Sequence record: NC_054893.1
Direction: 5' to 3' (one strand)
DNA: 49,847 bases
Source of the DNA: Escherichia phage vB_EcoS_W011D
Part shown: in pieces, positions 1 to 49,847 of the stretch
How the letters are laid out: each line of letters begins with the position of its first letter
Position numbering within the stretch: position 1 is the stretch's first letter
Position numbers and translations under genes: made by a program
Notes under the pieces: generated by a model
The model's input: only the letters and a program-made list of their open reading frames with translations
Database searches by the model: none
What the model was told of the DNA's origin: nothing

Positions 1-81
1 CGACGGGAATATGAATCCACGCTCTCACCTTCCTGTTTCATAGCGCCGTCAAGCGTCATAAGGTGCAACGTATAGAGCGCA
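1..81. repeat. Terminal duplication: 1-81 is identical to 49767-49847 (closure overlap of a circular or circularly permuted genome)
   Basis: Direct comparison of the first and last 81 nt of the window; the unique sequence is 1-49766. Confidence 0.9.
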
Positions 82-290
82 ACTGCTTTGGGGTATGAGT
101 CTTTAAAGCGCTTCACGCAAACAAACTCTTTAGCCAGTTCAACCCATGCCGTTAATAAGTCTGGATCGATTTGCTTCATTGGTGGCGCTATCTTTTGGAT
201 CTGCTCCGCAATTTCAATATCGGTGTATAATTCATCGACCATTTTCACTTCCTCCAGATATGACAAAGGGCGCTAATAGCGCCCCAGGGT

Positions 291-563
291 TTAAAACTCG
301 CCGCCGTCCTCTAATTCTTTTCGGCTCTTGCCCTCTTTGGGGTCTTTCTTGCGCTGCTTCTCTACGCGATCTTTGATTTCATTGGTTGCAGTGGAATCGT
401 CTTTGATTACCAGGTCGCCGCGATGAATCAGAGATTCAATGCCTTTATTGGCAAGTTCTTTTTCTGCAATTTCCATTTCGTCACCTGGCAGATAGCGATC
501 ACCTTTGAAGTGAATAGAGCAAACGCCAACATTGGAAAGCACAACAATTTTTTCTTTAGCCAT
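291..563 (-). CDS. Hypothetical protein, 90 aa, immediately downstream of the major capsid gene
   Basis: Track ORF; position in the head module; followed by a perfect hairpin GGGCGCTA/TAGCGCCC at about 268-284. Confidence 0.45.
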   Translation of the reverse strand: MAKEKIVVLSNVGVCSIHFKGDRYLPGDEMEIAEKELANKGIESLIHRGDLVIKDDSTATNEIKDRVEKQRKKDPKEGKSRKELEDGGEF

Positions 564-614
564 TTTTTAATCTCCATAAGTAAAAGGGGAACCCCGAAGG
601 ATTCCCCAATATTA

Positions 615-1586
615 TTACACGCCAGTGATTAACACAATAGTTAATGGGCGATAAATTGTCAGGCCAGTGCATTTAGAGGTGCAAGGCACTTTGAAATGCA
701 GGTCTTTAGGCTGCGCCGGAAGCATGTTAAACGCTTCTGGAATTTCAATAGACATATTCATCGGGTCTTTTTCATAGACCAGTACGCCCTTGTTGCCGTT
801 ACCGTCGTAATCTTCCAGTTCCGCGATTGCTTCAATGGTAATGCCGCCGTTCTGCTTCATGAAATAATCAAGATAGCTTTCGGTGGTTTCCGGCATACGA
901 ACCATAAGAACTTTACGGACGGATGGAGGGATCAGAATGTGAGTTGCTCGGTGCTGCCCGTCAGTTTGGGTTTCCAGCACTTCCAGCGCATCAGTCAGAT
1001 CGTTATAAGCCTGTTCCGCGCGTTTGGTTTTGGTTCCTGCGTCATACCATTTTTCCGCCGCAACAACTTTAGTGATGTTCGGATGTTCGAACACGCTAAT
1101 GATTTTATGAGGCTTGGAGCCTTTAAACACCAGGTGATTGACGAGGTGATCGTGTGCGCTCTGTGCCGCATTCGCTTTACGGTTGCTCAGGCTCTTACCA
1201 GTGCGTTGACCTGCTTTGATCTCGTCAATGGAAATCAGGAACGCGTTACCCAGGCGGAACACTTTACCAAACTCAGTAGACATAAGCGCGTCAACAGTTG
1301 GCAGGTCGTCGGTATAATCAGCGATGATTTTCGCGTAACCAACTTTATCAAAAGTCTGATACTCAAACGTTTTGTCGGTGTCGCTCAGTTCATTGGTAAC
1401 AGGGAACACGCGAAGCGCGGAGCCTACTGGATACTCTTTATTGTAAGCGGTAGAGCGGATCTTGTGTAGCTCTTGCGCCGTCCAAATACCCATATCGGAC
1501 GCATCTGATTTTACGCCTCGCGCTTGAAGATGCGCGGAAACAACGGAAGCGTCGAATTCATCATATTTCTTAGTTTTGCCAGTCAT
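615..1586 (-). CDS. Major capsid protein (presumed HK97-fold)
   Basis: 323-aa ORF with AAGGAGA RBS, placed after the scaffold/decoration genes and before head-tail joining genes; size and position typical of siphovirus major capsid proteins. Confidence 0.7.
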   Translation of the reverse strand: MTGKTKKYDEFDASVVSAHLQARGVKSDASDMGIWTAQELHKIRSTAYNKEYPVGSALRVFPVTNELSDTDKTFEYQTFDKVGYAKIIADYTDDLPTVDALMSTEFGKVFRLGNAFLISIDEIKAGQRTGKSLSNRKANAAQSAHDHLVNHLVFKGSKPHKIISVFEHPNITKVVAAEKWYDAGTKTKRAEQAYNDLTDALEVLETQTDGQHRATHILIPPSVRKVLMVRMPETTESYLDYFMKQNGGITIEAIAELEDYDGNGNKGVLVYEKDPMNMSIEIPEAFNMLPAQPKDLHFKVPCTSKCTGLTIYRPLTIVLITGV

Positions 1587-1630
1587 TGCTAATTCTCCTT
1601 AAAAGGGCTGTTTTAATTGACAGCCCAATG

Positions 1631-1650
1631 ATAGCATTTTTTGTTAAACG
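1631..1650 (+). promoter_or_regulatory. Conserved 20-bp box copy (ATAGCATTTTTTGTTAAACG), plus orientation inside the leftward structural block
   Basis: Matches the genome-wide box; followed 18 nt later by TAGAGC; sits between a decoration-like gene and the major capsid gene next to hairpin 1605-1626. Confidence 0.5.
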
Positions 1651-1662
1651 TGCAACAGATTT

Positions 1663-2472
1663 TTATGGTAGAGCCGGATTTACAAAATCAAGAATGTATG
1701 TATCTGAAACGCCAGAACCATCGTTAGCGTCCCAATTTATAAACACGGTTCCCTCTGCTGTTCCTGTTGGGGTTACAAGTCCATTCTGATCTACATCAGC
1801 AATATTGTGAACCTCGGATGTTCTTGCTTCATCTTCCCAGCATGACCATGTGCCAGTTCTATCCGTTGCATTATCCGGCTTAACGGTTACACGTAATTGA
1901 ATTGGTTTATTGTTAGGTTGCGGGGAATTCTCTGTAATATCAGACTCAATCAACGCCGCTTTAACTGGTACTGGTGGCGGTCCGATTGGTCGCAACTTAA
2001 CAACGGAAAGATTTACGCCAACAAGGTTAAATTGCTTGTCGTATTTCATAAAGTCGCCTGTAAAAGTCCAGCCGTCAACGATTTGACCATTGCCAGCATT
2101 AACAAAACCATCATCAGCAACATAAACAGCTTGACCGTAGTTAGGCGCTGAATCAATTTGCTCTGTCAAAGCCCAAACTCGACCGCGACGAACAACGTTA
2201 ATTGGATCTCCTGAACGGTAAACCATGTAGCCGCTCGACTCGTCAGAATATAAACAAGAGTGAGTGCGCAACGCGATCCCACAAGGCCGGATTTGCTGGC
2301 TGTACTTCGATGTGATCATGCGGTAGCCGTTAACGATTTCATCAACCATCACAACTTTACCAATCAGAATGGTTTCATCTTTGCAAACGCCAGTACCATC
2401 AATAATATAGCGACTTGAATCCAACATGCACCCTGGCTCAGTTGCACCCCACAAAACGCCATAATCAGACAT
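1663..2472 (-). CDS. Capsid decoration-like protein with C-terminal Ig-like (Big_2-type) segment
   Basis: 269-aa ORF with GGAGAT RBS; N-terminal half is paralogous to the 2535-3023 product (shared GRVW and TGDF motifs); position between scaffold and capsid genes. Confidence 0.5.
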   Translation of the reverse strand: MSDYGVLWGATEPGCMLDSSRYIIDGTGVCKDETILIGKVVMVDEIVNGYRMITSKYSQQIRPCGIALRTHSCLYSDESSGYMVYRSGDPINVVRRGRVWALTEQIDSAPNYGQAVYVADDGFVNAGNGQIVDGWTFTGDFMKYDKQFNLVGVNLSVVKLRPIGPPPVPVKAALIESDITENSPQPNNKPIQLRVTVKPDNATDRTGTWSCWEDEARTSEVHNIADVDQNGLVTPTGTAEGTVFINWDANDGSGVSDTYILDFVNPALP

Positions 2473-2534
2473 AATTTTATCTCCTATGAAAATAAAAAAG
2501 GCACTCTAAAAAGAGTGCCTATTATATCGCGAGA

Positions 2535-3023
2535 TTATGCGCCGAACAACTTCACCTCAATGAGATTGAGATCCTGGAATTTGGTAAAGTCACCAGTTGC
2601 GATCCAATCCGTTTCGATATCTCCGCCAGCGGTATCAGCAAAACCAGTTGCGGATTCAATTTTAACAGGGGTATCGTACTGCGGCGCTACTGCGTCTTTT
2701 GAAATCATCCAAACGCGCCCCTCGGTAATTACGTTGATGCCGCCGCCGTCCTCGTAAACCATTCGGCCATTTTCGCCAGTAGTCTGGAAGTGTGAGCGAA
2801 TCGCAACCCCGTAAGCGTGATCGCCAGCGCTGGTGATCGGCTTGATGATTTTGTTACCCATTGCATCAACGCCGCCATGCTTAACAGCAACGCCAACAAA
2901 AATAGACTTGCCGCCCTCGGTATTCAGAACACAAGCGCCGTCGATGTTATATGCGGAAGTGTCAGCAACTTGACCAGGTAAAGCGCGTGCCATGTTCTTT
3001 TGATAATATGCCGGAATAGCCAT
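2535..3023 (-). CDS. Capsid decoration-like protein (paralogue of 1663-2472)
   Basis: 162-aa ORF with AAGGAGA RBS; shares MVYxxG..INV..GRVW and TGDF segments with the neighbouring gene. Confidence 0.5.
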   Translation of the reverse strand: MAIPAYYQKNMARALPGQVADTSAYNIDGACVLNTEGGKSIFVGVAVKHGGVDAMGNKIIKPITSAGDHAYGVAIRSHFQTTGENGRMVYEDGGGINVITEGRVWMISKDAVAPQYDTPVKIESATGFADTAGGDIETDWIATGDFTKFQDLNLIEVKLFGA

Positions 3024-3035
3024 CTTTATTTCTCC

Positions 3036-4148
3036 TTACTTGTTAAGTTTAGCCAGGCGCGCATTCGGATCTAAAACCGTTTCGCCGTCCTGTTTTTCTT
3101 GTGCCGCATCGCCTTTGGTTGCGATACGTTGAGCCGCCATTTTATCAGAATCTTTAGCCAGATCAAAGGCAACATCAATGTAAGCGTCTGCTTTCATGGA
3201 AATGTCAGCGCCTGTAACCTCTTTGACGTAAGCAACTTTGATTGCTTTTGCGTCCAGGCCATCAGTTTTCACGCCTACTTCCTCGGCAACTTTTACAAGC
3301 TCTGCATGTGCTTCCGCGTCTGCTTTAGCCTGTGCAACGGCTTTTTCGATCTCAGCCGGAATGCCGTCAACTTTGGTTTTCAGTGCATCGCGCTCTGCTT
3401 CCAGGCCATCGGCTTTTACTTTTGCCGCTTCTGCGTCTGCTTTCACGTTTTCAATGAAGGTTGCAACTTCTTTTGGCACATCGAATTCAACAGCGCCGTC
3501 CAGTTTAATTTTTACAGTCATTACATGATCCTCTTTGTTTGAAATTTCGGTGTTATCATACGGGAATTCTTGCTCGCTATCAAGATTCAATTTTGCGATA
3601 CCCGCGCGACCTTTAAACACCATAGCGATATGGTTTACGCTGATATTGGTTTGCACCGCATCAAATCTAACCCAATCCGCGCTGTCTGCTTTCCATCCTT
3701 CCGGCATATCTTCATCAAAGAAATATTCACCAGTTGCGTTGTTGCCCCAGCCTGGTTTGTCAATATCAACGGAAGTGTAACCGACTGACAATTCGGCGGT
3801 TTGCTTTTTCTTCGCGCTCTGAATGGCTCGCTTGTCGTAAATGCTTAACGGAACCTCTACGCCAACCCCATTTGGCACGCCAGCACCAGCGCACGCGCCC
3901 ACAACAACATCCTTTGCATTCTCCGGCGTTACTGTGACGTGTCCGATTGTGATCGGCTTGCCGGAAAACGTTTCCAGTGAATCAGCCTTGAAAACCTCGG
4001 ACGCGGGGCGGAATTCTCGCCGCTCTCCGAAAGGTGTTTTGTAAATCTGCAACCCGATACGGGCAACAATCGGACGGTCTACCAGAAAACCATGTTCATC
4101 AATCTTTGCTTTTACCTGTACGCTATCAAAGCGTTGCACTTTTTTCAT
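3036..4148 (-). CDS. Scaffolding protein candidate with Ala/Lys/Glu-rich coiled-coil C-terminus
   Basis: Track ORF 3036-4205; start moved to internal Met (MKKVQRF) preceded by AAAGGAGAAA RBS; lies between head morphogenesis and decoration/capsid genes. Confidence 0.5.
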   Translation of the reverse strand: MKKVQRFDSVQVKAKIDEHGFLVDRPIVARIGLQIYKTPFGERREFRPASEVFKADSLETFSGKPITIGHVTVTPENAKDVVVGACAGAGVPNGVGVEVPLSIYDKRAIQSAKKKQTAELSVGYTSVDIDKPGWGNNATGEYFFDEDMPEGWKADSADWVRFDAVQTNISVNHIAMVFKGRAGIAKLNLDSEQEFPYDNTEISNKEDHVMTVKIKLDGAVEFDVPKEVATFIENVKADAEAAKVKADGLEAERDALKTKVDGIPAEIEKAVAQAKADAEAHAELVKVAEEVGVKTDGLDAKAIKVAYVKEVTGADISMKADAYIDVAFDLAKDSDKMAAQRIATKGDAAQEKQDGETVLDPNARLAKLNK

Positions 4149-4161
4149 CTTGATTTCTCCT

Positions 4162-4911
4162 TTACCATTTAGGGATCGCCCAACAGCGGCAACCGTACTC
4201 CTCACCTGGGAACGGGTGAATGTCGTTTAAATCGATCTCTTTTCCTTCCCATCGTAAGTGTTTTAGTCGCTCGCGCTCGTCAAGCATACCATGCCAGAAA
4301 TAAGAATTCACCCCTGCATCATAAAGGCGTTGCCGCATCAGGCGACTATTCCACGATCCAATAATTCCGGTTGCGCGGTTGCCAGCCCAGGAAGAATAAA
4401 CAGCAAAACGTTTCTCCGCTATATCATCAACCTGATCGGCATTCTTTCCGGTGAAATTTGCTTGCCGAATGTTTGCCGCCCAATCCTGAATGATGTTTGT
4501 GAATAGCTTGTCGAATGAATCTGCACTCATTGTGTGCCATTCGCCGTATAACTTTTGATACCAGCTTTCTCCCTGATTGGCTCCGATTGCGATCAACAAT
4601 ATTACGGATGGATTAGCCGAGCCGCCTGTTGATTTTGCTACGTTAACAAACTGCTTTGAGTTGAATTTATAAACAGACTCCGCCAGCGACGGAAGCAAAC
4701 CAATCAGCGACAACGCCAGATTTTTTGCAAGCTCTCTGATTTCATCCTCAGCCGTGGTGATTTCCTGATCCGTTGCGTCAAACTTCATAGCTCGCGTCTT
4801 GCTACGCATAAACACAACCAGATCGCGCACCGCTCGTTTAATTGAGCGGGATAAATCCCGCTCGCTTGCTTCTGGAAATCGCCATTGCTTAACAATGCCG
4901 TTTACCTTCAT
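4162..4911 (-). CDS. Head morphogenesis protein (SPP1 gp7 / Mu F-like minor head protein)
   Basis: 249-aa ORF directly downstream of portal with ATGA start/stop overlap; GGAGAA RBS. Confidence 0.55.
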   Translation of the reverse strand: MKVNGIVKQWRFPEASERDLSRSIKRAVRDLVVFMRSKTRAMKFDATDQEITTAEDEIRELAKNLALSLIGLLPSLAESVYKFNSKQFVNVAKSTGGSANPSVILLIAIGANQGESWYQKLYGEWHTMSADSFDKLFTNIIQDWAANIRQANFTGKNADQVDDIAEKRFAVYSSWAGNRATGIIGSWNSRLMRQRLYDAGVNSYFWHGMLDERERLKHLRWEGKEIDLNDIHPFPGEEYGCRCWAIPKW

Positions 4912-6185
4912 TGATTATTCTCCGTTCCTGGCTCCGGCTCCGTTTCCGGTTTCGGTAGCTTGATGTTATCAGTGTCTTTGATTTTGATAATCGAACCCAT
5001 AGATCGCAATGTGTCGCGCGCTTCCTCGGTGTCGATTAGCTGATCCTGCACCAGCTTAGTGACTGAATCAACGTTTTTGTTTAAAACTTCCGCCTGATCT
5101 TTATCGCTCGGAACCGAAAGCGGCTCAAACACAATAGACCATTCTGATTCATTCACCAGGAAAGGGAGGATGAATTCTAAAACTGGCTTGTATTCCTCGC
5201 CACGCTTGCGATCAATCAGCTTGTGATAAGTCTCAAGTGCGGTGTTTTGGCTTGCGCTTACGCCGCCAGTGTTCTTGTTTTTAAGCACGATCTCATGAAT
5301 GCCAGTTAGGGCAACAATGCGATCAAACTTGCTTTGCAGGAATTCAGGCACGCCGGAAACGTCAGAATTCAACACCGCGTATTCTTCATCTTCCGCATCA
5401 ATACCAATTGCCTTACCCACTCCGCTTTCGTCGTCAACCTGTGCCAAACGCAAACGCGCCGCCGCAACCCCTTCGTCGTCGTCGCATAAATCCGCAAGGC
5501 CTCGCGCTTTCCATACTGCTTGTTGCTTGCGCCGCAAAAGCTGGCTTGCTAACTCCTCGCAGTAGTTATAATCGCGAATCGCTTCAATCAGCCGCTTGTT
5601 GAGGATTGAGCCGCCCCAGCCATCATTATTCTTGCGCTGCTCGTTTGGGAGTCGCTCGCCGTCAATGATGCAAATGCGCGTGTAATGAACATCATATTCT
5701 GGAATGTCATTCCCAGGCGTAATTGTGTACAAAACAGGCTCGCCATAACGAACGCTCCGCGCGTTTGTTTCTCGCTTGCTAACTCTGATTTGGTATCGAT
5801 CATAAACGCGAATATCTTCTAACACCGCACCTTCTCTTACTGGCGATTTCAACATGCGCCCATCTTGCACGATTGCAACAATCCCAGAACCGCCAAACAA
5901 GCGCGACCAGCAAAGCGCATCAATGATTTTTGCGTTGAGTCGCTTTTCATCCCATAGCGATCTGAATGCTGCCTCGTCTGCGATACCCTCAACCTTAAAC
6001 CCTGGCGTAACCATATCCTCTGGAATTACGTCGATGATTTTTTTTGCTAACCCGTCTTGCTCATAGAATGATGCAAGTGATGTTTTAGCAAGACCTTGCA
6101 TATAGAACGGCTGTTCAACTCGCTTTTCACCTTTGAAAATTTCGTTGTAGCCATCGGCCTTAACGATCTTATTTTTATCAGTCAT
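4908..6185 (-). CDS. Portal protein
   Basis: 425-aa ORF immediately after large terminase; acidic C-terminus; GGAGAT RBS. Confidence 0.75.
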   Translation of the reverse strand: MTDKNKIVKADGYNEIFKGEKRVEQPFYMQGLAKTSLASFYEQDGLAKKIIDVIPEDMVTPGFKVEGIADEAAFRSLWDEKRLNAKIIDALCWSRLFGGSGIVAIVQDGRMLKSPVREGAVLEDIRVYDRYQIRVSKRETNARSVRYGEPVLYTITPGNDIPEYDVHYTRICIIDGERLPNEQRKNNDGWGGSILNKRLIEAIRDYNYCEELASQLLRRKQQAVWKARGLADLCDDDEGVAAARLRLAQVDDESGVGKAIGIDAEDEEYAVLNSDVSGVPEFLQSKFDRIVALTGIHEIVLKNKNTGGVSASQNTALETYHKLIDRKRGEEYKPVLEFILPFLVNESEWSIVFEPLSVPSDKDQAEVLNKNVDSVTKLVQDQLIDTEEARDTLRSMGSIIKIKDTDNIKLPKPETEPEPGTENNQ

Positions 6186-6202
6186 GTCCTGATCTCCATA
6201 AT

Positions 6203-6227
6203 AAAAAAGGGCTGGAAAGTCCAGCCC
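6203..6227 (-). terminator. Hairpin GGGCTGGA/TCCAGCCC with T-run on the minus strand, between terL and portal (likely attenuator)
   Basis: Perfect 8-bp stem followed by TTTTTTATT on the transcribed strand. Confidence 0.5.
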
Positions 6228-6240
6228 TGATTATATCAGC

Positions 6241-6260
6241 TTTTTAGCAATTAGTGCTAT
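6241..6260 (-). promoter_or_regulatory. Conserved 20-bp box copy (ATAGCACTAATTGCTAAAAA, minus orientation)
   Basis: Box overlaps the terL TAG stop; TATAAT lies only about 4 nt downstream, then the attenuator hairpin. Confidence 0.5.
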
Positions 6261-7825
6261 TTCTTCAAACCTGCCAGCTTTTTCATGCGTGCAACTGGAT
6301 CGTCTGCAAGGTTCATTTCGACGTTAACCGCATCAACGATGTTATCAACTATGTCGTCGTGAGGGTGTGAATCGTCGAATGTGAACGCCGCCACCTCTGC
6401 AAGCAATTCCGCTAACATCGGGTGATTCTCCGGTAACGCAACGCGCCCCGCTCGCATTACTGGCGCTGCATCCATAGCGCGCGTTACTTTGTCCGTGTTA
6501 CGCTGAACGGGATTTATATCAATAGGCAATTTCTTTTTAGCGCCCTGAATCAAACCCGTACCGCTAGCCTTATCCTCAACGTGGATTCTGCGCAATGTTC
6601 CACATTCTTTGTTGCGTTTCCAGCACTGATTAACGAAAGCAACAAAGTTTGTGTCAAGATCCGGCGCTTCCCATTTGCCGCGCACGCCGTCGATAAAGTA
6701 AACACGGTTTTTGTACATTCCCCAATAACAAAACACGGTGTAGTCGTTTAACTCTCCTACTTTCTGCGCCGTATCCGCTGTGATGAATGTATATTCAAAG
6801 CGATCTGGTTTTGGTAGTGTGCATTTCTCGCCGCCGCCGTAATACTGGAACCATTCCACCTTGAACACGTTACCACCCAGCGCGATTGGCTGTTGTTGGT
6901 ACTGTGAAAGGAATGTGTATGGATCAGCAAGCCATAACTCACGCAGTGATTTTGCGCTTTCCTTTGCAGGCCAAAAAGAAAAATACTCTACGCCATCAAC
7001 AACAACAGGCTCGCTTGTCAGAACATCGCGATCAAATTCAGGCTTTAACCAGTCAGGAAGCGTTTCGCGGTATTCGCGAGTAACCAGCGCCGGAATGCTT
7101 ACAACCTCAAACTCAATACCACCCATCCCGCCATTTAACAGGAACCAGGTAGAATCATTGACGTGCAACCGCTGCTGAACAACAACACAAGGAGTGGTGT
7201 CTTTCATGCGACGTGATCGGACGGTGTTTTTTAGGCGCGTGTGAATCGACGCTCGTCGCACTGCGGAAAACATATCATCAGGCTTGTCGGGGTCGTCAAG
7301 CGTCAACATTCCCGTAAAACCATCATCCATGTAACCGCCACGCAAACCTGTTACCTGTCCACCAATGGCGCGGGAGTTTAGTTGCAACCAAACTTTGCCA
7401 TCACGATTTAACGCCGTGATATCCTTTGCGCTTGCCTTTGACAGCTTGCAAGGCCAAAGCTCTTGGAATTCTGGCGATCCGATAATCTCTTTCACGCGCA
7501 TTGAGTTTTGTTGCACCAGCCCATCACTAAATGAAAGGTTTAGGTTGCGCACTTTCTTTCGGCGCTGCATACAATGCACTGGCATGTGAATAGAAAAAAT
7601 TTCCGTCTTGCCGGAACCAGGCGTGATATTAAAGATCACGTTTTGCGCTTCACCTGCAATGATTTGCTCAACCTTCCAGCACAAATAGCTAAAATGCCAG
7701 TTACCCAAAAACTTTTGCCCCTGGAGGAGTTGAAACCAAATGCGGATCATTTTTTCAAATGAGATCTCGCTCATTTCTTTAATGGCGCGTTTCTGCGCCG
7801 CTGTCAAATCTTCCCAAATCAACAT
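6257..7825 (-). CDS. Terminase large subunit
   Basis: 522-aa ORF with Walker A-like PGSGKT near the N-terminus and acidic nuclease-type C-terminal half; follows terS by 2 nt. Confidence 0.85.
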   Translation of the reverse strand: MLIWEDLTAAQKRAIKEMSEISFEKMIRIWFQLLQGQKFLGNWHFSYLCWKVEQIIAGEAQNVIFNITPGSGKTEIFSIHMPVHCMQRRKKVRNLNLSFSDGLVQQNSMRVKEIIGSPEFQELWPCKLSKASAKDITALNRDGKVWLQLNSRAIGGQVTGLRGGYMDDGFTGMLTLDDPDKPDDMFSAVRRASIHTRLKNTVRSRRMKDTTPCVVVQQRLHVNDSTWFLLNGGMGGIEFEVVSIPALVTREYRETLPDWLKPEFDRDVLTSEPVVVDGVEYFSFWPAKESAKSLRELWLADPYTFLSQYQQQPIALGGNVFKVEWFQYYGGGEKCTLPKPDRFEYTFITADTAQKVGELNDYTVFCYWGMYKNRVYFIDGVRGKWEAPDLDTNFVAFVNQCWKRNKECGTLRRIHVEDKASGTGLIQGAKKKLPIDINPVQRNTDKVTRAMDAAPVMRAGRVALPENHPMLAELLAEVAAFTFDDSHPHDDIVDNIVDAVNVEMNLADDPVARMKKLAGLKK

Positions 7826-7827
7826 GA

Positions 7828-8343
7828 TTAGATTTCCTCTAAGATATCGCGCACCGCCTCTTTTACTTCATCAGCCGTTACAGTTTCAACGCTGGCGTTT
7901 GCTTCAACGTTAATGCTTGCTGGCTTATCAACGCCGATATCTTTTGCGATGAATGCAGCGTTAACAAGGTTGTTTGCGGCAAGCTGGAATTTCTGCTCGT
8001 TGATTACGGTGTCGATGAAATCCATCACCTCACTGAATCCAGGCTCTTTGCGCCACTTGAGAGTTACAGACTCTGAAAACCCGCAAAACAGCCGCAAGCC
8101 GTTAAGGGTAAAGATTCGCGGTTTATGGATCTTGGATTCGAACACATCACCCTGAAAGGATGCAGTTTCCGCCGCCTCAATGTGATTCTTTTCCGCCCAT
8201 TCGAAATAGCGGATCGCCAGATCAAAAACCTGCTCCGGCGTTATGGTGTGCGCGTTATTCAGTCGCGCAATGTCGCCATATCGTTTGTTGTATAGTTCTT
8301 TGAAGTTAAGCGCCTTAACAACAGGCTCAATGTTTTTAGCCAT
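7828..8343 (-). CDS. Terminase small subunit
   Basis: Track ORF 7828-8400 trimmed to MAKNIEP start preceded by AAAGGAGGG RBS; immediately upstream of terL. Confidence 0.55.
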   Translation of the reverse strand: MAKNIEPVVKALNFKELYNKRYGDIARLNNAHTITPEQVFDLAIRYFEWAEKNHIEAAETASFQGDVFESKIHKPRIFTLNGLRLFCGFSESVTLKWRKEPGFSEVMDFIDTVINEQKFQLAANNLVNAAFIAKDIGVDKPASINVEANASVETVTADEVKEAVRDILEEI

Positions 8344-8383
8344 AATAATTGCCCTCCTTTGTTGGAGTCCGATTATAACAGGC

Positions 8384-8407
8384 AATAAAAAACCCCGCAA
8401 ATGCGGG
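8384..8407 (-). terminator. Rho-independent terminator (CCCCGCAAATGCGGGG plus T-run) ending the early leftward operon, followed by TGTTATAAT extended -10 upstream of terS
   Basis: Perfect 6-bp GC stem followed by TTTTTTATT on the minus strand; TTGACA upstream and TATAAT downstream of the hairpin. Confidence 0.65.
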
Positions 8408-8415
8408 GTTTGTTG

Positions 8416-8646
8416 TCAATCCATATACTTGACCGATTTAACGCCTGTTAGCTTTTCGGTTTGAATACCTGTAAAAATCTTGCCGGAAATCGCCAGGTAT
8501 GAGCCGCGAACCTTCCAAACTTTTTCTTTATCGCTCCACATCGCGGAGGCGTACCAGCCTTTTTTAACTGCGTATTTTGTAGCCAGTGAGCCAGCAAACA
8601 TCATCAGGATAACGGCAACGAGAAAACCAATGGAAAACATTAACAT
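8416..8646 (-). CDS. Small membrane protein (76 aa, N-terminal transmembrane helix)
   Basis: Track ORF with AAGAGGT RBS; hydrophobic N-terminus MLMFSIGFLVAVILMMFAGSL. Confidence 0.5.
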   Translation of the reverse strand: MLMFSIGFLVAVILMMFAGSLATKYAVKKGWYASAMWSDKEKVWKVRGSYLAISGKIFTGIQTEKLTGVKSVKYMD

Positions 8647-8648
8647 AA

Positions 8649-8831
8649 TTAAATACCTCTTACATAGTTGATTGAAAATTGGTGCGTTTCTGGATCTGCA
8701 CCTGATAAGCGCTTTGCAAGGTTGACTGCGTGATGTTCGTCAAATGCTGCAACCTCGCATTCAAATTCCTGTTTGCATGATCTGCAATTTCGCCCCATGC
8801 GCCTGATAGTAAGTTTAACCTTGTACACCAT
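8649..8831 (-). CDS. Hypothetical small protein with CxxC pair
   Basis: 60-aa track ORF with AAGAGGA RBS. Confidence 0.45.
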   Translation of the reverse strand: MVYKVKLTIRRMGRNCRSCKQEFECEVAAFDEHHAVNLAKRLSGADPETHQFSINYVRGI

Positions 8832-8982
8832 CCGGCTTATCCTCTTGCAACTTCACCATGAAATCACCGATCCGGCCTAACATCGCCTCGCCTTTGTTGA
8901 ATCGTTTTTTGTAGCGAGTCTTTACGCCGTTACGCTCAACCGTGATTGTTACTTTGATTTCTTCTGTTTGGTGTCGATTCAT
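8815..8982 (-). CDS. Hypothetical small basic protein
   Basis: Track ORF 8815-9027 trimmed to internal Met with AGGAGA RBS. Confidence 0.4.
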   Translation of the reverse strand: MNRHQTEEIKVTITVERNGVKTRYKKRFNKGEAMLGRIGDFMVKLQEDKPDGVQG

Positions 8983-9152
8983 CGTTGATTCTCCTGAATG
9001 GTTGCGGGTTACGGTTCCCGCTGGCATCGGGGCGCGTTGCGCTCTCCCTGCCCGATTTGGGTTTTGCAGCTATCGCGCTGCGCGTTGCTCTATAGAGCCT
9101 CTTTTGTTTACGCCGTCAATGTTAACCAATCAGCGGCGGTGCGTCAATGCTG

Positions 9153-9383
9153 TTACTCGTAATCGGCTACTTTTGAACCAACACGCCCCGCCAAATATCC
9201 AGCCGTCCAAACGAATTTGTAACGGTCAATCAGTGGCGCAATTGGCGCATGATGTTTGGTGATTATATCGATCACAATCTTTTCATTCTTGCGGTCGCCT
9301 TTCGGTAGTTCACTGATTGCGTCATTAAGACCGCGAGCCGCGCGTTTTACTACGTTCCAGTGTCCCTCTGACAATCCAAACAT
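9153..9383 (-). CDS. Hypothetical protein
   Basis: Track ORF 9153-9422 trimmed to internal Met (MFGLSEGHW) with AGAGGG RBS. Confidence 0.4.
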   Translation of the reverse strand: MFGLSEGHWNVVKRAARGLNDAISELPKGDRKNEKIVIDIITKHHAPIAPLIDRYKFVWTAGYLAGRVGSKVADYE

Positions 9384-9572
9384 TTTAAAGCCCTCTTGAG
9401 ATCCAAAGCTGATACATTTCAAAGTAGTGCAATGCTGTGTCTGTGTCGCCGCGCTCTAGCGCTTCCTCTTGCTTCTGTGCGCACCACTGCGACGGTTTTA
9501 TGTAGTTAGGCATACAATCACCTTTCCAAAATTAGCGCCTCTTAGAATGCGATTTAGGCGATTTTAGGGCTA

Positions 9573-9887
9573 TCAAATTTCGTTTAAATATTCGCGGAAT
9601 TTATTCAACGTCGCAACCTTTGCGCAATCCCATTCTGTGGAACCTGGTTCCTCCCACGGCGAACCAGGGCCGTGATTTGTCATGTCGTCAATCAAGCATG
9701 AAATTTCATCAACAATCAGATCTTTCGTGTGCTCATTAACTGCAATGTTTTCTACTGATTCAAACGCCTGAATCACTCCACCCAAAACGCGCTGCTGCGC
9801 TAATGCTTCATCTAACGTGTCGCAAATTGCTCTGCGCTCAATCTTGTTGTCGTTGGTTCCGATCTTGTATGTGTGAACGTAAATCAT
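9573..9887 (-). CDS. Hypothetical acidic protein
   Basis: 104-aa track ORF with GAGGAGG RBS; 4-nt overlap with the upstream gene. Confidence 0.45.
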   Translation of the reverse strand: MIYVHTYKIGTNDNKIERRAICDTLDEALAQQRVLGGVIQAFESVENIAVNEHTKDLIVDEISCLIDDMTNHGPGSPWEEPGSTEWDCAKVATLNKFREYLNEI

Positions 9888-10120
9888 AAACCCGCCTCCT
9901 CTGCTGTTTCGTTTTTACGCTTCCACTCCTCAATGGCTCTTTCATTCAATCCGCTTTCGTGCATCCATACTGCCAACCCTGCCGCATCAGTGCTGCGCGG
10001 GTAAATCTGATTTTCAATCTGATTTGAGATTTCTGCGATAACCCCGTTTATTGGGGTAAAGTCTCCAACTGTATTCATGAAAACTTTCGCTTGCTCAACT
10101 GAAAGGTTAATCGTGATCAT
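9884..10120 (-). CDS. Hypothetical protein
   Basis: 78-aa track ORF with GGAGAA RBS; ATGA overlap with the neighbouring gene. Confidence 0.45.
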   Translation of the reverse strand: MITINLSVEQAKVFMNTVGDFTPINGVIAEISNQIENQIYPRSTDAAGLAVWMHESGLNERAIEEWKRKNETAEEAGL

Positions 10121-10338
10121 TCTTCGTTCTCCACTTTATCAAATTTCACTTTCGGATTGTCACGCAGAAAAACAACGTCGTTATCGTATGCGTCAACTCG
10201 AATTTCGAAAACATCACCAGTTTCGCTATCAATCAGATAATCAGAATCCTCGGCAAGTATTAGCTCGTAGTGATTACCCTCAACAACAGCGCCGTAATCC
10301 TTGCGAGCCTCAAACATAGTTCCGGTATAAACTGCCAT
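10117..10338 (-). CDS. Small strongly acidic protein (DNA-mimic / anti-restriction candidate)
   Basis: Track ORF trimmed to ATG with GAGGAGA RBS; about a quarter of residues are Asp/Glu with a C-terminal ENEE tail. Confidence 0.4.
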   Translation of the reverse strand: MAVYTGTMFEARKDYGAVVEGNHYELILAEDSDYLIDSETGDVFEIRVDAYDNDVVFLRDNPKVKFDKVENEE

Positions 10339-10395
10339 TTTCAAATCTCCTCGTTTCGCTTCAATGAGGACACTTTAACAAATGTCCTCGCGGAA

Positions 10396-10415
10396 GTTTT
10401 AGCAATTCGTGCTAT
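10396..10415 (-). promoter_or_regulatory. Conserved 20-bp box copy (ATAGCACGAATTGCTAAAAC)
   Basis: Overlaps the TAG stop of the upstream gene; followed by hairpin GAGGACA/TGTCCTC with TAAAGT in the loop region and the conserved leader GCGAAACGAGGAG. Confidence 0.6.
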
Positions 10416-11149
10416 TTGACTTTTTGCAGTTCAAGAAACGCATCAGAGAAGATTTTCGCACTCTTGACGGCTGCAATTAGTTGCTCTGCATTTCGCACCT
10501 GCGGGAACATGTCATAAAGCTGATCAATTACTGCCTCCGCCTTGATGCAATCAGCCTTGTGTTGTTCCGCTTCCTTTTCCAGTTTTGCGATCTGGCTTTC
10601 GGTGTACTGCTTACCATTCAGCGCAACGGTTAGCTCACTCGGTTTAAAGTTGCCGCTGGTGATTTGCATACCTGCATTGTGAACTCGCCAACCCTCACCT
10701 TTTACCGCCGTAGCATCAACGTTGCCGATTGTTACAACAAGCTCGCCATCTTTCCACTGCTCCAACTGGCCTTTGCTGTTGAGGAAATAACCGTTTTTCG
10801 GGTATGCAAATTGAGCCACCAGCTTTGCCGCGTTATCAGCGATTTGGCGAGCCGCCTTTAAGTGATCGCTTTCCCTTGCCGCGTTATAGATGGTTCCGCC
10901 AGGCTTGCACTCAGTTCTCAACACTGACGCCGTTACGTGCTTAACTGCTTCCTCAATGGTCGGGAATTCAACCAGGTTGAACTTTCCGCCGCGCAACCGC
11001 AACGAGCCTTTATCACCGATGTTAACGATCTGCTTTTTGCCTTTGTCGTTGCGCACTTCAACTTGATTTTCACCATAAGAGAAAAGCACTTCGTAAAGTT
11101 TGCCAGCCGTGAAGTTTTCGCCGTTAGTGGTAGGTTTTACATATTTCAT
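10412..11149 (-). CDS. Hypothetical protein (245 aa)
   Basis: Track ORF trimmed to MKYVKP start with GGGAGA RBS. Confidence 0.45.
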   Translation of the reverse strand: MKYVKPTTNGENFTAGKLYEVLFSYGENQVEVRNDKGKKQIVNIGDKGSLRLRGGKFNLVEFPTIEEAVKHVTASVLRTECKPGGTIYNAARESDHLKAARQIADNAAKLVAQFAYPKNGYFLNSKGQLEQWKDGELVVTIGNVDATAVKGEGWRVHNAGMQITSGNFKPSELTVALNGKQYTESQIAKLEKEAEQHKADCIKAEAVIDQLYDMFPQVRNAEQLIAAVKSAKIFSDAFLELQKVK

Positions 11150-11358
11150 TCTACAATCTCCCAATCTTTACCAATTAAGTGAACTGAACTTTTCAGTCTT
11201 GTGTAAAATGGGGAACCCAATTCCCCATCAGCTTTGTAACACCCTGCAAACTTGCCTGATTTCTCAAGCGTTGCGTCGTAAACCTTTCCGGCCTGAATCC
11301 ACGGCGAGCCGTCATAATCAGTGCGGATTTTAACCGCTTCCGGCTTGTCGCTTACCAT
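11146..11358 (-). CDS. Hypothetical protein
   Basis: 70-aa track ORF with GAGGAGGAAG RBS. Confidence 0.45.
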   Translation of the reverse strand: MVSDKPEAVKIRTDYDGSPWIQAGKVYDATLEKSGKFAGCYKADGELGSPFYTRLKSSVHLIGKDWEIVE

Positions 11359-11630
11359 GCGTTTACTTCCTCCTCTGCGTATGCGTCGAAATCGTGTTGT
11401 GTCAGCGGGATACCTGCGCGCTGTGCATCTTCGATCATTTCTAGCAGTGAATCCGGCATAAGAATATGATTTTCAGGCATATAGTTTGCAGCCATGCAAC
11501 GCGCCCATTCTCTCAAAGAGTTGAACCCCTGGCGGCGTGCCGTGTATGGCGTTTTCAATCCATCATCCCAGCCATACGCTTTGCCTACGTTTTCGAATGC
11601 GTTTACCAGGTGCTTGCGAATGGTTGCCAT
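11352..11630 (-). CDS. Hypothetical protein
   Basis: 92-aa track ORF with AGAGGAG RBS; first gene after a box copy. Confidence 0.45.
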   Translation of the reverse strand: MATIRKHLVNAFENVGKAYGWDDGLKTPYTARRQGFNSLREWARCMAANYMPENHILMPDSLLEMIEDAQRAGIPLTQHDFDAYAEEEVNAW

Positions 11631-11696
11631 CTTGTTTTCTCCTCTGATTGGTTGCTTAACTCAACGAGGAGCACTATAACAAATGCTCCTGATTTA

Positions 11697-11716
11697 GTTT
11701 TAGCAATTCGTGCTAT
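11697..11716 (-). promoter_or_regulatory. Conserved 20-bp box copy (ATAGCACGAATTGCTAAAAC)
   Basis: Followed by hairpin AGGAGCA/TGCTCCT with TATAGT 18 nt after the box. Confidence 0.6.
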
Positions 11717-11901
11717 TTTCGGCGCTTCATCAATTCGAACACTTCACGCCCTCCGGCCTTTTTGCCATCATAGTAAGCGGGTATTGAGTAGGCCAGGGCA
11801 AGCACCGCCGCGCCTAAGTGGTTTGTAAAACCTGGCTCCATGATCACGATACCAATCACCGCGATAGCCAACGTTAACAACAGCTTTTTCCAATTCCACA
11901 T
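11713..11901 (-). CDS. Small membrane protein (62 aa, two hydrophobic segments)
   Basis: Track ORF with GAGGAA RBS. Confidence 0.45.
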   Translation of the reverse strand: MWNWKKLLLTLAIAVIGIVIMEPGFTNHLGAAVLALAYSIPAYYDGKKAGGREVFELMKRRK

Positions 11902-12152
11902 TATTCGAATTCCTCGCCATCAAAACGAATCAACATGCTTACTTCATACTCGCGGTATTCGTGCATAACATCAATGAACATAAACGCGCTCATTACCGAT
12001 TCAAACTCAATAGCGCCTAATACGTCGCTAACATAGTGCCACTTGCGCCCAAAAATGTTTTTGCGTTGGATGTACACCGCGCCGTTTTCGCTCATTTCGA
12101 TGATTACGCGGTACTCCGGTTTAAACAGTCGTTTTAGTGCATTGCGAACCAT
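11901..12152 (-). CDS. Hypothetical protein
   Basis: 83-aa track ORF with AAGAGGTG RBS. Confidence 0.45.
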   Translation of the reverse strand: MVRNALKRLFKPEYRVIIEMSENGAVYIQRKNIFGRKWHYVSDVLGAIEFESVMSAFMFIDVMHEYREYEVSMLIRFDGEEFE

Positions 12153-12241
12153 AAAACACCTCTTATGCCATACATTACAGTTAGGATAGCAAGGCCAATA
12201 ATCATGGCCTTGTGAAAGTCAAATGGTGGTTGTGCGTGCAT
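12134..12241 (-). CDS. Candidate micro-ORF (about 35 aa, hydrophobic core)
   Basis: ATG one nt after the stop of gene 12243-12641; weak GGGAAA RBS; overlaps the next gene start; found by manual translation. Confidence 0.25.
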   Translation of the reverse strand: MHAQPPFDFHKAMIIGLAILTVMYGIRGVLWFAMH

Positions 12242-12242
12242 G

Positions 12243-12641
12243 TTATTTCCCTAAGCGGCGAGCCAGGCTATTCAGGATCTTAAACTCATAGCTCCCGCGC
12301 TCGCTTGTTTTTAACATCTGGCGGATATATCGACGCATACGGCGGAAATCCTGCTTTTCTTTCAGCTTGCGGCATGTGTCGCGCTTAGTGTAACGGCCTT
12401 TGTTGTCTTTTACCATAATGAATCTTGCGATCATGGTTGCACCCTCTACGCCGTAATACTTGCCTCGCTGGTAGTTGAGCGCAAAGCCTCCGTTAATATC
12501 GGGGCATCCCTGGTTATAATCGGTGATTGTGCAACGCTCAGTATGGTAATGCTTTCCGACAATGAAGTTGTTAGAGTTGGAAGAAATGCACTTCATCACA
12601 TAACCAGCGTCGTGAGTGTCGAGGCGTTTTGAGCTATTCAT
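12243..12641 (-). CDS. Hypothetical protein with Cys/His cluster and basic C-terminus
   Basis: 132-aa track ORF with AAGGAAACGAAACA leader. Confidence 0.45.
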   Translation of the reverse strand: MNSSKRLDTHDAGYVMKCISSNSNNFIVGKHYHTERCTITDYNQGCPDINGGFALNYQRGKYYGVEGATMIARFIMVKDNKGRYTKRDTCRKLKEKQDFRRMRRYIRQMLKTSERGSYEFKILNSLARRLGK

Positions 12642-12698
12642 TGTTTCGTTTCCTTGTTTGGTTGGTATGGGTGCATTATAGCGGGACTGATTGCCCCG

Positions 12699-12718
12699 CT
12701 TTTAACATTTCGTGCTAT
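12699..12718 (-). promoter_or_regulatory. Conserved 20-bp box copy (ATAGCACGAAATGTTAAAAG)
   Basis: Overlaps the TAG stop of the kinase gene. Confidence 0.55.
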
Positions 12719-13293
12719 TTCGCCAGGTGATCGCGTATAATTTCCTCAACCGTTACCATTGGGTTTTTATCCATTAGGTAATAGTCATATTCGCAATATC
12801 CGCTTACGTTGTCGCGCGCGCTACTGATTCGGATGTAGTCGCGGCTATCGCCCTGGAAAGTGAACCCCTCGCGATGGAGGCGGCAAACTTTTACCTCGTG
12901 ACCTCCTCTGATTAGTTCGATCACTTCATCGGGAAAACCGCCATCAGTGCAAATAACCGGAATGTCGCTGCGCTCCGCTTCCTCTGCAAACCGCTTGCCG
13001 AAATACCCATTGCCGAAACGCGGCTTGATTACTTCCTCGCTAATCCAGATCATGAACTGGCGGCAACTCATACCATTCAGGAAGTCATGCGGCTTTTCTT
13101 TCTGTTCGCGGTCATTATACGCCGCCAAGAATTCGCGGTACTTACCAGGTCCAAGCATGGCAAGTGCGATCTCAAACATCGGTTGTTTGAAGCTCAACAG
13201 TCGCAACGGTACTGGTGATTCATCCTTAACCAGCGATCCGATTGTGTCTTTTCCAGCGCCTGGCGGTGCATTCAGAATGATGATTTTAGCCAT
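12715..13293 (-). CDS. P-loop kinase (polynucleotide 5'-kinase-like)
   Basis: N-terminal Walker A LNAPPGAGKDT right after the start, as in the kinase domain of T4 Pnk; GGGGAGAA RBS. Confidence 0.55.
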   Translation of the reverse strand: MAKIIILNAPPGAGKDTIGSLVKDESPVPLRLLSFKQPMFEIALAMLGPGKYREFLAAYNDREQKEKPHDFLNGMSCRQFMIWISEEVIKPRFGNGYFGKRFAEEAERSDIPVICTDGGFPDEVIELIRGGHEVKVCRLHREGFTFQGDSRDYIRISSARDNVSGYCEYDYYLMDKNPMVTVEEIIRDHLAK

Positions 13294-13820
13294 TAGTGTT
13301 TCTCCCCAACTTTGATTGTGCTGATCTGGTGTTCGTATTTTTCAATTTTATACGCCGTCGCATCATAAACGGTTTGCTTTGAAATCTGCAAATTGTCAAC
13401 GCAAACAACACCCTTCTCAATGTCATCAGCCAGATTGCGAAGTATTTCGGCGTACTTTGCGCGAACTTCATCAACACTGCTTGGTTCAATAAATCTCATC
13501 TCATTTCTCCTTTGTTGATTGCTTTCAATAAGGCCGCTCGCAAACGGCCTTGCGAAAAGTCTTATGGGCAACTGCCAAACACATTCTTTCCAGTTTTCTG
13601 GATCGTCAAGTTTGCCGCAATAAATCACTGCGCGATTTTCCTCACCATCGCCGGATTGCCATTCTGGAAAATGCGCCATGTGCTCAGGCTCGCCCTTGTA
13701 TCCGAACACGGAACCATCTTCATCTTGCGCAAGGTGCGTTGCGCCGCTAATAAGGATCTTGTTTTTGGTGGTCACGCCGTACTTTTCAATTTCGGTGAAA
13801 ATCTGCTCTAAAGTTTTCAT
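13293..13820 (-). CDS. Hypothetical protein (175 aa) between kinase and phosphatase
   Basis: Track ORF trimmed to MKTLEQIF start with CGAGGAA RBS. Confidence 0.4.
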   Translation of the reverse strand: MKTLEQIFTEIEKYGVTTKNKILISGATHLAQDEDGSVFGYKGEPEHMAHFPEWQSGDGEENRAVIYCGKLDDPENWKECVWQLPIRLFARPFASGLIESNQQRRNEMRFIEPSSVDEVRAKYAEILRNLADDIEKGVVCVDNLQISKQTVYDATAYKIEKYEHQISTIKVGEKH

Positions 13821-13874
13821 GCTTAGTTCCTCGTTGTTTGGTGTGGGGCTACTATACCGCAACCCCAATTTCGT

Positions 13875-13894
13875 GTTTTAGCAATTCGTGCTAT
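13875..13894 (-). promoter_or_regulatory. Conserved 20-bp box copy (ATAGCACGAATTGCTAAAAC)
   Basis: Box follows the TAA-TAG end of a 27-aa micro-ORF. Confidence 0.55.
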
Positions 13895-13977
13895 TACGCG
13901 CCGCTTACAATGATAGCAATGACAATGCTATTAATGATCATGATTGCGGCAAAAACCATCATTTGATATGTGTTCAT
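13894..13977 (-). CDS. Micro-ORF, 27-aa hydrophobic peptide (MNTYQMMVFAAIMIINSIVIAIIVSGA)
   Basis: ATG overlaps the phosphatase TAA stop (TAATG); AGGAG RBS inside the 3' end of the phosphatase gene; manual translation. Confidence 0.4.
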   Translation of the reverse strand: MNTYQMMVFAAIMIINSIVIAIIVSGA

Positions 13978-14513
13978 TATTTCAACTCCTCCACGCCGTG
14001 AGATTTCAGGTGATTGTGTATATTCTCGCCGTAGTCAGTGACCGCGTAAGTTGTGATCCCCAGGCTGCGCATATGCTTAATAACCGTTGGCGAATCGTCA
14101 AAGGCGCACACAATGTTATCCAGGCCGATAGCGCGCAAAACCTCCTCTTTGATGATCGTGTCTTTGCGGTTGTCAAAACTCCGGCGCATGATGATGTGAT
14201 CGTAATGCACGCCGTTATCAGTGAGCCAATCGACTGATTCTTTCATTACCTCGTCGCTGCGCCCTGTTAGGATGATAACCGCAAAGCCTGACACCCAAAG
14301 GCCGTTGATAATGGCGATTGTGCTTCTGATTGGTAAATCATTAACGGCTGCGCGGTTAAATTCGCTCCATGATTCAGTTAGGTGCAAATCCTTTGTCGGT
14401 AGCAGGTGCAAGCGGTGTTTCCCGTCGCTCAACGTGCCATCGTAATCAACAATCACGATCCCTTTGTGGCGTGATGGCATAATGTAGGTTTGATCCCAAA
14501 TCTCAAATTGCAT
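13977..14513 (-). CDS. HAD-family phosphatase (polynucleotide 3'-phosphatase-like)
   Basis: HAD motif I DYDGTL near the N-terminus (T4 Pnk phosphatase domain has DVDGTL); AGGAG RBS. Confidence 0.6.
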   Translation of the reverse strand: MQFEIWDQTYIMPSRHKGIVIVDYDGTLSDGKHRLHLLPTKDLHLTESWSEFNRAAVNDLPIRSTIAIINGLWVSGFAVIILTGRSDEVMKESVDWLTDNGVHYDHIIMRRSFDNRKDTIIKEEVLRAIGLDNIVCAFDDSPTVIKHMRSLGITTYAVTDYGENIHNHLKSHGVEELK

Positions 14514-14778
14514 TGTGCAAAGCTCCTGATTTTAGTTTATTCCAGAATGCGAACGGGTTTTCATTGATAACCTCGATTTCATCATAAGTAAAGAAAAGCG
14601 TTGGCTGCGACTCTATAGGCCATGCCGCCTCGTCACGGTATAATTTATCTGGATCGTATTTCACAGATTCGCCAACCGGAATCATCCAGCCGCTATAGCC
14701 TTTCTCAGCCATCACTATTTTACCAACGGCGTGATTGAATGAAGAATAATCCGAATGTAAGATCCTAACCTTTTGCAT
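14503..14778 (-). CDS. Hypothetical protein
   Basis: 91-aa track ORF with AGAGGAAAGG RBS. Confidence 0.45.
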   Translation of the reverse strand: MQKVRILHSDYSSFNHAVGKIVMAEKGYSGWMIPVGESVKYDPDKLYRDEAAWPIESQPTLFFTYDEIEVINENPFAFWNKLKSGALHNAI

Positions 14779-14833
14779 TGCCTTTCCTCTCGTTGGTTGA
14801 TGCGGTCATGATACCAATCAGCACACATGACCG

Positions 14834-14851
14834 CTTAACATTTCGTGCTAT
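14834..14851 (-). promoter_or_regulatory. Conserved box copy, slightly truncated (ATAGCACGAAATGTTAAG)
   Basis: Immediately downstream of the 55-aa membrane ORF stop. Confidence 0.45.
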
Positions 14852-15018
14852 TACATGAACCAGCCCATGATTGCGCCAGCAGGAGCGATAACAGCGCCAA
14901 CCGCGCGAATGATTAGTTCGTTAGTAGAAATCTCGCCAAACATTGCAACGATATTCATGATCCAGCCGATAACACCAGCAATCCAAAGAGCGATAAAGCC
15001 AAAGCCTAAAGTTTTCAT
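14851..15018 (-). CDS. Small membrane protein, about 55 aa, missed by the 60-aa track cut-off
   Basis: ATG with GAGGAAATAACT RBS; two hydrophobic segments; the plus-strand ORF 14855-15103 here is judged spurious. Confidence 0.45.
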   Translation of the reverse strand: MKTLGFGFIALWIAGVIGWIMNIVAMFGEISTNELIIRAVGAVIAPAGAIMGWFM

Positions 15019-15073
15019 AGTTATTTCCTCGTTTGTTGTCGATGGGTGTATTATGCCGGATTGCTCCGGCGAT

Positions 15074-15093
15074 GTTTTAACAAAAAGTGCTAT
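15074..15093 (-). promoter_or_regulatory. Conserved 20-bp box copy (ATAGCACTTTTTGTTAAAAC)
   Basis: Box contains the TAG stop of the 28-aa micro-ORF. Confidence 0.55.
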
Positions 15094-15176
15094 TTATTCA
15101 TAGCCCATATAAACCATGCTATATGCGCCACATACACAACGCCAATTGATATGGCAAACACTGCATCAATGTTCAT
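15090..15176 (-). CDS. Micro-ORF, 28-aa hydrophobic peptide (MNIDAVFAISIGVVYVAHIAWFIWAMNK)
   Basis: ATGA overlap with the upstream 49-aa ORF; stop is the TAG of the box; manual translation. Confidence 0.35.
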   Translation of the reverse strand: MNIDAVFAISIGVVYVAHIAWFIWAMNK

Positions 15177-15322
15177 TTTAGTAAGCAAAACGCCCTTGCA
15201 TTGTATGCGTGTTTCATTACCACCTCGCGAGCCTCCAGGCAACGCGCTTTGCTGTGGAATTCCTGCGTTGTAACCGCCTCGCCTTGCATGGTGGAAATAA
15301 CCAGGATTAGAACGTGAATCAT
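15173..15322 (-). CDS. Small ORF, about 49 aa
   Basis: ATGA overlap with the stop of gene 15319-15606; GGAGA RBS; manual translation. Confidence 0.35.
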   Translation of the reverse strand: MIHVLILVISTMQGEAVTTQEFHSKARCLEAREVVMKHAYNARAFCLLK

Positions 15323-15606
15323 CCGAAAGTCTCCATTATGCCAAAAAGTGAAATCAGCGATTTATTGCGCTTCCTGCGATATTTGCGCATAACCATGCTA
15401 ACATCGCCTATCTGATGGCCTAACGTAATCGGCATTTCCGATCCGTCGCCATAGTCGTTTTCGCCTTTCTTGGGCTTGTTCTGCCAGGCCTGGATAAATC
15501 CGAACTTGTCGCGTGTAACATAGCGGTATATGTTCGGGAGGTGAATCTTGATGCCCTCAAAATCAACCTCCGCGCTATAGCTCCTGAAATTAAGCGTGGA
15601 ATTCAT
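15319..15606 (-). CDS. Hypothetical protein (start uncertain: 15606 or 15627)
   Basis: Track ORF 15319-15630 whose listed first codon is not ATG; internal ATG starts are possible. Confidence 0.35.
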   Translation of the reverse strand: MNSTLNFRSYSAEVDFEGIKIHLPNIYRYVTRDKFGFIQAWQNKPKKGENDYGDGSEMPITLGHQIGDVSMVMRKYRRKRNKSLISLFGIMETFG

Positions 15607-15748
15607 AAACAACAACCCCCATTTCATCAATCACTTGCGCCTTGTAGTAACCGCCGTTTGCCGCCAGCAAATACGCCTGGCTCAGTGTTTCAAACTCGCG
15701 GGTTACTGGCTGGCTTTGCTCGTGTTCCCAAGTAATCAAAGTGGTCAT
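15590..15748 (-). CDS. Small hypothetical protein (52 aa)
   Basis: Track ORF 15590-16057 trimmed to internal Met (MTTLITWEHE) preceded by CGAGGATTTAGCA leader; the upstream part of the track ORF overlaps the lipoprotein gene. Confidence 0.45.
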   Translation of the reverse strand: MTTLITWEHEQSQPVTREFETLSQAYLLAANGGYYKAQVIDEMGVVVYEFHA

Positions 15749-15803
15749 TGCTAAATCCTCGTTTCGTTTCGATGGGGTTACTATATCGCAACCCCTGAAT
15801 CGA

Positions 15804-15823
15804 GTTTTAACAAAAAGTGCTAT
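15804..15823 (-). promoter_or_regulatory. Conserved 20-bp box copy (ATAGCACTTTTTGTTAAAAC)
   Basis: Followed by hairpin GGGGTT/AACCCC with TATAGT between the arms, then leader CATCGAAACGAAACGAGGA. Confidence 0.6.
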
Positions 15824-15903
15824 CTTGCGATAATCCACGCGATCCAGAATATGACCGTAAGCCAGATAAAAATTCCTATTGCAAATTGTCCAGGCTCTTT
15901 CAT
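15820..15903 (-). CDS. Micro-ORF, 27-aa hydrophobic peptide (MKEPGQFAIGIFIWLTVIFWIAWIIAR)
   Basis: ATG overlaps the lipoprotein TAA stop (TAATG); stop is the TAG inside the box; manual translation. Confidence 0.4.
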   Translation of the reverse strand: MKEPGQFAIGIFIWLTVIFWIAWIIAR

Positions 15904-16223
15904 TATCGCTCGTCCTGGCGAGTGCAACCCTTGCCGCAAGCGTGCGATCCTGTTTCGGTGATACCAACACCAGAAACGCCGATGTACTCTTTGCCAGTCT
16001 GCTTGTCGGTGATGATGTAAATCCCGCGCTTGTCGTTGTACGCCAGGCCATCAGCAAATTCAGTTAACTTGCGCACACTCACGCGGTCGTGATCTGCTCC
16101 TGTTTCAACCTGCATTCTAATGCGTGCATGTTCCGGCGTGCGGGTGTCGCTATCGCAACCAGTCAGCATCACCACGCCAGCAACAACCAGGATTGCGCCT
16201 AACGCTACTTTGAATTTGTTCAT
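15903..16223 (-). CDS. Lipoprotein (signal peptide with lipobox MLTGC)
   Basis: 106-aa ORF; N-terminal MNKFKVALGAILVVAGVVMLTGC fits a signal peptidase II substrate; GGAGGG RBS. Confidence 0.6.
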   Translation of the reverse strand: MNKFKVALGAILVVAGVVMLTGCDSDTRTPEHARIRMQVETGADHDRVSVRKLTEFADGLAYNDKRGIYIITDKQTGKEYIGVSGVGITETGSHACGKGCTRQDER

Positions 16224-16471
16224 TTCTTGCCCTCCACTGGTTCAACTGTGAATTTCTCACCCTCACGCATAAGCGCATTCATTGCCGTTTCAAGCGCTGG
16301 CGATCCGACAATATATTCAATATTCAAATCGCCGGACACCAGGCGAACGCGTGGCTGTTGCAGGTGATGAACATCTTTGATAATCAGATCCCAGCATTTA
16401 GAGTTAGGGCGGTGTTCGCCCAGGATTTCAACGATCTGCTCTGCTACTTTGCGAATGTCTGCGTGGTTCAT
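16220..16471 (-). CDS. Hypothetical protein
   Basis: 83-aa track ORF with AAAGGAGAA RBS. Confidence 0.45.
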   Translation of the reverse strand: MNHADIRKVAEQIVEILGEHRPNSKCWDLIIKDVHHLQQPRVRLVSGDLNIEYIVGSPALETAMNALMREGEKFTVEPVEGKK

Positions 16472-16474
16472 GGT

Positions 16475-16933
16475 TTATTCTCCTTTGATCATATTTTCAA
16501 TAATTGCCTGGTAACGCTGCGCCATAATAAGCGCGCCCTCTGCTTTCTCGCCGCTCAAATCTGCAATGTTCGGCATGGTATGCAGCAAACCGCGCATCGC
16601 TTTTGCCACTGCCTTTTGTTCGATTGCGCTCACATCTTCGCTGGTCAGCACCTTACGCTTTGCATCGCGATTCAGGCGGAACACGTAAAACCGCTCGTCG
16701 TCCGTTTCCTCAACCTTAATGCTGATTGTGCCAGCCGCTTTCACTTCCGGCACGCGGTTGATAATTGTCCTGGAATACGAAACGCTTTTCGTGATCTTGT
16801 AGTAATCATCGCCGTTGTGGTTGCTGGCGAGAATATCAAGCGATAGGCGATACTCCTCAACCTCACCGTCTGCCAGCCGCTTTCCCAGCGCTCGCAACCA
16901 ATTGCAATAATCTTTCGTGGTTTTTTCTTCCAT
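16475..16933 (-). CDS. Hypothetical protein, first gene of the leftward early operon
   Basis: Track ORF trimmed to MEEKTTKD start with GAGGAGGAA RBS, just downstream of a consensus promoter. Confidence 0.45.
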   Translation of the reverse strand: MEEKTTKDYCNWLRALGKRLADGEVEEYRLSLDILASNHNGDDYYKITKSVSYSRTIINRVPEVKAAGTISIKVEETDDERFYVFRLNRDAKRKVLTSEDVSAIEQKAVAKAMRGLLHTMPNIADLSGEKAEGALIMAQRYQAIIENMIKGE

Positions 16934-16964
16934 CGTGATTCCTCCTCTGATTGGTTCGGGAGCC

Positions 16965-16992
16965 ATTATAATCAGGCCGCGCGACGTGTCAA
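16965..16992 (-). promoter_or_regulatory. Consensus sigma70-type early leftward promoter (TTGACA - 16 nt - TATAAT)
   Basis: On the minus strand: TTGACA at about 16987-16992 and TATAAT at about 16965-16970 with a 16-nt spacer; A-rich upstream tract. Confidence 0.6.
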
Positions 16993-17029
16993 TGTTTATT
17001 TTGTTTAACAGACGACTACAACCGCACAA

Positions 17030-17650
17030 AAAGACAAAACAGCGCCTAAGTCATTGAAAACAGGCTGTCTTTTTTTCTGTTAACGCTGTTAACGAGTTGC
17101 GGAGGATTAAATATATATAGATGCGCACACGCCACCCCACCCAGGCGAGCGCATACCCATATATCACTATACATCAATCCAGACACTACCCCATATCCAC
17201 CATAAACAGTGTGAACAATAAAAACAACAAATAGATATATATAAATAAATATACTTTAATTTCAATGTATTATAGAGGATTTATAGTGTTTATTTTGTTT
17301 ACTCAACACCGAAAAACGGCGCGGAAACAATGCGGAGAAATCTGTGAACACCCATGAACAAGAGGAGACAAAGCGCCATGGCGAGAGCGAAAACTTGACA
17401 CTTGCGAACCAGGTTTCACCATTCCCCACACAATCAGTAAAAATTCACACTAATTATTGTCTAAACTGCAACAATCACTATCTTGCATGATGTGCAACGA
17501 TATGCGGCTATCATTTCAGATTTTGCAATGGTGCTGCAAAGCGGTTGTTTTATACACAATCCATCAATAGCACTTTTTGTTAAAAGCGATCGGATCTGAT
17601 TTGCTATAGTTACTTCATCGAAACGGGATACCCAATCAGGAGCAAGCAAG
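17030..17650. other. 620-bp AT-rich non-coding region between the divergent early operons, carrying a ~150-bp element homologous to one in 36530-36990
   Basis: No ORF of 60 aa or more with an RBS; contains ACAAATAGATATATATAAATAAATA and GTGAACAC boxes shared with the second region. Confidence 0.6.
17567..17586 (+). promoter_or_regulatory. Conserved 20-bp box copy (ATAGCACTTTTTGTTAAAAG), first of the rightward early block
   Basis: Followed 18 nt later by TATAGT and the CATCGAAACGGGA leader before the 17652 start. Confidence 0.6.
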
Positions 17651-17651
17651 C

Positions 17652-17927
17652 ATGAACATCAGCAAAACTACTTTCAACTTTGCCAAGAAACGCGGTCTGG
17701 ATCTGACTGTTGAGGATTTCGGCGACGGTCTGCAACTGTGCATTTGGGAAGCTGATAACGATTGCGAATGGCTTTGCTCCTACCGCATCAACTATGACAA
17801 CTTAACCTGGCATGGCAACGTTTACCTCCCGCAAGAGATTAAAGAGGAATTACCAGCAACTATTAGCAACGAGGTTTTCTTGCGCCAGGTGCTGAAATTC
17901 ATCAGCGACGAAATGAAAAAGGCTTGA
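17652..17927 (+). CDS. Hypothetical protein
   Basis: 91-aa track ORF with AGGAG RBS. Confidence 0.45.
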   Translation: MNISKTTFNFAKKRGLDLTVEDFGDGLQLCIWEADNDCEWLCSYRINYDNLTWHGNVYLPQEIKEELPATISNEVFLRQVLKFISDEMKKA

Positions 17928-17946
17928 TAGCACTTTTTGTTAAAAC
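17927..17946 (+). promoter_or_regulatory. Conserved 20-bp box copy (ATAGCACTTTTTGTTAAAAC)
   Basis: Starts at the stop of the upstream gene; followed by hairpin GGGGTT/..CCCC with TGGCATAAT. Confidence 0.6.
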
Positions 17947-18001
17947 TGGATCGGGGTTAGTTGGCATAATAGCCCCATCAACCAATCAGGAGAATCGAAC
18001 G

Positions 18002-18223
18002 ATGAACTTTGAACAACAAACCCAATTCGAAACAGTAGTTACCGAACGTGACGCTACCCACGAGAAAGGATTATTCAAGAAGGGCGCACAAATCACCGTC
18101 GATATTGAGGATATGGTTGCATATCACGGCGGCATCACCTGGAATATCGCAGTGGTTGAGCCGGGCAAGAAATTTAAACTTCTGGCATTCAATACCGTGT
18201 TTGAAACTGTGGAAGGTGAATAA
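18002..18223 (+). CDS. Hypothetical protein
   Basis: Track ORF trimmed to MNFEQQ start with CAGGAGAA RBS. Confidence 0.45.
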   Translation: MNFEQQTQFETVVTERDATHEKGLFKKGAQITVDIEDMVAYHGGITWNIAVVEPGKKFKLLAFNTVFETVEGE

Positions 18224-18429
18224 TGAAACTACGCTGCATCAAAGCCGAAAACGATAATTTGAACGTGTGGCGATTCACTGAGGGCAAAGAGTACAGATTG
18301 CGCGGTCGCTGGGAAAATGATCCGCATATCATCGACGATAACGGGTTGGAATTGTGGCTTTTCCGGTACGATCATGTAATTCGTGGTGCTGGCATTGACA
18401 ATTATCACTTTGAGGAGATCGCAAAATGA
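18223..18429 (+). CDS. Hypothetical protein
   Basis: 68-aa track ORF; TAATG overlap with the upstream gene. Confidence 0.45.
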   Translation: MKLRCIKAENDNLNVWRFTEGKEYRLRGRWENDPHIIDDNGLELWLFRYDHVIRGAGIDNYHFEEIAK

Positions 18430-18620
18430 CATTTACAAAAGAGCAATTCAGCGAGTTTTTCCGACTTGTGCAAATGAGCGGAAGCTGTAACCAAATGGAT
18501 CGCATAAACAGCCGTCTTGATATGCCAAAATTTATTAAGGAGCATGGGCGCGATAAATGCAATGAAATGTGGAGGCTTATCGAGTCCGGCGTTACGCCAT
18601 CAACTCTGGAGATTGGTTAA
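18426..18620 (+). CDS. Hypothetical protein
   Basis: 64-aa track ORF; ATGA overlap; GAGGAG RBS. Confidence 0.45.
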   Translation: MTFTKEQFSEFFRLVQMSGSCNQMDRINSRLDMPKFIKEHGRDKCNEMWRLIESGVTPSTLEIG

Positions 18621-18853
18621 TGGCACGCCACCAGGTAACATGCACCTGCACCGCTTACGATTTCCCGCATAGGTTCGGCGGCGGTCGGTGCAATGGGTTG
18701 TCGATAGTTGATGAGCATTGCGGCGGCTGGCTGTGCCAACACTGCAACCTATTCAATCAGGGTTGCGAGGTGATGAAAGGCCAGGAGGAGCCGAAAGAGT
18801 GCCCTTACGTGATCGAGTTTTGCGAGTACAACGAAATAAGGCTCCCTAAATGA
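18620..18853 (+). CDS. Cysteine-rich small protein (putative zinc-binding)
   Basis: Track ORF trimmed to MARHQVT start; Cys clusters CTCTA, HCGGWLCQHC, GCEV, ECPYVIEFC. Confidence 0.45.
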   Translation: MARHQVTCTCTAYDFPHRFGGGRCNGLSIVDEHCGGWLCQHCNLFNQGCEVMKGQEEPKECPYVIEFCEYNEIRLPK

Positions 18854-19047
18854 TTAGATATGCTGCGTATCTTGTAAGCAGGATTGACAGGAACGACAAA
18901 ACGCTAATTGCAACCGCTAACAACCTGGTTAACGCAATCCAGGCGTTTGAGGACTACAACACGCATCACATCAACCGGAATTACAAAAAGGTTGTAGAGC
19001 GTCAGCGCTGCGAGTGGGTAACGGAAGATAAAATCACATATCTTTGA
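18850..19047 (+). CDS. Hypothetical protein
   Basis: 65-aa track ORF; ATGA overlap with the upstream gene. Confidence 0.4.
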   Translation: MIRYAAYLVSRIDRNDKTLIATANNLVNAIQAFEDYNTHHINRNYKKVVERQRCEWVTEDKITYL

Positions 19048-19048
19048 A

Positions 19049-19068
19049 ATAGCACTTTTTGTTAAAAC
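19049..19068 (+). promoter_or_regulatory. Conserved 20-bp box copy (ATAGCACTTTTTGTTAAAAC)
   Basis: Followed by hairpin GCGCCC/GGGCGC with TGGTATAAT between the arms. Confidence 0.6.
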
Positions 19069-19126
19069 GAAATCACGCGCCCTGGTATAATGGGCGCATC
19101 AACAAACGAAACAAGGAAATAAAGCA

Positions 19127-19348
19127 ATGAAAATCAAAACTGAATCAATCATGAAACTGGTCAAAGCAAACGGTAAAGCGGTGCTCAAAATGGATCGCGC
19201 TTCTGGTTTCCATCAGTTGACGATTACCAAAATCAAAACAGGCTACGCGGTAGGCGAGCACCCAGGCGGAAAGATTCGCCGCATGACGGAAAGCGATGCT
19301 TACGCGATGATTGATGATCTGTCTTTCTTGATTGAAAAATGGTTCTGA
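19127..19348 (+). CDS. Hypothetical protein
   Basis: 73-aa track ORF with AAGGAAATAAAGCA leader. Confidence 0.45.
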   Translation: MKIKTESIMKLVKANGKAVLKMDRASGFHQLTITKIKTGYAVGEHPGGKIRRMTESDAYAMIDDLSFLIEKWF

Positions 19349-19410
19349 TTCCTGATTGGTTCAAAGGGCGGATTTTGCGCCGCCCAACAATAATTGCGAG
19401 GTGAAATTAA

Positions 19411-19635
19411 ATGGCTCAAGATGGTTTCTTTGCGCGACTGCATGAAGCGGAGGCGGCTGGACTAAACAAAGAGGCTGCGTTAGAGGTTGCGTATAAATTA
19501 ATCAGCCTTGATGATGCGTTGGGTGCAATGGACATGGATCAAGAATGTGGCGCTATTCTTGCAGATCCGACAACAATCATTAACGATTGCGGCTGCAATT
19601 TCGATCCATCATGCAAGCGTTGTTTTCCATTCTGA
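19411..19635 (+). CDS. Small acidic protein with C-terminal Cys cluster
   Basis: 74-aa track ORF with GAGGTGAAATTAA RBS. Confidence 0.45.
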   Translation: MAQDGFFARLHEAEAAGLNKEAALEVAYKLISLDDALGAMDMDQECGAILADPTTIINDCGCNFDPSCKRCFPF

Positions 19636-19644
19636 GGGTGAATT

Positions 19645-20340
19645 ATGGTTATTTGGTCACTGTTTGACGGCTCCGGCATTATGGGCCTGGATTGGGCGAA
19701 AGCTGGTCACACTGTTTTCTGTTTCAATGCTGATACAGCGGATCACGGCGAATACGAAATCAAGATGCAGCATGAAAACCTGCATTATGTGAATGCCTGG
19801 ATTGATGAAACGTTTGATCCGGCTGGCTCGGTGGCTTACCTATCAGGGAACCAGCAAAAGGTAATCAGCAAGCCTGACATTATTTTTGCTTTCCCGTCAT
19901 GCACTGAGTTAGCGCATAGTGGGCGCAAGCATGAGCGCAACGAGGACGCTGTTGATCTGGCTGTCAGTAATGCAAAACTGGTTGAGGCGTTAGGCAATCG
20001 CTATGGTTGCCCCTGGATGGTGGAAAATCCCGTGGGGCTTCTGTCAACTAAATGGCGCAAACCAAACCATTACTTTCACCCGTTCGAATACGGCGGATAC
20101 ATGCGAGAGGATGAAAAGCCTTATCATCCAAAAATGCCAGCTTTCGACGGGTACACAAAGAAAACTTGCATTTGGTGCGGTAACGGTTTTGTTATGCCTG
20201 ATAAAGTACCAGGCCCGATCAATATAGGTTTCTTTTGGGCGTGGAAGTATTTAGGCGGAAAGTCTGCCAGGACAAAGCAATTGCGCTCACTCACCCCTCG
20301 CGGCTTTTCGCGTGCCGTCATGATCTTTAATTCAAAATAG
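19645..20340 (+). CDS. Short SAM-dependent methyltransferase-like protein, possibly cytosine-C5 type (atypical motifs)
   Basis: 231 aa; LFDGSGIMG resembles MTase motif I, FPSCTE resembles a catalytic Cys motif (not canonical PCQ), ENPVG resembles the ENV motif; too short for a classical target-recognition domain. Confidence 0.4.
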   Translation: MVIWSLFDGSGIMGLDWAKAGHTVFCFNADTADHGEYEIKMQHENLHYVNAWIDETFDPAGSVAYLSGNQQKVISKPDIIFAFPSCTELAHSGRKHERNEDAVDLAVSNAKLVEALGNRYGCPWMVENPVGLLSTKWRKPNHYFHPFEYGGYMREDEKPYHPKMPAFDGYTKKTCIWCGNGFVMPDKVPGPINIGFFWAWKYLGGKSARTKQLRSLTPRGFSRAVMIFNSK

Positions 20341-20356
20341 CACTTTTTGTTAAAAG
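20337..20356 (+). promoter_or_regulatory. Conserved 20-bp box copy (ATAGCACTTTTTGTTAAAAG)
   Basis: Box contains the TAG stop of the upstream gene; followed by hairpin GCCAGG/CCTGGC then CATAAT. Confidence 0.6.
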
Positions 20357-20412
20357 CCAGGTGTAAAAGCCTGGCATAATACAACCACACCAAACGAAAG
20401 GAGCAAATCAAA

Positions 20413-20832
20413 ATGGCTAAGACAATCAAACTCAAATGCACATCAACCATCACCGAATCTTTCATTGAAAACCGCCTGTATTCCGCTCGCGTTGATGATG
20501 AAGGCAATATTTCTATCGGAAAAGGCAAGGGTAAAATTTTCCTGGCTGTTGGTGTTTGCGGCGAGATTGCTTGCGTATCAAAAGGTTGCATTGCTGCAAG
20601 ATTCGTTGAGTTAAAAACCAAAACGATTAAATGCACTTGGGTAAATCACTCAATGCAGATCAAGAAAACTTTCAAAGCTGGCAAGCGCTACCAGATCGAA
20701 CAAGGGCGCGTGCTGGGTGGCGTTGCTGGTTATGTATTCGACGAGGACGGCGACCGCTTGACGCTTTATCGTGAGGAGGTCGGATTCTCTGCCGCTGGTG
20801 GTGCTTATCTGTTTGAGGCGAAATATTCATGA
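20413..20832 (+). CDS. Hypothetical protein
   Basis: 139-aa track ORF with AAAGGAG RBS. Confidence 0.45.
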   Translation: MAKTIKLKCTSTITESFIENRLYSARVDDEGNISIGKGKGKIFLAVGVCGEIACVSKGCIAARFVELKTKTIKCTWVNHSMQIKKTFKAGKRYQIEQGRVLGGVAGYVFDEDGDRLTLYREEVGFSAAGGAYLFEAKYS

Positions 20833-21077
20833 GTGAAAAGCGTTATTTAGGCGTTGGCGACGTGCAAAAGGAATGGCGCTATAAAGTCATAGATGGCGAA
20901 ACTTCCTGCATGAAAGTTGGCGATATTATCAAGCCAATTAAGGTTGTTGGCGGCAAATGGCAGATCGGACACAATTACCGCCAATCGTTACCTTTTGAGC
21001 GAATAGATAGCGTTACGGCTGAATGCGTTAGCTCACTGACCGGAAAACTAATGGCTCGCATAGAGCGGATCAAATAG
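20829..21077 (+). CDS. Hypothetical protein
   Basis: 82-aa track ORF; ATGA overlap with the upstream gene. Confidence 0.45.
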   Translation: MSEKRYLGVGDVQKEWRYKVIDGETSCMKVGDIIKPIKVVGGKWQIGHNYRQSLPFERIDSVTAECVSSLTGKLMARIERIK

Positions 21078-21093
21078 CACTTTTTGTTAAAAC
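21074..21093 (+). promoter_or_regulatory. Conserved 20-bp box copy (ATAGCACTTTTTGTTAAAAC)
   Basis: Contains the TAG stop of the upstream gene; followed by hairpin GTTGCCG/CGGCAAC with TATAAT in the loop. Confidence 0.6.
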
Positions 21094-21146
21094 AGGGTAG
21101 TATTGTTGCCGTTATAATTAGCGGCAACAAGAAAGGAGATTTTCAG

Positions 21147-22727
21147 ATGTACGATTTTGAACAAAAACGCTTATCACCAAAAGATATTATCGACACTGCC
21201 GAAAGCCTGGGCGTTTCGCCTCTGCGTGTTGCAATCAACGCAAACGGCTACCGCCAATCATCCAGCTTTTGGGGCGATGTTCAAGATGTTAATTCAGGCA
21301 ATGACCGCTACCCTGTAATTTCGTTGGGAAACGATATTGACGTTGTAGGAAAACTTTCAAGCAATATTGCAAAATCAGTTCAGTTTCCGGCCTCATCAGC
21401 CTATATGCACTTTGTAGGTTGCGTGTCTGCTGCAATGCTCGGTCGTTTTACTGTTGATTATCATGGAACCGATCAGCCAACGGCGCTGTATGTTGTGACA
21501 AGCCAGCCGCCGTCAACTGGTAAATCTGCGATCAACAGCCTGGCGATTGCTCCTATGGTTTGCGAGGTTGAGCGAATCAACGAACAACGCAAGAAAGAGC
21601 GCAAAAAGATTATGGCTAAACTCGCTGGCCTTGCTAAAGAAATGAAAAGCGAGAGATCAGGCGCTGATATGGCGGCACTGTATGAGGAAAAGGAAGAATT
21701 AGAGGAGAAATTGCAAAAACTGTGTGATGTTGTTTTTCCTGTTTCCGACACCACGCCAGAAGGTTTGGCGAAAATCAACAACCGCCAAGGAAATTTTGCG
21801 GTTATCTCGGATGAAGCAACCAGTATTAACAGCTTATTGGGATTGACCTACGCCAACAGCGAGCGCAAAACTAACAGCGAATTGGTGTTAAAAGCATGGG
21901 ATGCGGGACACGTTTCTATTGCTCGTGCCAACGCAGAAAATAACATGAGTTTTAAAGCGCTGGGTTGCATGAGCGTAATTGCTCAGGATGAAACGATAAG
22001 CGGCATTATGGAGGCTGGTTCACGCGGTATCGGTGTTAGTGAGCGTTTCTTGCTGGTTCGTGAAGAATCGTTTTTAGGTCGCCGCACGTTCATTGATGAT
22101 GATGGTGATTCAACCTTTGAGCCAGTAGATCCGACACTGAAAGCGCAATATTATCAACTTATTCATAACATCATGACGGAGGCGGAAGTTTCATTGAAGA
22201 TCAGCAAATCCGCAATGAAATGCTTAAACCGCGCTCGCCAGGAAATGGAGCCAGATCTTGCAGACGGCGGAAAATATTCACATACCATGTTGCGCGGTGC
22301 GCTGGGTAAAATGGATAAGCAAGTTATTCGCATTGCATCAGTTCTGCATGTAATCCGCAACTGGTTCAATGAAAGCGGATCGCCTCAGAAGTCGAGAGAA
22401 ATTGAACTGGAAACTATGCAAGAGGCTTTAATCATGTTCCAGGAGTTGAGCAAAACATACATCAGTGCGGCGAATGCTTCCGGTCACGCTGGCGATGATG
22501 CCGAAATGAGCAAGTTAATCGACATTATCACGCGCCACGGCAAAGCCAACAAAGGGATCTTAAGTGTTCGCGCAATTTACGAATCGGCACGCAAGGTTAA
22601 ACCATTCCTGGGGCAAGCTGGCATTATGAAGCGCATAGAGGAAAATTTACTGCCAATGCTTGAAGATCGAAACTATGTTTGCGTAATCAATGGGCGTGTC
22701 TTTGTGAATCCTGCTTTATTGGGGTGA
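21147..22727 (+). CDS. Large ATPase with Walker A-like PSTGKS (replication-associated, DUF3987-like guess)
   Basis: Track ORF 21084-22727 trimmed to MYDFEQ start with AAAGGAGA RBS; P-loop-like TSQPPSTGKSAIN about 130 aa from the start. Confidence 0.4.
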   Translation: MYDFEQKRLSPKDIIDTAESLGVSPLRVAINANGYRQSSSFWGDVQDVNSGNDRYPVISLGNDIDVVGKLSSNIAKSVQFPASSAYMHFVGCVSAAMLGRFTVDYHGTDQPTALYVVTSQPPSTGKSAINSLAIAPMVCEVERINEQRKKERKKIMAKLAGLAKEMKSERSGADMAALYEEKEELEEKLQKLCDVVFPVSDTTPEGLAKINNRQGNFAVISDEATSINSLLGLTYANSERKTNSELVLKAWDAGHVSIARANAENNMSFKALGCMSVIAQDETISGIMEAGSRGIGVSERFLLVREESFLGRRTFIDDDGDSTFEPVDPTLKAQYYQLIHNIMTEAEVSLKISKSAMKCLNRARQEMEPDLADGGKYSHTMLRGALGKMDKQVIRIASVLHVIRNWFNESGSPQKSREIELETMQEALIMFQELSKTYISAANASGHAGDDAEMSKLIDIITRHGKANKGILSVRAIYESARKVKPFLGQAGIMKRIEENLLPMLEDRNYVCVINGRVFVNPALLG

Positions 22728-22731
22728 CTTA

Positions 22732-23124
22732 ATGATGTTTCTCTTAGATCTGTATAAATTTTGTGAAAGTTACGATTGGTTTAACCGTCAACATTTGGCA
22801 AAGTTTGTTTTTCAGCACAAAGAGTGTGAGCGGCTCGCGAGAGCCGCAAACATGACACCGCGTAAATTCGCCTCAAGCGTTTCTCTTGAGTTTATCCCGC
22901 GAATGGCTACATTGGGATACCTTGATATAAAAAACGGCGTGGTGACGTGCTACGGCTCGAAAAAACGGCCTTTCCGGTTTGAGTTGTATAGTCTGGAAGG
23001 TGAGAGCAATAAATACATTTACGATCTATTTCACCTGAATGAGTTAAGCGATGAAGAATTATTCTGCTCAAAAACTAATCGACGAGATATTGAAGCATTG
23101 CGCCGTAAATTCAATCTCACATGA
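22732..23124 (+). CDS. Hypothetical protein
   Basis: 130-aa track ORF starting 4 nt after the upstream stop. Confidence 0.4.
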   Translation: MMFLLDLYKFCESYDWFNRQHLAKFVFQHKECERLARAANMTPRKFASSVSLEFIPRMATLGYLDIKNGVVTCYGSKKRPFRFELYSLEGESNKYIYDLFHLNELSDEELFCSKTNRRDIEALRRKFNLT

Positions 23125-23245
23125 TGATCTGATTTATGCGCTGTTAACCATAATGCGAGCCGACATGAAAGCGTTTGGCGACAAGGAGCATAATTTATGT
23201 GATGGTGATGGCGTGATATTGGTTAACGTCAGATTGCTTGAATAG
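23051..23245 (+). CDS. Possible overlapping small ORF (64 aa); may be spurious or a frameshift partner
   Basis: Overlaps 22732-23124 by 74 nt in another frame; weak RBS; its stop lies in the next box copy. Confidence 0.2.
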   Translation: MKNYSAQKLIDEILKHCAVNSISHDDLIYALLTIMRADMKAFGDKEHNLCDGDGVILVNVRLLE

Positions 23246-23261
23246 CACTTTTTGTTAAAAA
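23242..23261 (+). promoter_or_regulatory. Conserved 20-bp box copy (ATAGCACTTTTTGTTAAAAA)
   Basis: Followed by hairpin ACCCGAT/ATCGGGT then TATATT and the CATCGAAACGAAAC leader. Confidence 0.6.
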
Positions 23262-23322
23262 ACCCGATCTTGTATCGGGTATATTTGTTTCATCGAAACG
23301 AAACACACAAAAGGAAATCACC

Positions 23323-23550
23323 ATGAGCACCAAATTTGTTGCAGTTCGCGTAAACCACTTTGCAAACGGTCAATCAATCGAGGTTCAAACCGTTTACAAC
23401 AAGGCTAATGGATGGAGCCATTACGACGCGCTGAAAGTTGAGCACGATATTGCAAAGCGTTTTGGCTGGGAGGTTTACGAAGTCTACATTAAACCATACG
23501 ACGAAAACGACAAGCCGACAAATGAATCTCATGAGTGGCAAGACGCATAA
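23323..23550 (+). CDS. Hypothetical protein, last gene of the rightward early block
   Basis: 75-aa track ORF with AAAAGGAAATCACC RBS; followed by a bidirectional terminator. Confidence 0.45.
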   Translation: MSTKFVAVRVNHFANGQSIEVQTVYNKANGWSHYDALKVEHDIAKRFGWEVYEVYIKPYDENDKPTNESHEWQDA

Positions 23551-23556
23551 AAAAAA

Positions 23557-23572
23557 GGAGCCGTTAGGCTCC
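23557..23572. terminator. Bidirectional rho-independent terminator GGAGCCGTTAGGCTCC
   Basis: Perfect 6-bp stem with A8 upstream and T-rich tract downstream; the stop codon and last codons of the u-spanin gene lie inside the hairpin. Confidence 0.7.
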
Positions 23573-23956
23573 TTTCTTGTTTCTACCGTAACCGATAGCA
23601 ACCAGCATGATAGCGATTGCAGCGAAAAACAAAACGCTCGTTTGCCAATCCAGGCCGCTATCTGAATTACGGATCTCTATCTTATCCGCCGTTATGGTTT
23701 CAGCCTGAATGCTTGAGGCGCTCACCTTCTTTTTGTTTGAGGTGTCAACCTTGCCAACGGCTGAATCCTTAATCGTGCTTTCCTGCTTGCTGCTGGTGTC
23801 CTGCTTTGCCGTTACGCCTACCGTTTGTTTTACGTTTTCTGCTCCGGCTTGTGCTGTGATTTCCGGCTTACTGCCAATCAAACCAGTCAGCGCGCTTGAT
23901 GCCGAACAACCGGAAAGCATTACCGAAACTGCAATTGCTGTGATTACTCGTTTCAT
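23564..23956 (-). CDS. Unimolecular spanin (T1 gp11-type): lipoprotein signal plus C-terminal transmembrane helix
   Basis: 130 aa; N-terminal signal with lipobox LSGC; C-terminal hydrophobic helix [16 protein letters not shown] followed by basic tail; directly downstream of endolysin with ATGA overlap. Confidence 0.65.
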
Positions 23957-24447
23957 TTTTTCAGATCCTTAACGCAATATTTGAACTCAACAGCGCGGCG
24001 GTTGTGTAAGCCTTTCGACTTCTCTTTTTTTCCGGTGCGCGGGTTTGTGTAATACGTCCAACTCCATAGCTGATCGCACGCCTCATACAATCGCCCCTGG
24101 TTAATCAGTTTCAGCATGGTTGACTTGCGAAACGCTCCGATTCCGGCGTTGTATGTGAATGAGTATAGAGCCGCTCGCATGGTGTCTGGAATATCCACCT
24201 TAACGCGCTTATCAACTTCATCCTTTGCGATCTTGATATGCTTTGCCAATAGCGCATCGCATTCGCGCTGCGTGTACGTCTTGCCTAAAACCACATCCTT
24301 TCCTGTGATGCCAGCGCATACCGTCCAGATTCCAGCAATATCCTTGTAAGGCTTATACCTGATTCCCTCGATCTCCTCCAGTAGTGGAGAAGTTAAGGCG
24401 AGCGCCACGCCAAAAGCACCCGCCGTGATTCTCGTCTTAATCGTCAT
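23953..24447 (-). CDS. Endolysin, T4-lysozyme-like (GH24) muramidase with hydrophobic N-terminal SAR-like segment
   Basis: Catalytic spacing E-8aa-D-5aa-T present ([16 protein letters not shown]); N-terminal [17 protein letters not shown] segment; between holin and spanin. Confidence 0.8.
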
Positions 24448-24662
24448 TATTTACCCCTGATTTTGATTGCCTCTTGAATGTCTCCGCGATCTAGTGCTTC
24501 CTGAAACGCCTTGCTATCTTTCCAGCGAAGATAAGCGCCCCATAAACCAAAAGCCGCCATCAACACCAGGCTTGCAACAGCAATTGTGATCTGCCCCGTT
24601 GCCGCGCTGGTTAATGATGATCCGCCAGTACCCATTGTTGCGGCGTTGATAAATTCTTTCAT
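24447..24662 (-). CDS. Holin (single transmembrane helix, charged C-terminus)
   Basis: 71 aa with one hydrophobic helix [21 protein letters not shown] and a Lys/Glu/Asp-rich tail; immediately upstream of endolysin. Confidence 0.6.
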
Positions 24663-24735
24663 GATTAGATCCTCAAAGTTAAATTGTCAATAAATATGTG
24701 AATATATACTAACCAGCCTTGAACGAAAACGGAAC

Positions 24736-24765
24736 AATAAAAAAGGGGCTGGCAAATGCCAACCC
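24736..24765 (-). terminator. Rho-independent terminator upstream of the lysis cassette (minus strand)
   Basis: GC-rich inverted repeat GGGGTTGGC/GCCAGCCCC (one mismatch) followed by TTTTTTATT on the minus strand. Confidence 0.55.
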
Positions 24766-24959
24766 CTATCAAGTTGATGATTTAATTATGTTTTATAGTG
24801 GCGAAAAAGTCAGATAATGCCCGTTTAATGGTGCCTGGATTGCGCTTCCTTGACCGTCGCGGATCTCGTATAAATCACCACAAAGTTTCACGGCACGATA
24901 AACAGCGCCAACGATAAACGGTAAAGATTTTGATGTGTTACGGATGCAACGAACTTTCA

Positions 24960-26081
24960 TTATTTGATCTCCATCATTTCAGGGTAGAACATGAAGCGAC
25001 CAATCTCGCCATATTCCTTATCGTAAACAATCACCGCCGCACGACGACGAGAGCGCCAACCACCGCGCGCCGCGTAAGCGTCTTTTGCTGCCATAGTGGA
25101 ATGTACTTCCACAATCCCCAGGCTCGTTTCTGTTACGGTCTGGTGATGCCAATGGCCTACATGCGCATACATGCTCTTTGAGTTTCCGAAATCCTCCCGC
25201 CAATCTGCCGCGCACATCATCAACAGCGTTTCAGGCTTGCGGATCGTATGTCCATGATGGTAAGCCAGGAACGTTTTACCATATTGCGTGTGATGCACAA
25301 CGCGCGGAGACACATCAACGTTTACGCGAGGCTCGTTTTCGTATGCCGCCGCCATTGCAGCACGTAGCCAGATCATTCCTGATTGGTCGTGATTACCTTC
25401 AATGATTTGCACCTCAACCTCTTTATGCTTTGTCAGCATGAGGCTAATTGCGCGGCGCGTGGCTCGGATTGCAACGTAAACTAATTTTGCGTAACGGCTA
25501 TCTTGATCCAGAACGTGACCGCTTGCAGGTGTTACAGCCTCCAGGCCGTCACTGTGAAGCATATCGCCACCAATCAGGAGCACCGCCTTTTCACTGTTTG
25601 GCGATTTACTAACTGCATAATCGAAAAAGTTATTCATAACCCTTTCCGCCGTTGCGGTGTCGTAGTTCTCGCCGCACTCATGCTTGTGAGCCATTGCCCC
25701 CAGGTGCATATCAAAGATCGGATATAAAGCCAGGCTTTCAGAATAATCAGCGCGTGATTCCGGCTGAGGCTCCAAGCGTGGCACTTCCTCTGCGAAAGCA
25801 TCCATAGCGGCTTGCATGAGAGCCTCTAATTGCTCTTTGTCTTTATTGGTGATAGTCCATCTCATGACTTCCTCACCATTTGCGCGAGTTAAAACAGACT
25901 CGCGCACAACTGCATAACCTGGAGCGCCTTTAATTTCAGTCTCACCAGAACGCGCAAGGCGTGACGCTCGACGCTCGACACTGCGAACATTAAGGCCGAA
26001 CTCCTCTGCGATCTGCTTGTAGGTTTTCCCCTCTTTGCGTGCTTTAATAAACTGCTCGTCGGTGATTTTTCGTACAGCCAT
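24960..26081 (-). CDS. Calcineurin-like metallophosphoesterase with N-terminal helix-turn-helix domain
   Basis: 373 aa; N-terminal HTH-like KTYKQIAEEFGLNVRSVERR; phosphoesterase motifs FDMH, GGDMLHSD and GNHD in order; AAGAGGAA RBS. Confidence 0.6.
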   Translation of the reverse strand: MAVRKITDEQFIKARKEGKTYKQIAEEFGLNVRSVERRASRLARSGETEIKGAPGYAVVRESVLTRANGEEVMRWTITNKDKEQLEALMQAAMDAFAEEVPRLEPQPESRADYSESLALYPIFDMHLGAMAHKHECGENYDTATAERVMNNFFDYAVSKSPNSEKAVLLIGGDMLHSDGLEAVTPASGHVLDQDSRYAKLVYVAIRATRRAISLMLTKHKEVEVQIIEGNHDQSGMIWLRAAMAAAYENEPRVNVDVSPRVVHHTQYGKTFLAYHHGHTIRKPETLLMMCAADWREDFGNSKSMYAHVGHWHHQTVTETSLGIVEVHSTMAAKDAYAARGGWRSRRRAAVIVYDKEYGEIGRFMFYPEMMEIK

Positions 26082-26178
26082 TTCAAAATTCCTCTTACAT
26101 CATTACCAAATAATACATTGCCAGCCATCCAGCAATCGGCGCAAATACTACAGCAAAATAACCACGCATACAATCAAC

Positions 26179-26427
26179 CTACCTTCTTTTTTGTGCTTTC
26201 TTTGCCGCGTCCTCTTTTGCCTTTTCCTCTCGGAAAAATTGCAGGGAAGGAATCGCCGGAACCCTGTGAACCTTTCGCGGCCTTTCGTCAATATATGACA
26301 GCTTTCCGTTGCCAATAATACTAACGTCTTTAATATCGAAATATTTAGCAATTAGTGCGATCCCTTCATCTAAACCGCACTCTTTTGCATGTTGCCAAAC
26401 TGCCTGGCGTCCGGTTTCAATCTTCAT
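26179..26427 (-). CDS. Hypothetical basic protein (82 aa)
   Basis: Track ORF 26179-26505 trimmed to MKIETGRQ start. Confidence 0.4.
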   Translation of the reverse strand: MKIETGRQAVWQHAKECGLDEGIALIAKYFDIKDVSIIGNGKLSYIDERPRKVHRVPAIPSLQFFREEKAKEDAAKKAQKRR

Positions 26428-26572
26428 AACCGTAAGCCTTTTTAAGTAATTCCATTGCATCATTCCAAAGGATTTGCGCAATAACTTTAGGGGTTTTGCG
26501 CTCAAGCATAAACAATGATTCCCTTGCTAACCATTGAGCATCTTTGAAATATTCAACATTAACAATTTTCAT
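26417..26572 (-). CDS. Small ORF, about 51 aa
   Basis: ATG preceded by the CGAAACGAAACGAGGA leader downstream of a box copy; overlaps the next gene start; manual translation. Confidence 0.4.
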   Translation of the reverse strand: MKIVNVEYFKDAQWLARESLFMLERKTPKVIAQILWNDAMELLKKAYGYED

Positions 26573-26628
26573 TTTGCAAATCCTCGTTTCGTTTCGTTGA
26601 AATGATTATGCCCCACTTTCGCGGGGCT

Positions 26629-26648
26629 GTTTTAACATTTCGTGCTAT
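26629..26648 (-). promoter_or_regulatory. Conserved 20-bp box copy (ATAGCACGAAATGTTAAAAC)
   Basis: Contains the TAG stop of 26645-26878; followed by hairpin CCCCGC/GTGGGG then ATAATC and the conserved leader. Confidence 0.6.
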
Positions 26649-26878
26649 TTGTGCATATCGATCATTTCTTGCAGGTCTTTTGCGATCTGTTCTTGCCACC
26701 TCTCAAGAGGTAACGACCTTGTTTCTTCAAAGCTCATATCGAGCGCGCTTGAATACTCCCACGGGTCGCAATCAATAATCTCCTTTGCGTGCGGGTTTTT
26801 ATCTAGCGCCTCGCATACCATTGCGCGGAATAACAACCACTCGCCAGTTTCATTAAGCAACAAGGCTCTTTCTTTCAT
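26645..26878 (-). CDS. Small acidic protein
   Basis: 77-aa track ORF; ATGA overlap with the upstream micro-ORF. Confidence 0.45.
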   Translation of the reverse strand: MKERALLLNETGEWLLFRAMVCEALDKNPHAKEIIDCDPWEYSSALDMSFEETRSLPLERWQEQIAKDLQEMIDMHK

Positions 26879-26988
26879 GATAACGCCTCAACGATTGAAT
26901 AAACAAATTTTACAAACATAGCCGAACAAAACACGCCAGCCGCCATCACTGCAACAGTAACAAATAAAACTTTTGCATTAAATTTCAT
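26875..26988 (-). CDS. Micro-ORF, 37-aa membrane peptide
   Basis: Track ORF 26875-27099 trimmed to internal Met (MKFNAKVLFVTVAVMAAGVF) with AAGGAG RBS; starts 1 nt after the Dam stop. Confidence 0.4.
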   Translation of the reverse strand: MKFNAKVLFVTVAVMAAGVFCSAMFVKFVYSIVEALS

Positions 26989-26989
26989 A

Positions 26990-27736
26990 TTAAAAACTCC
27001 TTGCCTTTGCTCTGCGATTCTTAACAGAAGGGCAAATTTCAGTAATTGTAACGTAGTGAGTTTGCTGTTGCTCACCCTCTTTAAGTTGGCGCATAACAAA
27101 AATCACACTTCCTTTGTTATTTCCTTGCACTGGTTCGCCAGTAAGACCAGAAATAAAGGCAAGGCGTCCAGTTCTTGAATATTCGCGCCCATCCTCTCCT
27201 TTCCAGGTGTCGCCAGTAATCCAGATAATTTCCGCCGCGTTTTTCTGTGCATCCTTAAACCATGCTGTTGAGTTATCAGCGGGTAATAAAATATCAATCT
27301 GGTTATCGTGCTCCATTTGCTCAATTGCTTTTAACACAAAAGGATCTGGATTGCTGTATGGTGGATTAAGCCAAACATGTTTTTTGGAACCCCACCAGCG
27401 CTTTAAACAGTTAGTTTCCTTACTGTAAAACTTATCGCAAACTTTATTATCATCACTTGCCGCCGCGTCAAGATCATATTTACCGTAACGCTCTTGCATA
27501 TATTCTACAACCTCGCGAGGAGTAGCCCACAAGTCGCGCACAACGTCCGGCGTATTACTTCCGGCGTAACGGTTGCCGCTAACTTTGAAATAAGTGTTTT
27601 CCCTCACTGGCTGATAATGACCACCAGAACGCAACGCAATATCTGAATATCTGCCGTGTTGTAATTCGTGAAAATCCATTTCGTCAACCTGCGCCACGCC
27701 GTCAATGGTTGCATTGTCTAAAATATCTTTTGCCAT
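26990..27736 (-). CDS. DNA N6-adenine methyltransferase (phage Dam-like)
   Basis: Track ORF trimmed to MAKDILDN start with GAGGACA RBS; motifs DLDAAAS and WLNPPYS (NPPY catalytic motif). Confidence 0.65.
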   Translation of the reverse strand: MAKDILDNATIDGVAQVDEMDFHELQHGRYSDIALRSGGHYQPVRENTYFKVSGNRYAGSNTPDVVRDLWATPREVVEYMQERYGKYDLDAAASDDNKVCDKFYSKETNCLKRWWGSKKHVWLNPPYSNPDPFVLKAIEQMEHDNQIDILLPADNSTAWFKDAQKNAAEIIWITGDTWKGEDGREYSRTGRLAFISGLTGEPVQGNNKGSVIFVMRQLKEGEQQQTHYVTITEICPSVKNRRAKARSF

Positions 27737-27791
27737 TTTAAATGTCCTCGCTTGTCTTGATGTGTGCATTATGGCGCATTCCGTTGCGCCT

Positions 27792-27811
27792 GTTTTAACA
27801 AAAAATGCTAT
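27792..27811 (-). promoter_or_regulatory. Conserved 20-bp box copy (ATAGCATTTTTTGTTAAAAC)
   Basis: Contains the TAG stop of the VRR-NUC gene; upstream of Dam. Confidence 0.55.
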
Positions 27812-28239
27812 TTATAGAAAAGATCCGCAATAGCCAGTTTGAATTGTTCGAACCCATAAGCCACAGCCGCAAATCCTCCGCGCTGGCGAACATCACGCAA
27901 AAAAGCCTTTTGTTCGTCGCTGACAGGTGATGCCTTTCCCTTTCCAGATTTGTTCACGCGCTTTAATTCAATAGCTGCAAACGGGTATGGCATATCGCTA
28001 TAAGACGGATCACCAATCAAGATAACGAAATCAGAAACACCCTTTCGCAATCCGGCTTGTTCATCCCTCAATGCGCTGGTAATCGTCTTTTGCCCCTCAT
28101 TTACCGTGTGCCAAAATAAAAGTTGCGGGTAATGGTGGCGCAACCACGCCACGCAATCAACCTGGTGCGAATCCTCTTTCCTGGTATCACTCGGATCGCG
28201 TTCGTAATACTCCAGGTAATCTCCCTTATCAGTAATCAT
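27808..28239 (-). CDS. VRR-NUC-type PD-(D/E)xK nuclease
   Basis: 143 aa with SDFVIL ... AAIELK arrangement typical of VRR-NUC; directly downstream of the helicase. Confidence 0.5.
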   Translation of the reverse strand: MITDKGDYLEYYERDPSDTRKEDSHQVDCVAWLRHHYPQLLFWHTVNEGQKTITSALRDEQAGLRKGVSDFVILIGDPSYSDMPYPFAAIELKRVNKSGKGKASPVSDEQKAFLRDVRQRGGFAAVAYGFEQFKLAIADLFYK

Positions 28240-28241
28240 AA

Positions 28242-30242
28242 TTAAAACTCCCGATGATAAATAATATCCTCGCCTTTCGCATTTTTGCGATGCGTAACCT
28301 TAACTGGCGGTAAAATATGATGTGCATAACTCATGATTTTACGCGCATTGCGATAGCTGGCAACCATTCCGGCAATTCTGCGATCTGGAATATGTTTAAG
28401 CGCCGTTTGTCGCCATTTCGTTTTGCAGATCTGGCTATCTGACTCAGGGAAAAACTTTTCGTAAGCCTTAAATGTTTCTCCGTGTGCCTCCAATTCATAG
28501 CAGAACACGATCCCTTTTTGGTTTTTCGTCATATCGACACGGAACGATTTCACATTGCACCAATCGTTTTTGGTGTAGTGCTTGCCGGATAACTTTTCGT
28601 TAGGGTCTATTAGTGACACATCACAATGACGGCAAATTCTCGCTACAACATCATTTTTTGTTCCGCAACCATGCACAATAACTTTTTTCGTGCGCGGGTC
28701 AATCTGATCTGTGCATTCTCTAAATTTCCAGAAGTGTTCACACCGATTACCATTTTCATCAACCTTTATGCAGCGGCGAGCGTAGAATGAATTTTCAGTG
28801 CCGCAAATCGGGCAATGTTTCGGATCTTTTCCGTTGTCGTGTCGGCGCTGAAACTGCGCTTGCTCCAGGATAGGATCAAAATAAAGTTGCCCTAATTCAT
28901 CCATGCATCCGGCAAAGTCTAAAACAAGATGATCGCTTTTCTTGAATCCCTGCTCAACATGCCATTTTTTAAGCAGTCGCATTCCGCGCCCTAAAAGCTG
29001 AATCAGCAACGTGAGCGATCCGATTTTTCGAAGAATAACGGATGTATCCCAAAACGGAACGTTAACGCCAGTTGTTAAGGCCATGACCTGGAAAATATAT
29101 TTCACTTTTCCCTCGTATGCCTCGCGTAACCATTCCTTACGCTGTTTTTCTCCTGTCTTGCCAGTGATAATGCGGTATGTTGTGCCAGGCGGTAAAGCCG
29201 CCGCCGCCTCTTTGCAATGTCGCTCACCAGCGCAAGTTACCAACACGCCGTTTCTGTCTTTGCAGATCTCATGCACGCGAGCCATAATTTTTTGTGTCAT
29301 GGTTGCGTCATTGTGGATCTTCTCCTCCATCTTGCGGAGTGTTTTCTGATCGAAGTCGGCAACGCCATCCTCGCTTGATGCCGTGAACTCTGAAAGGTCA
29401 TACCCCAGGCCATCAACATTGCCAAAATTCGTTGGCACAACAGAACCGAACTCGATCAAATAATTTGTGTCGATGTTCGTTACCTGCTCACGCCAGAAAC
29501 CTTTCTGCTTTTTATCCTCAACCAGAATTGGTACAACACCGCGAAATTCCGATCCAGTCATTCCAAAAATTCGCAACTCATGCCCGTAAGCCTCTTTACA
29601 ACGTCGCTGCATTTCACGAATGATTATTGTGTATTGGCTGCGTCCTGTTCCCTCCATTGGTTCACCGTCTTTTGTGAAAACTTGCGAGCCATCACCATTC
29701 AGGACGCGAACGCCTTTTTTAGTGGTCATTTGCTCGAATGTTTCCTCGCTTTCGATTGAATCCGCTAAATCTTCCCAATCGACCTGGTGACATTCGTCAA
29801 TACCGATAACATGCGGCACATAATCGCCAAGAGCCTTAAACAGACCATTTGCAACAGTTCCCTCGGAACCAACTACAATTGGAAAGTATGCGCTTTTGGT
29901 GTTGAGTCCTGCGCAATAGATAGAGTTTGGCACACCGAAGTTTGTGATCTCCTCTGAATCCTGATCCACAATTTCGGCCTGGCGAGCCAGCACCATCATT
30001 TTTAGCCCCATCTTTTTACACTGCGCGGCAACCATAGCAAAGATGATTGTTTTACCAGCGGAAACGGAAGCCTTTACGAAAAACGGATCGTTGTATTTAC
30101 TCAGGCGCTTTGCGATCTCAGCGTATGCAACGCACTGATAAGGATATGGCTTAATGTCGCCAACGGTAAAGCGATCCTGAATCGCCTTTATCACCGCATC
30201 GCCTAATGTAGATAATTGCTTTTTAATGTTTGGAATTGCCAT
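28242..30242 (-). CDS. SF2 (DEAD/DEAH-type) DNA helicase with C-terminal zinc-finger region
   Basis: 666 aa; Walker A SVSAGKT, DExH box IGIDECHQV, and C-terminal CPICG/CRHC cysteine pairs. Confidence 0.75.
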   Translation of the reverse strand: MAIPNIKKQLSTLGDAVIKAIQDRFTVGDIKPYPYQCVAYAEIAKRLSKYNDPFFVKASVSAGKTIIFAMVAAQCKKMGLKMMVLARQAEIVDQDSEEITNFGVPNSIYCAGLNTKSAYFPIVVGSEGTVANGLFKALGDYVPHVIGIDECHQVDWEDLADSIESEETFEQMTTKKGVRVLNGDGSQVFTKDGEPMEGTGRSQYTIIIREMQRRCKEAYGHELRIFGMTGSEFRGVVPILVEDKKQKGFWREQVTNIDTNYLIEFGSVVPTNFGNVDGLGYDLSEFTASSEDGVADFDQKTLRKMEEKIHNDATMTQKIMARVHEICKDRNGVLVTCAGERHCKEAAAALPPGTTYRIITGKTGEKQRKEWLREAYEGKVKYIFQVMALTTGVNVPFWDTSVILRKIGSLTLLIQLLGRGMRLLKKWHVEQGFKKSDHLVLDFAGCMDELGQLYFDPILEQAQFQRRHDNGKDPKHCPICGTENSFYARRCIKVDENGNRCEHFWKFRECTDQIDPRTKKVIVHGCGTKNDVVARICRHCDVSLIDPNEKLSGKHYTKNDWCNVKSFRVDMTKNQKGIVFCYELEAHGETFKAYEKFFPESDSQICKTKWRQTALKHIPDRRIAGMVASYRNARKIMSYAHHILPPVKVTHRKNAKGEDIIYHREF

Positions 30243-30297
30243 TTTAAACCTTTAACGTTGGTTCGTTTGACGCTATACTACACGCCTAAACATATGG

Positions 30298-30318
30298 GTT
30301 TTTAACAAAAAGTGCTAT
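30298..30318 (-). promoter_or_regulatory. Conserved box copy (ATAGCACTTTTTGTTAAAAAC) in the divergent helicase / regulator intergenic region
   Basis: Only copy that does not follow an upstream gene; followed by TAGTATAGC about 14 nt later, upstream of the helicase start. Confidence 0.55.
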
Positions 30319-30331
30319 TGAGGAATTTACT

Positions 30332-30775
30332 ATGAATCGAATCGCTGTTTCAACTGGTGAAGTGGATAAACGCACAATCAATGGTAATAACGGGACACGT
30401 CGCGGAAAAGACAAAAAGCCGCGCAAGCGCAAAACAGGTTACTACGTGCTGAAAGATGAAGTAAAGGCCGGATTGCGTGCGCGCCTTGATATCTTACTGG
30501 AGTATTACGGAACGCAAGCCGAAATGTCGCGCCGTTTGAAGGTGTCGTGTCAGACCATTAACCAATGGAAGAAACGAGGCATGATTTCCGCCAGCGGAGC
30601 GCACAAGGTTCATCAGGACTATAAGCGCCAGGGGTGCAAGGGCTATCGCGCTTCATTCTGCCGCCCCGATCTGAAATTCGATTCAAACGGCAAGCCGTTA
30701 ACACTCAAGTGTGAAAAGCGCGAAATGCTCCGCGTTGTTCGCGCCTCAGATTTCGAAAACAGCACAAATAGCTAA
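30332..30775 (+). CDS. Helix-turn-helix DNA-binding regulator candidate
   Basis: 147 aa; basic N-terminus; HTH-like AEMSRRLKVSCQTINQWKKRGMIS; first gene of the rightward primase operon. Confidence 0.45.
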   Translation: MNRIAVSTGEVDKRTINGNNGTRRGKDKKPRKRKTGYYVLKDEVKAGLRARLDILLEYYGTQAEMSRRLKVSCQTINQWKKRGMISASGAHKVHQDYKRQGCKGYRASFCRPDLKFDSNGKPLTLKCEKREMLRVVRASDFENSTNS

Positions 30776-30782
30776 AACACTG

Positions 30783-30818
30783 ATCGCGTATCTGGTATCA
30801 TCCGGCTACGCGATTTTT
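30783..30818 (+). terminator. Hairpin ATCGCGTA/TACGCGAT plus T-run between the regulator and primase genes (attenuator candidate)
   Basis: Inverted repeat followed by TTTTTTATT on the plus strand. Confidence 0.4.
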
Positions 30819-30831
30819 TATTGGTGATGTT

Positions 30832-31779
30832 ATGAGCGAAATGCACGAAAACATGATGTTTCAGAAAGAGGATGTTTTACCTTACATGAAAGGAATGTGG
30901 CGTGATGCGCTACAAAGCATTTGCGGACTACATTCTGACGTGTTCAATAAAAAACATCAGCCTTGCCCTAACTGCGGCGGCAAAGACCGTTTTAGATGGA
31001 CTGATAAACTTGATAGTGATGGCGACGGCGGCGCGATCTGCAACGGATGCGGTAATGATTCCGGCGTTGGCTGGATGATGAAACTTACTGGCGAGCCTTA
31101 CAGTGAAGTGATTAACATCCTGGGGCGCTTTCTTGGTAAGGTTCCGCAAGAGTACCGGATAAAGGCAAATAAACGCGCATCGCGTGCATCAGGTTACAGT
31201 TTCGGATCTCAGGCTCCGCACGAGAATTGCGTTGCTGTAATGGAGCGAACCGAACTGCGCCACAAAACGCCGTTAAGCGTTTTTGAGGGTATAGCGCCGC
31301 CAGATGATGAAATGTATTCCGTAGGTGTGAAAACTCTGGAGGATGGCGAAGAATCGTTAATTCACGCCATACCGTGTTACCTGGTGCATGATGATGAATT
31401 GGATGATGAAATGTGCAACATTCTTTTCATTGACGACAACGGAAATCAAAGTTTTTACGCAAAGGATTACACGCGCGGCTCGGTTGCGGTGACGGGTAAA
31501 ACTGACAAGACGATCTATCTTTGCGTTGATTGGGTTGATGCTCAACACATCCACTTATCGACGGGGCAAGAGGTTTGGGCGTGCTTCTCACAATACAATC
31601 TTGAAATGGTTGCATATCGCTATAAAGGAGATCGCAAAATGCGTGTCGTGTGCAAGCCTACCGATCAGGATGTGATAATCTCAGCGGAGGAAAGGGGACT
31701 TGACGTGATGATCCCGATTAACGATAATTTCAAACAAGGGATAGAGCGGAAGTTATACAAACCCGAATCTTTCCTTTAG
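30832..31779 (+). CDS. DNA primase candidate with N-terminal zinc-binding motif
   Basis: 315 aa; CPNCGGKDRFRW ... ICNGCGN zinc-ribbon arrangement near the N-terminus; adjacent to the helicase region. Confidence 0.5.
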   Translation: MSEMHENMMFQKEDVLPYMKGMWRDALQSICGLHSDVFNKKHQPCPNCGGKDRFRWTDKLDSDGDGGAICNGCGNDSGVGWMMKLTGEPYSEVINILGRFLGKVPQEYRIKANKRASRASGYSFGSQAPHENCVAVMERTELRHKTPLSVFEGIAPPDDEMYSVGVKTLEDGEESLIHAIPCYLVHDDELDDEMCNILFIDDNGNQSFYAKDYTRGSVAVTGKTDKTIYLCVDWVDAQHIHLSTGQEVWACFSQYNLEMVAYRYKGDRKMRVVCKPTDQDVIISAEERGLDVMIPINDNFKQGIERKLYKPESFL

Positions 31780-31792
31780 TTGCCACTGTTTA

Positions 31793-31816
31793 CCCCGCTA
31801 CGGCGGGGTTTTTTTA
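31793..31816 (+). terminator. Rho-independent terminator after primase
   Basis: CCCCGCTACGGCGGGG followed by TTTTTTTAT. Confidence 0.65.
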
Positions 31817-31865
31817 TGCATTAACAAATGCTATTATCAGGCTTTAACCAACAGGAGAAACAAAG

Positions 31866-33941
31866 ATGGCTATTTATCGCACTGGACAAGCGTCTATGGA
31901 CGCTCAAGGATACATCACCGGATATGATACAAAATGGCGTGAGCAACTTTCATTAATCCGCCCTGGTGCAACAATCTTTTTTATTGATGCTCCTTTTCAA
32001 GCGGCTGTGATTAGTGAGGTTATCAGCGATACACAAATCCGCGCCATCACAACTGGCGGCGCTGAAATTGGGCGAAGCAATTACATCATTTTGCTGCATG
32101 ACTCAATCACGGTTGACGGCCTGGCGCAAGATGTTGCGGAAACTCTGCGCTACTATCAAAGCAAAGAAACTCAGATCGAGGAAGCTATTGAATTTTTCAA
32201 AAACCTTGACCTGAAAACTTTGCAGGATTTGGTTAATCAGATTAAAGGTGATGCAGAAAAAACAGCCGCTGATCGCGCTGCAACTGAACAACTGAAAAAC
32301 GACACTCAACAGATAAAGGATTCTGCTGTCGCTGAAACAAACCAGATCAAGTCCGACACTGACGCAATCAAAAGCCAAACTCAACAGATCAAGGATTCCG
32401 CTGTAAATGAAACGGAAGCCATTAAGCAAGGGGCTTTTGGCGCTCGCGATCAGGCTGAATTGGCGCGTGATGCGGCTGGAAATCATGCCGTTGATGCTAA
32501 TAATGCAAAGGCTGGCGCTGAGACTGCGCGTGATGAAGCGCGTCAATGGGCGCAACAGGTACAGCCTGAAAATCTGTTACATAAAGATCAGAACCTTAAT
32601 GATCTTGCAAACAAAGACCTTGCAAGGGAGGCGTTGAAAGTTGAGGCGGTTAATTCTGTAAAAGGTCAGGCTGCTGGAGATTATAACTCTTTCCGCAACC
32701 CTGCATGGACTTATGAATTGCGGATCGCTAACAATGGCGAATGGCGCGTTGCAAGAAATAGCGATGGATCAACGTCTGCTCTTTCTGTTGGCGCTGGCGG
32801 TACTGGTGCGGAAAACGTAGAAGGCGCAAGGATAAACTTTAGGCTTCAAGGATTTGACACATTGTCAAGTGAGTCAAGGGTATTAAATCCTCAAAATGTA
32901 AGCCAATACATATTTATGAATTCGATTGGTGGTTGGGGTGCTTACGACTCTGAAAATGTAAGAGCAATTCCGCTATCGCTTGGCAATGGTGGAACTGGAG
33001 GTACAGATCAGAATAGCGCTCGCCATAACTTAGGATTATCCATTAATCACTCCCCTGTTTTTGCTGGTATTGATTTGCAAGGTCTTAACGGCACAACGTC
33101 AGGGATCATGGTTTTAAGAAATAGAGATGCTGGAGGCGCTCAAGTTTCATACTCAAGAATTTACCATGAAATTCAGGCTGGAGTTGCCAGAACAACAATA
33201 CAAACAACAAGAGAGGGTGGTGGTACTAACTATTTTCAGATTGATGAAACTGGACTTGTTAATAATGTTAGGGCGATAAGATGTTCTCCGTCAAATGTTG
33301 GTGGCGAGGGATTTACCGTTGGCGTTGTTCCTGGTGGAGGATTTGCAGCCTGGAGAGATCGACCTGCTGGAATGATTGTTGAGCACCCAAGCGATGATGT
33401 TGCGGTTAACGTATTGAAATCTGTCCGTTGGGGCGGAGATTGGGTTATGGGGATTGACGCTGCAAGGTATGGCGCTGGAGGTTGCGAGGTTCATCTAAAT
33501 GTAAGAGGTACTACATATACATTTAATGATGCTGGTTATGCGTCTGCTGTTCAGTGGGTTAACACATCCGATATTCGCCTGAAAGCAAATCTAAAAGAGA
33601 TTGAAAGCGCTAAAGAAAAAGTGAAATCAATAAAAGGTTACACTTATTTCAAGAGGAATAATCTTGATGAAGATGAGCACTCTTTCTACTCTGAGGAAGC
33701 TGGTGTAATAGCTCAAGACGTGCAAAGTGTTTTGCCGGAAGCGGTTTACAAGATTTCAGATTCTGAATATTTAGGTGTTAGCTATGGCGGGGTTACTGCT
33801 CTTTTAGTTAACGCATTCAACGAAATGAGCGATCAGATTGACAAGCAACAAGAGGAGATCGAAACACTGAAATCTGAAATTGCAGATCTTAAAGCGGCGT
33901 TTGAGGCGTTACTCAACAAGCCAACAACGCTGGAAAGTTAA
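31866..33941 (+). CDS. Side tail fibre / receptor-binding protein with C-terminal intramolecular chaperone (peptidase S74-type) domain
   Basis: 691 aa; repeat-rich coiled-coil shaft; C-terminal SDIRLKANLKEI (Ser-Lys dyad motif) followed by a heptad-like coiled coil; AT-rich distal half with AGA/AGG codons. Confidence 0.75.
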   Translation: MAIYRTGQASMDAQGYITGYDTKWREQLSLIRPGATIFFIDAPFQAAVISEVISDTQIRAITTGGAEIGRSNYIILLHDSITVDGLAQDVAETLRYYQSKETQIEEAIEFFKNLDLKTLQDLVNQIKGDAEKTAADRAATEQLKNDTQQIKDSAVAETNQIKSDTDAIKSQTQQIKDSAVNETEAIKQGAFGARDQAELARDAAGNHAVDANNAKAGAETARDEARQWAQQVQPENLLHKDQNLNDLANKDLAREALKVEAVNSVKGQAAGDYNSFRNPAWTYELRIANNGEWRVARNSDGSTSALSVGAGGTGAENVEGARINFRLQGFDTLSSESRVLNPQNVSQYIFMNSIGGWGAYDSENVRAIPLSLGNGGTGGTDQNSARHNLGLSINHSPVFAGIDLQGLNGTTSGIMVLRNRDAGGAQVSYSRIYHEIQAGVARTTIQTTREGGGTNYFQIDETGLVNNVRAIRCSPSNVGGEGFTVGVVPGGGFAAWRDRPAGMIVEHPSDDVAVNVLKSVRWGGDWVMGIDAARYGAGGCEVHLNVRGTTYTFNDAGYASAVQWVNTSDIRLKANLKEIESAKEKVKSIKGYTYFKRNNLDEDEHSFYSEEAGVIAQDVQSVLPEAVYKISDSEYLGVSYGGVTALLVNAFNEMSDQIDKQQEEIETLKSEIADLKAAFEALLNKPTTLES

Positions 33942-33959
33942 CAAAAAAATAATAACAAG

Positions 33960-33985
33960 GCGCGGCTCCGGCTGCGCTTTTTTTC
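33960..33985 (+). terminator. Rho-independent terminator after the tail fibre gene
   Basis: GC-rich imperfect hairpin GCGCGGC/GCTGCGC followed by T7. Confidence 0.55.
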
Positions 33986-34106
33986 GTCTTTATGCCAGTT
34001 GCTTACATTCAACTTACAAATGATTTATATCTTATTTTCAAAATCAGCGTAGAGTTAGCCGTGTGGCAAGTGGATACAAAATAAACTAACTTAATGAGGT
34101 GTTACT

Positions 34107-34205
34107 ATGTCTGATATAACTCTGTTACCAACTGGCGGAGATTTTGGTGGTGAAGCTGGGCGGCTGGCCTTGGCGGTGCTGGGAATGGCAGAAAGCGAAA
34201 AATAA
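34107..34205 (+). CDS. Candidate micro-ORF, 32 aa (MSDITLLPTGGDFGGEAGRLALAVLGMAESEK)
   Basis: ATG with GAGGTG RBS; ends at a terminator hairpin; in the 290-bp gap between the fibre gene and SSB. Confidence 0.25.
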   Translation: MSDITLLPTGGDFGGEAGRLALAVLGMAESEK

Positions 34206-34209
34206 AAAA

Positions 34210-34225
34210 GGAGCCGAAAGGCTCC
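34210..34225. terminator. Terminator GGAGCCGAAAGGCTCC (same hairpin as 37226-37241)
   Basis: Perfect stem with GAAA tetraloop; T-run on the minus strand after the SSB gene, weaker T-tract on the plus strand. Confidence 0.65.
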
Positions 34226-34234
34226 TTTAGTCGT

Positions 34235-34654
34235 TTAAAACGGAATGTCATCATCAAAGGTTTGTTGCGGTGCTGGCTGTCGCTGCGGCTGGCTTTGTTG
34301 CTGCCCTGATTGCTGCGGCGCTGCGGCTCCTCGCTGACTGAACACTAAGCGCGGTTGCTCCATTTGCAATGTTGAGTACATTTGCCCGTTATGCTCGCGA
34401 TTGTTGATTTTTAGCGCCTCACAAGACACGCTAATAACTTTCCCTTGCTGCAATGCTTCATCGTACCATCCGCGCATTGCATCGCTTGAAGCAAAGAACG
34501 TTGCGCTGTAATTGGTATAAATTCGCTCTTGTGTTTGCCGATCCTTAATGCTTTCCGATAGCTCTACAATGTACATCTTGTAAGCGCCGGAATTGTTTTG
34601 CCCCTCTTTAACGTAAGGCTCTTTGCGTAACTCGCCAGTGATAATGTGCGGCAT
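34235..34654 (-). CDS. ssb: Single-stranded DNA-binding protein (SSB)
   Basis: 139 aa; Gln/Pro-rich linker and canonical acidic C-terminal tail DDDIPF. Confidence 0.8.
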   Translation of the reverse strand: MPHIITGELRKEPYVKEGQNNSGAYKMYIVELSESIKDRQTQERIYTNYSATFFASSDAMRGWYDEALQQGKVISVSCEALKINNREHNGQMYSTLQMEQPRLVFSQRGAAAPQQSGQQQSQPQRQPAPQQTFDDDIPF

Positions 34655-34692
34655 TTCTTGATCCTTATCGGGGCGTTGCCGCCCCTGGTTGA

Positions 34693-35355
34693 CTATTCAA
34701 AGTTGGTGATTGATTGCGATTCTACCGCTTTTTTTGGTTCCGGTTCAACCCTTTCAGATTTCGCAACGTTTTGCTGTGGCGCTGCGGGGCTAAATCCGCG
34801 AGCGGTTCCGATTTCAAGATCTGCCTTGCGTTTATCGTAATGCCCTTTGATTACGTTCCGGCTTGCTGCGTCACTTGCCTTGTAAGCTGATTTAAACACC
34901 TCTTGCAAGTCTGTTACGTTGTCGCACTTATCAAGATCGCGCTTCCAATCCTCAGCGGATTTAACGGCAATTTGTGCGTCGTCGTCTGCCTGGCTTAAAC
35001 CAAACGCGGCTGCGAGTGCATAACGCCGCGCATAAGTGAATGCAGATCCTACGCCTTGCGGGTCGTTTTTGACAATCGGGATTTCTGAATAAAATTTCGC
35101 CCATTGGCCTGATATATGAATCACCGTTGTTTCAACCTTGAGTTTTGCGCCGCCCTCGTGATTCTCGATCATGTCCTGCATAACCATCAATTTACTATCG
35201 GTTAGCGCTGGCGTAATCGCATCCAGAACACTATCAAGAGTCGCATATTTGTTTTTAAGGTGCGTATTCTGGCGATCCTTTTTAACCTTTACAAACTGGC
35301 TGCGCGCCTTGTGAAGTGCTGGCAAAATCTCGTCAAACTTCTCTGATAATTTCAT
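34693..35355 (-). CDS. Erf-like single-strand annealing protein
   Basis: 220 aa; [12 protein letters not shown] segment typical of the ERF family; located between exonuclease and SSB. Confidence 0.65.
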
Positions 35356-35410
35356 TTCTCATTCCTCTGGTTAACTTGCGAGATTAATTATAACATCCCG
35401 CTTTTCATTT

Positions 35411-35429
35411 GTTTAGCTATTTGTGCTGT
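35411..35429 (-). promoter_or_regulatory. Degenerate box copy (ACAGCACAAATAGCTAAAC) between exonuclease and Erf genes
   Basis: Conserved flanks AGCAC and GCTAAA(A)C retained; TATAAT lies 18 nt downstream. Confidence 0.45.
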
Positions 35430-36488
35430 TTATAAAAAGCCTTTGAATTGCTTGCGAACCCAATCAGGAGTGTCTAACTCGACTTCCGGCGCGCCGTTTG
35501 CGTAAGAAGGCCAAACATCATGCGCGTTGCACACTGCAAACGTGTTTATCACTCCCATGTATTGTAAGCGTCCGATCTTCAATTGCTCGCTACTCATGCG
35601 GAAAGCCAGCGGTAAAAATGGCTCTTTCTTTTCCTGCGCCAACAGTCTGACAACTACGGGGCGCGTTTCTTCTGGATAGGCTTTCTTAAACAGATCGTGT
35701 TGCAAAGCCATTTTCAAATAATAACCGTGATTGAATGCCAGGCGCGGAAACTCAAGCGGGTTTGCGCTCATTGTCGTTTTGTAGTCAGTGATAACAATCG
35801 CCTCTGGATAAATAATATCCTCGCAAATCGGCTGGCCTTTCTCGTCGTAACCAGTGATAAGCGTTGCGGTTACGTGCTGGCACACATCAACGTGATCCAA
35901 TCGCACCTTAACTTTTACGCCGTTGATAGTGCCGAAAATTGATAGCTCGCGTTGTGCCGTTGGGCTATTCATGCACGCGTTGTGCTCCGGTATGCTTTCC
36001 AGTACACGGCGCATCGTAACGCAAGCGTCGTAATCTTTCGCCGGAACCAATTCAACACCATCAGCCCTGGCCTCAGCCTCTGCGATCATTTCAATCAGCC
36101 ATAACACGTTAAGGCTTTCACCACAATCAACCATCATCTTGATCAGGTCTGGATAGGTTTTCCCTGTTGTACCTTTCAGGCCAAAAGATTTCAATTTAGC
36201 CGCCAATGCCGTTTGGCTTGTGATCAGGTTTTCGTAATCCTCCGGCGCTGGTGCTCTGCGGTATGTCTTGGCGAATAGCTCCGCGCTTTCAAAGTTTGTA
36301 TGTGACTGCGTACCAAAAACCAGCGGCTTTGCGTTTTCCTCGCGTTGACGGAACCGCCATGCAGCCGGACAACTGGAATGGATTTCTGCCAGGCTTGAGC
36401 CGCTTACATACTCAGCCGCCCAGCCTTTCGGATCGTGATACTCGTCGTTGCTTAACTGCGCGCTTGTGAAAACTTTAAAATCACTCAT
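35430..36488 (-). CDS. Recombination exonuclease candidate (RecE/YqaJ-like PD-(D/E)xK guess)
   Basis: Track ORF 35430-36527 trimmed to Met14 (MSDFKV) because the upstream codons overlap the -10 element; GGAG RBS; first gene of the exo-Erf-SSB module. Confidence 0.5.
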   Translation of the reverse strand: MSDFKVFTSAQLSNDEYHDPKGWAAEYVSGSSLAEIHSSCPAAWRFRQREENAKPLVFGTQSHTNFESAELFAKTYRRAPAPEDYENLITSQTALAAKLKSFGLKGTTGKTYPDLIKMMVDCGESLNVLWLIEMIAEAEARADGVELVPAKDYDACVTMRRVLESIPEHNACMNSPTAQRELSIFGTINGVKVKVRLDHVDVCQHVTATLITGYDEKGQPICEDIIYPEAIVITDYKTTMSANPLEFPRLAFNHGYYLKMALQHDLFKKAYPEETRPVVVRLLAQEKKEPFLPLAFRMSSEQLKIGRLQYMGVINTFAVCNAHDVWPSYANGAPEVELDTPDWVRKQFKGFL

Positions 36489-36515
36489 TTCATCATCTCC
36501 GTGTTGGTTTAACAG

Positions 36516-36543
36516 CATTCTAGCCATTTTTCGCGTTTAGTCA
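36516..36543 (-). promoter_or_regulatory. sigma70-type early promoter for the recombination operon (TTGACT - 16 nt - TAGAAT)
   Basis: On the minus strand, TTGACT and TAGAAT separated by 16 nt directly upstream of the exonuclease start. Confidence 0.5.
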
Positions 36544-36990
36544 ATAGGTGTAATGTTATTTTTTGTTTTCTGTTGTTTGTTTTCTATAGTGATAACAAAA
36601 TTGCATCGTAAGTTATTGATTTTGTCTTTGTTGTTTTTGTGTTTACCGTGTTCACAGATTTACGCCGGATATATAGGAATAGATACACATAAACAAAATG
36701 ACCATTACACAAAGTGAAATCACCACAACCAACCAAAAACCAATGAAACATAGAGAACAAAAAGAAACAAATAGATATATATAAATAAATAAACTCTTAT
36801 TTTTCATGTATATAGTAATATTTACTGTATGCTTATTGCTCAATAGCTGATTAAAAAATAAGCTAAATTTACGCCTACGCAAATTCGTGAACACTCTGGA
36901 ACAAAAGAAAACAAACGATAGCACTTTTTGCTAAAACTTCCGGTCGAGATCGTGTATAGTGAGCGCATCTAAACCAAAAGAGGAAAACAA
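36530..36990. other. 460-bp AT-rich non-coding region carrying the second copy of the ~150-bp element shared with 17030-17650
   Basis: No credible ORF; shares ACAAATAGATATATATAAATAAATA and GTGAACAC boxes with the first region, same orientation and spacing. Confidence 0.6.
36917..36936 (+). promoter_or_regulatory. Conserved 20-bp box copy (ATAGCACTTTTTGCTAAAAC) upstream of the Cor-like gene
   Basis: Followed 17 nt later by TGTGTATAGT (extended -10-like). Confidence 0.55.
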
Positions 36991-36991
36991 A

Positions 36992-37219
36992 ATGAAAAAG
37001 ATGATTGCCGTTTTAATTGCAGCCGTTGCCCTGACTGGTTGCGCAAATATGCCGAAACGCGAATGCACCGCAATTTATGAGAATAGCGGAATGGATTATG
37101 AAGTTGCGATCTTTGGCGTTAAGCGAATTAACGATCACACATTCGTGAAGCCTGGCTATCCTTTCAGTTATCATTGGGTTAGCATTGAAAACTTTAAAAA
37201 CGCAGATTGCAGCATTTAA
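36992..37219 (+). CDS. Small lipoprotein, Cor/Llp-like superinfection-exclusion candidate
   Basis: Track ORF trimmed to MKKMIAVL start with AAGAGGAAAA RBS; lipobox LTGC; 75 aa; encoded opposite to and just beyond the tail-fibre genes. Confidence 0.5.
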   Translation: MKKMIAVLIAAVALTGCANMPKRECTAIYENSGMDYEVAIFGVKRINDHTFVKPGYPFSYHWVSIENFKNADCSI

Positions 37220-37225
37220 AACAAA

Positions 37226-37250
37226 GGAGCCGAAAGGCTCCTTTTTTATT
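37226..37250. terminator. Bidirectional terminator GGAGCCGAAAGGCTCC plus T6
   Basis: Identical hairpin to 34210-34225, between convergent genes. Confidence 0.7.
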
Positions 37251-37920
37251 AGTCGTATGCCGCCGTGTTAATTGCTGTAACCGCAACGCCTGTATTTAAA
37301 TAACCCGCTGGCGATCCTCCTGCGGATTGGTTTGAAGCCGCATGAATCCTTGTTGTCGAGCCATTAAAATTTGCTGCCGTATATGCCGAAACGTTAACTA
37401 TTACTGGCTGCTGACCAGGAATGTAAACCTGCACTAAAGTTGCCCCCATTAATCTAGGCATTACAGCGTAAGATCCTGATAATGTTTGATCTATGTAAAT
37501 CCCTCCTCCGCTTCCTGGTGTTCCTATAGTAACGAGATCCGATAATGGCTTGCTCTCATTTGTTAATATACATGTCCCGCTTGCGTCCCATATAGCCATA
37601 CCCCATTTTGGGATTGGTTGAGGAAATCTTGCAAATAAATAACAAGTTATGGTGAATAGCGGAACGTTCCTACCCTGCGCGGAGCCGCTAAAAACAATAT
37701 AATCACCCTGCCTACTACACCCTAAAGCAGCGCCCCAACTACATTTTATAAATCCTATTGCTGAATAGGATGCAGGACAATAAACCCTTGATACAGCACT
37801 AACATATTGAGCCGAATCTCTTGTTGCTACCGCCTCAGTTCTTGAATATAAAACAAAAGGCGTTGATTCAGGAGTAACAAAAGTTTGCCCGTTATAATCT
37901 ATCATTGCACCGTAGGCCAT
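37249..37920 (-). CDS. Hypothetical tail-associated protein (223 aa, AT-rich gene, N-terminus MAYG)
   Basis: Track ORF; last gene after J; AT-rich codon usage unlike the rest of the tail module. Confidence 0.45.
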   Translation of the reverse strand: MAYGAMIDYNGQTFVTPESTPFVLYSRTEAVATRDSAQYVSAVSRVYCPASYSAIGFIKCSWGAALGCSRQGDYIVFSGSAQGRNVPLFTITCYLFARFPQPIPKWGMAIWDASGTCILTNESKPLSDLVTIGTPGSGGGIYIDQTLSGSYAVMPRLMGATLVQVYIPGQQPVIVNVSAYTAANFNGSTTRIHAASNQSAGGSPAGYLNTGVAVTAINTAAYD

Positions 37921-38229
37921 TTAAGCATTCTCCAGATAAACAATTAATTCGCATTGTGACGCTGGGTAATAATTATATCCAAGCTCGGATGTAGTAGCCG
38001 GATGAATAATTATAGAATTGCCTGAAATTTCTATTCTTCTCCCTACTTGCTGGCCTCCAGCGTCAAGACCTACAACATATCCAAGTTTTTTACCTGCCGG
38101 AACATTAAAAGACCATTGACCAGAAGTCTGACCAGATGCAAGAGGGATATTTGATATAACCGAAACAGGCTTGATCCCGTAGTTGTTATAAACCCCGTTT
38201 GCATCCCATGTTGATATACCATAAGCCAT
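37921..38229 (-). CDS. Hypothetical tail-associated protein (102 aa, N-terminus MAYG)
   Basis: Track ORF 37921-38268 trimmed to MAYGISTW start with CAGGAGA RBS; shares the MAYG N-terminus with the next gene. Confidence 0.45.
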   Translation of the reverse strand: MAYGISTWDANGVYNNYGIKPVSVISNIPLASGQTSGQWSFNVPAGKKLGYVVGLDAGGQQVGRRIEISGNSIIIHPATTSELGYNYYPASQCELIVYLENA

Positions 38230-38273
38230 AATAAAATCTCCTGTAAAGGTGGGGTGTCTCCACCCCACATATA

Positions 38274-41200
38274 TTACCAGTATCCGGTTAAACGTCCAAT
38301 CTGAACACGTAAAACGCCGTTTGCATCCCTAACACTGATCGTTTCGTTTGTCATTTTCATGGAACCATCGCCAGGAGTGGAGCCATAGTTTTCAAACGTG
38401 CCGTTTTTATCCAGCCTCCATCCTGATTGGTTCCAAACATAGTTGTTTGATTGGATGAAGTTACCGATCATGGCGTTTGTGATTGAACCGTCTTTCACTA
38501 ACAGGCTGTTAATGAAAACCTGGTTATTCTCTACCACAAAAGGCAACGTATACGTCCCGCCTGTCGAACTTGTCATGATCGCAAATCTTCCGGCATCAAA
38601 CAGGATTTGTGAAATCAACCCTTGCGGGCTGTTTGATAACTGCATGACCATTCCTGCGCTGTACTTCTGCCCGTTGTATGTCAAGCCCAATTTCATTGCG
38701 TATTGAGCGCCAACGCCGCCAACGCCAGCCCATGAATCAAGTTTTTCAGTCAGTGCGGATTCAACATCGCCAAACTTCGCCGTTAACGCTGTATCAGCCG
38801 AAACACGCGCCTCTGTTTCGTTTGCAATAGCTTCCTCAACTCGCGTTAACTGCCCCTGGATATCATCACCAATCTGTGATTTCAATTCCTCAATGGCTGT
38901 TGCTCGCGTTTCTGATTCTGTTGCAATTGCCTGATCAAGTCTCGTTACTTCGCTAGTTATCTCCTCGTCAAATTCAGCCTTGAGTTGCGTCATTGCGGTA
39001 ACGCGCGCCTCCGTTTCATCTGCGATCAATTGGATTGATTGCCTAAACTCTGCTTTGCGCTTGCCGTTTTCCTTCCTCATTATTCTAACGTCCGTATCAT
39101 TCGCCAATGCGTTTTGAATGATGCTTTGCGCCTGATCTTTAATCTTGTTTGCGCTGTCAATGGCGTTTTCCTTGATTTCCTTTCCGCCCTCAGTATTCCA
39201 GATATCGTCTAAAATGTCTCCAATAATATCTGATACATCATCGGAAGCCATGCCGCGCACAAAATCAGACCAGCCGGAAACGTTTCCGATCCTGTCAACA
39301 CTGCGCACGCGATACCACACAACTTTCCCCGCTGGTAGCGTGCTGTGCCAGTATTCAAACTGCGGATATGGGACAAGCGTTAAAAGGCTTGAGTTTTCCG
39401 CCGTTCCATCTGGTGATTGATGCAACTCAATATAGGCCGTGTCTCCGGTTCCCTCTGGCATACCCCATTTTACGCGAATACCGAAAACCTCATTTGTTGA
39501 TGCAGTAAGGTTTATAGGCTTCCCAGGCTCACCAACTTTACCAGTCAGCGATGCGGTAACTATTCCAGACCAGGGCGACGTAGAGCCGGAAGCGGAAACG
39601 GATCGCACGCGAACGTAATAAACTCCAGCGTAAATCCCCTCCACCTCAATCTCTTTGTTTGCCGTCTGTGGGACGTTTAACCAGTTGCTGTTGTCTTTCC
39701 TCCATTGAACCTCGTATAAGCTCGCGTAAGGCACTTTGTCCCAGCTAACAACCATCGTTTCAACGCTAACACCCTGAACAATGCGAGAGTAAGAGGAAAC
39801 GGCAACATTCTCTGGCGGCTGCATTACGTCAGGTTGCACAATGCTTGTTGGCCTGTCGTCGATGTTAACGCCATAATCAATCTCGTCGTATTTGTTCGGA
39901 TCGTATTCAACGGCTGTGATTGAGTAAGTAAACTCGTCCTCGTTGTCTCCCTTGGTGATTGTCGTCACAACGTATTGCTGCAATGCAATGTCTGTGCGGT
40001 CAATCGCAAACACCGTATCTGGCTGAACGTCAAAGCCAAAACCTATGTTTAGCTCAATGGTTTTTCCGTCTGCGCTCACGTTGGCAATGGTGCGTTTTAC
40101 TGGCTTCCCATCTGGCTTATTTACCATGATGAAATCGCCTGGCCGCGCATCTACTTTAAACGGTAGGAAAACTTGCAGACCGGATACCTCCATAACTCGC
40201 CCCGAAAGGTTGAGCGTTAATGCGCTGCTCCAGAAGTTATCCGCAATCGCCACCACATCACCTATTGACGGGATCATGCCCTCAAGACCTGTTGCAAAGT
40301 TTACCGTTGTGCTGCGCAAGTTGGTTTTCAGAACCCATCGCCCACGGCGGTTTGCTTCGCTGCGTCGTGTGCATCCAATCGCTGTAATGCTCGTTGGATT
40401 GTAGCCAAACCGTAACGCCGCCTCCGTTTCAAAAACCCCCTCAACGTCCTGTTGATACATGTTTTGCTCGTCGTCGAAAGTCACATTGCACTGTGTGTAC
40501 ATGCTCTTTTCGCTGGCGAATGTGTAGCTAAAATCTCCATTAACAACGTTATCATTTGTGAAGATGTAAGACGGCTCTCGCGGTCTATCAACGACAATTG
40601 AAAGGCTCTCACCGTTCCAGAAACTCATTCCACGGAAGATTGAACAAATATCCCTTACAAGCTGATACGCTTCAATCTGGCTTTGGATCACAACGTCGCA
40701 AAGGTAACGCGGCTCTGTTCCGCCCTTTCCATCTGGAACCATCTGATCGCAATATTGCCCCGCCTCGTAAATGCTCCACTTATCAAGTGGAATTCCCAAC
40801 TCACGTTGATCGAGTCCGTAACGCTGATTGGTTATCAAGTCATATAGGATGTAAGCCGGATTGTTAGACCATGCTTTTTTCCAGGTTCCATCCCACGCGC
40901 CGTGGTATTCACGCAAAACAGGATCGTAATTGCTCGGAACGTTTATGATCTTCCATTTCTTTTTTACCGCTATCCGTGGGATCTGGTTCGGGAATAGCTC
41001 GGAATCAAATTCCACATAAACAAGACCTGTCAGCGGATAACGAAATTTAGCGTCTACAACTTCCGCGTAGCTCTGCAACTTAATCAGATCTGTAACCTTT
41101 GACGATGTGCTATCAGGAGTAACACGGCGAACGCGAAACAATACTTGCTCGTTAAAAGCTGGCAAATCAATTCTGCGGCTTCTGTCGTAACCGCTGCGAG

Positions 41201-41699
41201 TTTTACCGCTTATCGTGTCGCTCAAAATCTCATTGTATGAGCCGCCATCAACAGCCATATCAACGGCATATGTTACGCTTACACCAACGAGATCGCCGTT
41301 GTCCTCTTGCTTTATACCAGTAGGCATAAGGATTTTTATTCTGATCGCAGATAGGTTTTTGTTGGTTACTGCAATCACATATGGAGTGTCTGTTTCAAGA
41401 TTTCGCGATACTGTTATTTCGCTTGAGGTGTCAGTAAATCCCTGGATGTAATCTTGATCTTGAGTGCCTGGCCTGAACTCAGCCGAAACGCCGCTATAGT
41501 TATAAGTGCCATCGTCATTCATAACCGGAACATCATCAAGATACAGGTCACGCAATGAAAACGTTTCGTCGCACTCACCATCGGAAACAGCAAGTAAGAT
41601 CTTGATTTTGTTTATCGAAATCAGGTTATCTTCCATTTCCTTTGGCACATACGGTTTTGATGAACCGCCTTTACTGCCGCTTATCACATTTTTAGCCAT
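38274..41699 (-). CDS. Central tail fibre / host specificity protein (lambda J-like)
   Basis: 1141-aa ORF directly after the tail assembly I-like gene in the conserved M-L-K-I-J order. Confidence 0.75.
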   Translation of the reverse strand: MAKNVISGSKGGSSKPYVPKEMEDNLISINKIKILLAVSDGECDETFSLRDLYLDDVPVMNDDGTYNYSGVSAEFRPGTQDQDYIQGFTDTSSEITVSRNLETDTPYVIAVTNKNLSAIRIKILMPTGIKQEDNGDLVGVSVTYAVDMAVDGGSYNEILSDTISGKTRSGYDRSRRIDLPAFNEQVLFRVRRVTPDSTSSKVTDLIKLQSYAEVVDAKFRYPLTGLVYVEFDSELFPNQIPRIAVKKKWKIINVPSNYDPVLREYHGAWDGTWKKAWSNNPAYILYDLITNQRYGLDQRELGIPLDKWSIYEAGQYCDQMVPDGKGGTEPRYLCDVVIQSQIEAYQLVRDICSIFRGMSFWNGESLSIVVDRPREPSYIFTNDNVVNGDFSYTFASEKSMYTQCNVTFDDEQNMYQQDVEGVFETEAALRFGYNPTSITAIGCTRRSEANRRGRWVLKTNLRSTTVNFATGLEGMIPSIGDVVAIADNFWSSALTLNLSGRVMEVSGLQVFLPFKVDARPGDFIMVNKPDGKPVKRTIANVSADGKTIELNIGFGFDVQPDTVFAIDRTDIALQQYVVTTITKGDNEDEFTYSITAVEYDPNKYDEIDYGVNIDDRPTSIVQPDVMQPPENVAVSSYSRIVQGVSVETMVVSWDKVPYASLYEVQWRKDNSNWLNVPQTANKEIEVEGIYAGVYYVRVRSVSASGSTSPWSGIVTASLTGKVGEPGKPINLTASTNEVFGIRVKWGMPEGTGDTAYIELHQSPDGTAENSSLLTLVPYPQFEYWHSTLPAGKVVWYRVRSVDRIGNVSGWSDFVRGMASDDVSDIIGDILDDIWNTEGGKEIKENAIDSANKIKDQAQSIIQNALANDTDVRIMRKENGKRKAEFRQSIQLIADETEARVTAMTQLKAEFDEEITSEVTRLDQAIATESETRATAIEELKSQIGDDIQGQLTRVEEAIANETEARVSADTALTAKFGDVESALTEKLDSWAGVGGVGAQYAMKLGLTYNGQKYSAGMVMQLSNSPQGLISQILFDAGRFAIMTSSTGGTYTLPFVVENNQVFINSLLVKDGSITNAMIGNFIQSNNYVWNQSGWRLDKNGTFENYGSTPGDGSMKMTNETISVRDANGVLRVQIGRLTGYW

Positions 41700-41755
41700 A
41701 GCTTTTAACCTTTTGTGCTGTTTATCGGTTTACACATTATACGGGCGCAAAAAAC

Positions 41756-41778
41756 CCCGCGCAAGGCGGGGTGTGCTT
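41756..41778 (-). terminator. Terminator between tail assembly I and J genes, followed by TATAAT and a degenerate box copy (41702-41721) next to the J start
   Basis: CCCCGCCTTGCGCGGGG then TTTTTTG on the minus strand; ACAGCACAAAAGGTTAAAAG lies between TATAAT and the J start codon. Confidence 0.55.
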
Positions 41779-42377
41779 TAAACTTTGTCCTCTGCGTAAC
41801 TACCTGCCGACCAGATAGCGCCGCCCACGGTTCTTTCTCCATACGGTAACGGGATCGGATATCCAGCCGCCGTTGTGTTTACCGCTCCGCCGAACGCATA
41901 AGAAGGTTTGTTTTCTGCGCTCTGCATTTCCATCATAGAGCCGCCTTGCTGCGGTGAAATCATCTGCATTACTCCACCCAGCACCATTGCGCCGCCCATC
42001 ATGAAAGCGGAGGATGCGAGCGCCCCCATAGCCGCCAGCGATGCACCACCAGTAAAAAACGCAGTAGCCATAATAACAGCGCCCAAAACCACCTGAAACA
42101 AACCGCCAGATTTTGAACCTGTTGGAATAGGCAAAATCCTGATCTCTTTGCCGCATTGCCATGCTTTATCGTTATGCTCTCCAACGTTAACGCCGTCAAC
42201 AAAGATTGCGTATTTCATGCGCGATCCGATTTCGCTTTGCATGTAGTCTTTGAATCCTTCAACCTGGCTTGATAGTGCTCGGATTGCCTCTGGAAAGCTA
42301 TCGACGGCGAAACGATGAAAGACACCAAAACGACGCCCCAGGGAGCCGGAAAGTTTGATTGTTTTAACTGTTTCCAT
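41778..42377 (-). CDS. Tail assembly protein (lambda I-like)
   Basis: 199 aa with Gly/Ala/Met-rich hydrophobic C-terminal half; position between K-like and J-like genes. Confidence 0.6.
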   Translation of the reverse strand: METVKTIKLSGSLGRRFGVFHRFAVDSFPEAIRALSSQVEGFKDYMQSEIGSRMKYAIFVDGVNVGEHNDKAWQCGKEIRILPIPTGSKSGGLFQVVLGAVIMATAFFTGGASLAAMGALASSAFMMGGAMVLGGVMQMISPQQGGSMMEMQSAENKPSYAFGGAVNTTAAGYPIPLPYGERTVGGAIWSAGSYAEDKV

Positions 42378-43089
42378 AAATCAGATCCTTATGTCTGCAA
42401 ATCATTTTCGTGTGTTCTTGATACCAGCCGGAATACAAATCAACGCGGGACAACTTGCCGTAAGCGTGGTGCAATAGATGATTGTTCCCCAGGTAAATCC
42501 CTGCGTGGTTCCATACCTGTGATTGCAATTGCATGATGATCATGTCTCCAGGCTGTGGCGGTTGTCCTGTTGGTTCGAATCCCTCTTTCAAGTAATTATC
42601 TTGATAAAGGTTTTCACCATGTTCCGGCTTCCACCATTCGTAAGGCTTGCGGAAATCATTCAAGATCACGCCTTGCTCTTTGTGCCATGCCATCACCAGC
42701 CCCCAGCAATCATAAGAGCCTAAAGCCCAGGGGCGACCAGTCAGCGGCCTTGATTCTGGCTCTATCATTCTCATGTCACCCTCTGGCAATGAAACTATAA
42801 CCCACGTCACACCAATTTCATCACACATACAAGTGTCGTGCGCGCTCGGTAGCGTTGTTGCACCGTCGCCAGTGTGCGAATGCACCACAGCAATTAACTC
42901 GCCGCTATCAAGCGCATGTGCGTATTCTGCCGCATCCATTTCGAAATGATTTTCAGGGTCTGCGTGAACGTTATCGATCCGATGATATTTTTGCACCCTG
43001 CTTTTTTGCGTTACCACCCCGCAACATTCATTGGGGTAAACGTCTTGCGCGTGCTGCATGATTTCAAGTTTGATTTTTGCGTTAATCAT
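42364..43089 (-). CDS. Tail assembly protein (lambda K-like) with JAMM/MPN and NlpC/P60-type motifs
   Basis: Track ORF trimmed to MINAKIK start; HSHTGDG...SAHD metalloprotease-like motif plus a Cys/His-containing C-terminal half; ATGA overlap with the L-like gene. Confidence 0.65.
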   Translation of the reverse strand: MINAKIKLEIMQHAQDVYPNECCGVVTQKSRVQKYHRIDNVHADPENHFEMDAAEYAHALDSGELIAVVHSHTGDGATTLPSAHDTCMCDEIGVTWVIVSLPEGDMRMIEPESRPLTGRPWALGSYDCWGLVMAWHKEQGVILNDFRKPYEWWKPEHGENLYQDNYLKEGFEPTGQPPQPGDMIIMQLQSQVWNHAGIYLGNNHLLHHAYGKLSRVDLYSGWYQEHTKMICRHKDLIYGNS

Positions 43090-43841
43090 TGGTTTTTCCT
43101 CAACAGTGAAGCTACGGCGCAACCGCCAAAATCTAATGGCTGATCAAATCCGAAACGAATTTTGCAAGCCGTTGCGGTTCCTGCGCAATAGTCCTGCGCC
43201 GGATCTGTTACGGGGTTATTGTCTTTGTCGAACATAGCCGCGCCATTATACCCGCAACCCTTACCGCTCCTGTACCAGCCGCGTTGCGCCCAATAACAAA
43301 CGCTTTGGCTAATGCGTGGCGGTATCATGATCCCATCCATATCATAAGGCGATGTGAGATCGAATCGTGCAACGGATTGATTACAGAAGTTTGGGCGCTC
43401 AATGTAATAAACAAGTTTTCTGTAAGCTCCATCTGCAACGCTTCCGTCTGGTTGCAGGAAGTCAGCCGCCGTAATCCAGATCGTAACCTTAGCTTGCATC
43501 ATGCCGTTGTAGGAGCGAATCATTGCGCTAACCTGGCTATCAAGATTAGATAGCGTTAATTGCGGCTTATCCGCCTTTCCGTTACTGGTAAAGCTGATCC
43601 CGCTAATACCGAAAGGCCGCGCGCCGTAAACCTCACCCTGGAAAACAATGTCTTTTGGCGGTAGCACTCCGGTTTCTCTCGCGATCATTAATTCCTCTGC
43701 GGTGTACTGCAAATTCTCAGCGTGGAACCGATAAACGTTAGCGCCAAACTTTGTGCCGTCAACCTCAACAAGCGTGATAATTTCGCCAGGGTAAAGGCTT
43801 TGTAAGCAGTTGGCAAAGTCTTTGTTTAAGTCTGTAGCCAT
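43086..43841 (-). CDS. Minor tail protein (lambda L-like)
   Basis: Track ORF trimmed to MATDLNKD start with AAGAGGAGAA RBS; C-terminal cysteine cluster; position after the M-like gene. Confidence 0.65.
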   Translation of the reverse strand: MATDLNKDFANCLQSLYPGEIITLVEVDGTKFGANVYRFHAENLQYTAEELMIARETGVLPPKDIVFQGEVYGARPFGISGISFTSNGKADKPQLTLSNLDSQVSAMIRSYNGMMQAKVTIWITAADFLQPDGSVADGAYRKLVYYIERPNFCNQSVARFDLTSPYDMDGIMIPPRISQSVCYWAQRGWYRSGKGCGYNGAAMFDKDNNPVTDPAQDYCAGTATACKIRFGFDQPLDFGGCAVASLLRKNQ

Positions 43842-43909
43842 TTGAATTTCTCCTCTTTTAGTGTGCGCATTATAGCACCAATAAAAAAGCCGCACAAAGG
43901 CGGCTTGTC

Positions 43910-44263
43910 TTACTTCATGCTCGTAAACTGCTCTGTGAAAGTTGCTTTCACTTCCTGAACGGTTGGCGAAATCGGCGTTGCTGCAACGCTGCCGCTTTTC
44001 ACTCTAAACAACCCTGGAGATCCGTCCGGCGTAATCCACAAAAACGGCTTTAGCCTGTGATCGTTCATGAACTTGAGCACGTCTTTGTAATCAAGTCCAA
44101 CGTAGGCAATGGAAAACTCACGCCGTACCGTGTTAAATCCAGACGATGCAACTTGCGTGTAACCATTGCCGAAAACAACTTCCCTGTCGTTATTCGTCGT
44201 GGTCATTGCTCCGCCGCTGCTCTGAATTTGCGTACACCATGTAAATTCATCAAGCGCCGCCAT
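43910..44263 (-). CDS. Minor tail protein (lambda M-like)
   Basis: 117-aa ORF immediately after the tape measure gene, overlapping its stop. Confidence 0.6.
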   Translation of the reverse strand: MAALDEFTWCTQIQSSGGAMTTTNNDREVVFGNGYTQVASSGFNTVRREFSIAYVGLDYKDVLKFMNDHRLKPFLWITPDGSPGLFRVKSGSVAATPISPTVQEVKATFTEQFTSMK

Positions 44264-44265
44264 TA

Positions 44266-46956
44266 TTACCCCCTCTTACTATTAACAAAGTTATAAACCT
44301 CGCCGCCTTGCGAGCAAGACCGCTGAATCATTTCCGTGAAAATCATCTTGATTCCTGTTTCCATCCCTTTTGGATCGTTGCCGTTGTTCACGTCAACCAT
44401 GATATCACCGAAATTGAATTGAGATCCAACACCGCCAGCCGCCGCGCCGCGAGAGTATGACGAACCGCCAACACTGCCGCCGTTTGCATATCCACGCATT
44501 AAGCGGTAAAGGTTTTTGGCTCCGATTCGTTGCGTTGCCTCTTTGGTGAAAACAAACTCACCTTTATGAACCACGCCAGCCGGATCATATTTGCCACCAT
44601 CGCCAGTGTAACCGCCTCCCGCAAATCCTTTGGCTAACCCAGCAAACGAGAACGTTGCGCCGCCCATAGCGCCGGATATGGCGTTAAAAATTGCCATCTT
44701 AGCGATCATCTGCACGATCATTTTAATGATGCTCGTTGCAAAGTCTTTAAAGCTTGCTTTTCCGGTAGTCAGGAAATCAGTCATCATGCTTGATAGACCA
44801 TTCAGACCAGCGGTTGCAATTTCGTTGATGTTCGCATAAACGTTTGTTGCCTCAGCGCCATAATCGGCAAACGCCTTTTTAGCACCTGCAACCCAATTGT
44901 TTTGCAACTCGTCTTGCTTGTCGTAAAACGCTTGCTGTTTGGCTAACATATCTTGCAACGTCTGATCATCTTCCTCGCCGCCTTTTGCAACGTAATCGTC
45001 CCTTATCTTCTGCAATTCAAGCTCTCGCTGAATTTGTTGATCTGTCATGCCTTTTTGCTTGAGGTTCAATTCTTCAATCGCTGCGGTTGTCTGCCGGATG
45101 AATTCGACTGAATTTTGCTCAAGTTTGTTTTTGCGCTCCTGAATCAAAATCTGATCGCCTAACTCGGCTTTTTGCCTGGACAACTCAAGCACGCTTTGCT
45201 GTTCGGCAAGTAACTTTTTCTCCGCTGCTGTTAGTCCTCGTTTGCTCTGCGCCTCCTGCAAAATCTCGATCTGTTTTTCAACGCTCCATAGCGATTGGCG
45301 CTGGCGTGAAATTACATCGTTTACAGTTCGGTGCTCTTGCAACGTTTTCAACTGCGCTTGCAAAACGTATAGCTCTTTATCAAGCTGTTCAACAGGACTT
45401 TTGACAATTCCGCCTTTTGTCTTTGTCTTTCCTTTTTTCTCCTCCAGCTTTTTGAGATCCTCAAGCTCTTTACGGCGTAAAGCAACGTTTTCAGCCGCCT
45501 TGCGTTTTAGCTCCTTGTCGGAAGATTGAGCAACATATTTTTCATCTTCAATCGCCTTGTTTAGCGCCTCTTGCGCCGCACGCAAGCGGTTTAATGAAAG
45601 GTTTGTTTTGTCAATCTCTCCAGCACGCTTTGCAAAATCAATGTTGCTTTCTTTCACGATCTTTGCAATATCTGCGTGCGTCTGCTTCGCAATCTCAAGC
45701 CCTCTGTTAATGTGTCCCAATTCCGCATCAGCCAGGGAGCCGCCACCGCCGCCAGTTTGTGAAATGTACTGCTTTTTCTTTTTCAGCACTTCCAACCATG
45801 AATCGCCAAGCTGTAGCACTTTGTTCATGTGATCCGCGATCTCATTGTTGAGGCTCACGAAACTGGATGCGTTTTTGTACTCGTCAACTTTCGCCTTTGC
45901 TTCATCATAGCTATAACCAACGTTAACAAGTTTTTCAATGGCCTGTTGAGCGCTGTCTTTTGTGGTGATGTATGCTTTCGCGATCTCCTCTGCGCTCTTG
46001 CCGGAAGCGTCAGCCAGCGCCTGGATACCTAAAGAAATCTTTTCCGCGAATTCACCGGAAAGCCCAGTTGCATCCTGAACGGTTTTTGATACTTCGTCGA
46101 GCGCCTTTTTAGAACTGTACGCGTTGTAAGTCAGATAACCTAACGTACCAACCAGCGCCGCAAGGCTAACGTTAAACGGCGTGATGAACGTCGCCAGCGC
46201 CTTAAACATCGGAACCAGACCGCCGAAAGAATCTTTGATCTGTCCACCCTGCTGGATAGCGATTAACCAGATAGGCATACCGCCAGCAAGCGACGTTGCA
46301 ACGTCTGTGATCTGCGCCGGAAGCATTCGCATTGCCTGGCGATATTGCCCCATTGAAACGCCCAGCTTTTCAACTTCCTTTTCCTGCGCTCTCAACTGCG
46401 CGATAAATGGCGCTGCTTGCGCGCTTACGCCAAGTTGCGCCGCTTTCATTTCCGTTAGCTCGGCTTGTGTCTTTCCTGCCGCTGCCGCTTGAGCCTCAAG
46501 AGCCGCAATGAATTTCTGCGCCTCAGCCGCCGCCTTTGCTTTCTGCTTTGACTCCTCAAGCGCTGCGCGTCCCTCCTCGGTTAACGCCTTGCGGTTTGCA
46601 GCCAGCTTGTTTGTTTGAGCCTCCAGCATTTCACCCAACTGAAAAAACGTTTCATCAGGGACAATGCCTTTTTTCCATAAGGTATCAAGTTGCTTTGATG
46701 CCTGGCGCAATTTATCCATTTTTGCCGCTGTCGGATCAATTGCATTTTGGATGCTCTGAAACTCTCGGCGCTGTTTTGCTAATTCCTGCGCAAGCTCTTT
46801 GGCTCGTTGCTTTGCAACTTGCTCCTGATCAACAAAGTCCTCAACGCTTTTTGCTGCTTCATTGTTGGCCTGTTTGAATTGCTGCAAGGATTTTACGGCG
46901 TTGTTTACCTGTGAAACGTCAACGCCTAACGATAGCCCAGCGTATTGTTCCGCCAT
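44266..46956 (-). CDS. Tail tape measure protein
   Basis: 896 aa, long Ala/Lys/Glu/Gln-rich coiled-coil regions and a hydrophobic central segment; follows the frameshifted chaperone pair. Confidence 0.85.
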
Positions 46957-46998
46957 GTTTATTCCTCCGATATGAAAAAAGCGCCCGTAGGCGCTTTG

Positions 46999-47439
46999 TT
47001 ATTTGCTTGCGTGCATCATTTCAAGCGCTTTGCTTTCCATTATTCGCAAGTCATTCAATGCCATTTCTTCATCGTCTATTTTATAGATTTTGAACAACAT
47101 AGGCAAAACATTGTAATCAAAGCCGTAAGCACCAGCGCCAGCGGATCGCCATTGAGTTTGCATAGCGCAAAACATATCCCATGATTGCATCATGCTTTCA
47201 TCAAATATGATCTCTGGCGGCTCCTCACCCTCATAATCTGCGCGGGTTAATCCTACGGCCTCCAATTCTGCATCAGTGGGCGGCTTCTGGTAAAACAGGT
47301 TAACCGCCCTTTTTAGTTTTTTACGCGTTGCCCTGCCAGCGCGGAAAGATAGGAACCAGTCAGCGCCAATGCTGCGCCTGGGTAAAACTCCACAAGGGTT
47401 TTTGCGTTTTCCTCGTTGAATTCCTCCTCCAGATCCCAT
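46999..47439 (-). CDS. Tail assembly chaperone, -1 frameshift extension (lambda T-like part of a G-T fusion)
   Basis: ORF in the -1 frame overlapping the 3' end of 47313-47636; slippery heptamer A-AAA-AAC just before the G-frame stop. Confidence 0.6.
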   Translation of the reverse strand: MGSGGGIQRGKRKNPCGVLPRRSIGADWFLSFRAGRATRKKLKRAVNLFYQKPPTDAELEAVGLTRADYEGEEPPEIIFDESMMQSWDMFCAMQTQWRSAGAGAYGFDYNVLPMLFKIYKIDDEEMALNDLRIMESKALEMMHASK

Positions 47440-47636
47440 CCGGTAGCCAGTTTCATGATGAATTCCGAATCGGTCACAATGTTTTCAGATTCATACATCG
47501 CTTGCACTTCTTTTGCCTTGAGGTGTCGAACGGTAAACAGGATCGAACCCTCATTACCATCAGGCATGGTGAATTTAACTGGAAGTTTGAAATCTGGAAG
47601 CGGGGCGAGTGTGAGTTTGAATTTAGCCATTGTCAT
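47313..47636 (-). CDS. Tail assembly chaperone (lambda G-like)
   Basis: 107-aa ORF between the major tail gene and tape measure gene; ends VKN-stop right at the slippery site. Confidence 0.65.
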   Translation of the reverse strand: MTMAKFKLTLAPLPDFKLPVKFTMPDGNEGSILFTVRHLKAKEVQAMYESENIVTDSEFIMKLATGWDLEEEFNEENAKTLVEFYPGAALALTGSYLSALAGQRVKN

Positions 47637-47645
47637 TTCTCCTGA

Positions 47646-47665
47646 ATAGCATTTTTTGTTAAAAT
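47646..47665 (+). promoter_or_regulatory. Conserved 20-bp box copy (ATAGCATTTTTTGTTAAAAT), plus orientation inside the leftward tail module
   Basis: Followed 18 nt later by TAGAGT; sits between the major tail gene terminator and the chaperone gene, opposite to the gene direction. Confidence 0.5.
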
Positions 47666-47699
47666 CCAGTTTGATTATTTTGGTAGAGTGATTCTACAG

Positions 47700-47725
47700 C
47701 AATAAAAAAAGGGGCGCAATGCCCC
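47700..47725 (-). terminator. Rho-independent terminator after the major tail protein gene
   Basis: GGGGCGCAATGCCCC followed by TTTTTTTATT on the minus strand. Confidence 0.65.
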
Positions 47726-47731
47726 TTGTGA

Positions 47732-48391
47732 TTAACCTTGCGCCGATGGCAAGAAAGTAAAGCGACCTTTCAGCGAGCAAGAAAGGGAAACGGTTTCCAT
47801 TTCGTTGACTGCGGTCTGTGGGATCTCGTTAAACGAGAGTACGCCAGCCCATGCGCGGATCTCTTTTGCTTTCGGAACGTACATGCGCAATGCTTTAACT
47901 TCGCCGGATTCATCAGCCTTACGCAACAGCGGATAGATCGGGTTGCCGTATTCGTGCGCGAAAGTATACGTTAGAGAAACAGCGCTCTTGTAGGTCGGTA
48001 ACTGCTGCTCCTGGTCGTCGGACAAGCACTGATAAGTGTAATACTGTTGCTCGCCTCCGTCCTGCGCCAGATCCTGGACGCATGGGATCTCAGTCCACGC
48101 GCTGATTTTAGCGATTGACGCGGTAGCGCCAGCTGGAAACACGTTTTGATCTGTGGTGTCGATTCCCTCAGCGGTAATGCTTGCGTTGTCGCTAACCTCT
48201 TTCACTCGCAGAACGCGATCAAGCAATTTACCCCAGGAGGAAACAGTTACAATGAAAATATCACCTTTAGCAAGGCCGGAAGTATCCGCAATGCTCATTA
48301 CTGGATTTTCAGCATTGGTGATCGCTGTTACTTGCTTTTCCGCCTCGCGGGTGCTTTCAATAAAAATCTGTGAACCGTTTGGAAGGTGCAT
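47732..48391 (-). CDS. Major tail protein
   Basis: 219-aa ORF followed by a terminator and then the frameshifted chaperone genes; AAGAGGA RBS. Confidence 0.65.
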   Translation of the reverse strand: MHLPNGSQIFIESTREAEKQVTAITNAENPVMSIADTSGLAKGDIFIVTVSSWGKLLDRVLRVKEVSDNASITAEGIDTTDQNVFPAGATASIAKISAWTEIPCVQDLAQDGGEQQYYTYQCLSDDQEQQLPTYKSAVSLTYTFAHEYGNPIYPLLRKADESGEVKALRMYVPKAKEIRAWAGVLSFNEIPQTAVNEMETVSLSCSLKGRFTFLPSAQG

Positions 48392-48393
48392 TT

Positions 48394-48795
48394 TTAGATC
48401 CTCTTTTCTTCAACTCTAACACTGAAACGAACCGGAACAAGCCAGCCTGTTTCACTTTTCTGAACGGGTCGAACTTCTCCGCCCTCATATATATAACCAT
48501 GCTCAAGCATTTTACCATCTTCAAAGAAATCAGCAATATTTTTTGCCAGCCTCCGCGCCTTGTCGGTTCCAGCGCCAGGGGCAAAAATGATGTTTACTTG
48601 AACAAGGCCGATGTAGGATCGGCACTTTCGATCAAGAGATAAATAATCGCTGCTCACTTCTTTATAGTGAAAAGCCAACCACGGCGAGCCGTCATTAGGT
48701 GGCACAAACTCAACGTTTTCATATGCGATCTTGAATGTGTTTTCGTATTCCTCAGCAAGCGCCTTACGCGCCGCGAGCATTAATTCATAGTGCAT
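48394..48795 (-). CDS. Tail terminator / tail completion-like protein
   Basis: 133-aa ORF immediately upstream of the major tail gene; GAGGG RBS. Confidence 0.45.
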   Translation of the reverse strand: MHYELMLAARKALAEEYENTFKIAYENVEFVPPNDGSPWLAFHYKEVSSDYLSLDRKCRSYIGLVQVNIIFAPGAGTDKARRLAKNIADFFEDGKMLEHGYIYEGGEVRPVQKSETGWLVPVRFSVRVEEKRI

Positions 48796-49225
48796 TTTTA
48801 GCCCTCGACTCTTTTATTGCTTCCGCCATGAATGATCGCAACCTTATTGCAACGATACCGACAACACCAGCGGGAGCCTGTTTAGAATGACCATACTCAA
48901 GCGCATTAGCGTAAATGAGCATGTTTGAAAAGTGGATTGACCTAACCGCGCCGCCGCCGCGCATGATTGCATAAATGGCTCGCTTGCCCTCTGCAATAGT
49001 CTGTTGCCCGTCTTTGTCGTACTGGTTGAGCGCGTACAATGGCGGCTTGTTGGCTGTTACTTGCCAGTTGCCTTTAAATCGTCCTGTATCAACTGGCGAG
49101 CCGTTTACTAGTGCCTCTTGTACCTTTCCTGCGAATATCTCAATGCAATCAGTCAGGCCGCTATCAACCGCATTAATCCACTTATCTATGTTGCCATGAA
49201 ATTGACGGATCGAATAGTTAGCCAT
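48785..49225 (-). CDS. Head-tail joining (neck) protein candidate
   Basis: Track ORF 48785-49297 trimmed to MANYSIRQ start with GGAGGA RBS; position between head and tail genes. Confidence 0.4.
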   Translation of the reverse strand: MANYSIRQFHGNIDKWINAVDSGLTDCIEIFAGKVQEALVNGSPVDTGRFKGNWQVTANKPPLYALNQYDKDGQQTIAEGKRAIYAIMRGGGAVRSIHFSNMLIYANALEYGHSKQAPAGVVGIVAIRLRSFMAEAIKESRAKNAL

Positions 49226-49589
49226 GAACCGAAATCCTCCGCATAATCGGACGGTAGGCAACTGTCGTGCTGGTTTGCCTGATTGGTCGTGCTTCAACTA
49301 TCACGTAGCGCTCGCCGTCAATATCGATCTGGTATCCGTTTTTTATTTCAACAGCATTGTTGAATACCCCCAATTTATCAGTAACGCGGATTGTTTCGCC
49401 GTCAACCTCTCGCGTGCGAGGCGAACGCACAAGACCTTTAATCTCAGTTGAAACTTCCGGCTTTTCCACCTCAACGCCGCCAACGATATCAACGCCGCCC
49501 TGTTGAATAATCAGCTTAAACACGCCATCTTTATCACTGAAAAATGCGATCCCAGCCGTAGCCATTCGCGCAATACTTGAGTAATCCAT
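49218..49589 (-). CDS. Head closure / head-tail joining protein candidate
   Basis: Track ORF trimmed to ATG start with CCGGAGGG RBS; TAATG overlap with the upstream gene. Confidence 0.4.
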   Translation of the reverse strand: MDYSSIARMATAGIAFFSDKDGVFKLIIQQGGVDIVGGVEVEKPEVSTEIKGLVRSPRTREVDGETIRVTDKLGVFNNAVEIKNGYQIDIDGERYVIVEARPIRQTSTTVAYRPIMRRISVHG

Positions 49590-49847
49590 TAACAAACCCT
49601 CCGGCGACGTAAACCAGACACAAGGCCAAAGCCGCCGCCTTTCTTCCGGTTTAATGTTTCATACATTTTGCCCCACGGTGTTTGTCGGATTTCTTTGCCG
49701 GATGAATCAGCGGAAACGCGATCAAACGTCTGTGAAAATTCACCACTCAGGGAAAATGACGCAACTCGACGGGAATATGAATCCACGCTCTCACCTTCCT
49801 GTTTCATAGCGCCGTCAAGCGTCATAAGGTGCAACGTATAGAGCGCA
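49589..49847 (-). CDS. Head-tail adaptor-like protein spanning the window ends (true gene is about 139 aa; N-terminal part at 82-242)
   Basis: Track ORF 49589-49834 starts at the window edge; in the circular genome the same frame extends upstream to an ATG near 242 with GGAGGAAG RBS. Confidence 0.45.

Follow-up and report, generated by a model that had tools for sequence, protein, structure and literature searches.

The intergenic box and its -10 element

The stretch of DNA analysed here, hereafter called the window, comprises 49,847 nucleotides of Escherichia phage vB_EcoS_W011D (NC_054893.1). Its early arms, which lie on both strands, carry small early genes and genes for two helicases, a primase, a recombinase, a Dam methylase and others, and a 20-bp box, ATAGCAC-N5-GYTAAAAC, recurs between its genes (Table 1). 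The first-pass annotation had described this box as a family of at least 20 copies, and the family is real: 20-25 copies were found where 0.2-2.6 are expected by chance. The pattern itself has 10 exact matches (0.00 expected from dinucleotide shuffles) and 20 matches with up to two mismatches (0.23 expected, same shuffles), and a relaxed pattern, ATAGCACNNNTTGNTAAAA, has 25 matches with up to three mismatches (2.6 expected). The match at 7676(+), inside the terminase gene, is probably due to chance, and the one at 26342(-) is a degenerate copy. All positions listed in the first pass were recovered, some with an offset (14832 not 14834, 30299 not 30298, 36918 not 36917), while a copy at 30759(+) had been missed. 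As already noted there, every early-region copy points in the direction of its genes, and the TAG stop codon of the upstream gene lies within the box in several cases (box positions 2-4). This overlap is trivial, since the box holds TAG and TAA in two reading frames. The copies at 1631(+) and 47646(+) are antisense to late genes, the former being found at the same place in T1 and TLS, and those at 6241(-) and 41702(-) are without a -10 element at the right distance.

The observation itself is not new. A re-annotation of phage TLS from 2024 (DeGiulio, Ramsey, Kropinski, Misra et al., PMC11447400) reported 18 intergenic 21-nt direct repeats, aaATAGCACnnnTTGnTAAAA, which fall into A, T and G subgroups, are oriented with transcription about 76 nt before start codons, and are present also in T1, Rtp and Rogue1. 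They are the same element as the box in the window, as are the repeat_region features in the record of phage Stevie, so that the repeat can no longer be regarded as novel in T1-like phages. The TLS authors posed its function as an open question and considered a stoperator, an enhancer-binding site or an UP element; their paper mentions neither the -10 element at a fixed spacing nor the marbox match nor the hairpins, all of which are described here. What we add is specifically the identification as a marbox.

The spacing reported in the first pass, with a -10-like hexamer 17-19 nt past the box, was observed for 19 copies in the window, and the gap is exactly 18 nt in 14 of these 19. An upstream TG is indeed often present (TGn before the hexamer in 10 copies), and an A is found 7 nt past the hexamer in 16/19. 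Our search of related Drexlerviridae genomes yielded a pooled set of 109 box copies from six genomes, 91 of which have a -10-like hexamer 16-20 nt downstream, with a gap of exactly 18 nt in 74/109. In this pooled set, G occupies -14 in 81% and TGn is present in 42% of the copies, and the start-site context is C then A, 7 nt beyond the -10. Relative to the predicted starts, the box extends from about -50 to -31, with its centre at -40.5. No -35 hexamer is recognisable; its position is taken by AAAACn, with 2-3 of 6 matches, and a scan for TTGACA/TATAAT picked up only 2 of the 19 box units. From this arrangement we infer that the box units are promoters starting at the predicted sites. The earlier suggestion of a second, factor-dependent promoter class, in which the box at -50 to -31 would replace the -35 element, is supported by both sequence and comparative evidence. 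As contrast class, two operon-initial promoters had been described as plain TTGACA-16-TATAAT. This is correct for 16992-16965(-), which matches at 12/12 positions, but the second one, 36544-36517(-), reads TTGACT-16-TAGAAT (10/12).

Table 1. Box copies, putative box promoters and other features of the window; gaps are given from box to -10 hexamer, and promoter starts are predicted
Position	Strand	Feature	Elements and remarks
1631..1681	+	Antisense box, between 269-aa head and major capsid genes	Poor hexamer TAGAGC at -10 position
6241..6260	-	Box between large terminase and portal genes	No -10 at 17-19 nt; TATAAT 5 nt away; strong terminator follows
10365..10415	-	Putative box promoter	ATAGCACGAATTGCTAAAAC, 18 nt, TGtTAAAGT; predicted start 10365; -10 within hairpin loop
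11666..11716	-	Putative box promoter	Box, 18 nt, TGtTATAGT; -10 within hairpin loop
12668..12718	-	Putative box promoter	ATAGCACGAAATGTTAAAAG, 18 nt, TATAAT; box 15/20 identical to micF marbox
13844..13894	-	Putative box promoter	Box, 18 nt, TATAGT; -10 within hairpin loop
14801..14851	-	Putative box promoter, degenerate 3' end	ATAGCACGAAATGTTAAGCG, 18 nt, TGgTATCAT
15043..15093	-	Putative box promoter	Box, 18 nt, CATAAT; hairpin between box and -10
15773..15823	-	Putative box promoter	Box, 18 nt, TATAGT; leader CATCGAAACGAAACGAGGA; -10 within hairpin loop
16965..16992	-	Consensus sigma-70 promoter, contrast class	TTGACA-16-TATAAT; head of - strand early arm; no box
17567..17617	+	Putative box promoter, before first gene of + strand early arm	Box, 18 nt, TGcTATAGT
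17927..17977	+	Putative box promoter	Box, 18 nt, TGgCATAAT; -10 within hairpin loop
19049..19098	+	Putative box promoter	Box, 17 nt, TGgTATAAT; -10 within hairpin loop
20337..20387	+	Putative box promoter	Box, 18 nt, TGgCATAAT; hairpin upstream of -10
21074..21125	+	Putative box promoter, 526-aa helicase gene	Box, 19 nt, TATAAT
23242..23292	+	Putative box promoter	Box, 18 nt, TATATT; hairpin and T-rich tail scored terminator-like
24960..26081	-	373-aa protein gene (T1 gp16 family)	N-terminal sigma-70 region 4-like HTH and metallophosphoesterase domain
26311..26361	-	Degenerate copy	ATCGCACTAATTGCTAAATA, 18 nt, TAGTAT; inside CDS as annotated in PaulSarasin; T1 counterpart intergenic
26598..26648	-	Putative box promoter	ATAGCACGAAATGTTAAAAC, 18 nt, CATAAT; hairpin with GAAA-containing loop; 16/20 identical to micF marbox
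27761..27811	-	Putative box promoter, Dam methylase gene	ATAGCATTTTTTGTTAAAAC, 18 nt, CATAAT
30268..30318	-	Putative box promoter, 666-aa DNA helicase gene	Box, 18 nt, TAGTAT (30275-30280)
30332..30775	+	Regulator gene, 147 aa, single-HTH Cro/Xre-like (T1 gp23 / Rtp52 family)	Rival candidate reader or candidate competitor
30759..30823	+	A-type box before primase gene	ACAGCACAAATAGCTAAAAC, 17 nt, TGgTATCAT, in loop of true terminator
35380..35429	-	A-type box before recombinase gene	ACAGCACAAATAGCTAAACA, 17 nt, TGtTATAAT; 0 mismatches to marbox consensus
36918..36967	+	Putative box promoter, small lipoprotein (Cor-like) gene	ATAGCACTTTTTGCTAAAAC, 17 nt, TATAGT; 16/20 identical to marRAB marbox
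41702..41721	-	Box-like ACAGCACAAAAGGTTAAAAG, 2 nt before ATG of J-like tail tip gene	No -10; kept in T1, TLS
47646..47696	+	Antisense box just downstream of major tail protein gene	Box, 18 nt, TGgTAGAGT; same place in T1

The sequences around the -10 fold into hairpins with a mean MFE of -8.8 kcal/mol, as opposed to -3.6 kcal/mol in shuffles (highly significant), and the T1 record annotates several hairpins as terminators. With a GC-rich hairpin around its -10, each unit would therefore be a composite promoter-terminator cassette. The terminator before the primase gene has arms at 30783-30790 and 30807-30814, followed by a T-run at 30815-30820, and the predicted start (30808) falls into its 3' arm; the same box-in-terminator layout is found in T1, TLS and KP36. 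The box is unchanged in five Drexlerviridae lineages (T1, TLS, Rtp, Rogue1 and KP36). It is also unchanged, with identical spacing, in the podoviruses Murrayvirus IME_EC2 and Hungariovirus C130_2, which share only replication and recombination genes with the Drexlerviridae. The HNH endonuclease genes of Rtp, Rogue1 and T1 are examples of inserted genes that carry a box unit of their own.

Similarity to host class II marboxes

The marbox is the 20-bp asymmetric site recognised by a group of AraC-type activators that are monomeric and have two HTH motifs, namely MarA, SoxS and Rob, together with RamA in Klebsiella and Salmonella. The phage box agrees with the published mar/sox/rob consensus, AYnGCACnnWnnRYYAAAY (PMC3709825), at 14 of the 15 specified positions. 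Zero or one mismatch to this consensus was found in 20/23 copies in the window and in 91/109 pooled copies. When the consensus was scanned independently of the phage motif, allowing up to one mismatch, it gave 13-23 matches per phage genome against about one in shuffles. The variation among the 109 pooled copies also follows the marbox code: GCAC and AAA are invariant, position 10 is always W (T in 60, A in 49, no G or C), position 14 is Y as allowed (C in 56, T in 49), and positions 8 and 9 are free. Positions 3, 11 and 12 of the phage box are nearly invariant (A, T, T) but unspecified in the marbox, and position 19 is usually A instead of Y, as is likewise the case in micF. With A3 and T12, the box contains a 5-bp dyad, TAGCA-N5-TGCTA, so that there may be an additional reader.

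In class II promoters, a forward marbox lies near -41 and overlaps the -35 region, no -35 hexamer is recognisable, and the -10 is canonical (PMC12052159, PMC10268841, PMC8811837). All of these layout points were found in the sequences of the phage units, their starts being predicted, and the early-region copies read 5'-AYnGCAC...AAA-3' toward the downstream gene, which is the forward orientation. This convention was checked on the E. coli MG1655 sequence, where the marbox of micF is forward and that of marRAB reverse. The class II promoter of micF in this strain consists of ACAGCACTGAATGTCAAAAC, 18 nt, TAGAAT, 7 nt and the RNA start; its marbox is identical at 16/20 positions to the phage copy ATAGCACGAAATGTTAAAAC, with the same 18-nt gap to the -10. 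The marRAB marbox is likewise 16/20 identical to ATAGCACTTTTTGCTAAAAC, and marbox-like 20-mers upstream of sodA, nfo and fumC lie 18, 18 and 17 nt, respectively, from a -10-like hexamer. The phage units thus share with the MarA/SoxS/Rob/RamA-dependent class II promoters of micF, fumC, sodA, nfo and lpxC (P2) in Enterobacteriaceae a forward marbox near -41, a distance of 17-19 bp to a canonical -10, the lack of a -35 hexamer and the start site, the latter being predicted for the phage. They differ in their location on a virulent phage genome, at a density of about 20 per 50 kb, and in their consensus fit, which is far better than that of most host sites (mostly one mismatch, compared to three in sodA and two in nfo). 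Furthermore, A3, T11 and T12 are fixed only in the phage, and only there does a GC-rich hairpin fill spacer and discriminator.

Possible readers of the box

Based on these similarities, we give a slightly better than even chance to the proposal that the box represents a marbox arranged as in class II promoters and that the early promoters are switched on by host MarA/SoxS/Rob. An activator bound over the -35 region would contact sigma region 4 and the alpha-CTD and so replace -35 recognition. About 19 early and middle units could be driven in this way, including those of small early genes, two helicases, primase, recombinase, Dam and others, and only the arm-initial promoters (16992-16965 and 36544-36517) would be factor-independent, as judged by their appearance. 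For read-through RNA, the hairpin between box and start may serve as a terminator, attenuator or 3' stabiliser, whereas transcripts initiated within the cassette would start just past the hairpin and escape it. A host reader is favoured because the box is present in podoviruses without a T1-type regulator and because no AraC-like phage protein was found: tblastn of MarA, SoxS and Rob against nine phage genomes gave nothing in frame, and a Pfam search with 23 early proteins gave no HTH_18 or HTH_AraC. On these searches, a phage-encoded AraC/XylS (MarA-like) reader with a two-HTH domain was rejected. Moreover, a box promoter precedes the leading gene of an early arm in the window (17567) as well as in T1, TLS and KP36, and such promoters should therefore work before phage proteins exist. 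We infer that the sites are occupied, and hence activated, by host MarA/SoxS/Rob, with the constitutively abundant Rob as the most plausible candidate.

Several observations count against reading by host activators, among them the fixed A3, T11 and T12 and the usual A at position 19 noted above. T1-like phages multiply very rapidly under unstressed laboratory conditions, in which levels of MarA and SoxS are low and most Rob is considered to be sequestered. In addition, when a Keio screen was carried out with LL5, a T1-like phage sharing >90% identity with TLS, the only genes recovered were LPS genes, tolC, secB and ppiB, with no single knockout of rob, marA or soxS among them (PMC7229145). This null result loses some, but not all, of its weight because the three paralogues are redundant and the threshold was 20-fold. 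The roughly 40% of copies with TGn may work without any activator.

Among the phage proteins, the main candidate is the 147-aa Cro/Xre-like regulator (30332-30775), which could bind the dyad TAGCA-N5-TGYTA as a dimer and either activate from a site centred at -42 or later shut the promoters off like Cro; the likeness to the marbox would then be coincidental or secondary. A3 and T12, which are invariant and complete the dyad although the marbox leaves them unspecified, fit this reading. The same is true for the position of the gene: the box of the 666-aa helicase gene sits in the 5' leader of the divergent regulator gene, and the helicase -10 (30275-30280, -) overlaps a candidate regulator -10 (TATACT, 30274-30279, +), a classic autoregulatory layout that is kept in T1, TLS, Rtp and KP36. 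The regulator is a core gene product, at least 42% (mostly >50%) identical over 36 aligned homologues, with a confidently modelled single-HTH Cro-like domain (pLDDT 86), and the Rtp genome paper reportedly proposed that the regulator Rtp52 has its sites in 'inverted repeats' located upstream of genes. Operators of Cro/cI-type dimers consist of two symmetric half-sites spaced about 10 bp apart, and a core of this form is present in the box. But the dyad covers only 10 of about 14 conserved positions and leaves A1, C7, A17 and A18 outside the symmetry, and its position 14 is C in only 51% of the copies, although the partner G4 is invariant. The recognition helix differs among homologues while the box does not, and no regulator homologue was detected in IME_EC2 or C130_2 despite their identical box and spacing. 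Moreover, an early arm begins with box promoters, and transcription there has to start before any phage protein is made. Taken together, we consider the regulator unlikely as the primary reader. The 373-aa protein of the T1 gp16 family was ranked low as a reader.

It is improbable that no factor is involved at all and that the units are extended -10 sigma-70 promoters, with the box as a conserved UP-like or curved element touched by the alpha-CTD of RNA polymerase. The G at -14 in 81% and TGn in 42% of the copies, good -10 hexamers, the A/T-rich box centre and the failure of the Keio screen to find a host activator gene (PMC7229145) are all in line with it, and the TLS authors themselves raised the UP-element analogy (PMC11447400). 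However, G4, C5, A6, C7 and G13 are invariant or nearly so (100-109/109), and the element reaches -31 and contains about 30 bits of information over the 109 pooled copies. UP elements occupy -59 to -38 and consist of degenerate A/T tracts, and an UP element was rejected for the fixed GCAC and G13 and the extent to -31. Since more than half of the copies are without TGn, with hexamers of the CATAAT/TATAGT type and no -35, they are predicted to be weak promoters if unaided. A role outside initiation, either as a roadblock or silencing site like the stoperators of mycobacteriophage L5 or, together with the hairpin, as an RNA processing or termination signal, appears still less probable. Such a role would suit oriented, intergenic sites (PMC11447400), the highly significant hairpins, several of them annotated as terminators in T1, and the copies at 41702, 6241, 1631 and 47646, which are kept in T1 and TLS without usable gene or promoter geometry downstream. 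Yet 84% of the 109 copies keep a -10 at 16-20 nt and the C-then-A start, neither of which is needed by a roadblock or an RNA signal, and the inserted HNH genes of Rtp, Rogue1 and T1 arrive with a box unit, as autonomous expression units do. Least probable in our view is that the cassettes persist chiefly as recombination substrates which shuffle small early genes, with promoter activity as a by-product. In a comparison of the window with PaulSarasin (one pair), 3-4 of 5 early-region replacement boundaries lie inside the cassette between box and start codon, the same cassette, including the ATCGAAACGAAC-type leader, occurs in unrelated genera, and PeSLs provide a precedent (PMC2839356, PMC4122927). 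But recombination needs homology only and leaves the marbox identity, the code-like variation and the fixed -10 spacing unexplained; it is compatible with the promoter reading and probably secondary to the promoter role.

Related systems and biological meaning

The proposed marbox promoters resemble the T4 middle promoters (MotA/AsiA), where an activator box likewise replaces the -35 in a virulent phage within early units, with the sigma-70 -10 kept. For the MotA box (TGCTTtA), the centre lies at -30 and the reader is the phage-encoded MotA, together with AsiA. A T4-type middle promoter was rejected, since the box described here is centred at -40.5 and is unrelated in sequence; no phage-encoded reader of it is evident. 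A sigma-54 promoter (TGGCAC-N5-TTGC, with GG at -24 and GC at -12) was also rejected: the box reads TAGCAC-N3-TTGY, with the first G replaced by A and a gap of 3 nt instead of 5. The PeSL cassettes of T4-like phages (PMC2839356, PMC4122927) are likewise repeated intergenic early promoters with a stem-loop; they flank small variable genes at indel boundaries, as the cassettes of the window may do too. But the PeSL promoters are ordinary sigma-70 promoters, whereas the cassettes of the window have an activator-type site in place of the -35 and are common to unrelated phage families. The L5 stoperators, finally, are also numerous, oriented, asymmetric and intergenic phage sites; they are 13-bp repressor sites for lysogenic silencing without a fixed relation to a -10. 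An L5-type stoperator was rejected, since the orientation rule holds but 84% of the copies lie at a fixed -10 spacing, on the genome of a virulent phage.

The proposed identity as a class II marbox makes the function of the repeat approachable by standard experiments. If it is confirmed, the phage would be a rare example among virulent phages in running its early programme on a host stress activator instead of its own factor or plain sigma-70. It is possible, although we hold this with somewhat less than even confidence, that the approximately 1000 sequenced Drexlerviridae and at least two podovirus genera wire nearly all of their early and middle transcription to host MarA/SoxS/Rob/RamA, with about 20 class II marboxes per genome. 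In this case, phage expression would report or exploit the stress state of the host (bile, salicylate, redox drugs, antibiotics), phage DNA, as it replicates, would titrate the activators off acrAB-tolC, micF and the rest of the regulon, and the Cro-like regulator of the phage would act as a competitor at the dyad core and switch early transcription off. If the marbox identity is confirmed, the cassettes would also be compact, portable, activator-dependent promoter-terminator units. The mar/sox/rob regulon controls efflux-mediated antibiotic resistance and the expression of TolC, the receptor of TLS. Drexlerviridae are common candidates for therapy and biocontrol, and their growth might depend on, or interfere with, this regulon.

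A conserved box with fixed promoter-like geometry

The 20-bp box ATAGCAC-N5-GYTAAAAC has 10 exact matches in the window and 20 at ≤2 mismatches, compared with 0.00 and 0.23 expected from dinucleotide shuffles; a slightly relaxed pattern gives 25 sites versus 2.6 expected. Oriented alignments revealed a common order of elements, in which the box is followed after ~18 nt by a TATAAT-like hexamer, a short leader that is rich in A and carries a Shine-Dalgarno sequence, and the start codon. The best -10-like hexamer is located 17-19 nt past the box in 19 window copies, 14 of which have a gap of exactly 18 nt; 10 copies have TGn in front of it, and an A is found 7 nt downstream of it in 16 of the 19. 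All early-region copies are oriented along the direction of the genes. The first-pass annotation had described a family of at least 20 copies with a fixed downstream layout, oriented with transcription in the early blocks, and both statements are borne out. It had also noted that the TAG stop codon of the upstream gene is often part of the box. Such overlaps do occur but are trivial: TAG and TAA are both contained in the box, in two frames.

The window shares ~98% identity with Escherichia phage PaulSarasin (BASEL Bas09; Drexlerviridae, Tempevirinae, Changchunvirus). Scans of T1 (Tunavirinae), TLS (Tempevirinae), Rtp (Braunvirinae), Rogue1 (Rogunavirinae), and Klebsiella phage KP36 (Webervirus) yielded 14-20 copies per genome at ≤2 mismatches with unchanged sequence and layout. 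The box is a real and conserved feature. Among the 109 copies pooled from six genomes, 91 have a -10-like hexamer 16-20 nt past the box, and the distance is exactly 18 nt in 74, while a random control was flat. G is present at -14 in 81% and TG in 42% of the pooled copies, and the start context consists of an A at 7 nt past the hexamer, preceded by a C. Judged by sequence, this is the arrangement of a textbook sigma-70 -10, extended -10 and predicted start site, without a -35 hexamer. Relative to this predicted start the box spans ~ -50 to -31, and the predominant 18-nt gap agrees with the earlier placement of the box in lieu of a -35 element. The conserved -10 and start geometry without a -35 likewise supports the proposal of a second, factor-dependent promoter class. 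Two other readings were discarded. TTGYTA within the box would leave a spacer of 22 bp, which is too long for a -35, and the resemblance to a sigma-54 promoter (TAGCAC-N3-TTGC versus TGGCAC-N5-TTGC) fails on wrong spacing and the missing invariant GG.

A BLAST search with the box retrieved 1064 phage records, nearly all from phages of Enterobacterales, which is about equal to the 996 records with a Drexlerviridae-type capsid gene. We looked for Drexlerviridae of non-enterobacterial hosts as a natural experiment, but essentially all relatives infect Enterobacterales. About 20 records of "Campylobacter phage" (e.g., A118 and A121; host listed as C. jejuni) are ordinary T1-like genomes; they contain the box, and their capsid gene shares 78% identity with that of the window. 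Their host assignment looks doubtful.

A few copies are atypical (see table). The copies at 1631(+) and 47646(+) run antisense to late genes, and 6241(-) and 41702(-) have no -10 at the correct distance. The antisense copies are conserved in place in T1 (15068(-) and 18832(-)), the capsid-side copy also in TLS (15024(-)), and by its sequence copy 47646 could be an antisense promoter. A class I arrangement, with a reverse marbox, was excluded for both, since ≤45 nt, or the Shine-Dalgarno sequence alone, before the late-gene start codon leaves a promoter no room. The ACAGCACAAAAGGTTAAAAG site is conserved at T1 25021(+) and TLS 24908(+), and its AAAAGG may serve as a ribosome binding site. The T1 counterpart of the 26342 copy, 40308(+), is intergenic, and the annotated start of PaulSarasin bas09_0041 may be wrong. 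Between the divergent early arms lies a non-coding region of ~580 bp (16990-17570) with AT-rich runs (atatatata, aataaatatac). Its counterpart in T1 and TLS lies where their genome maps end, and the region may contain the boundary of the terminal redundancy, an origin, or both.

Atypical box copies in the window
Feature	Position	Strand	Location and downstream sequence
Antisense box and downstream	1631-1681	+	just upstream of major capsid gene; poor hexamer
Antisense box and downstream	47646-47696	+	just downstream of major tail protein gene; TGgTAGAGT at 18 nt
Box-like ACAGCACAAAAGGTTAAAAG	41702-41721	-	ends 2 nt before ATG of J-like tail tip gene; no downstream -10
Degenerate box ATCGCACTAATTGCTAAATA	26342-26361	-	TAGTAT at 18 nt; within CDS bas09_0041 as annotated in PaulSarasin

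Correspondence between the box and the marbox

A re-annotation of TLS from 2024 lists 18 intergenic 21-nt repeats with the consensus aaATAGCACnnnTTGnTAAAA, which follow the direction of transcription ~76 nt ahead of start codons and fall into A, T, and G subgroups; the same repeats are stated for T1, Rtp, and Rogue1 (PMC11447400). Their function was left as an open question, with stoperators, enhancer-binding sites, and UP elements as ideas (PMC11447400). Box copies are also annotated as repeat_region in the record of phage Stevie. Therefore, the repeat as such is known.

The binding-site consensus of the host AraC-type activators MarA, SoxS, and Rob, the marbox, is AYnGCACnnWnnRYYAAAY (PMC3709825). 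The box agrees with it at 14 of 15 specified positions, and the sole systematic deviation is position 19, usually A. Among the 109 pooled copies, only W occurs at position 10 (T in 60, A in 49), position 14 holds Y (C in 56, T in 49, another base in 4), and positions 8 and 9 are free, as in the marbox code. GCAC and AAA, which are read by the two MarA recognition helices (PMC8811837), are essentially invariant. With the published consensus as an independent probe, we found 13-23 matches per phage genome at ≤1 mismatch, compared to ~1 in shuffles. The marRAB marbox of MG1655 (reverse complement ATGCCACGTTTTGCTAAATC) is identical to the phage box ATAGCACTTTTTGCTAAAAC at 16 of 20 positions. The micF promoter of MG1655 consists of ACAGCACTGAATGTCAAAAC, 18 nt, TAGAAT, 7 nt, and the RNA start; its marbox also shares 16 of 20 positions with a phage box, ATAGCACGAAATGTTAAAAC, and it has A at position 19 and the 18-nt gap of the phage unit. 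Upstream of sodA, nfo, and fumC, marbox-like 20-mers are found 18, 18, and 17 nt from a -10-like hexamer. We take these 20-mers to be the functional marboxes, partly because of the sites reportedly described by Martin et al. 1999.

In class II promoters of MarA, SoxS, Rob, or RamA, a forward marbox near -41 overlaps the -35 region, a recognizable -35 hexamer is absent, and the promoter has a canonical -10 and start site (PMC12052159; PMC10268841); RamA is placed at ~ -41 at micF (PMC8811837). At the level of sequence, the phage units have every feature of this class. Within the literature outside subscription journals, and thus without the genome papers of T1 and Rtp, our search found no link between the marbox and T1-like phages; nor did it find start-site or transcriptome data for Drexlerviridae. 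The new part is that the box is identified as a class II marbox; as its reader, a host protein of the MarA/SoxS/Rob type is the leading hypothesis.

Hairpins and cassettes

The 31 nt from the end of the box to the predicted start have a mean MFE of -8.8 kcal/mol, compared to -3.6 for shuffles (mean z -2.6, n = 91). The -10 hexamer is placed between the hairpin arms in 46 units, with the GC-rich discriminator as the 3' arm. Another 24 units have their hairpin in the spacer that separates the box from the -10, and GNRA or UUCG loops are frequent there, which points to a function in RNA. Several hairpins are annotated as rho-independent terminators in the T1 record, and some were also flagged by the window scan. 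At the regulator-primase junction (30759-30823) a true terminator, T-run included, has the -10 in its loop and the predicted start in its 3' arm, a layout also present in T1, TLS, and KP36. The simplest reading of these sequences is a composite terminator-promoter cassette: read-through RNA from upstream would fold the hairpin and be terminated, attenuated, or stabilized at its 3' end, and RNA initiated at the cassette would begin past the hairpin and be unaffected. Such phage box cassettes resemble the PeSL promoter-terminator cassettes of T4-like phages.

In the early region, three or four of five replacement edges between the window and PaulSarasin (one genome pair) fall inside a cassette. 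HNH endonuclease genes and extra ORFs that are inserted in late operons of Rtp, Rogue1, and T1 come with a cassette of their own. A 5' leader, CATCGAAACGAAACGAGGA, downstream of each box promoter (e.g., 15772-15752 and 26597-26578) is conserved well past the Shine-Dalgarno sequence. This A/C-rich, unstructured leader recurs in other Drexlerviridae and C130_2, and may be a translation enhancer or RNase target.

Candidate readers of the box

A MarA-like reader encoded by the phage itself was rejected: tblastn queries with MarA, SoxS, and Rob had no in-frame match in nine phage genomes (a lone hit in IME_EC2, E = 0.002, was out of frame with the annotated gene and spurious), and Pfam detected no AraC-type domain among 23 early proteins. 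A scan of viral contigs led to two podovirus genera outside the Drexlerviridae with P22-like morphogenesis genes, Murrayvirus IME_EC2 (59% GC) and Hungariovirus C130_2 (55% GC). They carry 6 and 7 exact box copies, respectively, which are again followed after 18 nt by a TATAGT-like hexamer. The proteins they have in common with Drexlerviridae are replication and recombination enzymes only; the module shared with T1-like phages comprises an SNF2 helicase (49% identity), primase, exoVIII, Erf, Dam, Dcm, and VRR-NUC, and in C130_2 the sharing extends to the ATCGAAACGAAC-type leader. This suggests horizontal spread of the cassette along with the replication/recombination module. The identical site thus occurs in unrelated phages with the enterobacterial host as sole common denominator, and therefore a host protein is the simplest reader. 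A box promoter also heads the first gene of an early arm (17567 in the window; likewise in T1, TLS, and KP36), where phage proteins are not yet present.

Several points temper this assignment. Rapid growth of T1-like phages is seen in unstressed cultures, which contain little MarA and SoxS; Rob is abundant, yet considered largely inactive. The many copies with TGn may have useful basal activity. We consider it very improbable that the promoters are altogether factor independent. A Keio screen with the T1-like phage LL5 identified LPS genes, tolC, secB, and ppiB only, and not rob, marA, or soxS (PMC7229145). This shows that the single activators are individually non-essential, but the screen is blunted by three redundant paralogues and a 20-fold threshold. 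For these reasons, we regard reading of the box by a host MarA/SoxS/Rob-type activator as only somewhat probable.

Alternatively, a phage protein could read the box, with the 147-aa regulator (30332-30775; T1 gp23/Rtp52 family), a core gene product, as the obvious candidate. The box contains a partial dyad, TAGCA-N5-TGYTA, and A3 and T12, which are free in the marbox, are invariant and complete it. Moreover, the regulator gene adjoins a box, which lies within its own leader, and its candidate -10 TATACT (30274-30279, +) overlaps the helicase -10 TAGTAT (30275-30280, -), an arrangement kept in T1, TLS, Rtp, and KP36. But the dyad leaves more of the conserved positions unexplained than the marbox does, only half of the copies have C at position 14 although its partner G4 is invariant, and homologues differ in their recognition helix, in contrast to the constant box. 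No homologue of the regulator was detectable in IME_EC2 and C130_2. The confident AF2 model (pLDDT 86) and Foldseek indicate a single Cro/Xre-type HTH not resembling MarA, and on this model a hidden two-HTH protein was dismissed. Taken together, these points weigh against the regulator acting alone, and we regard a phage reader as unlikely. Its region (30243-30331), with divergent helicase and regulator promoters and the box in the regulator 5' leader, looks like a mutually exclusive switch; the T1 regulator promoter is a good TTGAAT-17-TATAAT.

The 373-aa protein encoded at 24960-26081(-), a core member of the T1 gp16 family annotated as "DNA repair exonuclease", was rejected as universal reader, as no homologue was detectable in the box-bearing IME_EC2 and C130_2. 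Its N-terminal, sigma-70 region 4-like HTH scores 25.2 bits against Pfam Sigma70_r4_2, at threshold level (KP36: 26.6, over the 25.7 cut-off), and its body is metallophosphoesterase-like, an odd fusion for a phage without a sigma factor.

A host activator and the phage regulator do not exclude each other as readers, because competition for the site by the Cro-like protein could bring early transcription to an end.

Follow-up and report, generated by a model that had tools for sequence, protein, structure and literature searches.

Overlapping terminators and candidate sigma-70 promoters in the late region of a T1-like Escherichia phage

The window (the whole 49.8-kb stretch of DNA that was analysed) belongs to a T1-like siphovirus in the family Drexlerviridae. 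The nearest records are Escherichia phage PaulSarasin, with approximately 97% identity across the tail genes, and vB_EcoS_PHB17, with approximately 81–83%; PHB17 is classified in Tempevirinae, Changchunvirus. The phage shares its family and its gene order with T1, but belongs to a different subfamily. The structural (late) genes are carried on the minus strand, and the elements upstream of terS and J were therefore read on that strand. PHROG matches gave names to the minor tail genes M and L, the major tail gene V, the tape-measure chaperone gene G and the major head protein, and to the three genes that flank the junctions considered first:

8343-7828, minus strand: terS
42377-41778, minus strand: tail assembly protein I
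41699-38274, minus strand: central fibre J

Upstream of terS the minus strand reads ...GGA TTGACA ACAAACCCCGCATTTGCGGGGTTTTTTATTGCC TGTTATAAT CGGACTCCAACAAAGGAGGGCAATTATT ATG. An earlier note had described a terminator with promoter-like elements here and upstream of J, and all of the motifs that it named are present at both places, on the minus strand. Those upstream of terS are as follows:

8419-8414, minus strand: TTGACA, 36 nt from the terS -10 element; judged non-functional
8411-8390, minus strand: intrinsic terminator, hairpin AAACCCCGCATTTGCGGGGTTT (-15.7 kcal/mol, z = -3.6)
8400-8395, minus strand: candidate -35 element TTGCGG, in the hairpin loop and 3′ arm, matching the consensus at 3/6 positions
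8380-8372, minus strand: extended -10 element TGTTATAAT, a perfect match to the extended -10 motif
8359-8352, minus strand: Shine-Dalgarno sequence AAGGAGGG, followed by the ATG at 8343

The core of the hairpin, CCCCGC-ATTT-GCGGGG, occupies 8408-8393, and the T-run TTTTTTATT lies directly 3′ of the stem. Transcription is predicted to start at approximately 8366-8363, which would leave a 5′ UTR of about 22 nt. The early operon is apparently driven by a perfect consensus promoter at 16992-16965, together with several internal repeat-associated promoters, and a terminator scan of the operon found no strong terminator ahead of 8411. The terS terminator is therefore plausibly the end of the leftward early operon.

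The interval between genes I and J contains a similar arrangement:

41780-41778, minus strand: stop codon of gene I, upstream of the J hairpin
41772-41754, minus strand: intrinsic terminator, CCCCGC-CTTGC-GCGGGG followed by TTTTTT (-15.3 kcal/mol, z = -1.95)
41764-41759, minus strand: candidate -35 element TTGCGC, in the loop and 3′ arm; the 17-nt spacer that follows (41758-41742) consists of 3′ arm and T-run
41741-41736, minus strand: -10 hexamer TATAAT, plain, preceded by CCG (CCGTATAAT) and lacking TGn
41723-41703, minus strand: degenerate copy of a 21-nt repeat, AAACAGCACAAAAGGTTAAAA, at about +7 to +27 of the J 5′ UTR; the ATG follows at 41699

The predicted transcript start is at approximately 41729. 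The degenerate box that had been noticed between the J -10 hexamer and the start codon is this repeat copy. It also provides an SD-like AAGG, and it equals repeat DR8 of phage TLS. We considered whether the repeat might serve as the upstream element of a further promoter, and rejected this because no -10 hexamer lies at the usual distance of 22 nt beyond it. Two parts of the earlier description apply to terS but not to J. The extended -10 element proposed for both sites is found only at terS, J having a plain TATAAT after CCG, and the label of early-to-late junction is plausible at terS, while the J hairpin separates two late tail genes.

Homologous junctions were fetched from IMG/VR relatives, with T1 itself included. 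The relatives share descent, so counts of conservation among them are not independent, and clustering corrects for this only in part. At the terS position, TGnTAnAAT is retained, together with hairpin and T-run, in 26 of 27 hairpin-bearing relatives; the -10 element occurs as TGTTATAAT, TGGTATAAT, TGGTAAAAT and TGGTACAAT. The hairpin is of another sequence in 25 relatives. Stems at this place include CCCCGC/GCGGGG, CCCGCC/GGCGGG, GCCCTC/GAGGGC and GCATCC/GGGTGC, and every one folds at -11 to -15 kcal/mol. These stems were compared by folding each sequence separately, as MAFFT set some of them one column out of register. Terminators equivalent to the terS one are annotated in both T1 and TLS. 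At the I-J junction, the order of hairpin, T-run, TA(T/C)AAT and repeat is retained in about 40 distinct relatives. The hexamer, which is TATAAT, TACAAT or TATACT, forms a conservation island with variable flanks on both sides. Counterparts of the J terminator are annotated in T1 (24972-24994) and in TLS (T49). With a stable GC stem, a U-tract and conservation among relatives, the hairpins upstream of terS and J are of the canonical intrinsic type, as the earlier note had it.

Two further sites in the late region have the same layout, one before the minor tail gene L and one between V and G:

43904-43869, minus strand: module before L, with hairpin at 43904-43889 and extended -10 element TGCTATAAT at 43877-43869
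43897-43892, minus strand: loop -35 candidate TTGTGC of the L module, with a 17-nt spacer to the -10 element
47725-47691, minus strand: module between V and G, with hairpin at 47725-47711 and -10 hexamer TAGAAT at 47696-47691
47719-47714, minus strand: loop -35 candidate TTGCGC of the G module, with a 17-nt spacer to the -10 hexamer

The likely start codon of L is the ATG at 43841. The G hexamer lacks TGn (CTGTAGAAT). In all four modules (terS, V-G, M-L and I-J) the -10 hexamer lies exactly 12 nt past the stem, as counted from the stem drawn by the terminator scan. The V-G module is conserved among relatives in the same way as those at terS and I-J; the T1 version consists of GGGGGCTTGCACCCCC, a 17-nt spacer and TAAAAT. 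The L module is likewise conserved at the M-L junction. In two relatives (L077 and L079) the -10 hexamer downstream of the M-L hairpin is gone, and TAAAAT or TAGAAT is found directly upstream of the hairpin, which indicates that a -10 hexamer beside the hairpin is retained in either geometry.

The TTGACA upstream of terS had been proposed as a -35-like element separated from the -10 element by the hairpin. The 36-nt gap between the two is correct. Subtracting a 22-nt or a 16-nt hairpin from it leaves 14 or 20 nt, not the 17 nt expected of a promoter spacer. TTGACA also contains the TGA stop codon (8418-8416) of the upstream ORF; it is TTAACA in PHB17, the closest relative with this terS layout, and is absent from most other relatives. 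Its presence 36 nt upstream of the terS -10 element is thus almost certainly due to chance.

A better candidate for a -35 element, to judge from position and spacing, is the TTG found in the hairpin loop. It lies exactly 17 nt upstream of the -10 hexamer in 4/4 of the window modules (terS, G, L and J). Most relatives show it at J as well: at the I-J junction, all 37 sequences with a loop TTG (the window included) have a 17-nt spacer, and this holds despite variation in the stem and tail that compose it (GGGG+13, GGG+14, GGC+14 and GG+15). Across the family, TTG at a 17-nt spacer is found in 86 of 177 contexts and in 10–13 of 29 clusters; at the other spacings between 9 and 29 nt there are seven contexts at 16 nt, four at 18 nt and three or fewer elsewhere. 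A loop TTG is present in 13/23 clusters in which the terminator precedes the promoter, as against 3/22 in which the order is reversed and 13/45 (29%) lacking a -10 hexamer. The candidates TTGCGG, TTGCGC and TTGTGC match TTGACA at only three of six positions, namely TTG. At terS, PHB17 alone among the relatives shares with the window a loop TTG that is in register, since other relatives have about 8 nt more between T-run and -10 element. The terS loop TTG is therefore probably auxiliary, and the terS promoters of most relatives would rely on TGn, which is the conserved feature there.

Late intergenic gaps of at least 40 nt were surveyed throughout the window. A hairpin was found in 10/10, a T-run in 9/10 and a suitably placed -10-like hexamer in 8/10. 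The gap without a T-run follows the ORF ending at 291, where TTTGTC takes its place. The module hairpins, each with a T-run after it, fold at -11 to -17 kcal/mol. Four of the modules show a mirror arrangement, in which the -10 hexamer lies 1–2 nt before the stem and the T-run passes straight into the Shine-Dalgarno sequence. They precede the portal gene, the gene for a 269-aa head protein, the major head protein gene and an ORF at 563:

6238-6209, minus strand: mirror module before the portal gene, with extended -10 element TGATATAAT at 6238-6230, 2 nt, hairpin at 6227-6209 (-16.2 kcal/mol), T-run and Shine-Dalgarno sequence
2526-2500, minus strand: mirror module before the 269-aa head gene (2472-1663), with TATAAT at 2526-2521, 1 nt, hairpin at 2519-2500 (-15.0 kcal/mol) and T-run
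1655-1605, minus strand: mirror module before the major head gene, with TTGCAC at 1655-1650, TGCTATCAT at 1636-1628, 1 nt, hairpin at 1626-1605, TTTT and Shine-Dalgarno sequence
614-586, minus strand: weaker mirror module, with TAATAT (4/6 match) at 614-609, 1 nt, hairpin at 607-586 (-16.9 kcal/mol) and T-run

At the terL-portal junction, TATAAT 1–2 nt ahead of a hairpin is conserved in the T1 group, in PHB17 and in two further sets of relatives (L011 and L003/4), and the hairpins differ. The 16-nt spacer of the major head promoter is a reversed copy of the 21-nt repeat. The GenBank record of T1 has the same order at the major capsid gene, a promoter at 15062-15089 being directly followed by a terminator at 15095-15121. 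The module at 614-586 is the least secure part of the set, as its -10 hexamer matches the consensus at only 4/6 positions and overlaps a stop-codon context; some mirror -10 matches, this one (614-609) among them, overlap TAA stops in AT-rich sequence and could be due to chance. In the mirror modules transcription is predicted to start about 7 nt past the -10 hexamer, which is 4–6 nt inside the 5′ arm. The predicted transcripts of these promoters have structures of 0 to -4.4 kcal/mol, none of them beside the U-tract, whereas RNA reading through from upstream keeps a hairpin of -11 to -16 kcal/mol. Transcripts started within the 5′ arm could therefore not form the terminator, and the mirror promoters are predicted to be immune to it.

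It might be supposed that the -10-like hexamers are unused. Transcription of the late genes would then come from far upstream, through leaky terminators with no role beyond attenuation or mRNA stabilisation, and the hexamers would be kept for other reasons, for example as AT-rich spacers or translation signals. In keeping with this, TATAAT is not enriched across the window (26 found, 23 expected), and generic promoter and terminator scans of the window gave counts at the level of shuffled sequence. The promoter scan demands four of six matches in the -35 element and so misses promoters of the present kind; information comes only from the strong hairpins and from the analysis of position. A -10 hexamer is lacking at two late hairpins, one ahead of the tape-measure gene and one beyond the ORF that ends at 291, and the authors of the TLS study rejected the corresponding sites as promoters (PMC11447400).

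Position tells a different story. Five sites in the window match TGnTATAAT, and all five are on the coding strand and immediately precede a gene. In 449 distinct late-strand terminator contexts from the family, strong -10 hexamers peak at +12 to +22 past the stem and at 0–7 nt before it, and are near zero at most other offsets. After clustering, a hexamer so placed was present in 50/95 clusters, compared with 12/95 for control windows of equal width (Fisher p = 4e-9). About 80% of the 177 hexamers fit TAnAAT (TATAAT 55, TACAAT 40, TAAAAT 27 and TAGAAT 20). Position 3 of the -10 hexamer is the one best tolerated by sigma-70, and the variation at this position thus follows the sigma-70 tolerance pattern. 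Enrichment at two fixed offsets, conservation islands with this pattern of substitution, the TGn kept at terS by all but one of the hairpin-bearing relatives, the constant 17-nt spacing of the loop TTG and the -10 hexamer that was moved yet retained in L077 and L079 all argue against unused hexamers, and we consider read-through from far upstream improbable. The hexamers behave like selected sigma-70 -10 elements and probably belong to the promoters of the terS and J units, as had been suggested, with no visible part played by TTGACA.

The stems themselves also carry a signature of selection. G.T pairs outnumber A.C pairs by 103 to 9 in the terminator stems, which indicates selection on the fold of the sense-strand RNA, as terminators would lead one to expect. 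A DNA cruciform or hairpin-promoter reading was rejected on the same figures, because G.T is tolerated and A.C is not. No Rfam family reached its gathering score anywhere in the window.

We consider it likely that each of these sites is a compact module at which host RNA polymerase is stopped and restarted. GC hairpin and U-tract would together form a factor-independent terminator for the transcript arriving from upstream, which would be that of the early operon at terS and that of the L-K-I tail unit at J. An overlapping sigma-70 promoter would then start the next unit, with its -10 hexamer 12–22 nt past the stem and its spacer made up of the terminator 3′ arm and T-tract. Recognition would be by a TGn extended -10 element (terS, L), by the loop TTG at 17 nt (J and G; also terS and L in this phage), or by both. 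In the mirror modules, upstream of portal, two head genes and the major head protein, transcription would start within the 5′ arm and so escape the promoter's own terminator. The late region would in this way be divided into short units, each with a dosage of its own: terS-terL; portal and head genes; major head protein; G/T-tape measure-M; L-K-I; and J. Termination, initiation, start sites and timing at the modules are all predictions from sequence, and a search of the literature found no mapping of 5′ or 3′ transcript ends for T1-like phages.

It had been suggested that these late promoters might be regulated by termination and antitermination. In a scheme of the lambda Q type, the terminators would block transcription early and be read through late, and the -10 hexamers would be secondary. 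The occurrence of many intrinsic terminators within a block of genes that need to be co-expressed would fit such control. Nothing in the analysis points to it, however. A putative restart promoter follows or overlaps most of the late terminators, which suggests that the terminators are meant to work and would be needless under processive antitermination, and no antiterminator has been reported for T1 or TLS. We regard control of this type as highly improbable.

The other suggestion, a factor that works without a -35 element, is not needed for the promoters as they stand. The terS and L elements are textbook extended -10 promoters, and all four modules with the terminator first carry a loop TTG at 17 nt. 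As both promoter forms are standard for sigma-70, no special factor would be required. Near-consensus sigma-70 promoters should, however, fire from the start of infection, and their sequence alone does not explain late timing. We can only speculate that timing arises from gene dosage after replication, from release of polymerase after host shut-off, or from a protein that binds the repeat. A role for Dam methylation was considered by inspection of the sequence, and GATC is absent from both the terS and the J promoter.

The question of timing bears on another reading, in which the promoters exist but are late ones in the strict sense, needing a phage factor or being restrained by it; a protein binding the 21-nt repeat (ATAGCAC...TTGnTAAAA) is one candidate. 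Such a factor would supply the late timing that consensus-like promoters leave unexplained. The distribution of the repeat is suggestive: most relatives share the copy at +7 to +27 of the J promoter, a copy in the T1 group overlaps the terS -10 element and start region, the portal promoter has one at its -35 position, and reversed copies are found in the major-head spacer and in the G 5′ UTR. In addition, ATGCCTGCAAT, between the terS T-run and the -10 element, is conserved across distant subfamilies and has no explanation. On the other hand, the position and orientation of the repeat relative to the late -10 hexamers vary from site to site, and it is missing at terS in the window. No gene for a sigma factor or RNA polymerase is known in T1-like phages (PMC11447400), and the elements fit recognition by unaided sigma-70. 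A dependence on, or repression by, a phage factor thus seems unlikely to us, if less so than unused hexamers.

The stop-and-restart reading leaves room for a stronger proposal, that a stretch of approximately 45 bp has been selected as terminator and sigma-70 promoter at once. The loop would serve as the -35 element and the 3′ arm and T-tract as the spacer; in the mirror form the -10 hexamer would abut the hairpin, and the promoter's own transcripts would escape. The overlap would then be functional rather than mere compaction. We hold this to be rather doubtful. If it were so, the promoter might, for example, take over polymerase directly on its release at the T-tract, or its occupancy and the termination upstream of it might influence one another, and the Drexlerviridae would gain a factor-free means of setting the dosage and timing of late units. 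No description of this geometry was met in the literature covered, in which the T1 genome paper is represented by the summary in PMC11447400.

Several known systems invite comparison. Sigma-70 promoters with an extended -10 element (TGn) function without a good -35 element. The terS and L promoters of the window belong with this class, having TGnTATAAT at the expected distance from the Shine-Dalgarno sequence and start codon, but here an intrinsic terminator occupies the spacer and the -35 region; J and G differ in that they lack TGn and have TTG at 17 nt instead. Phage lambda is also a siphovirus that uses the host polymerase, with a single late promoter, pR′, the terminator tR′ and processive antitermination by Q. 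The tail gene order H-M-L-K-I-J and the use of host polymerase are common to lambda and the window phage, whereas the one late promoter of lambda contrasts with many terminators in the window phage, each with its own promoter-like element. The late promoters of T4 consist of a -10 element, TATAAATA, that is used with a phage sigma factor (gp55/gp33). This type is not matched by the hexamers of the window and its family, TATAAT, TACAAT, TAAAAT and TAGAAT, accompanied by TGn or by TTG at 17 nt.

A class II terminator at the T7 concatemer junction that contains a TGn motif doubles as an E. coli promoter (bioRxiv 10.64898/2026.02.12.705533). It shares with the phage modules the presence of a terminator and a sigma-70 extended -10 element in one short sequence. 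The terminators of that study are hairpin-less, act on T7 RNA polymerase and came to light by accident in constructs, whereas those of the window are class I hairpins for the host enzyme, and are natural and conserved. In vitro, E. coli RNA polymerase that has terminated at an intrinsic terminator can diffuse in one dimension along the DNA and begin a new transcript at a promoter close by (Kang et al. 2020, PMC6978380), an effect expected to depend on the distance between terminator and promoter (PMC6978380). That geometry, a terminator with a sense promoter directly downstream, is also that of the phage modules, in which the release point would lie inside the promoter spacer. Recycling of polymerase by reinitiation as the reason for the overlap is, by analogy, a speculative idea.

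The closest precedent is T1 itself. According to the account given in PMC11447400, the 2004 genome paper (Roberts, Martin and Kropinski, PMID 14972552) proposed that T1 is organised in 'transcriptons', late units bounded by rho-independent terminators and each with its own RpoD-type promoter. The late region of the window answers to this definition in silico, with hairpins in every gap surveyed, T-runs in nine of the ten and -10 hexamers in eight. With at most two departures from the full consensus allowed, the authors of the TLS study identified no more than three promoters in that phage and could not confirm transcriptons (PMC11447400). Their Table S1 lists terminators T28 before terS, T46 before L and T49 before J, and repeat DR8 in the J leader, and gives no promoter for any of these three junctions (PMC11447400). 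The GenBank record of T1 similarly gives terminators before terS, L and J without promoters, and present Drexlerviridae records generally give terminators and almost no promoters. The layout described here is a rediscovery of the published T1 organisation in a new member of the family, to which the comparative analysis adds support. If the modules were confirmed by mapping of transcript ends, the disagreement between T1 and TLS over transcriptons would be settled, and an annotation rule would be available for late promoters in several hundred Drexlerviridae genomes. As very compact natural insulator-plus-promoter parts that would use the host polymerase, the modules may also interest phage engineers. 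For general biology they are ordinary host-type terminators and promoters, economically arranged, and would be more than that only if the overlap is functionally coupled; their nearest counterpart remains the transcripton organisation proposed for T1.

The function of the phage family's 21-nt repeat (ATAGCACnnnTTGnTAA), which occurs at 17 sites in the window, was posed as an open question in the reannotation of phage TLS (PMC11447400).

Sites of the 21-nt repeat, and inverted repeats between repeat and −10 (examples; similar ones occur elsewhere)
1631, 17567, 17927, 19049, 20337, 21074, 23242, 36918, 47646; plus strand; repeat copies
6260, 10415, 11716, 13894, 15093, 15823, 27811, 30318; minus strand; repeat copies
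10376-10399, 11677-11700, 13855-13878, 15784-15807, 17953-17975, 19076-19096, 21103-21130; inverted repeats

At about 13 copies in the window, a −10-like hexamer (CATAAT, TATAGT or TATAAT) follows the TTG(T/C)TA of the repeat at a fixed distance of 22 ± 1 nt, 5 nt beyond normal −35 spacing, and a conserved CATC(G/A)A motif is present 5-6 nt 3′ of the −10. The repeat looks like a component of a separate promoter class.

Between repeat and −10, these promoters contain an inverted repeat that is stable but varies in sequence. Folding energies of −11 to −18.5 kcal/mol with z ≤ −2.2 were obtained at 12 of the 17 sites (z ≤ −3.3 at 11 of these 12), a count that takes in the portal repeat copy, where the portal terminator serves as the hairpin. 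The −10 lies either at the end of the hairpin or within its loop, as in GCGCCC-tggtataat-GGGCGC (19076-19096), and G·U pairs are present on the sense strand. Because repeat-associated promoters hold hairpins too, the overlap of hairpin and promoter seems to be genome-wide rather than confined to the late region.

A terminator-then-promoter layout like that of the late modules was also observed outside the morphogenesis genes, at 31792-31850 (plus strand), upstream of a 691-aa plus-strand ORF (31866-33941). Here the hairpin ACCCCGCTACGGCGGGGT and its T-run are followed, 19 nt past the stem, by TGCTATTAT, which is embedded in reversed repeat-like sequence.

In the V-G gap (47646-47696), a plus-strand repeat copy has TAGAGT (47684-47689) downstream of it at the customary spacing. 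This hexamer and the TAGAAT of the sense strand (47696-47691) stand back to back and make up a near-palindrome, GTAGA...TCTAC. The plus-strand elements could form an antisense promoter directed into the major tail gene. Another plus-strand repeat copy, at 1631-1647, resembles this one.

The sole perfect consensus sigma-70 promoter of the window (16965-16992, minus strand; TTGACA, 16-nt spacer, TATAAT) stands at the head of the leftward small-gene block and is probably the immediate-early promoter. A divergent control region seems to span 16965-17650. The block ends at the terS terminator. In an alignment of the terS upstream region of relatives, the stretch between T-run and −10 (TTATGCCTGCAAT, 8381-8389), which has no assigned role, shows conservation even between distant subfamilies. 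Some 8 nt of this stretch are missing from the window and from the close relative PHB17, and it is this deletion that places the TTG of the terminator loop, a candidate −35, in the 17-nt register in both.

For several of the late terminators, both strands score, with an A-tract upstream and a T-tract downstream.

Late terminators scoring on both strands
37223-37244
46978-46997
43887-43906

At 43839-43895, the mechanical ORF of minor tail protein L begins at GTG 43895, within the terminator hairpin; the true start is almost certainly ATG 43841, with AAGAGGAG before the ATG. The terminator at 37223-37244 lies between the end of the late block and a convergent plus-strand ORF (36959-37219). In phage T1, the place held by this ORF is occupied by the cor gene.

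Follow-up and report, generated by a model that had tools for sequence, protein, structure and literature searches.

Gp54 of phage Bas11 is among the few small phage proteins for which both a solved structure and an immune sensor are known. It (PDB 9axb/9erv) is the small-protein trigger of the fused toxin-antitoxin defence CapRelSJ46; it is non-essential, and its discoverers suspect that it has an anti-defence role (PMC11578894). The Gp54 homologues of SECphi27, Bas5, Bas8 and Bas10 do not activate CapRelSJ46 (PMC11578894). T7 Gp0.4, a small early phage protein, binds host FtsZ and is sensed by a CapRel homologue as well (PMC13423816). Among the acidic proteins, Ocr (T7 gp0.3) is an all-helical 116-aa dimer mimicking bent B-DNA, and ArdA is a three-domain alpha/beta dimer of about 165 aa that is widespread on plasmids and transposons. 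The CarS antirepressor of Myxococcus xanthus is a small acidic DNA mimic with an SH3-type beta-barrel topology (PMC2926617).

The protein of main interest here is the product of gene A, one of five small ORFs that are denoted A to E in Table 1, together with their products. Like Ocr, A is small and very acidic and its gene apparently comes first in a transcription unit, and by our proposal the two would act in a like mode, with a carboxylate-rich surface blocking a DNA-binding protein; unlike the helical Ocr dimer, A is predicted to be a 73-aa all-beta barrel. A and ArdA are both acidic and both carried by mobile genetic elements, whereas A is confined to Drexlerviridae. CarS resembles A in being small and acidic and in the barrel topology predicted for A, and provides a precedent for a barrel of such size as a DNA mimic (PMC2926617). 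Gp0.4 can be taken as a model of how a small early protein that binds a host target may also set off immunity, although its sequence and fold are unrelated to A and the likeness is one of description. Gp54 differs from A in locus, in operon and in charge (about -3 to -5 compared with a net -12 for A), and A, unlike Gp54, belongs to a three-gene overlapping cassette.

Table 1. Positions of the five flagged genes and of the features discussed with them.
Feature	Position	Strand	Description
Gene A	10117..10338	-	73 aa; TLS gp20 / phrog_6031 family; predicted six-stranded beta-barrel; first cistron of cassette
Gene B	9573..9887	-	104 aa; net -10; TLS gp22 / phrog_11192; third cistron; ATG overlaps DUF7180 stop
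Gene C	26645..26878	-	77 aa; net -8; phrog_2676; directly downstream of Dam-like methyltransferase
Gene D	19411..19635	+	74 aa; net -8; phrog_9323; ends 10 nt upstream of Dcm-like methyltransferase
Gene E	18620..18853	+	77 aa; 9 Cys, 4 His; phrog_5016
DUF7180 gene	9884..10120	-	78 aa; second cistron; Pfam PF23805, E 1.6e-29; ATG overlaps A stop (ATGA)
Shine-Dalgarno GAGGAG of gene A	10347..10352	-	8 nt before ATG at 10338; read from sequence
Hairpin GAGGACA-N10-TGTCCTC	10366..10389	-	encloses -10-like TAAAGT (10372-10377); between repeat and ribosome-binding site
19-nt repeat ATAGCACnnnTTGnTAAAA, copy before A	10397..10415	-	59 nt upstream of A ATG
Gp54 (Bas11) sequence homologue	18002..18223	+	phmmer against PDB, E 2e-7 to 9axb; phrog_7421; outside cassette

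The window and the five flagged proteins

Judged by its sequence, the window (the whole 49.8-kb stretch of DNA that was analysed) is a near-complete T1-like siphovirus genome (Drexlerviridae, Tempevirinae; Changchunvirus-like). The closest record is Escherichia phage PaulSarasin/Bas09 (Changchunvirus), which is 96-98% identical across about 60% of the sequence and has the same gene order. The A protein matches A0A4Y5NR62 of Escherichia phage vB_EcoS_W011D with 100% identity. About 20 records named as 'Campylobacter phage', together with 'Streptococcus phage MBBL140', are by sequence ordinary enterobacterial T1-like genomes, and their host labels are probably wrong.

From 17.0-17.65 kb, operons of small ORFs run outwards in opposite directions, one on each strand, and the one on the minus strand extends to the terminase genes. 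A, B, D and E are located in these two divergent operons, and C is in a third block beside the Dam methylase. The minus-strand operon is headed by a perfect sigma-70 consensus promoter (12/12, TTGACA-16-TATAAT) at 16965-16992 (-) and closed by a strong intrinsic terminator at 8390-8411 (-), which has a 9-bp GC-rich stem with a T-run and overlaps the start of terS. Transcription of terS and terL would have to get past this terminator. Elsewhere in the window, a 55-aa ORF at 24793-24960 (-) has the holin, endolysin and spanin genes just downstream of it; by position it is the counterpart of the standalone SH3 protein that was recently assigned to the lysis module of Drexlerviridae (PMC13164509).

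The initial annotation had singled out the five ORFs by their composition, and all five were found at the positions and on the strands that it gave. A had been described as 73 aa with about one quarter Asp/Glu; we counted 19 Asp/Glu (26%), with a net charge of -12 and a pI of 4.2. B and C are acidic as claimed (Table 1), and so is D, which also has the C-terminal Cys cluster ascribed to it: 4 of its 5 Cys are within the last 15 residues, in the arrangement C60xC62...C68xxC71. For E, the length was given correctly but the 11 Cys were a miscount of the 9 present. The ENEE tail attributed to A is there (VENEE), but it is not a trait of the family, as the close homologues end with VVLA, AA, GA or CA. 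The V-E-N-E-E codons hold the Shine-Dalgarno sequence (GGAG) of the next gene, and in related phages GGAG, GAGG or AGGA occurs there at 20 of the 21 distinct junctions. Since the tail is encoded by this Shine-Dalgarno stretch, it is no independent evidence. The compositional observation was largely correct, except for one miscount and one over-read tail.

The composition of the five proteins was also compared with a crude set of 80 ORFs from the window. A to D are the four most acidic proteins of up to 130 aa in this set. No other protein of the set is as acidic as A, whose net charge per residue (-0.15) is about 2.4 standard deviations below the mean, and among the small proteins E has the highest Cys content. 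A to E thus sit at the compositional extremes of the set, and the earlier selection reflects real extremes.

That none of the five could be assigned by motif was borne out: Pfam, NCBIfam, PADLOC and the PDB sequences gave no match for A to E, and in the PHROGs scan all of them fall in groups without known function. In the Pfam scan (E up to 1), A had only a sub-threshold match to KMPT-N, and nothing relevant was found for B to E. The weak matches to KMPT-N, Csy2, the Rho-binding antiterminator and IraP were dropped, all being far below threshold. A concatenate of 37 small proteins (291-563 to 26645-26878), in which all five flagged ORFs were included, was searched against every PDB sequence; the single match was to a sixth ORF, with none for A to E. 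E has CxC and CxxC pairs and D has its C-terminal CxC...CxxC, and the zinc-finger models of Pfam gave 0 matches.

A likeness to Ocr, ArdA or Gam, as had been suggested, was not found for A or B, either by sequence or by predicted fold. None of the five belongs to the Ocr family in the Pfam scan and the PDB sequence searches. For ArdA there were 0 Pfam or NCBIfam matches, and the sizes of 73-104 aa and the predicted folds are incompatible with it. When structures were compared, those predicted for A and B proved unrelated to known inhibitors, which tells against the suggestion.

The remaining three proteins are widely distributed. C occurs in 317 phage records, including T1. D occurs in 447, and its adjacency to the Dcm-like methylase is kept in another genus. 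E occurs in 530, including siphoviruses of Pseudomonas, Bordetella and Serratia. From this breadth, C, D and E look more like parts of a conserved, core-like phage physiology than like sporadic counter-defence genes. The E family extends well beyond Drexlerviridae, to Pseudomonas and Bordetella siphoviruses of about 60 kb and to Serratia and Erwinia phages, and it is always annotated as hypothetical.

Gene A at the head of a conserved cassette

Gene A is a real gene of this T1-like phage and is maintained by selection. It is preceded by a Shine-Dalgarno sequence (Table 1), all of its homologues begin with MAVYT, and its dN/dS within subclades is 0.02-0.14, which indicates strong purifying selection. 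It has 47% identity to TLS gp20 and matches phrog_6031 with E 8.7e-14; the full-length homology and the conserved position upstream of DUF7180 fit it to the TLS gp20 family. Acidity is also a family trait, with net charges of -8 to -16 in 31 homologues. The family is small: 57 phage records have homologues, a set of 5.8 billion proteins yields about 50 clusters of them, and an exhaustive HMMER search with the A profile returned six true clusters among 1.84 billion 50%-identity representatives. All the homologues are on Drexlerviridae contigs of about 50 kb, and the HMMER search of the 1.84 billion representatives did not find the family on other mobile elements, in which it differs from Ocr and ArdA. 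The matches of the profile to long proteins are WD40 repeat proteins and were discarded as spurious beta-strand matches. The Tunavirus-type proteins (MMVSTDKFF..., phrog_10456) join the family with an hhalign probability of 94%. In the literature, a functional study of TLS gp20-22, of W011D or of any Drexlerviridae anti-defence protein was not found.

A is the first of three cistrons. The order of the cassette is the 19-nt repeat, a leader of about 59 nt, the acidic miniprotein, DUF7180 and the gp22-like acidic protein (B), so that all three proteins are acidic, and an ATGA stop/start overlap is present at both junctions. The cassette is located just upstream of terS, ahead of the terminator at 8390-8411. 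DUF7180 itself is found in 278 phage records, and 41 loci were retrieved with it as the anchor. The cassette is near-universal in the Drexlerviridae of E. coli, Salmonella and Citrobacter and is kept across Tempevirinae and Tunavirinae. A B-like gene comes after DUF7180, with a 4-nt overlap, in most Tempevirinae, and the Tunavirus cassette is without B.

The profiles of B and DUF7180 gave 0 matches against the PDB sequences. The AF2 model of B (pLDDT 84) consists of a beta-beta-alpha-beta N-domain and a helical hairpin, and its fold search returned only generic helical proteins, with nothing informative. The N-domain of B, about 46 aa (MIYIHxYxxG...VLGG), is modular in other phages, where it is found alone (48 aa) or joined to varied C-terminal parts (e.g. 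3249-3677 in locus L022 and 3225-3695 in L021); one of the partners looks like a nucleotide pyrophosphohydrolase of the MazG/DUF550 type.

The first slot of the cassette is filled in a variable manner. DUF7180 is immediately preceded, in practically all of the 41 loci, by a gene for a protein of 67-85 aa with a net charge of -7 to -15, and this protein is either A-type (phrog_6031/10456) or of the phrog_5684 type, as in PaulSarasin. The two families are unrelated in sequence. A remote homology of the phrog_5684 slot protein to A or to Gp54 was also considered and rejected, as hhalign detected none in either comparison. With 453 phage records, including Klebsiella Drexlerviridae, the phrog_5684 type is far more widespread than A. 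Its proteins begin with MKIKITKID... and have net charges of -7 to -14 (e.g. PaulSarasin, locus L001, 1769-1981; Bas11, locus L051, 701-913); the labels 'methyltransferase type 11' and 'AbrB family regulator-like' that some of them bear look unfounded. The type of slot protein is independent of the similarity of DUF7180. For example, the DUF7180 nearest to that of the window (78% identity) has a phrog_5684-type slot, and within one genus Henu7 is A-type and Bas11 is phrog_5684. Such swapping of the first cistron, with no matching change in its neighbours, speaks more for a variable target outside the phage, either a host protein or one of a defence system, than for a phage partner that co-evolves with it.

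The repeat before A is one of 21 copies in the window, compared with 0.2 expected, and all of them lie in the local direction of transcription (sites include 6242-6260 (-), 11698-11716 (-), 19049-19067 (+), 21074-21092 (+) and 30300-30318 (-)). About 18-20 nt past each copy, at a fixed spacing, there is a -10-like hexamer, often within a GC-rich hairpin, and the ribosome-binding site and the ATG come about 30 nt beyond this hexamer. The hairpin arrangement of the A leader is also present behind most of the other copies. There is also a recurring, conserved CGAAACGAAACGAGGA leader. In related phages, the repeat stands 57-62 nt upstream of the slot gene, of either type, in 35 of 37 loci. It has been described in TLS, where its function was left open (PMC11447400).

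From their arrangement, these repeats look like a family of phage promoters, and the copy before A is probably the upstream part of one. A standard sigma-70 and terminator scan around A did not find a promoter for A, and such a scan misses promoters of the repeat type. The repeat, promoter and terminator features together suggest transcription by the host polymerase, with A heading its own unit. That the flagged ORFs are early is something we only infer; the repeats do not fix the temporal class, since they also precede the portal and replication genes.

Predicted fold of A and comparison with Gp54

The predicted structure of A is a confident all-beta barrel of six strands with a long, prominent beta1-beta2 loop. 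When it was compared with all solved structures, Gp54 of Bas11 was the closest, and the A model reproduces the beta-barrel features of Gp54, namely the six strands and the prominent beta1-beta2 loop. A Foldseek search of A against BFVD returned only small proteins from T1-like phages, and Ocr, ArdA, Gam and other known inhibitors were absent among these matches. On these models, the rare fold of Gp54 is predicted for A as well.

Sequence gives a different result. The profile-profile comparison (hhalign) of the A family and the Gp54 family has a probability of 0.1%, and a sequence relation was not detected. A was therefore rejected as the Gp54 orthologue, which is the separate plus-strand ORF listed in Table 1. 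This ORF is identical to PaulSarasin bas09_0060, belongs to a family with 212 phage records and is preceded by a repeat copy at 17927-17945 (+). It follows from its PDB match and from the 0.1% profile score that the genome has two sequence-unrelated proteins with the same rare fold, real in one case and predicted in the other. They are encoded in the two divergent operons, and A is much the more acidic.

As far as the models can tell, T1-like genomes may encode small barrels of the A type in several places. In Sfin-2, a 70-aa protein (locus L052, 30247-30459 (+)) is annotated as 'DNA methylase', for which it is far too small, and is encoded just before the true Dcm-like gene; in BFVD its model is similar to that of A (TM about 0.77). 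This match was rejected as an alternative slot protein, as it is a separate protein upstream of the Dcm-like gene.

Possible roles of A

We tentatively favour, at somewhat less than an even chance, the reading that A is a stoichiometric binder which places an acidic surface on a basic surface of a host or defence partner. A is without catalytic features, and stoichiometric action is thus the most likely; it would act as a small binding protein or decoy. The carboxylate-rich surface would occupy a basic surface on the partner, which would most probably be a host protein, either nucleic-acid-binding or of a defence system. In that case A, produced along with the other two cassette proteins, would be an accessory factor for host takeover or counter-defence.

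The conserved acidity, the swapping of the slot between acidic families and the predicted Gp54 fold are points for a host-interaction or anti-defence role. Points against an anti-defence role are that A is inside a cassette common to hundreds of Drexlerviridae and that C, D and E are each in 317-530 phage genomes. A homology link of A to any inhibitor was not found in the sequence and fold searches, and the acidity of all three cassette proteins gives no indication of what they bind. The near-universal cassette fits a conserved phage-internal role as well as a host-directed one.

The alternative that survives best, although we consider it rather unlikely, is that A joins DUF7180 and B in a phage-internal complex, either as a subunit or as a partner in its assembly. 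This complex would serve a conserved step of the T1-like life cycle and not act on host immunity; examples are the breakdown of host DNA with reuse of its nucleotides, the control of replication or recombination, or a step before packaging. The ATGA overlaps imply coupled and roughly equimolar synthesis of the three proteins, and two subfamilies and hundreds of genomes have kept the cassette together with the fixed spacing of its repeat. Strong purifying selection and the location next to terS, ahead of the terminator, fit such a complex as well. The early proteins with which T1 and TLS degrade host DNA are still unidentified (PMC11447400), and the joining of the B N-domain to a MazG-like, nucleotide pyrophosphatase-type domain in some phages is a further point for this reading. 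However, the exchange of the first cistron with DUF7180 not changing to match is unexpected for a co-evolved interface, three acidic proteins offer no charge complementarity, and the cassette persists without B in Tunavirus. DUF7180 and B are also unlike any known enzyme or DNA-handling protein.

The binder reading can be carried further, to a form that we consider improbable. The first slot would then be a position for fast-swapping acidic beta-barrels that neutralise immune or nucleic-acid-binding proteins of the host; the A-type would have the Gp54 fold, and members such as Gp54 would be what CapRel and other protein-sensing defences have come to recognise.

There is only a small chance that the acidic ORFs, A among them, encode DNA mimics of the Ocr/ArdA kind, which early in infection would block type I restriction-modification or DNA-targeting defences like it. 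The negative charge of A is high and family-wide, as in DNA mimics, and A is small and the first gene behind a promoter-like element. Small beta-barrel DNA mimics do exist, CarS being an example (PMC2926617), and restriction sensitivity varies among Drexlerviridae for reasons that are unexplained (PMC8594841). Restriction-modification systems are nevertheless reported to act strongly on most Drexlerviridae (PMC8594841). Bas09, the closest relative, in which the slot is of the alternative type, is sensitive to type II and type III systems (PMC13250531). These published restriction phenotypes count against a general anti-restriction role.

Finally, it is hardly likely that A has no host-directed activity and matters as a phage pattern that triggers CapRel-type or other protein-sensing defence, with the slot diversity as escape from the sensor: the only characterised member of its predicted fold is indeed a defence trigger and the slot alternates between unrelated families even inside one genus, but a trigger of no use to the phage should disappear, whereas here the slot is never empty and purifying selection acts on the gene, the inactivity of the Gp54 homologues of four other phages on CapRelSJ46 makes the fold no predictor of sensing (PMC11578894), and A, having no sequence similarity to Gp54, is without the residues that contact CapRel.

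T1-like phages are common and are used in therapy collections, and about half of their content is 'dark matter'; their sensitivity to bacterial defences varies widely. The specific lead gained here is that an acidic protein, unrelated to Gp54 in sequence but with the Gp54 fold by prediction, heads a conserved three-gene cassette of these phages. A second protein of the predicted Gp54 fold in the same genome, unrelated in sequence and more acidic, makes this a useful lead. The cassette bears on two questions, namely how the fold benefits the phage, and whether the cassette serves counter-defence or core physiology. If the cassette is ordinary phage housekeeping, the five 'anti-restriction candidates' are still struck off the list. 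If the slot is indeed a place for exchangeable proteins that neutralise host factors, hundreds of T1-like phages would carry a counter-defence module that had gone unnoticed, and the Gp54 fold would gain a native function.

What the first reader, a model, noticed from the sequence alone, without database searches (positions are those of the whole stretch)
12715..14513. End-healing enzyme pair encoded as separate genes: P-loop kinase and HAD phosphatase split by an unknown gene
12715-13293 starts with a Walker A motif (LNAPPGAGKDT) as in the kinase domain of T4 polynucleotide kinase; 13977-14513 starts with the HAD motif DYDGTL as in the T4 Pnk phosphatase domain. In T4 these are one polypeptide used with RNA ligase to repair tRNAs cut by host anticodon nucleases. 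Here the two activities are separate genes with a 175-aa unknown protein (13293-13820) and a micro-ORF between them, and no recognisable ligase nearby. This may be a split end-healing counter-defence module whose partner is one of the adjacent unknown genes.
Basis: partly seen in the sequence, partly recalled or inferred. Interest (0 to 1): 0.55.

Follow-up and report, generated by a model that had tools for sequence, protein, structure and literature searches.

The report
Phage nucleotide kinase plus phosphatase pair
Two early genes of a T1-like coliphage encode a deoxynucleotide-kinase-type enzyme and a T4-Pnk-type phosphatase; the two genes travel together in many phages, and they most likely process deoxynucleotides salvaged from host DNA rather than repair cut tRNAs, so the locus is ordinary and already annotated.

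Summary
Both genes are real. They lie on the minus strand in the order HAD phosphatase (13977-14513), a 27-aa micro-ORF, a 175-aa gene (13293-13820), then the kinase (12715-13293). The window is a Drexlerviridae phage about 97% identical to Escherichia phage PaulSarasin (Bas09), where the two genes are already annotated.

The HAD protein is a true T4-Pnk-type phosphatase. It passes Pfam HAD_PNKP, keeps all T4 catalytic residues, and its best fold matches include T4 Pnkp and Pnkp1.

The pair is linked. The HAD gene lies upstream on the same strand in 74 of 81 related loci, often overlapping the kinase start, and rare fused proteins exist. The middle gene is variable cargo and nearly an ORFan, not a partner.

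In other phages the same kinase sits beside NT5C-type or YfbR-type 5'-deoxynucleotidases, RNR, dUTPase or ThyA genes. T5 Dmp, known as a 5'-dNMPase, shares the HAD's PHROG. No ligase was found.

The best reading is a deoxynucleotide salvage and pool-balancing module. DNA end-healing remains a minority possibility, and tRNA repair is unlikely. Novelty and interest are low.

The parts
13977..14513 (-). Stand-alone HAD phosphatase of the T4 Pnk / Pnkp1 phosphatase type, 178 aa. Motif I is D23-x-D25-G-T; other key residues are R34, T83-G-R85, R110, D118, K122, D139-D140.
13894..13977 (-). 27-aa hydrophobic micro-ORF (MNTYQMMVFAAIMIINSIVIAIIVSGA). Its ATG overlaps the HAD stop codon. Possibly a small membrane peptide; coding status unproven.
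   Evidence: The region is 82% identical in phage PHB17 (L002).
13876..13893 (-). Copy of the Drexlerviridae 21-nt co-oriented intergenic repeat (ATAGCACnnnTTGnTAAAA). It separates the HAD unit from the unit holding the middle gene and the kinase.
   Evidence: 21 copies in the window against 0.27 expected. The same element is described in TLS, function unknown (PMC11447400).
13293..13820 (-). 175-aa acidic protein of unknown function. It is variable cargo inserted between the HAD and kinase genes, and it is translationally coupled to the kinase (TAATG).
   Evidence: Only 1 homologue (103 aa, 49% coverage) in 5.8 billion proteins. PaulSarasin has two other small genes here. Only weak matches to PHROGs of unknown function. 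No PDB match. The HAD-kinase gap ranges from -6 to 2162 nt in relatives.
12715..13293 (-). P-loop kinase of the T4 gp1 / T5 Dnk deoxynucleoside monophosphate kinase family, 192 aa. It is a minimal version that lacks a 50-60 aa helical insertion.
12700..12717 (-). Another copy of the 21-nt intergenic repeat. It overlaps the kinase stop codon and is followed by a GC hairpin.
16965..16992 (-). Perfect sigma-70 consensus (TTGACA-16-TATAAT) upstream of the leftward early gene block that contains the module. It is a candidate promoter, inferred only.
   Evidence: 12 of 12 matches. The region as a whole has no more promoter-like sites than shuffled sequence.

Best explanation
The locus is a deoxynucleotide-processing module of a T1-like phage, not an RNA end-healing system.

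The 192-aa protein is a compact member of the T4 gp1 / T5 Dnk family. It most likely transfers the gamma-phosphate of ATP to deoxynucleoside 5'-monophosphates, making dNDPs that host Ndk converts to dNTPs. The 178-aa protein is a Mg-dependent aspartyl-phosphatase with the T4 Pnk phosphatase fold. It most likely removes a monoester phosphate from deoxynucleotides or from short DNA breakdown products. Candidate substrates are 3'-phosphates, as for T4 Pnk on 3'-dNMPs and 3'-P DNA ends, or 5'-phosphates, as for its distant relative T5 Dmp.

Both are expressed early from the leftward operon. Together they would channel and balance the dNMP pool released when the phage degrades the host chromosome, which T1 and TLS are known to reuse.

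Shown: family and fold assignments, conservation of catalytic residues, linkage of the two genes, and variability of the middle gene. Inferred: the substrates and the physiological role.
For: Kinase:
- It is in phrog_139 with T5 Dnk and T4 gp1.
- It shares the GKDT plus SFxxPxxExA motifs with T5 Dnk.
- The gp1 dNMP ligands R68, R132, D175 and E181 correspond to R62, R78, D117 and E123, all conserved (ligand list from PMC10653934).
- A prophage member of the gp1-like family supplies essential dTMP kinase activity in P. putida (PMC10653934).

Context of the kinase family in other phages:
- It overlaps an NT5C-type HAD 5'-deoxynucleotidase beside ThyA and RNR in Vequintavirus.
- It is preceded by YfbR-like HD 5'-deoxynucleotidases.
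- It is preceded by a nucleoside 2-deoxyribosyltransferase-like gene in an RNR cluster.
- It lies near dUTPase and RNR genes.
- So different dNMP-acting enzymes fill the slot that the HAD fills here.

HAD:
- T5 Dmp, annotated in the T5 record as deoxynucleoside-5'-monophosphatase, matches the same phrog_415 at 3.6e-57. It carries the same DxDGT..HR, T-x-R, KDxxxK and DD motifs.
- A 41%-identical stand-alone HAD overlaps the nrdB stop codon in the nrdAB operon of Krischvirus GEC-3S.

Phage biology and literature:
- T1 and TLS degrade host DNA and reuse the nucleotides (PMC11447400).
- A 2026 Drexlerviridae paper reads the two genes as extending the replication module to enhance nucleotide supply (PMC13164509).
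- No ligase was found in the genome.
Against: - By sequence and fold the HAD is clearly nearer to polynucleotide kinase-phosphatases than to any mononucleotidase. Direct similarity to T5 Dmp is weak (BLASTP E 0.054; hhalign 23%), and Dmp is not identifiable among the top 50 BFVD matches, several of which are unnamed.
- The kinase fails Pfam DNMK, which T5 Dnk passes.
- The kinase replaces gp1 Arg177, a dNMP phosphate and base ligand, with an invariant Gly.
- A nucleotidase co-expressed with a dNMP kinase looks futile unless their specificities differ.
- In T7-like phages the pair sits directly before a DNA ligase, and HAD_PNKP-kinase fusions exist. Both facts fit an end-healing enzyme equally well.
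- In 80 environmental loci, neighbours of the kinase family are heterogeneous.
- No biochemistry exists for either protein.
Confidence: 0.6

Rival explanations
1. DNA end-healing by a two-gene, non-orthologous Pnkp. The HAD removes 3'-phosphates from DNA nicks or breaks. The gp1-like kinase has been recruited to phosphorylate 5'-OH DNA ends. Sealing is done by host LigA, or by the phage DNA ligase in T7-like phages.
For: - The HAD is a bona fide Pnk-type 3'-phosphatase with all T4 essential residues.
- Linkage is tight and the genes are often translationally coupled.
- Rare fusions occur in the order phosphatase then kinase (P0260, P0266).
- The contiguous arrangement exonuclease, endonuclease VII, x, HAD, kinase, DNA ligase occurs in Autographiviridae.
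- An SbcD-like nuclease gene sits directly upstream in Kagunavirus.
- gp1 Arg177 is lost, which could open the acceptor site.
Against: - The base-contacting D175 and E181 equivalents and the phosphate-binding Arg residues are conserved.
- No Asp general base sits at the position after strand 2, where hydroxyl-phosphorylating P-loop kinases such as T4 Pnk have one. The sequence there is S34-F35-K36 (the comparison rests on my own knowledge of T4 Pnk D35).
- The same kinase family pairs with true 5'-deoxynucleotidases and RNR clusters without any HAD_PNKP gene.
- DNA ligase also lies near the kinase where no HAD is present.
Confidence: 0.2
2. One reading: a split T4-Pnk-like RNA end-healing pair that, with an unidentified partner, repairs tRNAs cut by PrrC- or RloC-type anticodon nucleases.
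For: The HAD belongs to the same family as the phosphatase domains of T4 Pnk and of Pnkp1 from the Pnkp1-Rnl-Hen1 RNA repair complex. The two genes are linked.
Against: - No RNA or DNA ligase was found in this genome or its close relatives. From my own knowledge, E. coli has no 3'-OH/5'-P RNA ligase, and healing the ends would remove the substrate of RtcB.
- The kinase is not Pnk-like.
- The proposed partner gene is variable cargo.
- The window has no tRNA genes and no Rfam hits.
- Contexts elsewhere are deoxynucleotide or DNA metabolism, not RNA repair.
Confidence: 0.04
3. The two enzymes have unrelated roles, and their proximity reflects only inherited gene order within Drexlerviridae.
For: Most of the 81 loci in the synteny count are from one family. 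Up to 2.2 kb of unrelated genes can separate the two. In this window a 21-nt repeat places them in different inter-repeat units.
Against: The same order, with 4-nt overlaps, recurs in Autographiviridae, Guernseyvirinae and Webervirus-like phages. Fused proteins exist on independent contigs.
Confidence: 0.1

Closest known systems
Phage T4 gp1 and phage T5 Dnk deoxynucleoside monophosphate kinases (PDB 1DEK; phrog_139; Pfam DNMK PF21448)
   Same: - Same PHROG.
- Best structural match.
- Shared GKDT P-loop and the following SFxxPxxExA helix.
- gp1 R68, R132, D175 and E181 equivalents are conserved.
- Early expression in a lytic phage that remodels nucleotide supply.
   Different: - 192 aa against 241-250 aa, lacking a 50-60 aa insertion in the helical lobe.
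- No Pfam DNMK hit.
- gp1 R177 is replaced by an invariant Gly in the DGGF motif.
- HMMER profile searches against PDB sequences do not find 1DEK, and hhalign aligns only the P-loop region of gp1.
- Usually coupled to a HAD gene.
Phosphatase domain of T4 polynucleotide kinase-phosphatase (PseT; 1LTQ, 5UJ0) and of Capnocytophaga Pnkp1 (4XRP); Pfam HAD_PNKP PF25109
   Same: - Pfam score above the gathering cutoff.
- D165, D167, R176, S211, R213, R246, D254, K258, D277 and D278 equivalents are all present.
   Different: - A stand-alone 178-aa protein with no Pnk-type kinase domain in cis or nearby.
- Its constant neighbour is a dNMP-kinase-type protein placed downstream, the opposite order to T4 Pnk.
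- A conserved but low-confidence 20-residue loop (33-53) replaces the T4 cap region.
Phage T5 Dmp, deoxynucleoside-5'-monophosphatase
   Same: Both match phrog_415 over nearly its full length (1e-62 and 3.6e-57). Both carry the same four HAD motifs, including the KDxxxK signature. T5 also encodes the kinase counterpart, Dnk.
   Different: Pairwise similarity is marginal. Dmp has no Pfam hit. In T5 the two genes are 21 kb apart and Dmp is pre-early. T5 discards host nucleotides whereas T1 reuses them (the T5 part is my own knowledge; the T1 part is).
Annotated 'polynucleotide kinase' plus 'dNMP kinase' genes of Drexlerviridae (TLS gp09 and gp14; PaulSarasin bas09_0073 and bas09_0076; T1)
   Same: These are orthologues: 97.8% and 99% identity to PaulSarasin. 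They are discussed as nucleotide-metabolism genes in PMC11447400 and PMC13164509.
   Different: This phage carries a different insert (the 175-aa gene and the micro-ORF) between the two genes.

Membership tests
T4 Pnk-type 5'-polynucleotide kinase (kinase domain) | Walker A P-loop GxxxxGK[ST] | tested here: met
   GAGKDT at residues 12-17. The motif is generic to all P-loop NTPases, so it does not discriminate.
T4 Pnk-type 5'-polynucleotide kinase (kinase domain) | Profile similarity to Pnk / AAA_33-type kinase families beyond the P-loop | tested here: not met
   No Pfam family at E<=1. No Pnk chain in PDB sequence or profile searches.
T4 Pnk-type 5'-polynucleotide kinase (kinase domain) | Fold closest to polynucleotide kinases (T4 Pnk, mammalian PNKP, Pnkp1, Clp1) | tested here: not met
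T4 Pnk-type 5'-polynucleotide kinase (kinase domain) | Asp general base after strand 2 (T4 D35), with R38 and R126 | tested here: inconclusive
   The residues after strand 2 are S34-F35-K36-x-P38, with no conserved Asp. No reliable alignment to T4 Pnk exists, so the equivalence is inferred.
T4 Pnk-type 5'-polynucleotide kinase (kinase domain) | Phosphorylates 5'-OH ends of DNA or RNA | not testable with these tools
   Needs an enzyme assay.
gp1 / Dnk-type deoxynucleoside monophosphate kinase | Membership of the profile family that contains the characterised enzymes | tested here: met
   phrog_139: window 6.7e-42, T5 Dnk 1.4e-51, T4 gp1 1.8e-65.
gp1 / Dnk-type deoxynucleoside monophosphate kinase | Pfam DNMK (PF21448) above the gathering score | tested here: not met
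   No hit for the window protein. T5 Dnk scores 43.4 bits against a cutoff of 27.1. The model matches the C-terminal half, which is divergent here.
gp1 / Dnk-type deoxynucleoside monophosphate kinase | Fold of T4 gp1 (P-loop core plus helical lobe) | tested here: met
gp1 / Dnk-type deoxynucleoside monophosphate kinase | dNMP-binding residues of gp1 (K37, R68, R132, R177, D175, E181) | tested here: inconclusive
   In the MAFFT alignment, R68 maps to R62, R132 to R78, D175 to D117 and E181 to E123, all conserved. R177 maps to G119, and the K37 position is shifted (K36) (residue list).
gp1 / Dnk-type deoxynucleoside monophosphate kinase | dNMP to dNDP activity | not testable with these tools
   Needs an enzyme assay or complementation of tmk, gmk or cmk mutants.
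PNKP-type HAD 3'-phosphatase (PF25109) | Pfam HAD_PNKP above the gathering score | tested here: met
   63.9 bits against 27.6. All listed homologues carry PF25109.
PNKP-type HAD 3'-phosphatase (PF25109) | Catalytic and essential residues of the T4 phosphatase (D165, D167, R176, S211, R213, R246, D254, K258, D277, D278) | tested here: met
   D23, D25, R34, T83, R85, R110, D118, K122, D139 and D140 are invariant in 21 homologues. The list of essential T4 residues is from my own knowledge of Shuman-laboratory mutagenesis.
PNKP-type HAD 3'-phosphatase (PF25109) | Fold closest to solved Pnk phosphatase domains | tested here: met
PNKP-type HAD 3'-phosphatase (PF25109) | Acts on 3'-phosphate (or 2',3'-cyclic phosphate) ends of polynucleotides | not testable with these tools
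   Needs an assay. Note that T5 Dmp, a 5'-dNMPase, shares the PHROG and the motifs.
Pnk + RNA ligase tRNA-repair counter-defence (T4 PseT/Rnl1 type) | An RNA ligase (Rnl1 or Rnl2 type) encoded by the same genome | tested here: not met
   No ligase is annotated in the 97%-identical PaulSarasin genome. No KxDGxR nucleotidyltransferase motif occurs in any window ORF of 60 aa or more. The check was by motif and annotation, not by an HMM scan of every ORF.
Pnk + RNA ligase tRNA-repair counter-defence (T4 PseT/Rnl1 type) | Bifunctional or paired Pnk-type kinase together with the phosphatase | tested here: not met
   The paired kinase is of the gp1/Dnk type.
T5 Dmp-type deoxynucleoside 5'-monophosphatase | Detectable homology to T5 Dmp | tested here: inconclusive
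   Both match phrog_415 strongly and share all HAD motifs. Direct BLASTP gives E 0.054 and hhalign 23% probability. Dmp is not identifiable among the top 50 BFVD matches, several of which carry no name.

The most novel reading that the evidence does not exclude
The gp1-like kinase and the Pnk-type HAD together form a previously unrecognised, non-orthologous polynucleotide kinase-phosphatase. It would be two genes in most phages and fused in a few, in phosphatase-then-kinase order. It would heal 3'-P/5'-OH DNA breaks for sealing by host LigA or, in T7-like phages, by the adjacent phage DNA ligase. Such breaks could be self-inflicted during host DNA breakdown or made by a defence nuclease. That would make a dNMP-kinase fold a new lineage of 5'-polynucleotide kinase.
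Probability: 0.15. Interest if true: 0.6.

Novelty: new member of a known kind. Interest (0 to 1): 0.25.

Why it matters
For this window the result is corrective. The gene that databases label 'polynucleotide kinase' is only a phosphatase, and the neighbouring kinase belongs to the dNMP-kinase family. A T4-style tRNA-repair counter-defence should therefore not be inferred for T1-like phages.

More generally, the analysis shows a recurrent coupling, sometimes a fusion, between a gp1-like kinase and a phosphatase. The phosphatase slot can be filled by HAD_PNKP, NT5C or YfbR-type enzymes. This pattern suggests that phages routinely pair a dNMP kinase with a nucleotidase to shape the pool of salvaged deoxynucleotides.

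How T1-like phages recycle host DNA is still listed as an open question in the TLS paper, and these two genes are obvious candidates for genetic testing in the BASEL phage Bas09. No enzyme of either Drexlerviridae family has been assayed in the literature I searched, so substrate specificity is unknown.

Tried and rejected
- Single-sequence and profile HMM searches of the kinase against PDB sequences returned only P-loop-level matches: guanylate and adenylate kinases, AAA ATPases, and a spurious TALE-repeat hit. They could not decide between gp1 and Pnk; the fold comparison was needed.
- hhalign of the kinase alignment against T4 gp1 and T4 Pnk aligned only the P-loop.
- I tested whether T5 Dmp is a close relative of the HAD. 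It is only a distant one, so I use it to show that this HAD clade includes a mononucleotidase, not to assign a substrate.
- A census of immediate neighbours of the kinase in 80 diverse environmental viral loci gave heterogeneous partners: WYL_2, SAM synthetase, glycosyltransferases, Fe-S proteins and one YfbR-like protein. The nucleotidase coupling is therefore recurrent, not universal.
- The middle gene as a conserved third component was rejected.
- There are no tRNA genes or Rfam families in the window. The promoter and terminator scan gave no excess over shuffled sequence apart from one perfect consensus site.
Full report
**What the window is.** The 49.8-kb window is essentially a complete genome of a T1-like siphophage (Drexlerviridae, Tempevirinae, Changchunvirus). 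It aligns along almost its whole length, at about 97% identity, with Escherichia phage PaulSarasin (BASEL Bas09, MZ501099), in permuted and reverse orientation. The finding lies in the leftward, minus-strand early gene block. That block consists mostly of small hypothetical genes. A perfect sigma-70 consensus sits upstream at 16992-16965.

**Checking the observation.**
- All the ORFs exist, and all are on the minus strand. Transcription therefore runs HAD (13977-14513, 178 aa), a 27-aa hydrophobic micro-ORF (13894-13977), a 175-aa gene (13293-13820), then the kinase (12715-13293, 192 aa).
- GAGKDT is at residues 12-17 of the kinase and DYDGTL at residues 23-28 of the HAD.
- The micro-ORF start overlaps the HAD stop. 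The stop of the middle gene overlaps the kinase start as TAATG, behind a GGGGAG Shine-Dalgarno sequence.
- These are genuine genes. tblastn finds the kinase in 1448 phage records and the HAD in 2436.

**The HAD protein.**
- It scores 63.9 bits on Pfam HAD_PNKP (PF25109, cutoff 27.6).
- A profile of 21 homologues finds only polynucleotide kinase-phosphatases at the top of the PDB: Pnkp1 at 2.1e-14 and the T4 Pnk phosphatase at 3.6e-8 and 2.1e-7. The next hit is at 0.008.
- From the HMMER alignments, the T4 residues D165, D167, R176, S211, R213, R246, D254, K258, D277 and D278 correspond to D23, D25, R34, T83, R85, R110, D118, K122, D139 and D140. All are invariant among homologues.

**The kinase.**
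- It has no Pfam hit at all, and no AAA_33 hit in particular. Sequence and profile searches of the PDB give only P-loop matches.
- Its PHROG is phrog_139, 'deoxynucleoside monophosphate kinase' (6.7e-42). The biochemically characterised T5 Dnk (1.4e-51) and T4 gp1 (1.8e-65) hit the same PHROG.
- hhalign links the first 50 residues to T5 Dnk at 95% probability, extending beyond the P-loop into the SFxxPxxExA helix.
- A MAFFT alignment of ten family members with T5 Dnk and T4 gp1 leaves G14, K15, R78, D117 and E123 invariant. R78, D117 and E123 are the equivalents of gp1 R132, D175 and E181, and R62 aligns with gp1 R68. These residues are dNMP phosphate and base ligands in 1DEK.
- There are differences from gp1. 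The window family lacks a 50-60 aa insertion in the helical lobe, and it has Gly where gp1 has Arg177.

**Are the two genes a pair?** Yes.
- In 81 IMG/VR and GenBank loci fetched with the kinase, 74 have the HAD upstream on the same strand. The gap ranges from -6 nt (overlapping genes, Webervirus-like phages) through about 110-490 nt (T1 itself is L052) to 2.2 kb.
- The same HAD-then-kinase order, with 4-nt overlaps, recurs outside Drexlerviridae: in Autographiviridae (Aeromonas Ahp1, Erwinia S2, contig L091) and in Kagunavirus.
- Among the 150 best representatives of the 3874-member kinase family, two are fusions with an N-terminal HAD_PNKP domain: P0260 (403 aa, on three contigs including a 60.7-kb phage contig) and P0266 (461 aa, on one contig).

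**The middle gene.**
- PaulSarasin carries two other small genes in its place.
- Only PHB17-like phages share part of it.
- One partial homologue exists among 5.8 billion proteins.
- It has no Pfam, NCBIfam or PDB match.
- The HAD-kinase interval is thus an insertion hot spot, and this gene is cargo, not a conserved partner.
- A copy of the Drexlerviridae 21-nt co-oriented intergenic repeat (ATAGCACnnnTTGnTAAAA) precedes it, and another follows the kinase. The window has 21 copies against 0.27 expected. The element was described in TLS and its function is unknown.

**What the pair probably does.** The kinase family's neighbours in other phage lineages are informative.
- In Vequintavirus pangalan the kinase overlaps a downstream NT5C-type HAD 5'(3')-deoxynucleotidase (27.3 bits against a cutoff of 24.8), next to thymidylate synthase and RNR.
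- In two unrelated contigs it is preceded by a YfbR-like HD-domain 5'-deoxynucleotidase.
- In Aeromonas phage LAh_9 it is preceded by a nucleoside 2-deoxyribosyltransferase-like gene inside an RNR and thioredoxin cluster.
- Elsewhere it lies between RNR genes and a protein with a Nudix-box-like sequence (my reading of the sequence), or near dUTPase.
- Non-homologous enzymes that act on deoxynucleoside monophosphates thus occupy the slot that the Pnk-type HAD occupies here.
- On the HAD side, T5 Dmp matches the same phrog_415 over its full length (3.6e-57). The T5 record annotates Dmp as deoxynucleoside-5'-monophosphatase. It has the same DxDGT..HR, T-x-R, KDxxxK and DD motifs, although direct similarity is marginal.
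- A 41%-identical stand-alone HAD overlaps the nrdB stop codon in the nrdAB operon of the T4-like Krischvirus GEC-3S.
- T1 and TLS degrade the host chromosome and reuse its nucleotides, and the enzymes responsible are unidentified (PMC11447400).
- A 2026 Drexlerviridae study interprets these two genes as extending the replication module to enhance nucleotide supply (PMC13164509).
- A prophage gp1-like kinase supplies the essential dTMP kinase of P. putida KT2440 (PMC10653934).

I therefore favour, at about 0.6, a deoxynucleotide salvage and pool-balancing module. The kinase would convert dNMPs to dNDPs. The HAD would remove a phosphate from deoxynucleotides or small DNA breakdown products. From my own knowledge, the T4 Pnk phosphatase itself hydrolyses 3'-dNMPs. 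The substrates are inferred, not shown.

**Rivals.**
- DNA end-healing by a non-orthologous two-gene Pnkp (about 0.2) stays open. The HAD is nearer to Pnk phosphatases than to any nucleotidase. Fusions exist. In T7-like phages the order is exonuclease, endonuclease VII, x, HAD, kinase, DNA ligase. Against it stand the kinase's dNMP-kinase fold and ligand residues. The same kinase also occurs with true nucleotidases, and it occurs near a ligase in the absence of any HAD.
From my own knowledge, healing RNA ends without a 3'-OH/5'-P RNA ligase would even destroy the substrate of host RtcB.
- Mere inherited gene order (about 0.1) is contradicted by recurrence across phage families and by the fusions.

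**Novelty.** The two genes are 98-99% identical to annotated PaulSarasin genes ('polynucleotide kinase' and 'putative P-loop NTPase protein'). Their orthologues in TLS, T1 and many Klebsiella phages are routinely labelled 'polynucleotide kinase' and 'dNMP kinase'. This is a new member of a known, homology-annotated but biochemically untested pair.

Three points are worth recording:
- The 'polynucleotide kinase' label on the HAD gene is a misnomer, because the protein has no kinase domain.
- The kinase partner is gp1-like, not Pnk-like.
- The kinase-phosphatase coupling, including fusions and replacement of the HAD by other nucleotidase folds, is a recurrent phage theme whose biochemistry is open.

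Interest is low to moderate.

Noticed in passing
window 12700-12717, 13876-13893, 10397-10414, 11698-11715, 14833-14850, 15075-15092, 15805-15822 (minus strand); 17568-17585, 17928-17945, 19050-19067, 20338-20355, 21075-21092, 23243-23260 (plus strand), and others: A co-oriented intergenic repeat, ATAGCAC-nnn-TTG-n-TAAAA, occurs 21 times against 0.27 expected. It is always in the direction of the local genes and usually sits between gene cassettes. It is the 21-nt Drexlerviridae repeat reported for TLS, whose function is listed there as an open question. Here it brackets the cassette that holds the middle gene and the kinase.
   Followed up: partly
window 13294-13976, compared with L001-L081: The interval between the HAD and kinase genes is an insertion hot spot. 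It ranges from a 4-nt gene overlap to 2.2 kb of unrelated small genes in 74 related phages. The 175-aa gene present here is nearly an ORFan (one partial homologue in 5.8 billion proteins) and looks mosaic: the N-terminal and C-terminal parts hit different PHROGs of unknown function.
   Followed up: partly
window 13894-13977, minus strand: A 27-aa strongly hydrophobic micro-ORF whose ATG overlaps the HAD stop codon. It is conserved at 82% nucleotide identity in phage PHB17 and may encode a small membrane peptide.
   Followed up: no
window 16965-16992, minus strand: A perfect TTGACA-16-TATAAT sigma-70 consensus lies inside the 5' part of the longest reading of ORF 16475-17029. It probably marks the real early leftward promoter, which would imply a shorter gene start.
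   Followed up: no
window 32820-33407, 37279-38151, 14560-14773, 15096-15599, 9398-11093: These segments have no match, or only a weak one, to the otherwise 97%-identical PaulSarasin genome. They are likely swapped accessory or host-range cassettes. The first two map to the stretch of the PaulSarasin genome that holds the lateral tail fibre and tail-tip genes.
   Followed up: no
L087 6001-7212 (P0260) and L088 498-1883 (P0266): Natural fusions of an N-terminal HAD_PNKP domain to a C-terminal gp1-like kinase. The order is phosphatase then kinase, the reverse of T4 Pnk. One is on a 60.7-kb phage contig next to PAPS-reductase-like and Dam-like genes.
   Followed up: partly
L175 3498-3974 (Krischvirus GEC-3S); L086 4612-5205 (Vequintavirus pangalan); L094 2445-3014; L130 2344-2973: Phosphatases of three different folds or families are translationally coupled to nrdB or to the gp1-like kinase in different phage lineages: a Pnk-type HAD, an NT5C-type HAD and a YfbR-like HD protein. 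This looks like non-orthologous displacement at one functional slot.
   Followed up: partly
L090 124-858 (T5 dmp): T5 Dmp, the classical 5'-deoxyribonucleotidase, carries all the signature motifs of the T4 Pnk phosphatase clade. It falls in the PHROG labelled 'polynucleotide kinase' yet has no Pfam hit. The PHROG label is therefore misleading for many phage annotations.
   Followed up: partly

Follow-up and report, generated by a model that had tools for sequence, protein, structure and literature searches.

The window analysed here is a 49,847-nt stretch of Escherichia phage vB_EcoS_W011D (NC_054893.1), a T1-like siphophage (Drexlerviridae, Changchunvirus). A sigma-70 promoter of perfect consensus (TTGACA-16-TATAAT; 16965–16992, minus strand) heads its leftward early operon, which includes the genes for a 106-aa early lipoprotein (15903–16223, minus strand; lipobox LTGC, phrog_16585) and a polynucleotide kinase/phosphatase (PNK; 13977–14513, minus strand; PF25109 HAD_PNKP in close relatives). 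Eight micro-ORFs listed in a preliminary description of this DNA were all found on the minus strand with ATG starts, at 12134–12241, 13894–13977, 14851–15018, 15090–15176, 15173–15322, 15820–15903, 26417–26572 and 26875–26988, and are referred to below by their first coordinate. The canonical holin gene (24447–24662, phrog_2877) and the gene for the Cor exclusion lipoprotein (36992–37219, phrog_1119) lie away from all of them.

Four of the micro-ORFs adjoin copies of a promoter box that is present 20 times in the window. The copies concerned, all on the minus strand, are TAGCACGAATTGCTAAAACA (13874–13893), with TATAGT about 20 nt further on, TAGCACGAAATGTTAAGCGG (14831–14850), followed by TATCAT, TAGCACTTTTTGTTAAAACA (15073–15092) and TAGCACTTTTTGTTAAAACT (15803–15822). 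The TAG embedded in the latter two boxes is the stop codon of 15090 and 15820, respectively, and 13894 and 14851 stop at a TAA directly preceding the box TAG; the stops of the remaining four micro-ORFs overlap or abut the next gene. The claim that most of the set ends in the box TAG thus applies literally to two of the eight, and to four if any stop at the box is counted. About 14 of the 20 boxes supply the stop codon of the upstream gene, long bona fide genes (522, 250 and 192 aa) likewise stop at the box TAG, and across relatives 85 of the 164 box-adjacent ORFs of at least 50 aa do so.

The translational couplings that had been proposed were verified throughout. TAATG overlaps link 13894 to PNK and 15820 to the lipoprotein gene, the TAA stop of the upstream gene sharing bases with the ATG of the ORF in both cases, and ATGA overlaps with the upstream gene were found at the starts of both 15173 and 15090. 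A Shine–Dalgarno (SD) sequence lies 6–9 nt before the start in seven of the eight (GGAGGAG, GAGGA, GGAG, AGGA/GAG, AAGGAG, GAGGA and AGGGA), so that the ribosome-binding sites attributed to the set were recovered except at 15090, which would depend on coupling alone. The term unannotated holds only against the 60-aa cut-off of the ORF list used then: five of the eight are annotated in the relative PaulSarasin, and four apparently in the W011D record itself.

The 27-aa micro-ORF 13894 (MNTYQMMVFAAIMIINSIVIAIIVSGA), which has GGAGGAG as its SD, specifies a single predicted transmembrane helix that lacks charges and has a conserved Asn-Ser at its middle. PHB17 has an unannotated homolog of 25 aa that keeps this Asn-Ser within the helix, is TAATG-coupled to a different upstream gene and has the box TAG as its stop; tblastn against the phage collection gave no match, and IMG/VR none beyond PHB17. 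The second 27-aa micro-ORF, 15820 (MKEPGQFAIGIFIWLTVIFWIAWIIAR; bas09_0067 in PaulSarasin), specifies a Trp-rich product with a single predicted transmembrane helix. Klebsiella phage HazelMika (Vilniusvirus) carries an unannotated homolog with 73% identity, which is ATGA-coupled to an unrelated gene and ends at the same box. The homologs of both ORFs therefore retain coupling and box stop despite a different upstream gene. In single pairwise comparisons of about 25 codons each, dN/dS was 0.24 for 13894 (Fisher p 0.009) and 0.12 for 15820 (Fisher p 2e-4), the substitutions in the latter falling 4/1/13 on the three codon positions, a third-position bias. The coding evidence was graded as good for 15820 and moderate for 13894.

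The ORF 14851 is the sole gene of its cassette, lying between two boxes, and is annotated as bas09_0071 and KMB85_gp29. Its 55-aa product matched phrog_6006 over the full length (E 2.2e-15; residues 2–54 on profile positions 3–58 of 58) and fell into six clusters in 5.8 billion proteins; dN/dS was 0.15 versus PaulSarasin and L048, and the residues GWIMN..MFG..TNELIIR..APAG..MGWFM were invariant. The product is predicted to be a two-helix membrane protein, modelled by AF2 as a helical hairpin (H4–27/H32–54, pLDDT 70). The 49-aa product of 15173, ATGA-coupled at both ends, matched phrog_5579 over the full length (E 1.6e-19; residues 1–49 on profile positions 2–52 of 52) and is identical in PaulSarasin, with five synonymous and no nonsynonymous changes; divergent homologs come after PNK in PHB17 and L015. 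It combines a hydrophobic N-terminus of only about 12 residues with a Cys..Cys domain and is not clearly transmembrane. Coupled to this gene is the 28-aa micro-ORF 15090 (MNIDAVFAISIGVVYVAHIAWFIWAMNK); searches of 50,697 phage records, of IMG/VR and of the fetched loci, among them 53 from metagenomes, gave no homolog of it.

Outside this stretch, 12134 specifies a 35-aa putative membrane micro-protein (MHAQPPFDFHKAMIIGLAILTVMYGIRGVLWFAMH) and overlaps the next gene by 19 nt. Its tblastn matches comprised about 150 phage records, nearly all T1-like, homologs occurred in at least 12 fetched loci, dN/dS was 0.12 versus PaulSarasin and PHB17, and the ORF is annotated in PaulSarasin. The first gene after the box at 26647, 26417, encodes a 51-aa hydrophilic small protein that matched phrog_2180 over the full length (E 3.1e-21), with 63 members in its 90% cluster across Tlsvirus and Changchunvirus; its hydrophobicity equals the median of short ORFs, and it is not a membrane peptide. 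The 37-aa transmembrane-like ORF 26875 (KMB85_gp61) fits exactly into the gap that separates Dam from the following gene, starting 1 nt past the Dam stop, with AAGGAG as its SD and its own TGA overlapping the ATG of the next gene. Its protein is identical on 11 contigs, and L074 differs by two synonymous and no nonsynonymous changes. The ORF has been found only in near-identical relatives of one genus, no remote homolog was found among 1.84 billion representatives, and in the nearest relative, PaulSarasin, where the ORF is unannotated, the sole change in 114 nt converts the start ATG to ATT.

Taken together, purifying selection, family membership or both were found for six of the eight, the exceptions being 15090, for which no homolog was found, and 26875, whose start is ATT in PaulSarasin. 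Across 12134, 13894, 14851 and 15820, dN/dS ranged from 0.12 to 0.24 with Fisher p values from 0.009 to 3e-7, and a frame kept in relatives with a synonymous excess was found for these four and for 15173. The coding evidence was graded as strong for 12134, 14851, 15173 and 26417 and as weak for 26875 and 15090. The 55-, 49- and 51-aa products belong to PHROG families without assigned function, the five shortest ORFs (27, 28, 27, 35 and 37 aa) matched no PHROG, Pfam or NCBIfam model, and in these searches no micro-ORF matched a characterised protein family.

Membrane propensity was judged by one hydrophobic segment of 17–21 residues with a predicted insertion energy near or below zero on the summed Hessa scale. 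By this measure six of the eight products are transmembrane-like, with delta-G values of −3.6 (15820), −2.5 (13894), −0.9 (26875), −0.7 (14851), +0.8 (15090, marginal as a transmembrane helix) and +1.3 (12134), comparable to AcrZ (−2.9) and KdpF (−2.8), with TisB at +2.0 as a further control. The hydrophobic character ascribed to the set did not extend to the 49-aa and 51-aa products (about +5 and +13), which do not qualify as single-pass membrane proteins. Equal hydrophobicity was reached by 20 of the 233 short ATG ORFs in the window and is thus not rare by chance, T-rich sequence yielding hydrophobic ORFs. In shuffled sequence, a coupled ATG ORF in frame with the box stop spanned a stop-to-box gap in about 2% of cases per gap, versus three of three gaps observed. 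These results support the preliminary description of small, translationally coupled and mostly single-helix hydrophobic genes in the early leftward operon, and in this T1-like coliphage most of the ORFs seem to be real small genes, chiefly for predicted membrane peptides.

The slot between an upstream stop codon and the following box was further compared among relatives. Two of the micro-ORFs are exact 84-nt presence/absence inserts at this junction with 4-nt flanking repeats, 15090 relative to PaulSarasin and L069 (AAAT..AAAT) and 15820 relative to PHB17 (GATA..GATA). In PHB17 and L071 the slot is empty, and the upstream gene then stops at the box itself. Slot content varies by relative, from empty to a 27–28-aa transmembrane ORF, three transmembrane micro-ORFs in Stevie, or Stp at another box in TLS, and the occupants are unrelated to each other in sequence. 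Since occupancy differs between relatives, the occupants appear to be dispensable accessory genes, and an accessory role in host interaction fits this presence/absence pattern among close relatives.

Comparable micro-genes were found in the same phage subfamily, in the same early operon and slot, bounded by the conserved pair of DUF7174 genes on one side and by the DUF7170 cassette's box on the other. Here Citrobacter phage Stevie carries gp60–62 (35–37 aa, annotated in its record) in tandem, and TLS carries gp03, whereas the window has the lipoprotein gene and one 27-aa ORF; a further ORF, TLS gp08 (35 aa), is found at a different place in the operon, immediately before pnkP. Each of these ORFs encodes a single hydrophobic helix and has its own ribosome-binding site, but no significant sequence similarity links them to the window peptides. 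Stp, a T4-type peptide, is anti-restriction and activates the PrrC anticodon nuclease. In the TLS and Stevie annotations it has 26 aa, and its ORF, in the operon that also holds pnkP, is the final one ahead of a box that encodes its C-terminal residues NSTNC and its stop. Its presence shows that the slot can hold a functional host-interaction micro-gene. Stp differs from the window peptides in being hydrophilic and cytoplasmic, in reading the box in another frame and in stopping at the box TAA. No Stp homolog was found in the window by tblastn with the TLS, metagenome and T4 Stp sequences or by a six-frame scan for (S/N)(W/F)HNEHVMQ(F/W)(Y/W)R.

Among small membrane proteins of the host, AcrZ, MgrB, MgtS, SgrT, KdpF and CydX (at most 50 aa) share with the window peptides their size, one transmembrane helix and a similar insertion energy, but no homology relates these inner-membrane regulators to the phage-encoded peptides. 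Such host regulators bind a larger membrane protein, which is the working model for how the window peptides might act. Type I toxins (TisB, DinQ, Hok, Ldr and Ibs) and holins or antiholins are likewise short hydrophobic inner-membrane peptides. Unlike type I toxin genes, the micro-ORFs have neither an antisense-RNA locus nor a separate promoter and lie inside a coupled operon; no NCBIfam or Pfam match to such toxins was obtained, and no Rfam family was detected in 11500–17700. No micro-ORF matched a holin PHROG or Pfam model. Virulent coliphages also encode superinfection-exclusion proteins of the envelope that are early or of moron type, namely T1 Cor, T5 Llp and T4 Imm and Sp. Of these, Cor and Llp are lipoproteins; a lipobox is absent from all the micro-ORFs, and no similarity to the Imm or Sp families was found. 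As holin and Cor are encoded elsewhere by separate genes, the micro-ORFs are unlikely to serve the standard lysis module or a Cor-type one.

On these grounds the products are most likely accessory early inner-membrane peptides, and we consider the following account reasonably probable for most of the ORFs. As very small early-region genes, they would be transcribed from the consensus sigma-70 promoter and about nine internal box-type promoters, and most would be translated by coupling to the upstream gene. Six products (13894, 14851, 15090, 15820, 26875 and 12134) would insert into the host inner membrane, the 55-aa protein as a two-helix hairpin and the others as one-helix peptides. Four of the micro-ORFs come last in their gene cassette, in the variable slot between the previous stop codon and the box of the next cassette, with the box itself giving the stop signal (RAATAG). 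By analogy with AcrZ, MgrB, MgtS and SgrT, the peptides may bind a larger host inner-membrane protein helix to helix and so modulate a host-specific process early in infection, for example transport, secondary infection or the effectors of defence or abortive infection.

For 15090 and 26875, it is possible, though the less favoured view, that they are fortuitous frames in filler DNA, or very young ones that are either de novo or decaying, and stay open only because they are short and T-rich (34–42% T). A 27-codon frame is open by chance about one quarter of the time, and the orphan status of both ORFs, the missing SD of 15090 and the ATT start of 26875 in PaulSarasin all point in this direction. 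Both nevertheless fit their neighbours exactly, 15090 by its ATGA start overlap and box stop and 26875 by its strong SD and ATGA overlap with the next gene, a fit with a chance of about 2% in the shuffles. Moreover, the insert carrying 15090 is exactly 84 nt, preserving both the upstream stop and the box stop, the 37-aa protein varies only synonymously, and the ATT codon, which can initiate translation weakly, could still do so in PaulSarasin.

For the set as a whole, membrane-damaging effectors, that is, holin/antiholin-like lysis timers or type-I-style toxins that depolarise the inner membrane for host shut-off or lysis timing, seem improbable: the resemblance to TisB, DinQ, Hok and pinholins in size and hydrophobicity, and the Gly/Ala-rich small-xxx-small motifs that the 55-aa protein shares with channel-forming helices, are set against a canonical holin in a separate region, the early cassettes to which the micro-ORFs belong, the lack of any HMM match to holin or toxin families and the cost that a depolarising toxin made constitutively early would presumably impose on the phage. 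It is very improbable that translation itself matters and not the peptide, the ORFs being spacers that either hold ribosomes on the transcript as far as the box, against Rho-dependent polarity, or fix how far the next promoter lies from a gene, while their sequence drifts within a hydrophobic composition. Nearly every gene in these operons is indeed translated right up to the box, and slot occupants are unrelated or absent; yet an empty slot leaves the upstream gene stopping directly at the box, which makes a spacer unnecessary, and the low dN/dS and third-position bias argue for selection at the amino-acid level on 15820 and 13894, as do the polar and Trp residues kept within the helices, namely the Asn-Ser of 13894 and its PHB17 homolog and the Trp positions of 15820.

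The reading as accessory inner-membrane peptides might be extended, although we hold this extension to be doubtful, to the junction of stop and promoter box serving T1-like phages as a dedicated site where micro-genes are gained and lost. Insertion and deletion there would proceed via 4-nt microhomology and involve modules of about 84 nt that each specify a single transmembrane helix (in TLS, Stp). Each module would be translated immediately by coupling because the box supplies its stop codon, and the junction would act as a nursery in which new peptides for host interaction arise, some of them de novo, as with the orphan 28-aa ORF.

Small hydrophobic proteins are common in phage early regions, and several of these micro-ORFs are already on record as hypothetical proteins, so that current understanding is not overturned; what is new is the anatomy of the slot, with its box-supplied stops and its exact 84-nt inserts, present or absent where stop and box meet. 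Gene callers usually apply a minimum length that 84-nt ORFs do not reach (90 nt in Prodigal), hence homologous micro-genes annotated in PaulSarasin and Stevie were missed in PHB17, HazelMika and probably the W011D record. The micro-peptides are candidates for accessory early functions that set host range and the interplay with defence in Drexlerviridae, phages used in phage therapy and in defence-system screens, and the natural plus/minus pairs among close relatives, the window versus PaulSarasin for the 28-aa ORF and the window and PaulSarasin versus PHB17 for the 27-aa ORF 15820, would make their phenotype easy to test.

All eight micro-ORFs of the preliminary description, referred to here by their first coordinate, were found exactly where they had been placed, on the minus strand and with ATG starts: 12134-12241 (35 aa), 13894-13977 (27 aa), 14851-15018 (55 aa), 15090-15176 (28 aa), 15173-15322 (49 aa), 15820-15903 (27 aa), 26417-26572 (51 aa) and 26875-26988 (37 aa). 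The proposed translational couplings were likewise borne out, with TAATG overlaps joining the 13894 ORF to the stop of the polynucleotide kinase/phosphatase gene pnkP (13977-14513, minus strand) and the 15820 ORF to the stop of the lipoprotein gene (15903-16223, minus strand), and an ATGA coupling at 15176 for the 15090 ORF; ATGA also occurs at 15322 for the 15173 ORF. Ribosome-binding sites, previously ascribed to these ORFs in general, were recognized as Shine-Dalgarno sequences 6-9 nt upstream of seven of the eight starts, but not at 15090-15176. The 26875 ORF has a strong Shine-Dalgarno sequence and takes up exactly the interval from Dam to the following gene. The 6-kb stretch is overlapped by 117 ORFs of 20 aa or more, so a 27-codon open frame by itself means little. 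When the segments running from the upstream stop to the promoter box were shuffled, an ATG no more than 11 nt from that stop, in a frame open to the box stop, arose in ~2% of the shuffles, whereas a coupled ORF reaching the box stop was observed in all three such gaps. Longer TTG-initiated forms (15820-15939, 15090-15242 and 26875-27099) were rejected, the conserved starts being the coupled ATGs.

The box is a conserved promoter-associated motif, TAGCA(C/T)-N4-5-TG(T/C)TAA or, in its fuller form, RAATAGCAC-N5-TG(T/C)TAAAAC, present in 20 copies in the window, such as those at 15073-15092, 15803-15822 and 6240-6259 on the minus strand and at 17928-17947, 19050-19069 and 20338-20357 on the plus strand. 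Each copy is followed by a TATAAT-like hexamer ~20 nt on, and then by a ribosome-binding site and an ATG. The stop of the upstream gene is the box TAG, or lies three bases earlier, at ~14 of the 20 boxes, and clearly real genes of 522, 250, 231, 192 and 143 aa stop at or near this TAG. In the window and related loci, 164 ORFs of 50 aa or more adjoin a box; 85 of them stop at its TAG, with AAA as the preceding codon in 51 cases and GAA in 22. The box (RAATAGCAC...) gives the upstream gene its stop codon and often also its last residue, and the micro-ORFs that end in a box act like bona fide genes. The earlier statement that most of the peptides end in the box TAG was too broad, since only four of the eight end at a box: the 15090 and 15820 ORFs stop at the TAG itself and the 13894 and 14851 ORFs at a TAA just before it, whereas the stops of the remaining four abut or overlap the next gene. 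Many box-terminated gene products have a C-terminal lysine (AAA TAG). The TTGTTA of the box lies ~5 bp too far upstream for a sigma-70 -35 element, and a standard sigma-70 promoter scan recognized none of the box copies.

Matches of the region 13500-16300 were T1-like siphophages (Drexlerviridae, subfamily Tempevirinae), led by Escherichia phage PaulSarasin (Bas09, Changchunvirus) with 96.7% identity over 65% of the query and followed by PHB17 with 82%. By comparison with such relatives, the 12134, 14851, 15173 and 26417 ORFs are real genes. Matches to the 35-aa product of 12134, with identities reaching down to ~50%, occur in 150 phage records, almost all of them T1-like, and its dN/dS is 0.12 against PaulSarasin and PHB17. 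An exact-sequence look-up identified the 55-aa product of 14851 as QCW18478.1 (KMB85_gp29); it belongs to phrog_6006, is found in six clusters among 5.8 billion proteins, has a dN/dS of 0.15 and an invariant C-terminal half, and was modelled by AlphaFold as a two-helix hairpin (pLDDT 70). The 49-aa product of 15173 (phrog_5579) shows five synonymous and no nonsynonymous changes relative to PaulSarasin, and divergent homologs directly follow the kinase/phosphatase gene in PHB17 and in the related locus L015. The 51-aa product of 26417 (phrog_2180; also in a 63-member protein cluster) is identical in PaulSarasin and predicted to be hydrophilic. The three PHROG families into which these products fall by similarity have no assigned function. 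About 20 unannotated MG0656xx records named 'Campylobacter phage' also contain this T1-like 35-aa ORF, in genomes of T1-like size; these records may be mislabelled or contaminant Drexlerviridae.

There is good evidence, from comparison among relatives, that the 15820 ORF is coding. It is annotated in PaulSarasin, with one substitution, and an unannotated homolog of 73% identity occurs in Klebsiella phage HazelMika of another genus (Vilniusvirus), where an ATGA coupling joins it to an unrelated gene upstream and its stop is again the TAG of this box. The dN/dS was 0.12 (Fisher p 2e-4), and the differences were distributed 4/1/13 over the codon positions. A role of this peptide as partner of its coupled lipoprotein was rejected, because the two lie ~1.7 kb apart in HazelMika, where the peptide is coupled to the unrelated gene, and the peptide is missing from PHB17, which does have the lipoprotein. 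For the 13894 ORF, tblastn against the phage collection gave no match; searching locally, with low-complexity filtering switched off, recovered an unannotated 25-aa PHB17 homolog, MSTTQMIVLAAIMITNSIVISLLIQ. This homolog has a TAATG coupling to a different gene upstream, ends at the box TAG and is followed by the same downstream cassette. As the length difference amounts to two codons, the frame is preserved. With a dN/dS of 0.24 (p 0.009) and codon-position differences of 6/3/11, a bias that is a trend only, the evidence that this ORF is coding is moderate. Degenerate back-translated DNA patterns for the 15820, 13894 (two patterns) and 15090 ORFs were searched against IMG/VR, with PHB17 as the sole match.

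The other two ORFs are orphans. Homologs of the 26875 ORF were confined to near-identical relatives: its 37-aa protein is identical on 11 metagenome and assembly contigs, with two synonymous and no nonsynonymous changes on one contig, and in PaulSarasin, where the ORF is unannotated, the ATG is changed to ATT as the sole difference in 114 nt. An exhaustive HMMER search over 1.84 billion representatives returned only the peptide itself, and the case for coding is weak to moderate. For the 28-aa ORF at 15090 and the 84-nt insert that carries it, tblastn and blastn searches of the phage collection and of every fetched locus gave no genuine match, nor did any collection searched, IMG/VR included, yield a homolog of the ORF; the indication of coding is weak, with anatomy alone in favour.

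This anatomy concerns the slot, the stretch between the upstream gene stop and the box. The lipoprotein gene of PHB17 continues directly into the box (GAG CGA TAG CAC), and relative to it the 15820 ORF forms an exact 84-nt insert in the window and PaulSarasin with the flanks GATA..GATA. Similarly, the box TAG ends the 49-aa gene (AAA TAG CAC) in PaulSarasin and the related locus L069, against both of which the 15090 ORF is an exact 84-nt insert in the window with the flanks AAAT..AAAT. At the position equivalent to the window's lipoprotein and 27-aa ORF, which in the related phages Stevie and TLS lies between a DUF7174 gene pair and the DUF7170 cassette box, Stevie has three annotated transmembrane ORFs of 35-37 aa and TLS holds gp03. 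At another box, TLS and Stevie carry a 26-aa homolog of the T4-type peptide Stp, whose last five residues (NSTNC) and stop are box-encoded in a different frame. Homologs of T4 Stp of 26-31 aa were found in the pnkP operon of TLS (L004, 1865-1945), Stevie (L003, 4870-4950) and loci L027, L016, L029 and L036, and Stp or other hydrophobic ORFs of 22-43 aa occupy the same terminal position in several metagenomic relatives. As TLS and Stevie have Stp beside pnkP, a homolog was sought in the window; it is absent, while pnkP is kept. Because its occupants differ among relatives, the slot is a variable, accessory position. In a close relative (L071, Logan SRR13494361 contig, 50,553 bp; 808-1380), the entire DUF7170/65-aa/49-aa cassette is missing and just one box separates the lipoprotein gene from a 59-aa homolog of 14851 downstream, a pattern consistent with cassette loss via box-box recombination.

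The peptides had been described as hydrophobic, most of them as a single predicted transmembrane helix. By the summed Hessa scale, for which AcrZ, KdpF and TisB served as controls, six are transmembrane-like: clear segments were found in 15820 (delta-G -3.6), 13894 (-2.5), 26875 (-0.9) and the first helix of 14851 (-0.7), and 15090 (+0.8) and 12134 (+1.3) are marginal, in the range of known small membrane proteins. The description failed for 15173 (about +5), whose hydrophobic stretch of ~12 residues is not transmembrane, and for 26417 (about +13). Five candidates rank in the top 6% of the window's 233 short ATG ORFs, but 15 other short ATG ORFs, mostly inside longer genes, are equally hydrophobic, so hydrophobicity by itself proves nothing. 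The T content of the micro-ORFs (31-42%, against 23% in long genes) is that expected for hydrophobic peptides. Pfam and NCBIfam gave zero matches for every micro-ORF, and no pair of window micro-ORFs scored above shuffles in a test for paralogy.

The leftward early operon is headed by a perfect sigma-70 consensus promoter (TTGACA-16-TATAAT; 16965-16992, minus strand) facing the divergent region 17000-17650. The box at 17928 in the rightward early operon is followed first by a gene (18002-18223, plus strand) for a 73-aa member of the family 'Phage antiviral trigger protein Gp54' (PF25180, E 1.6e-32). Other small early genes near the 60-aa cut-off encode a 62-aa two-helix membrane protein (11713-11901, minus strand), stopping at the box TAG at 11715, and a 52-aa DUF7170 protein (PF23776; 15593-15748, minus strand) within a spurious 155-aa TTG ORF. 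A 71-aa holin (24447-24662, minus strand; phrog_2877, E 1.3e-33) places the lysis module apart from the micro-ORF cluster. A homolog of the superinfection-exclusion lipoprotein Cor (36992-37219, plus strand; phrog_1119, E 1.7e-26) lies downstream of a box at 36919 and of an AT-rich stretch (36530-36960) that is apparently non-coding. An RNA-gene reading of the micro-ORF region was dropped, as Rfam and tRNA scans were empty.

On the best-supported reading of these comparisons, real genes account for at least six of the eight ORFs, and inner-membrane peptides are the predicted products of six. The two orphans, 15090 and 26875, may alternatively be non-functional or newly born. It could also be that translating the slot matters and the peptide does not, but this is countered by the dN/dS values below 1 and by empty slots that function without a spacer. 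That the peptides are membrane-damaging toxins or lysis timers is improbable, as no match to a toxin or holin family was obtained and they lie in the wrong module. A part in canonical lysis or in Cor-type exclusion is unlikely, because the holin and Cor are separate genes elsewhere. On the reading as genes for inner-membrane peptides, the products would be made early through translational coupling and, by analogy with host small membrane proteins, might act by binding, and so modulating, a larger membrane protein of the host.

That the ORFs are unannotated proved true only in part. Annotation of the 84-nt ORFs is inconsistent among phages: they are missing from PHB17, HazelMika and, as judged by exact-sequence look-up, W011D, but five of the eight ORFs are annotated in PaulSarasin and four apparently in the source record, and Stevie annotates comparable transmembrane micro-ORFs. 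ORFs of 84 nt fall below the length cut-off of common gene callers, which is the likely reason for the missing annotation. No functional work on these peptides or on the early genes of W011D came up in literature searches. Small hydrophobic early proteins are familiar in phage genomes, so that the finding is ordinary in kind and useful for annotation; its only mildly unusual points are the stops supplied by the box and the modules of exactly 84 nt, and the slot anatomy adds to the earlier observation. The micro-ORFs are read as dispensable and lineage-variable, and their accessory pattern, together with Stp in an equivalent slot, suggests a role in host-specific interaction.
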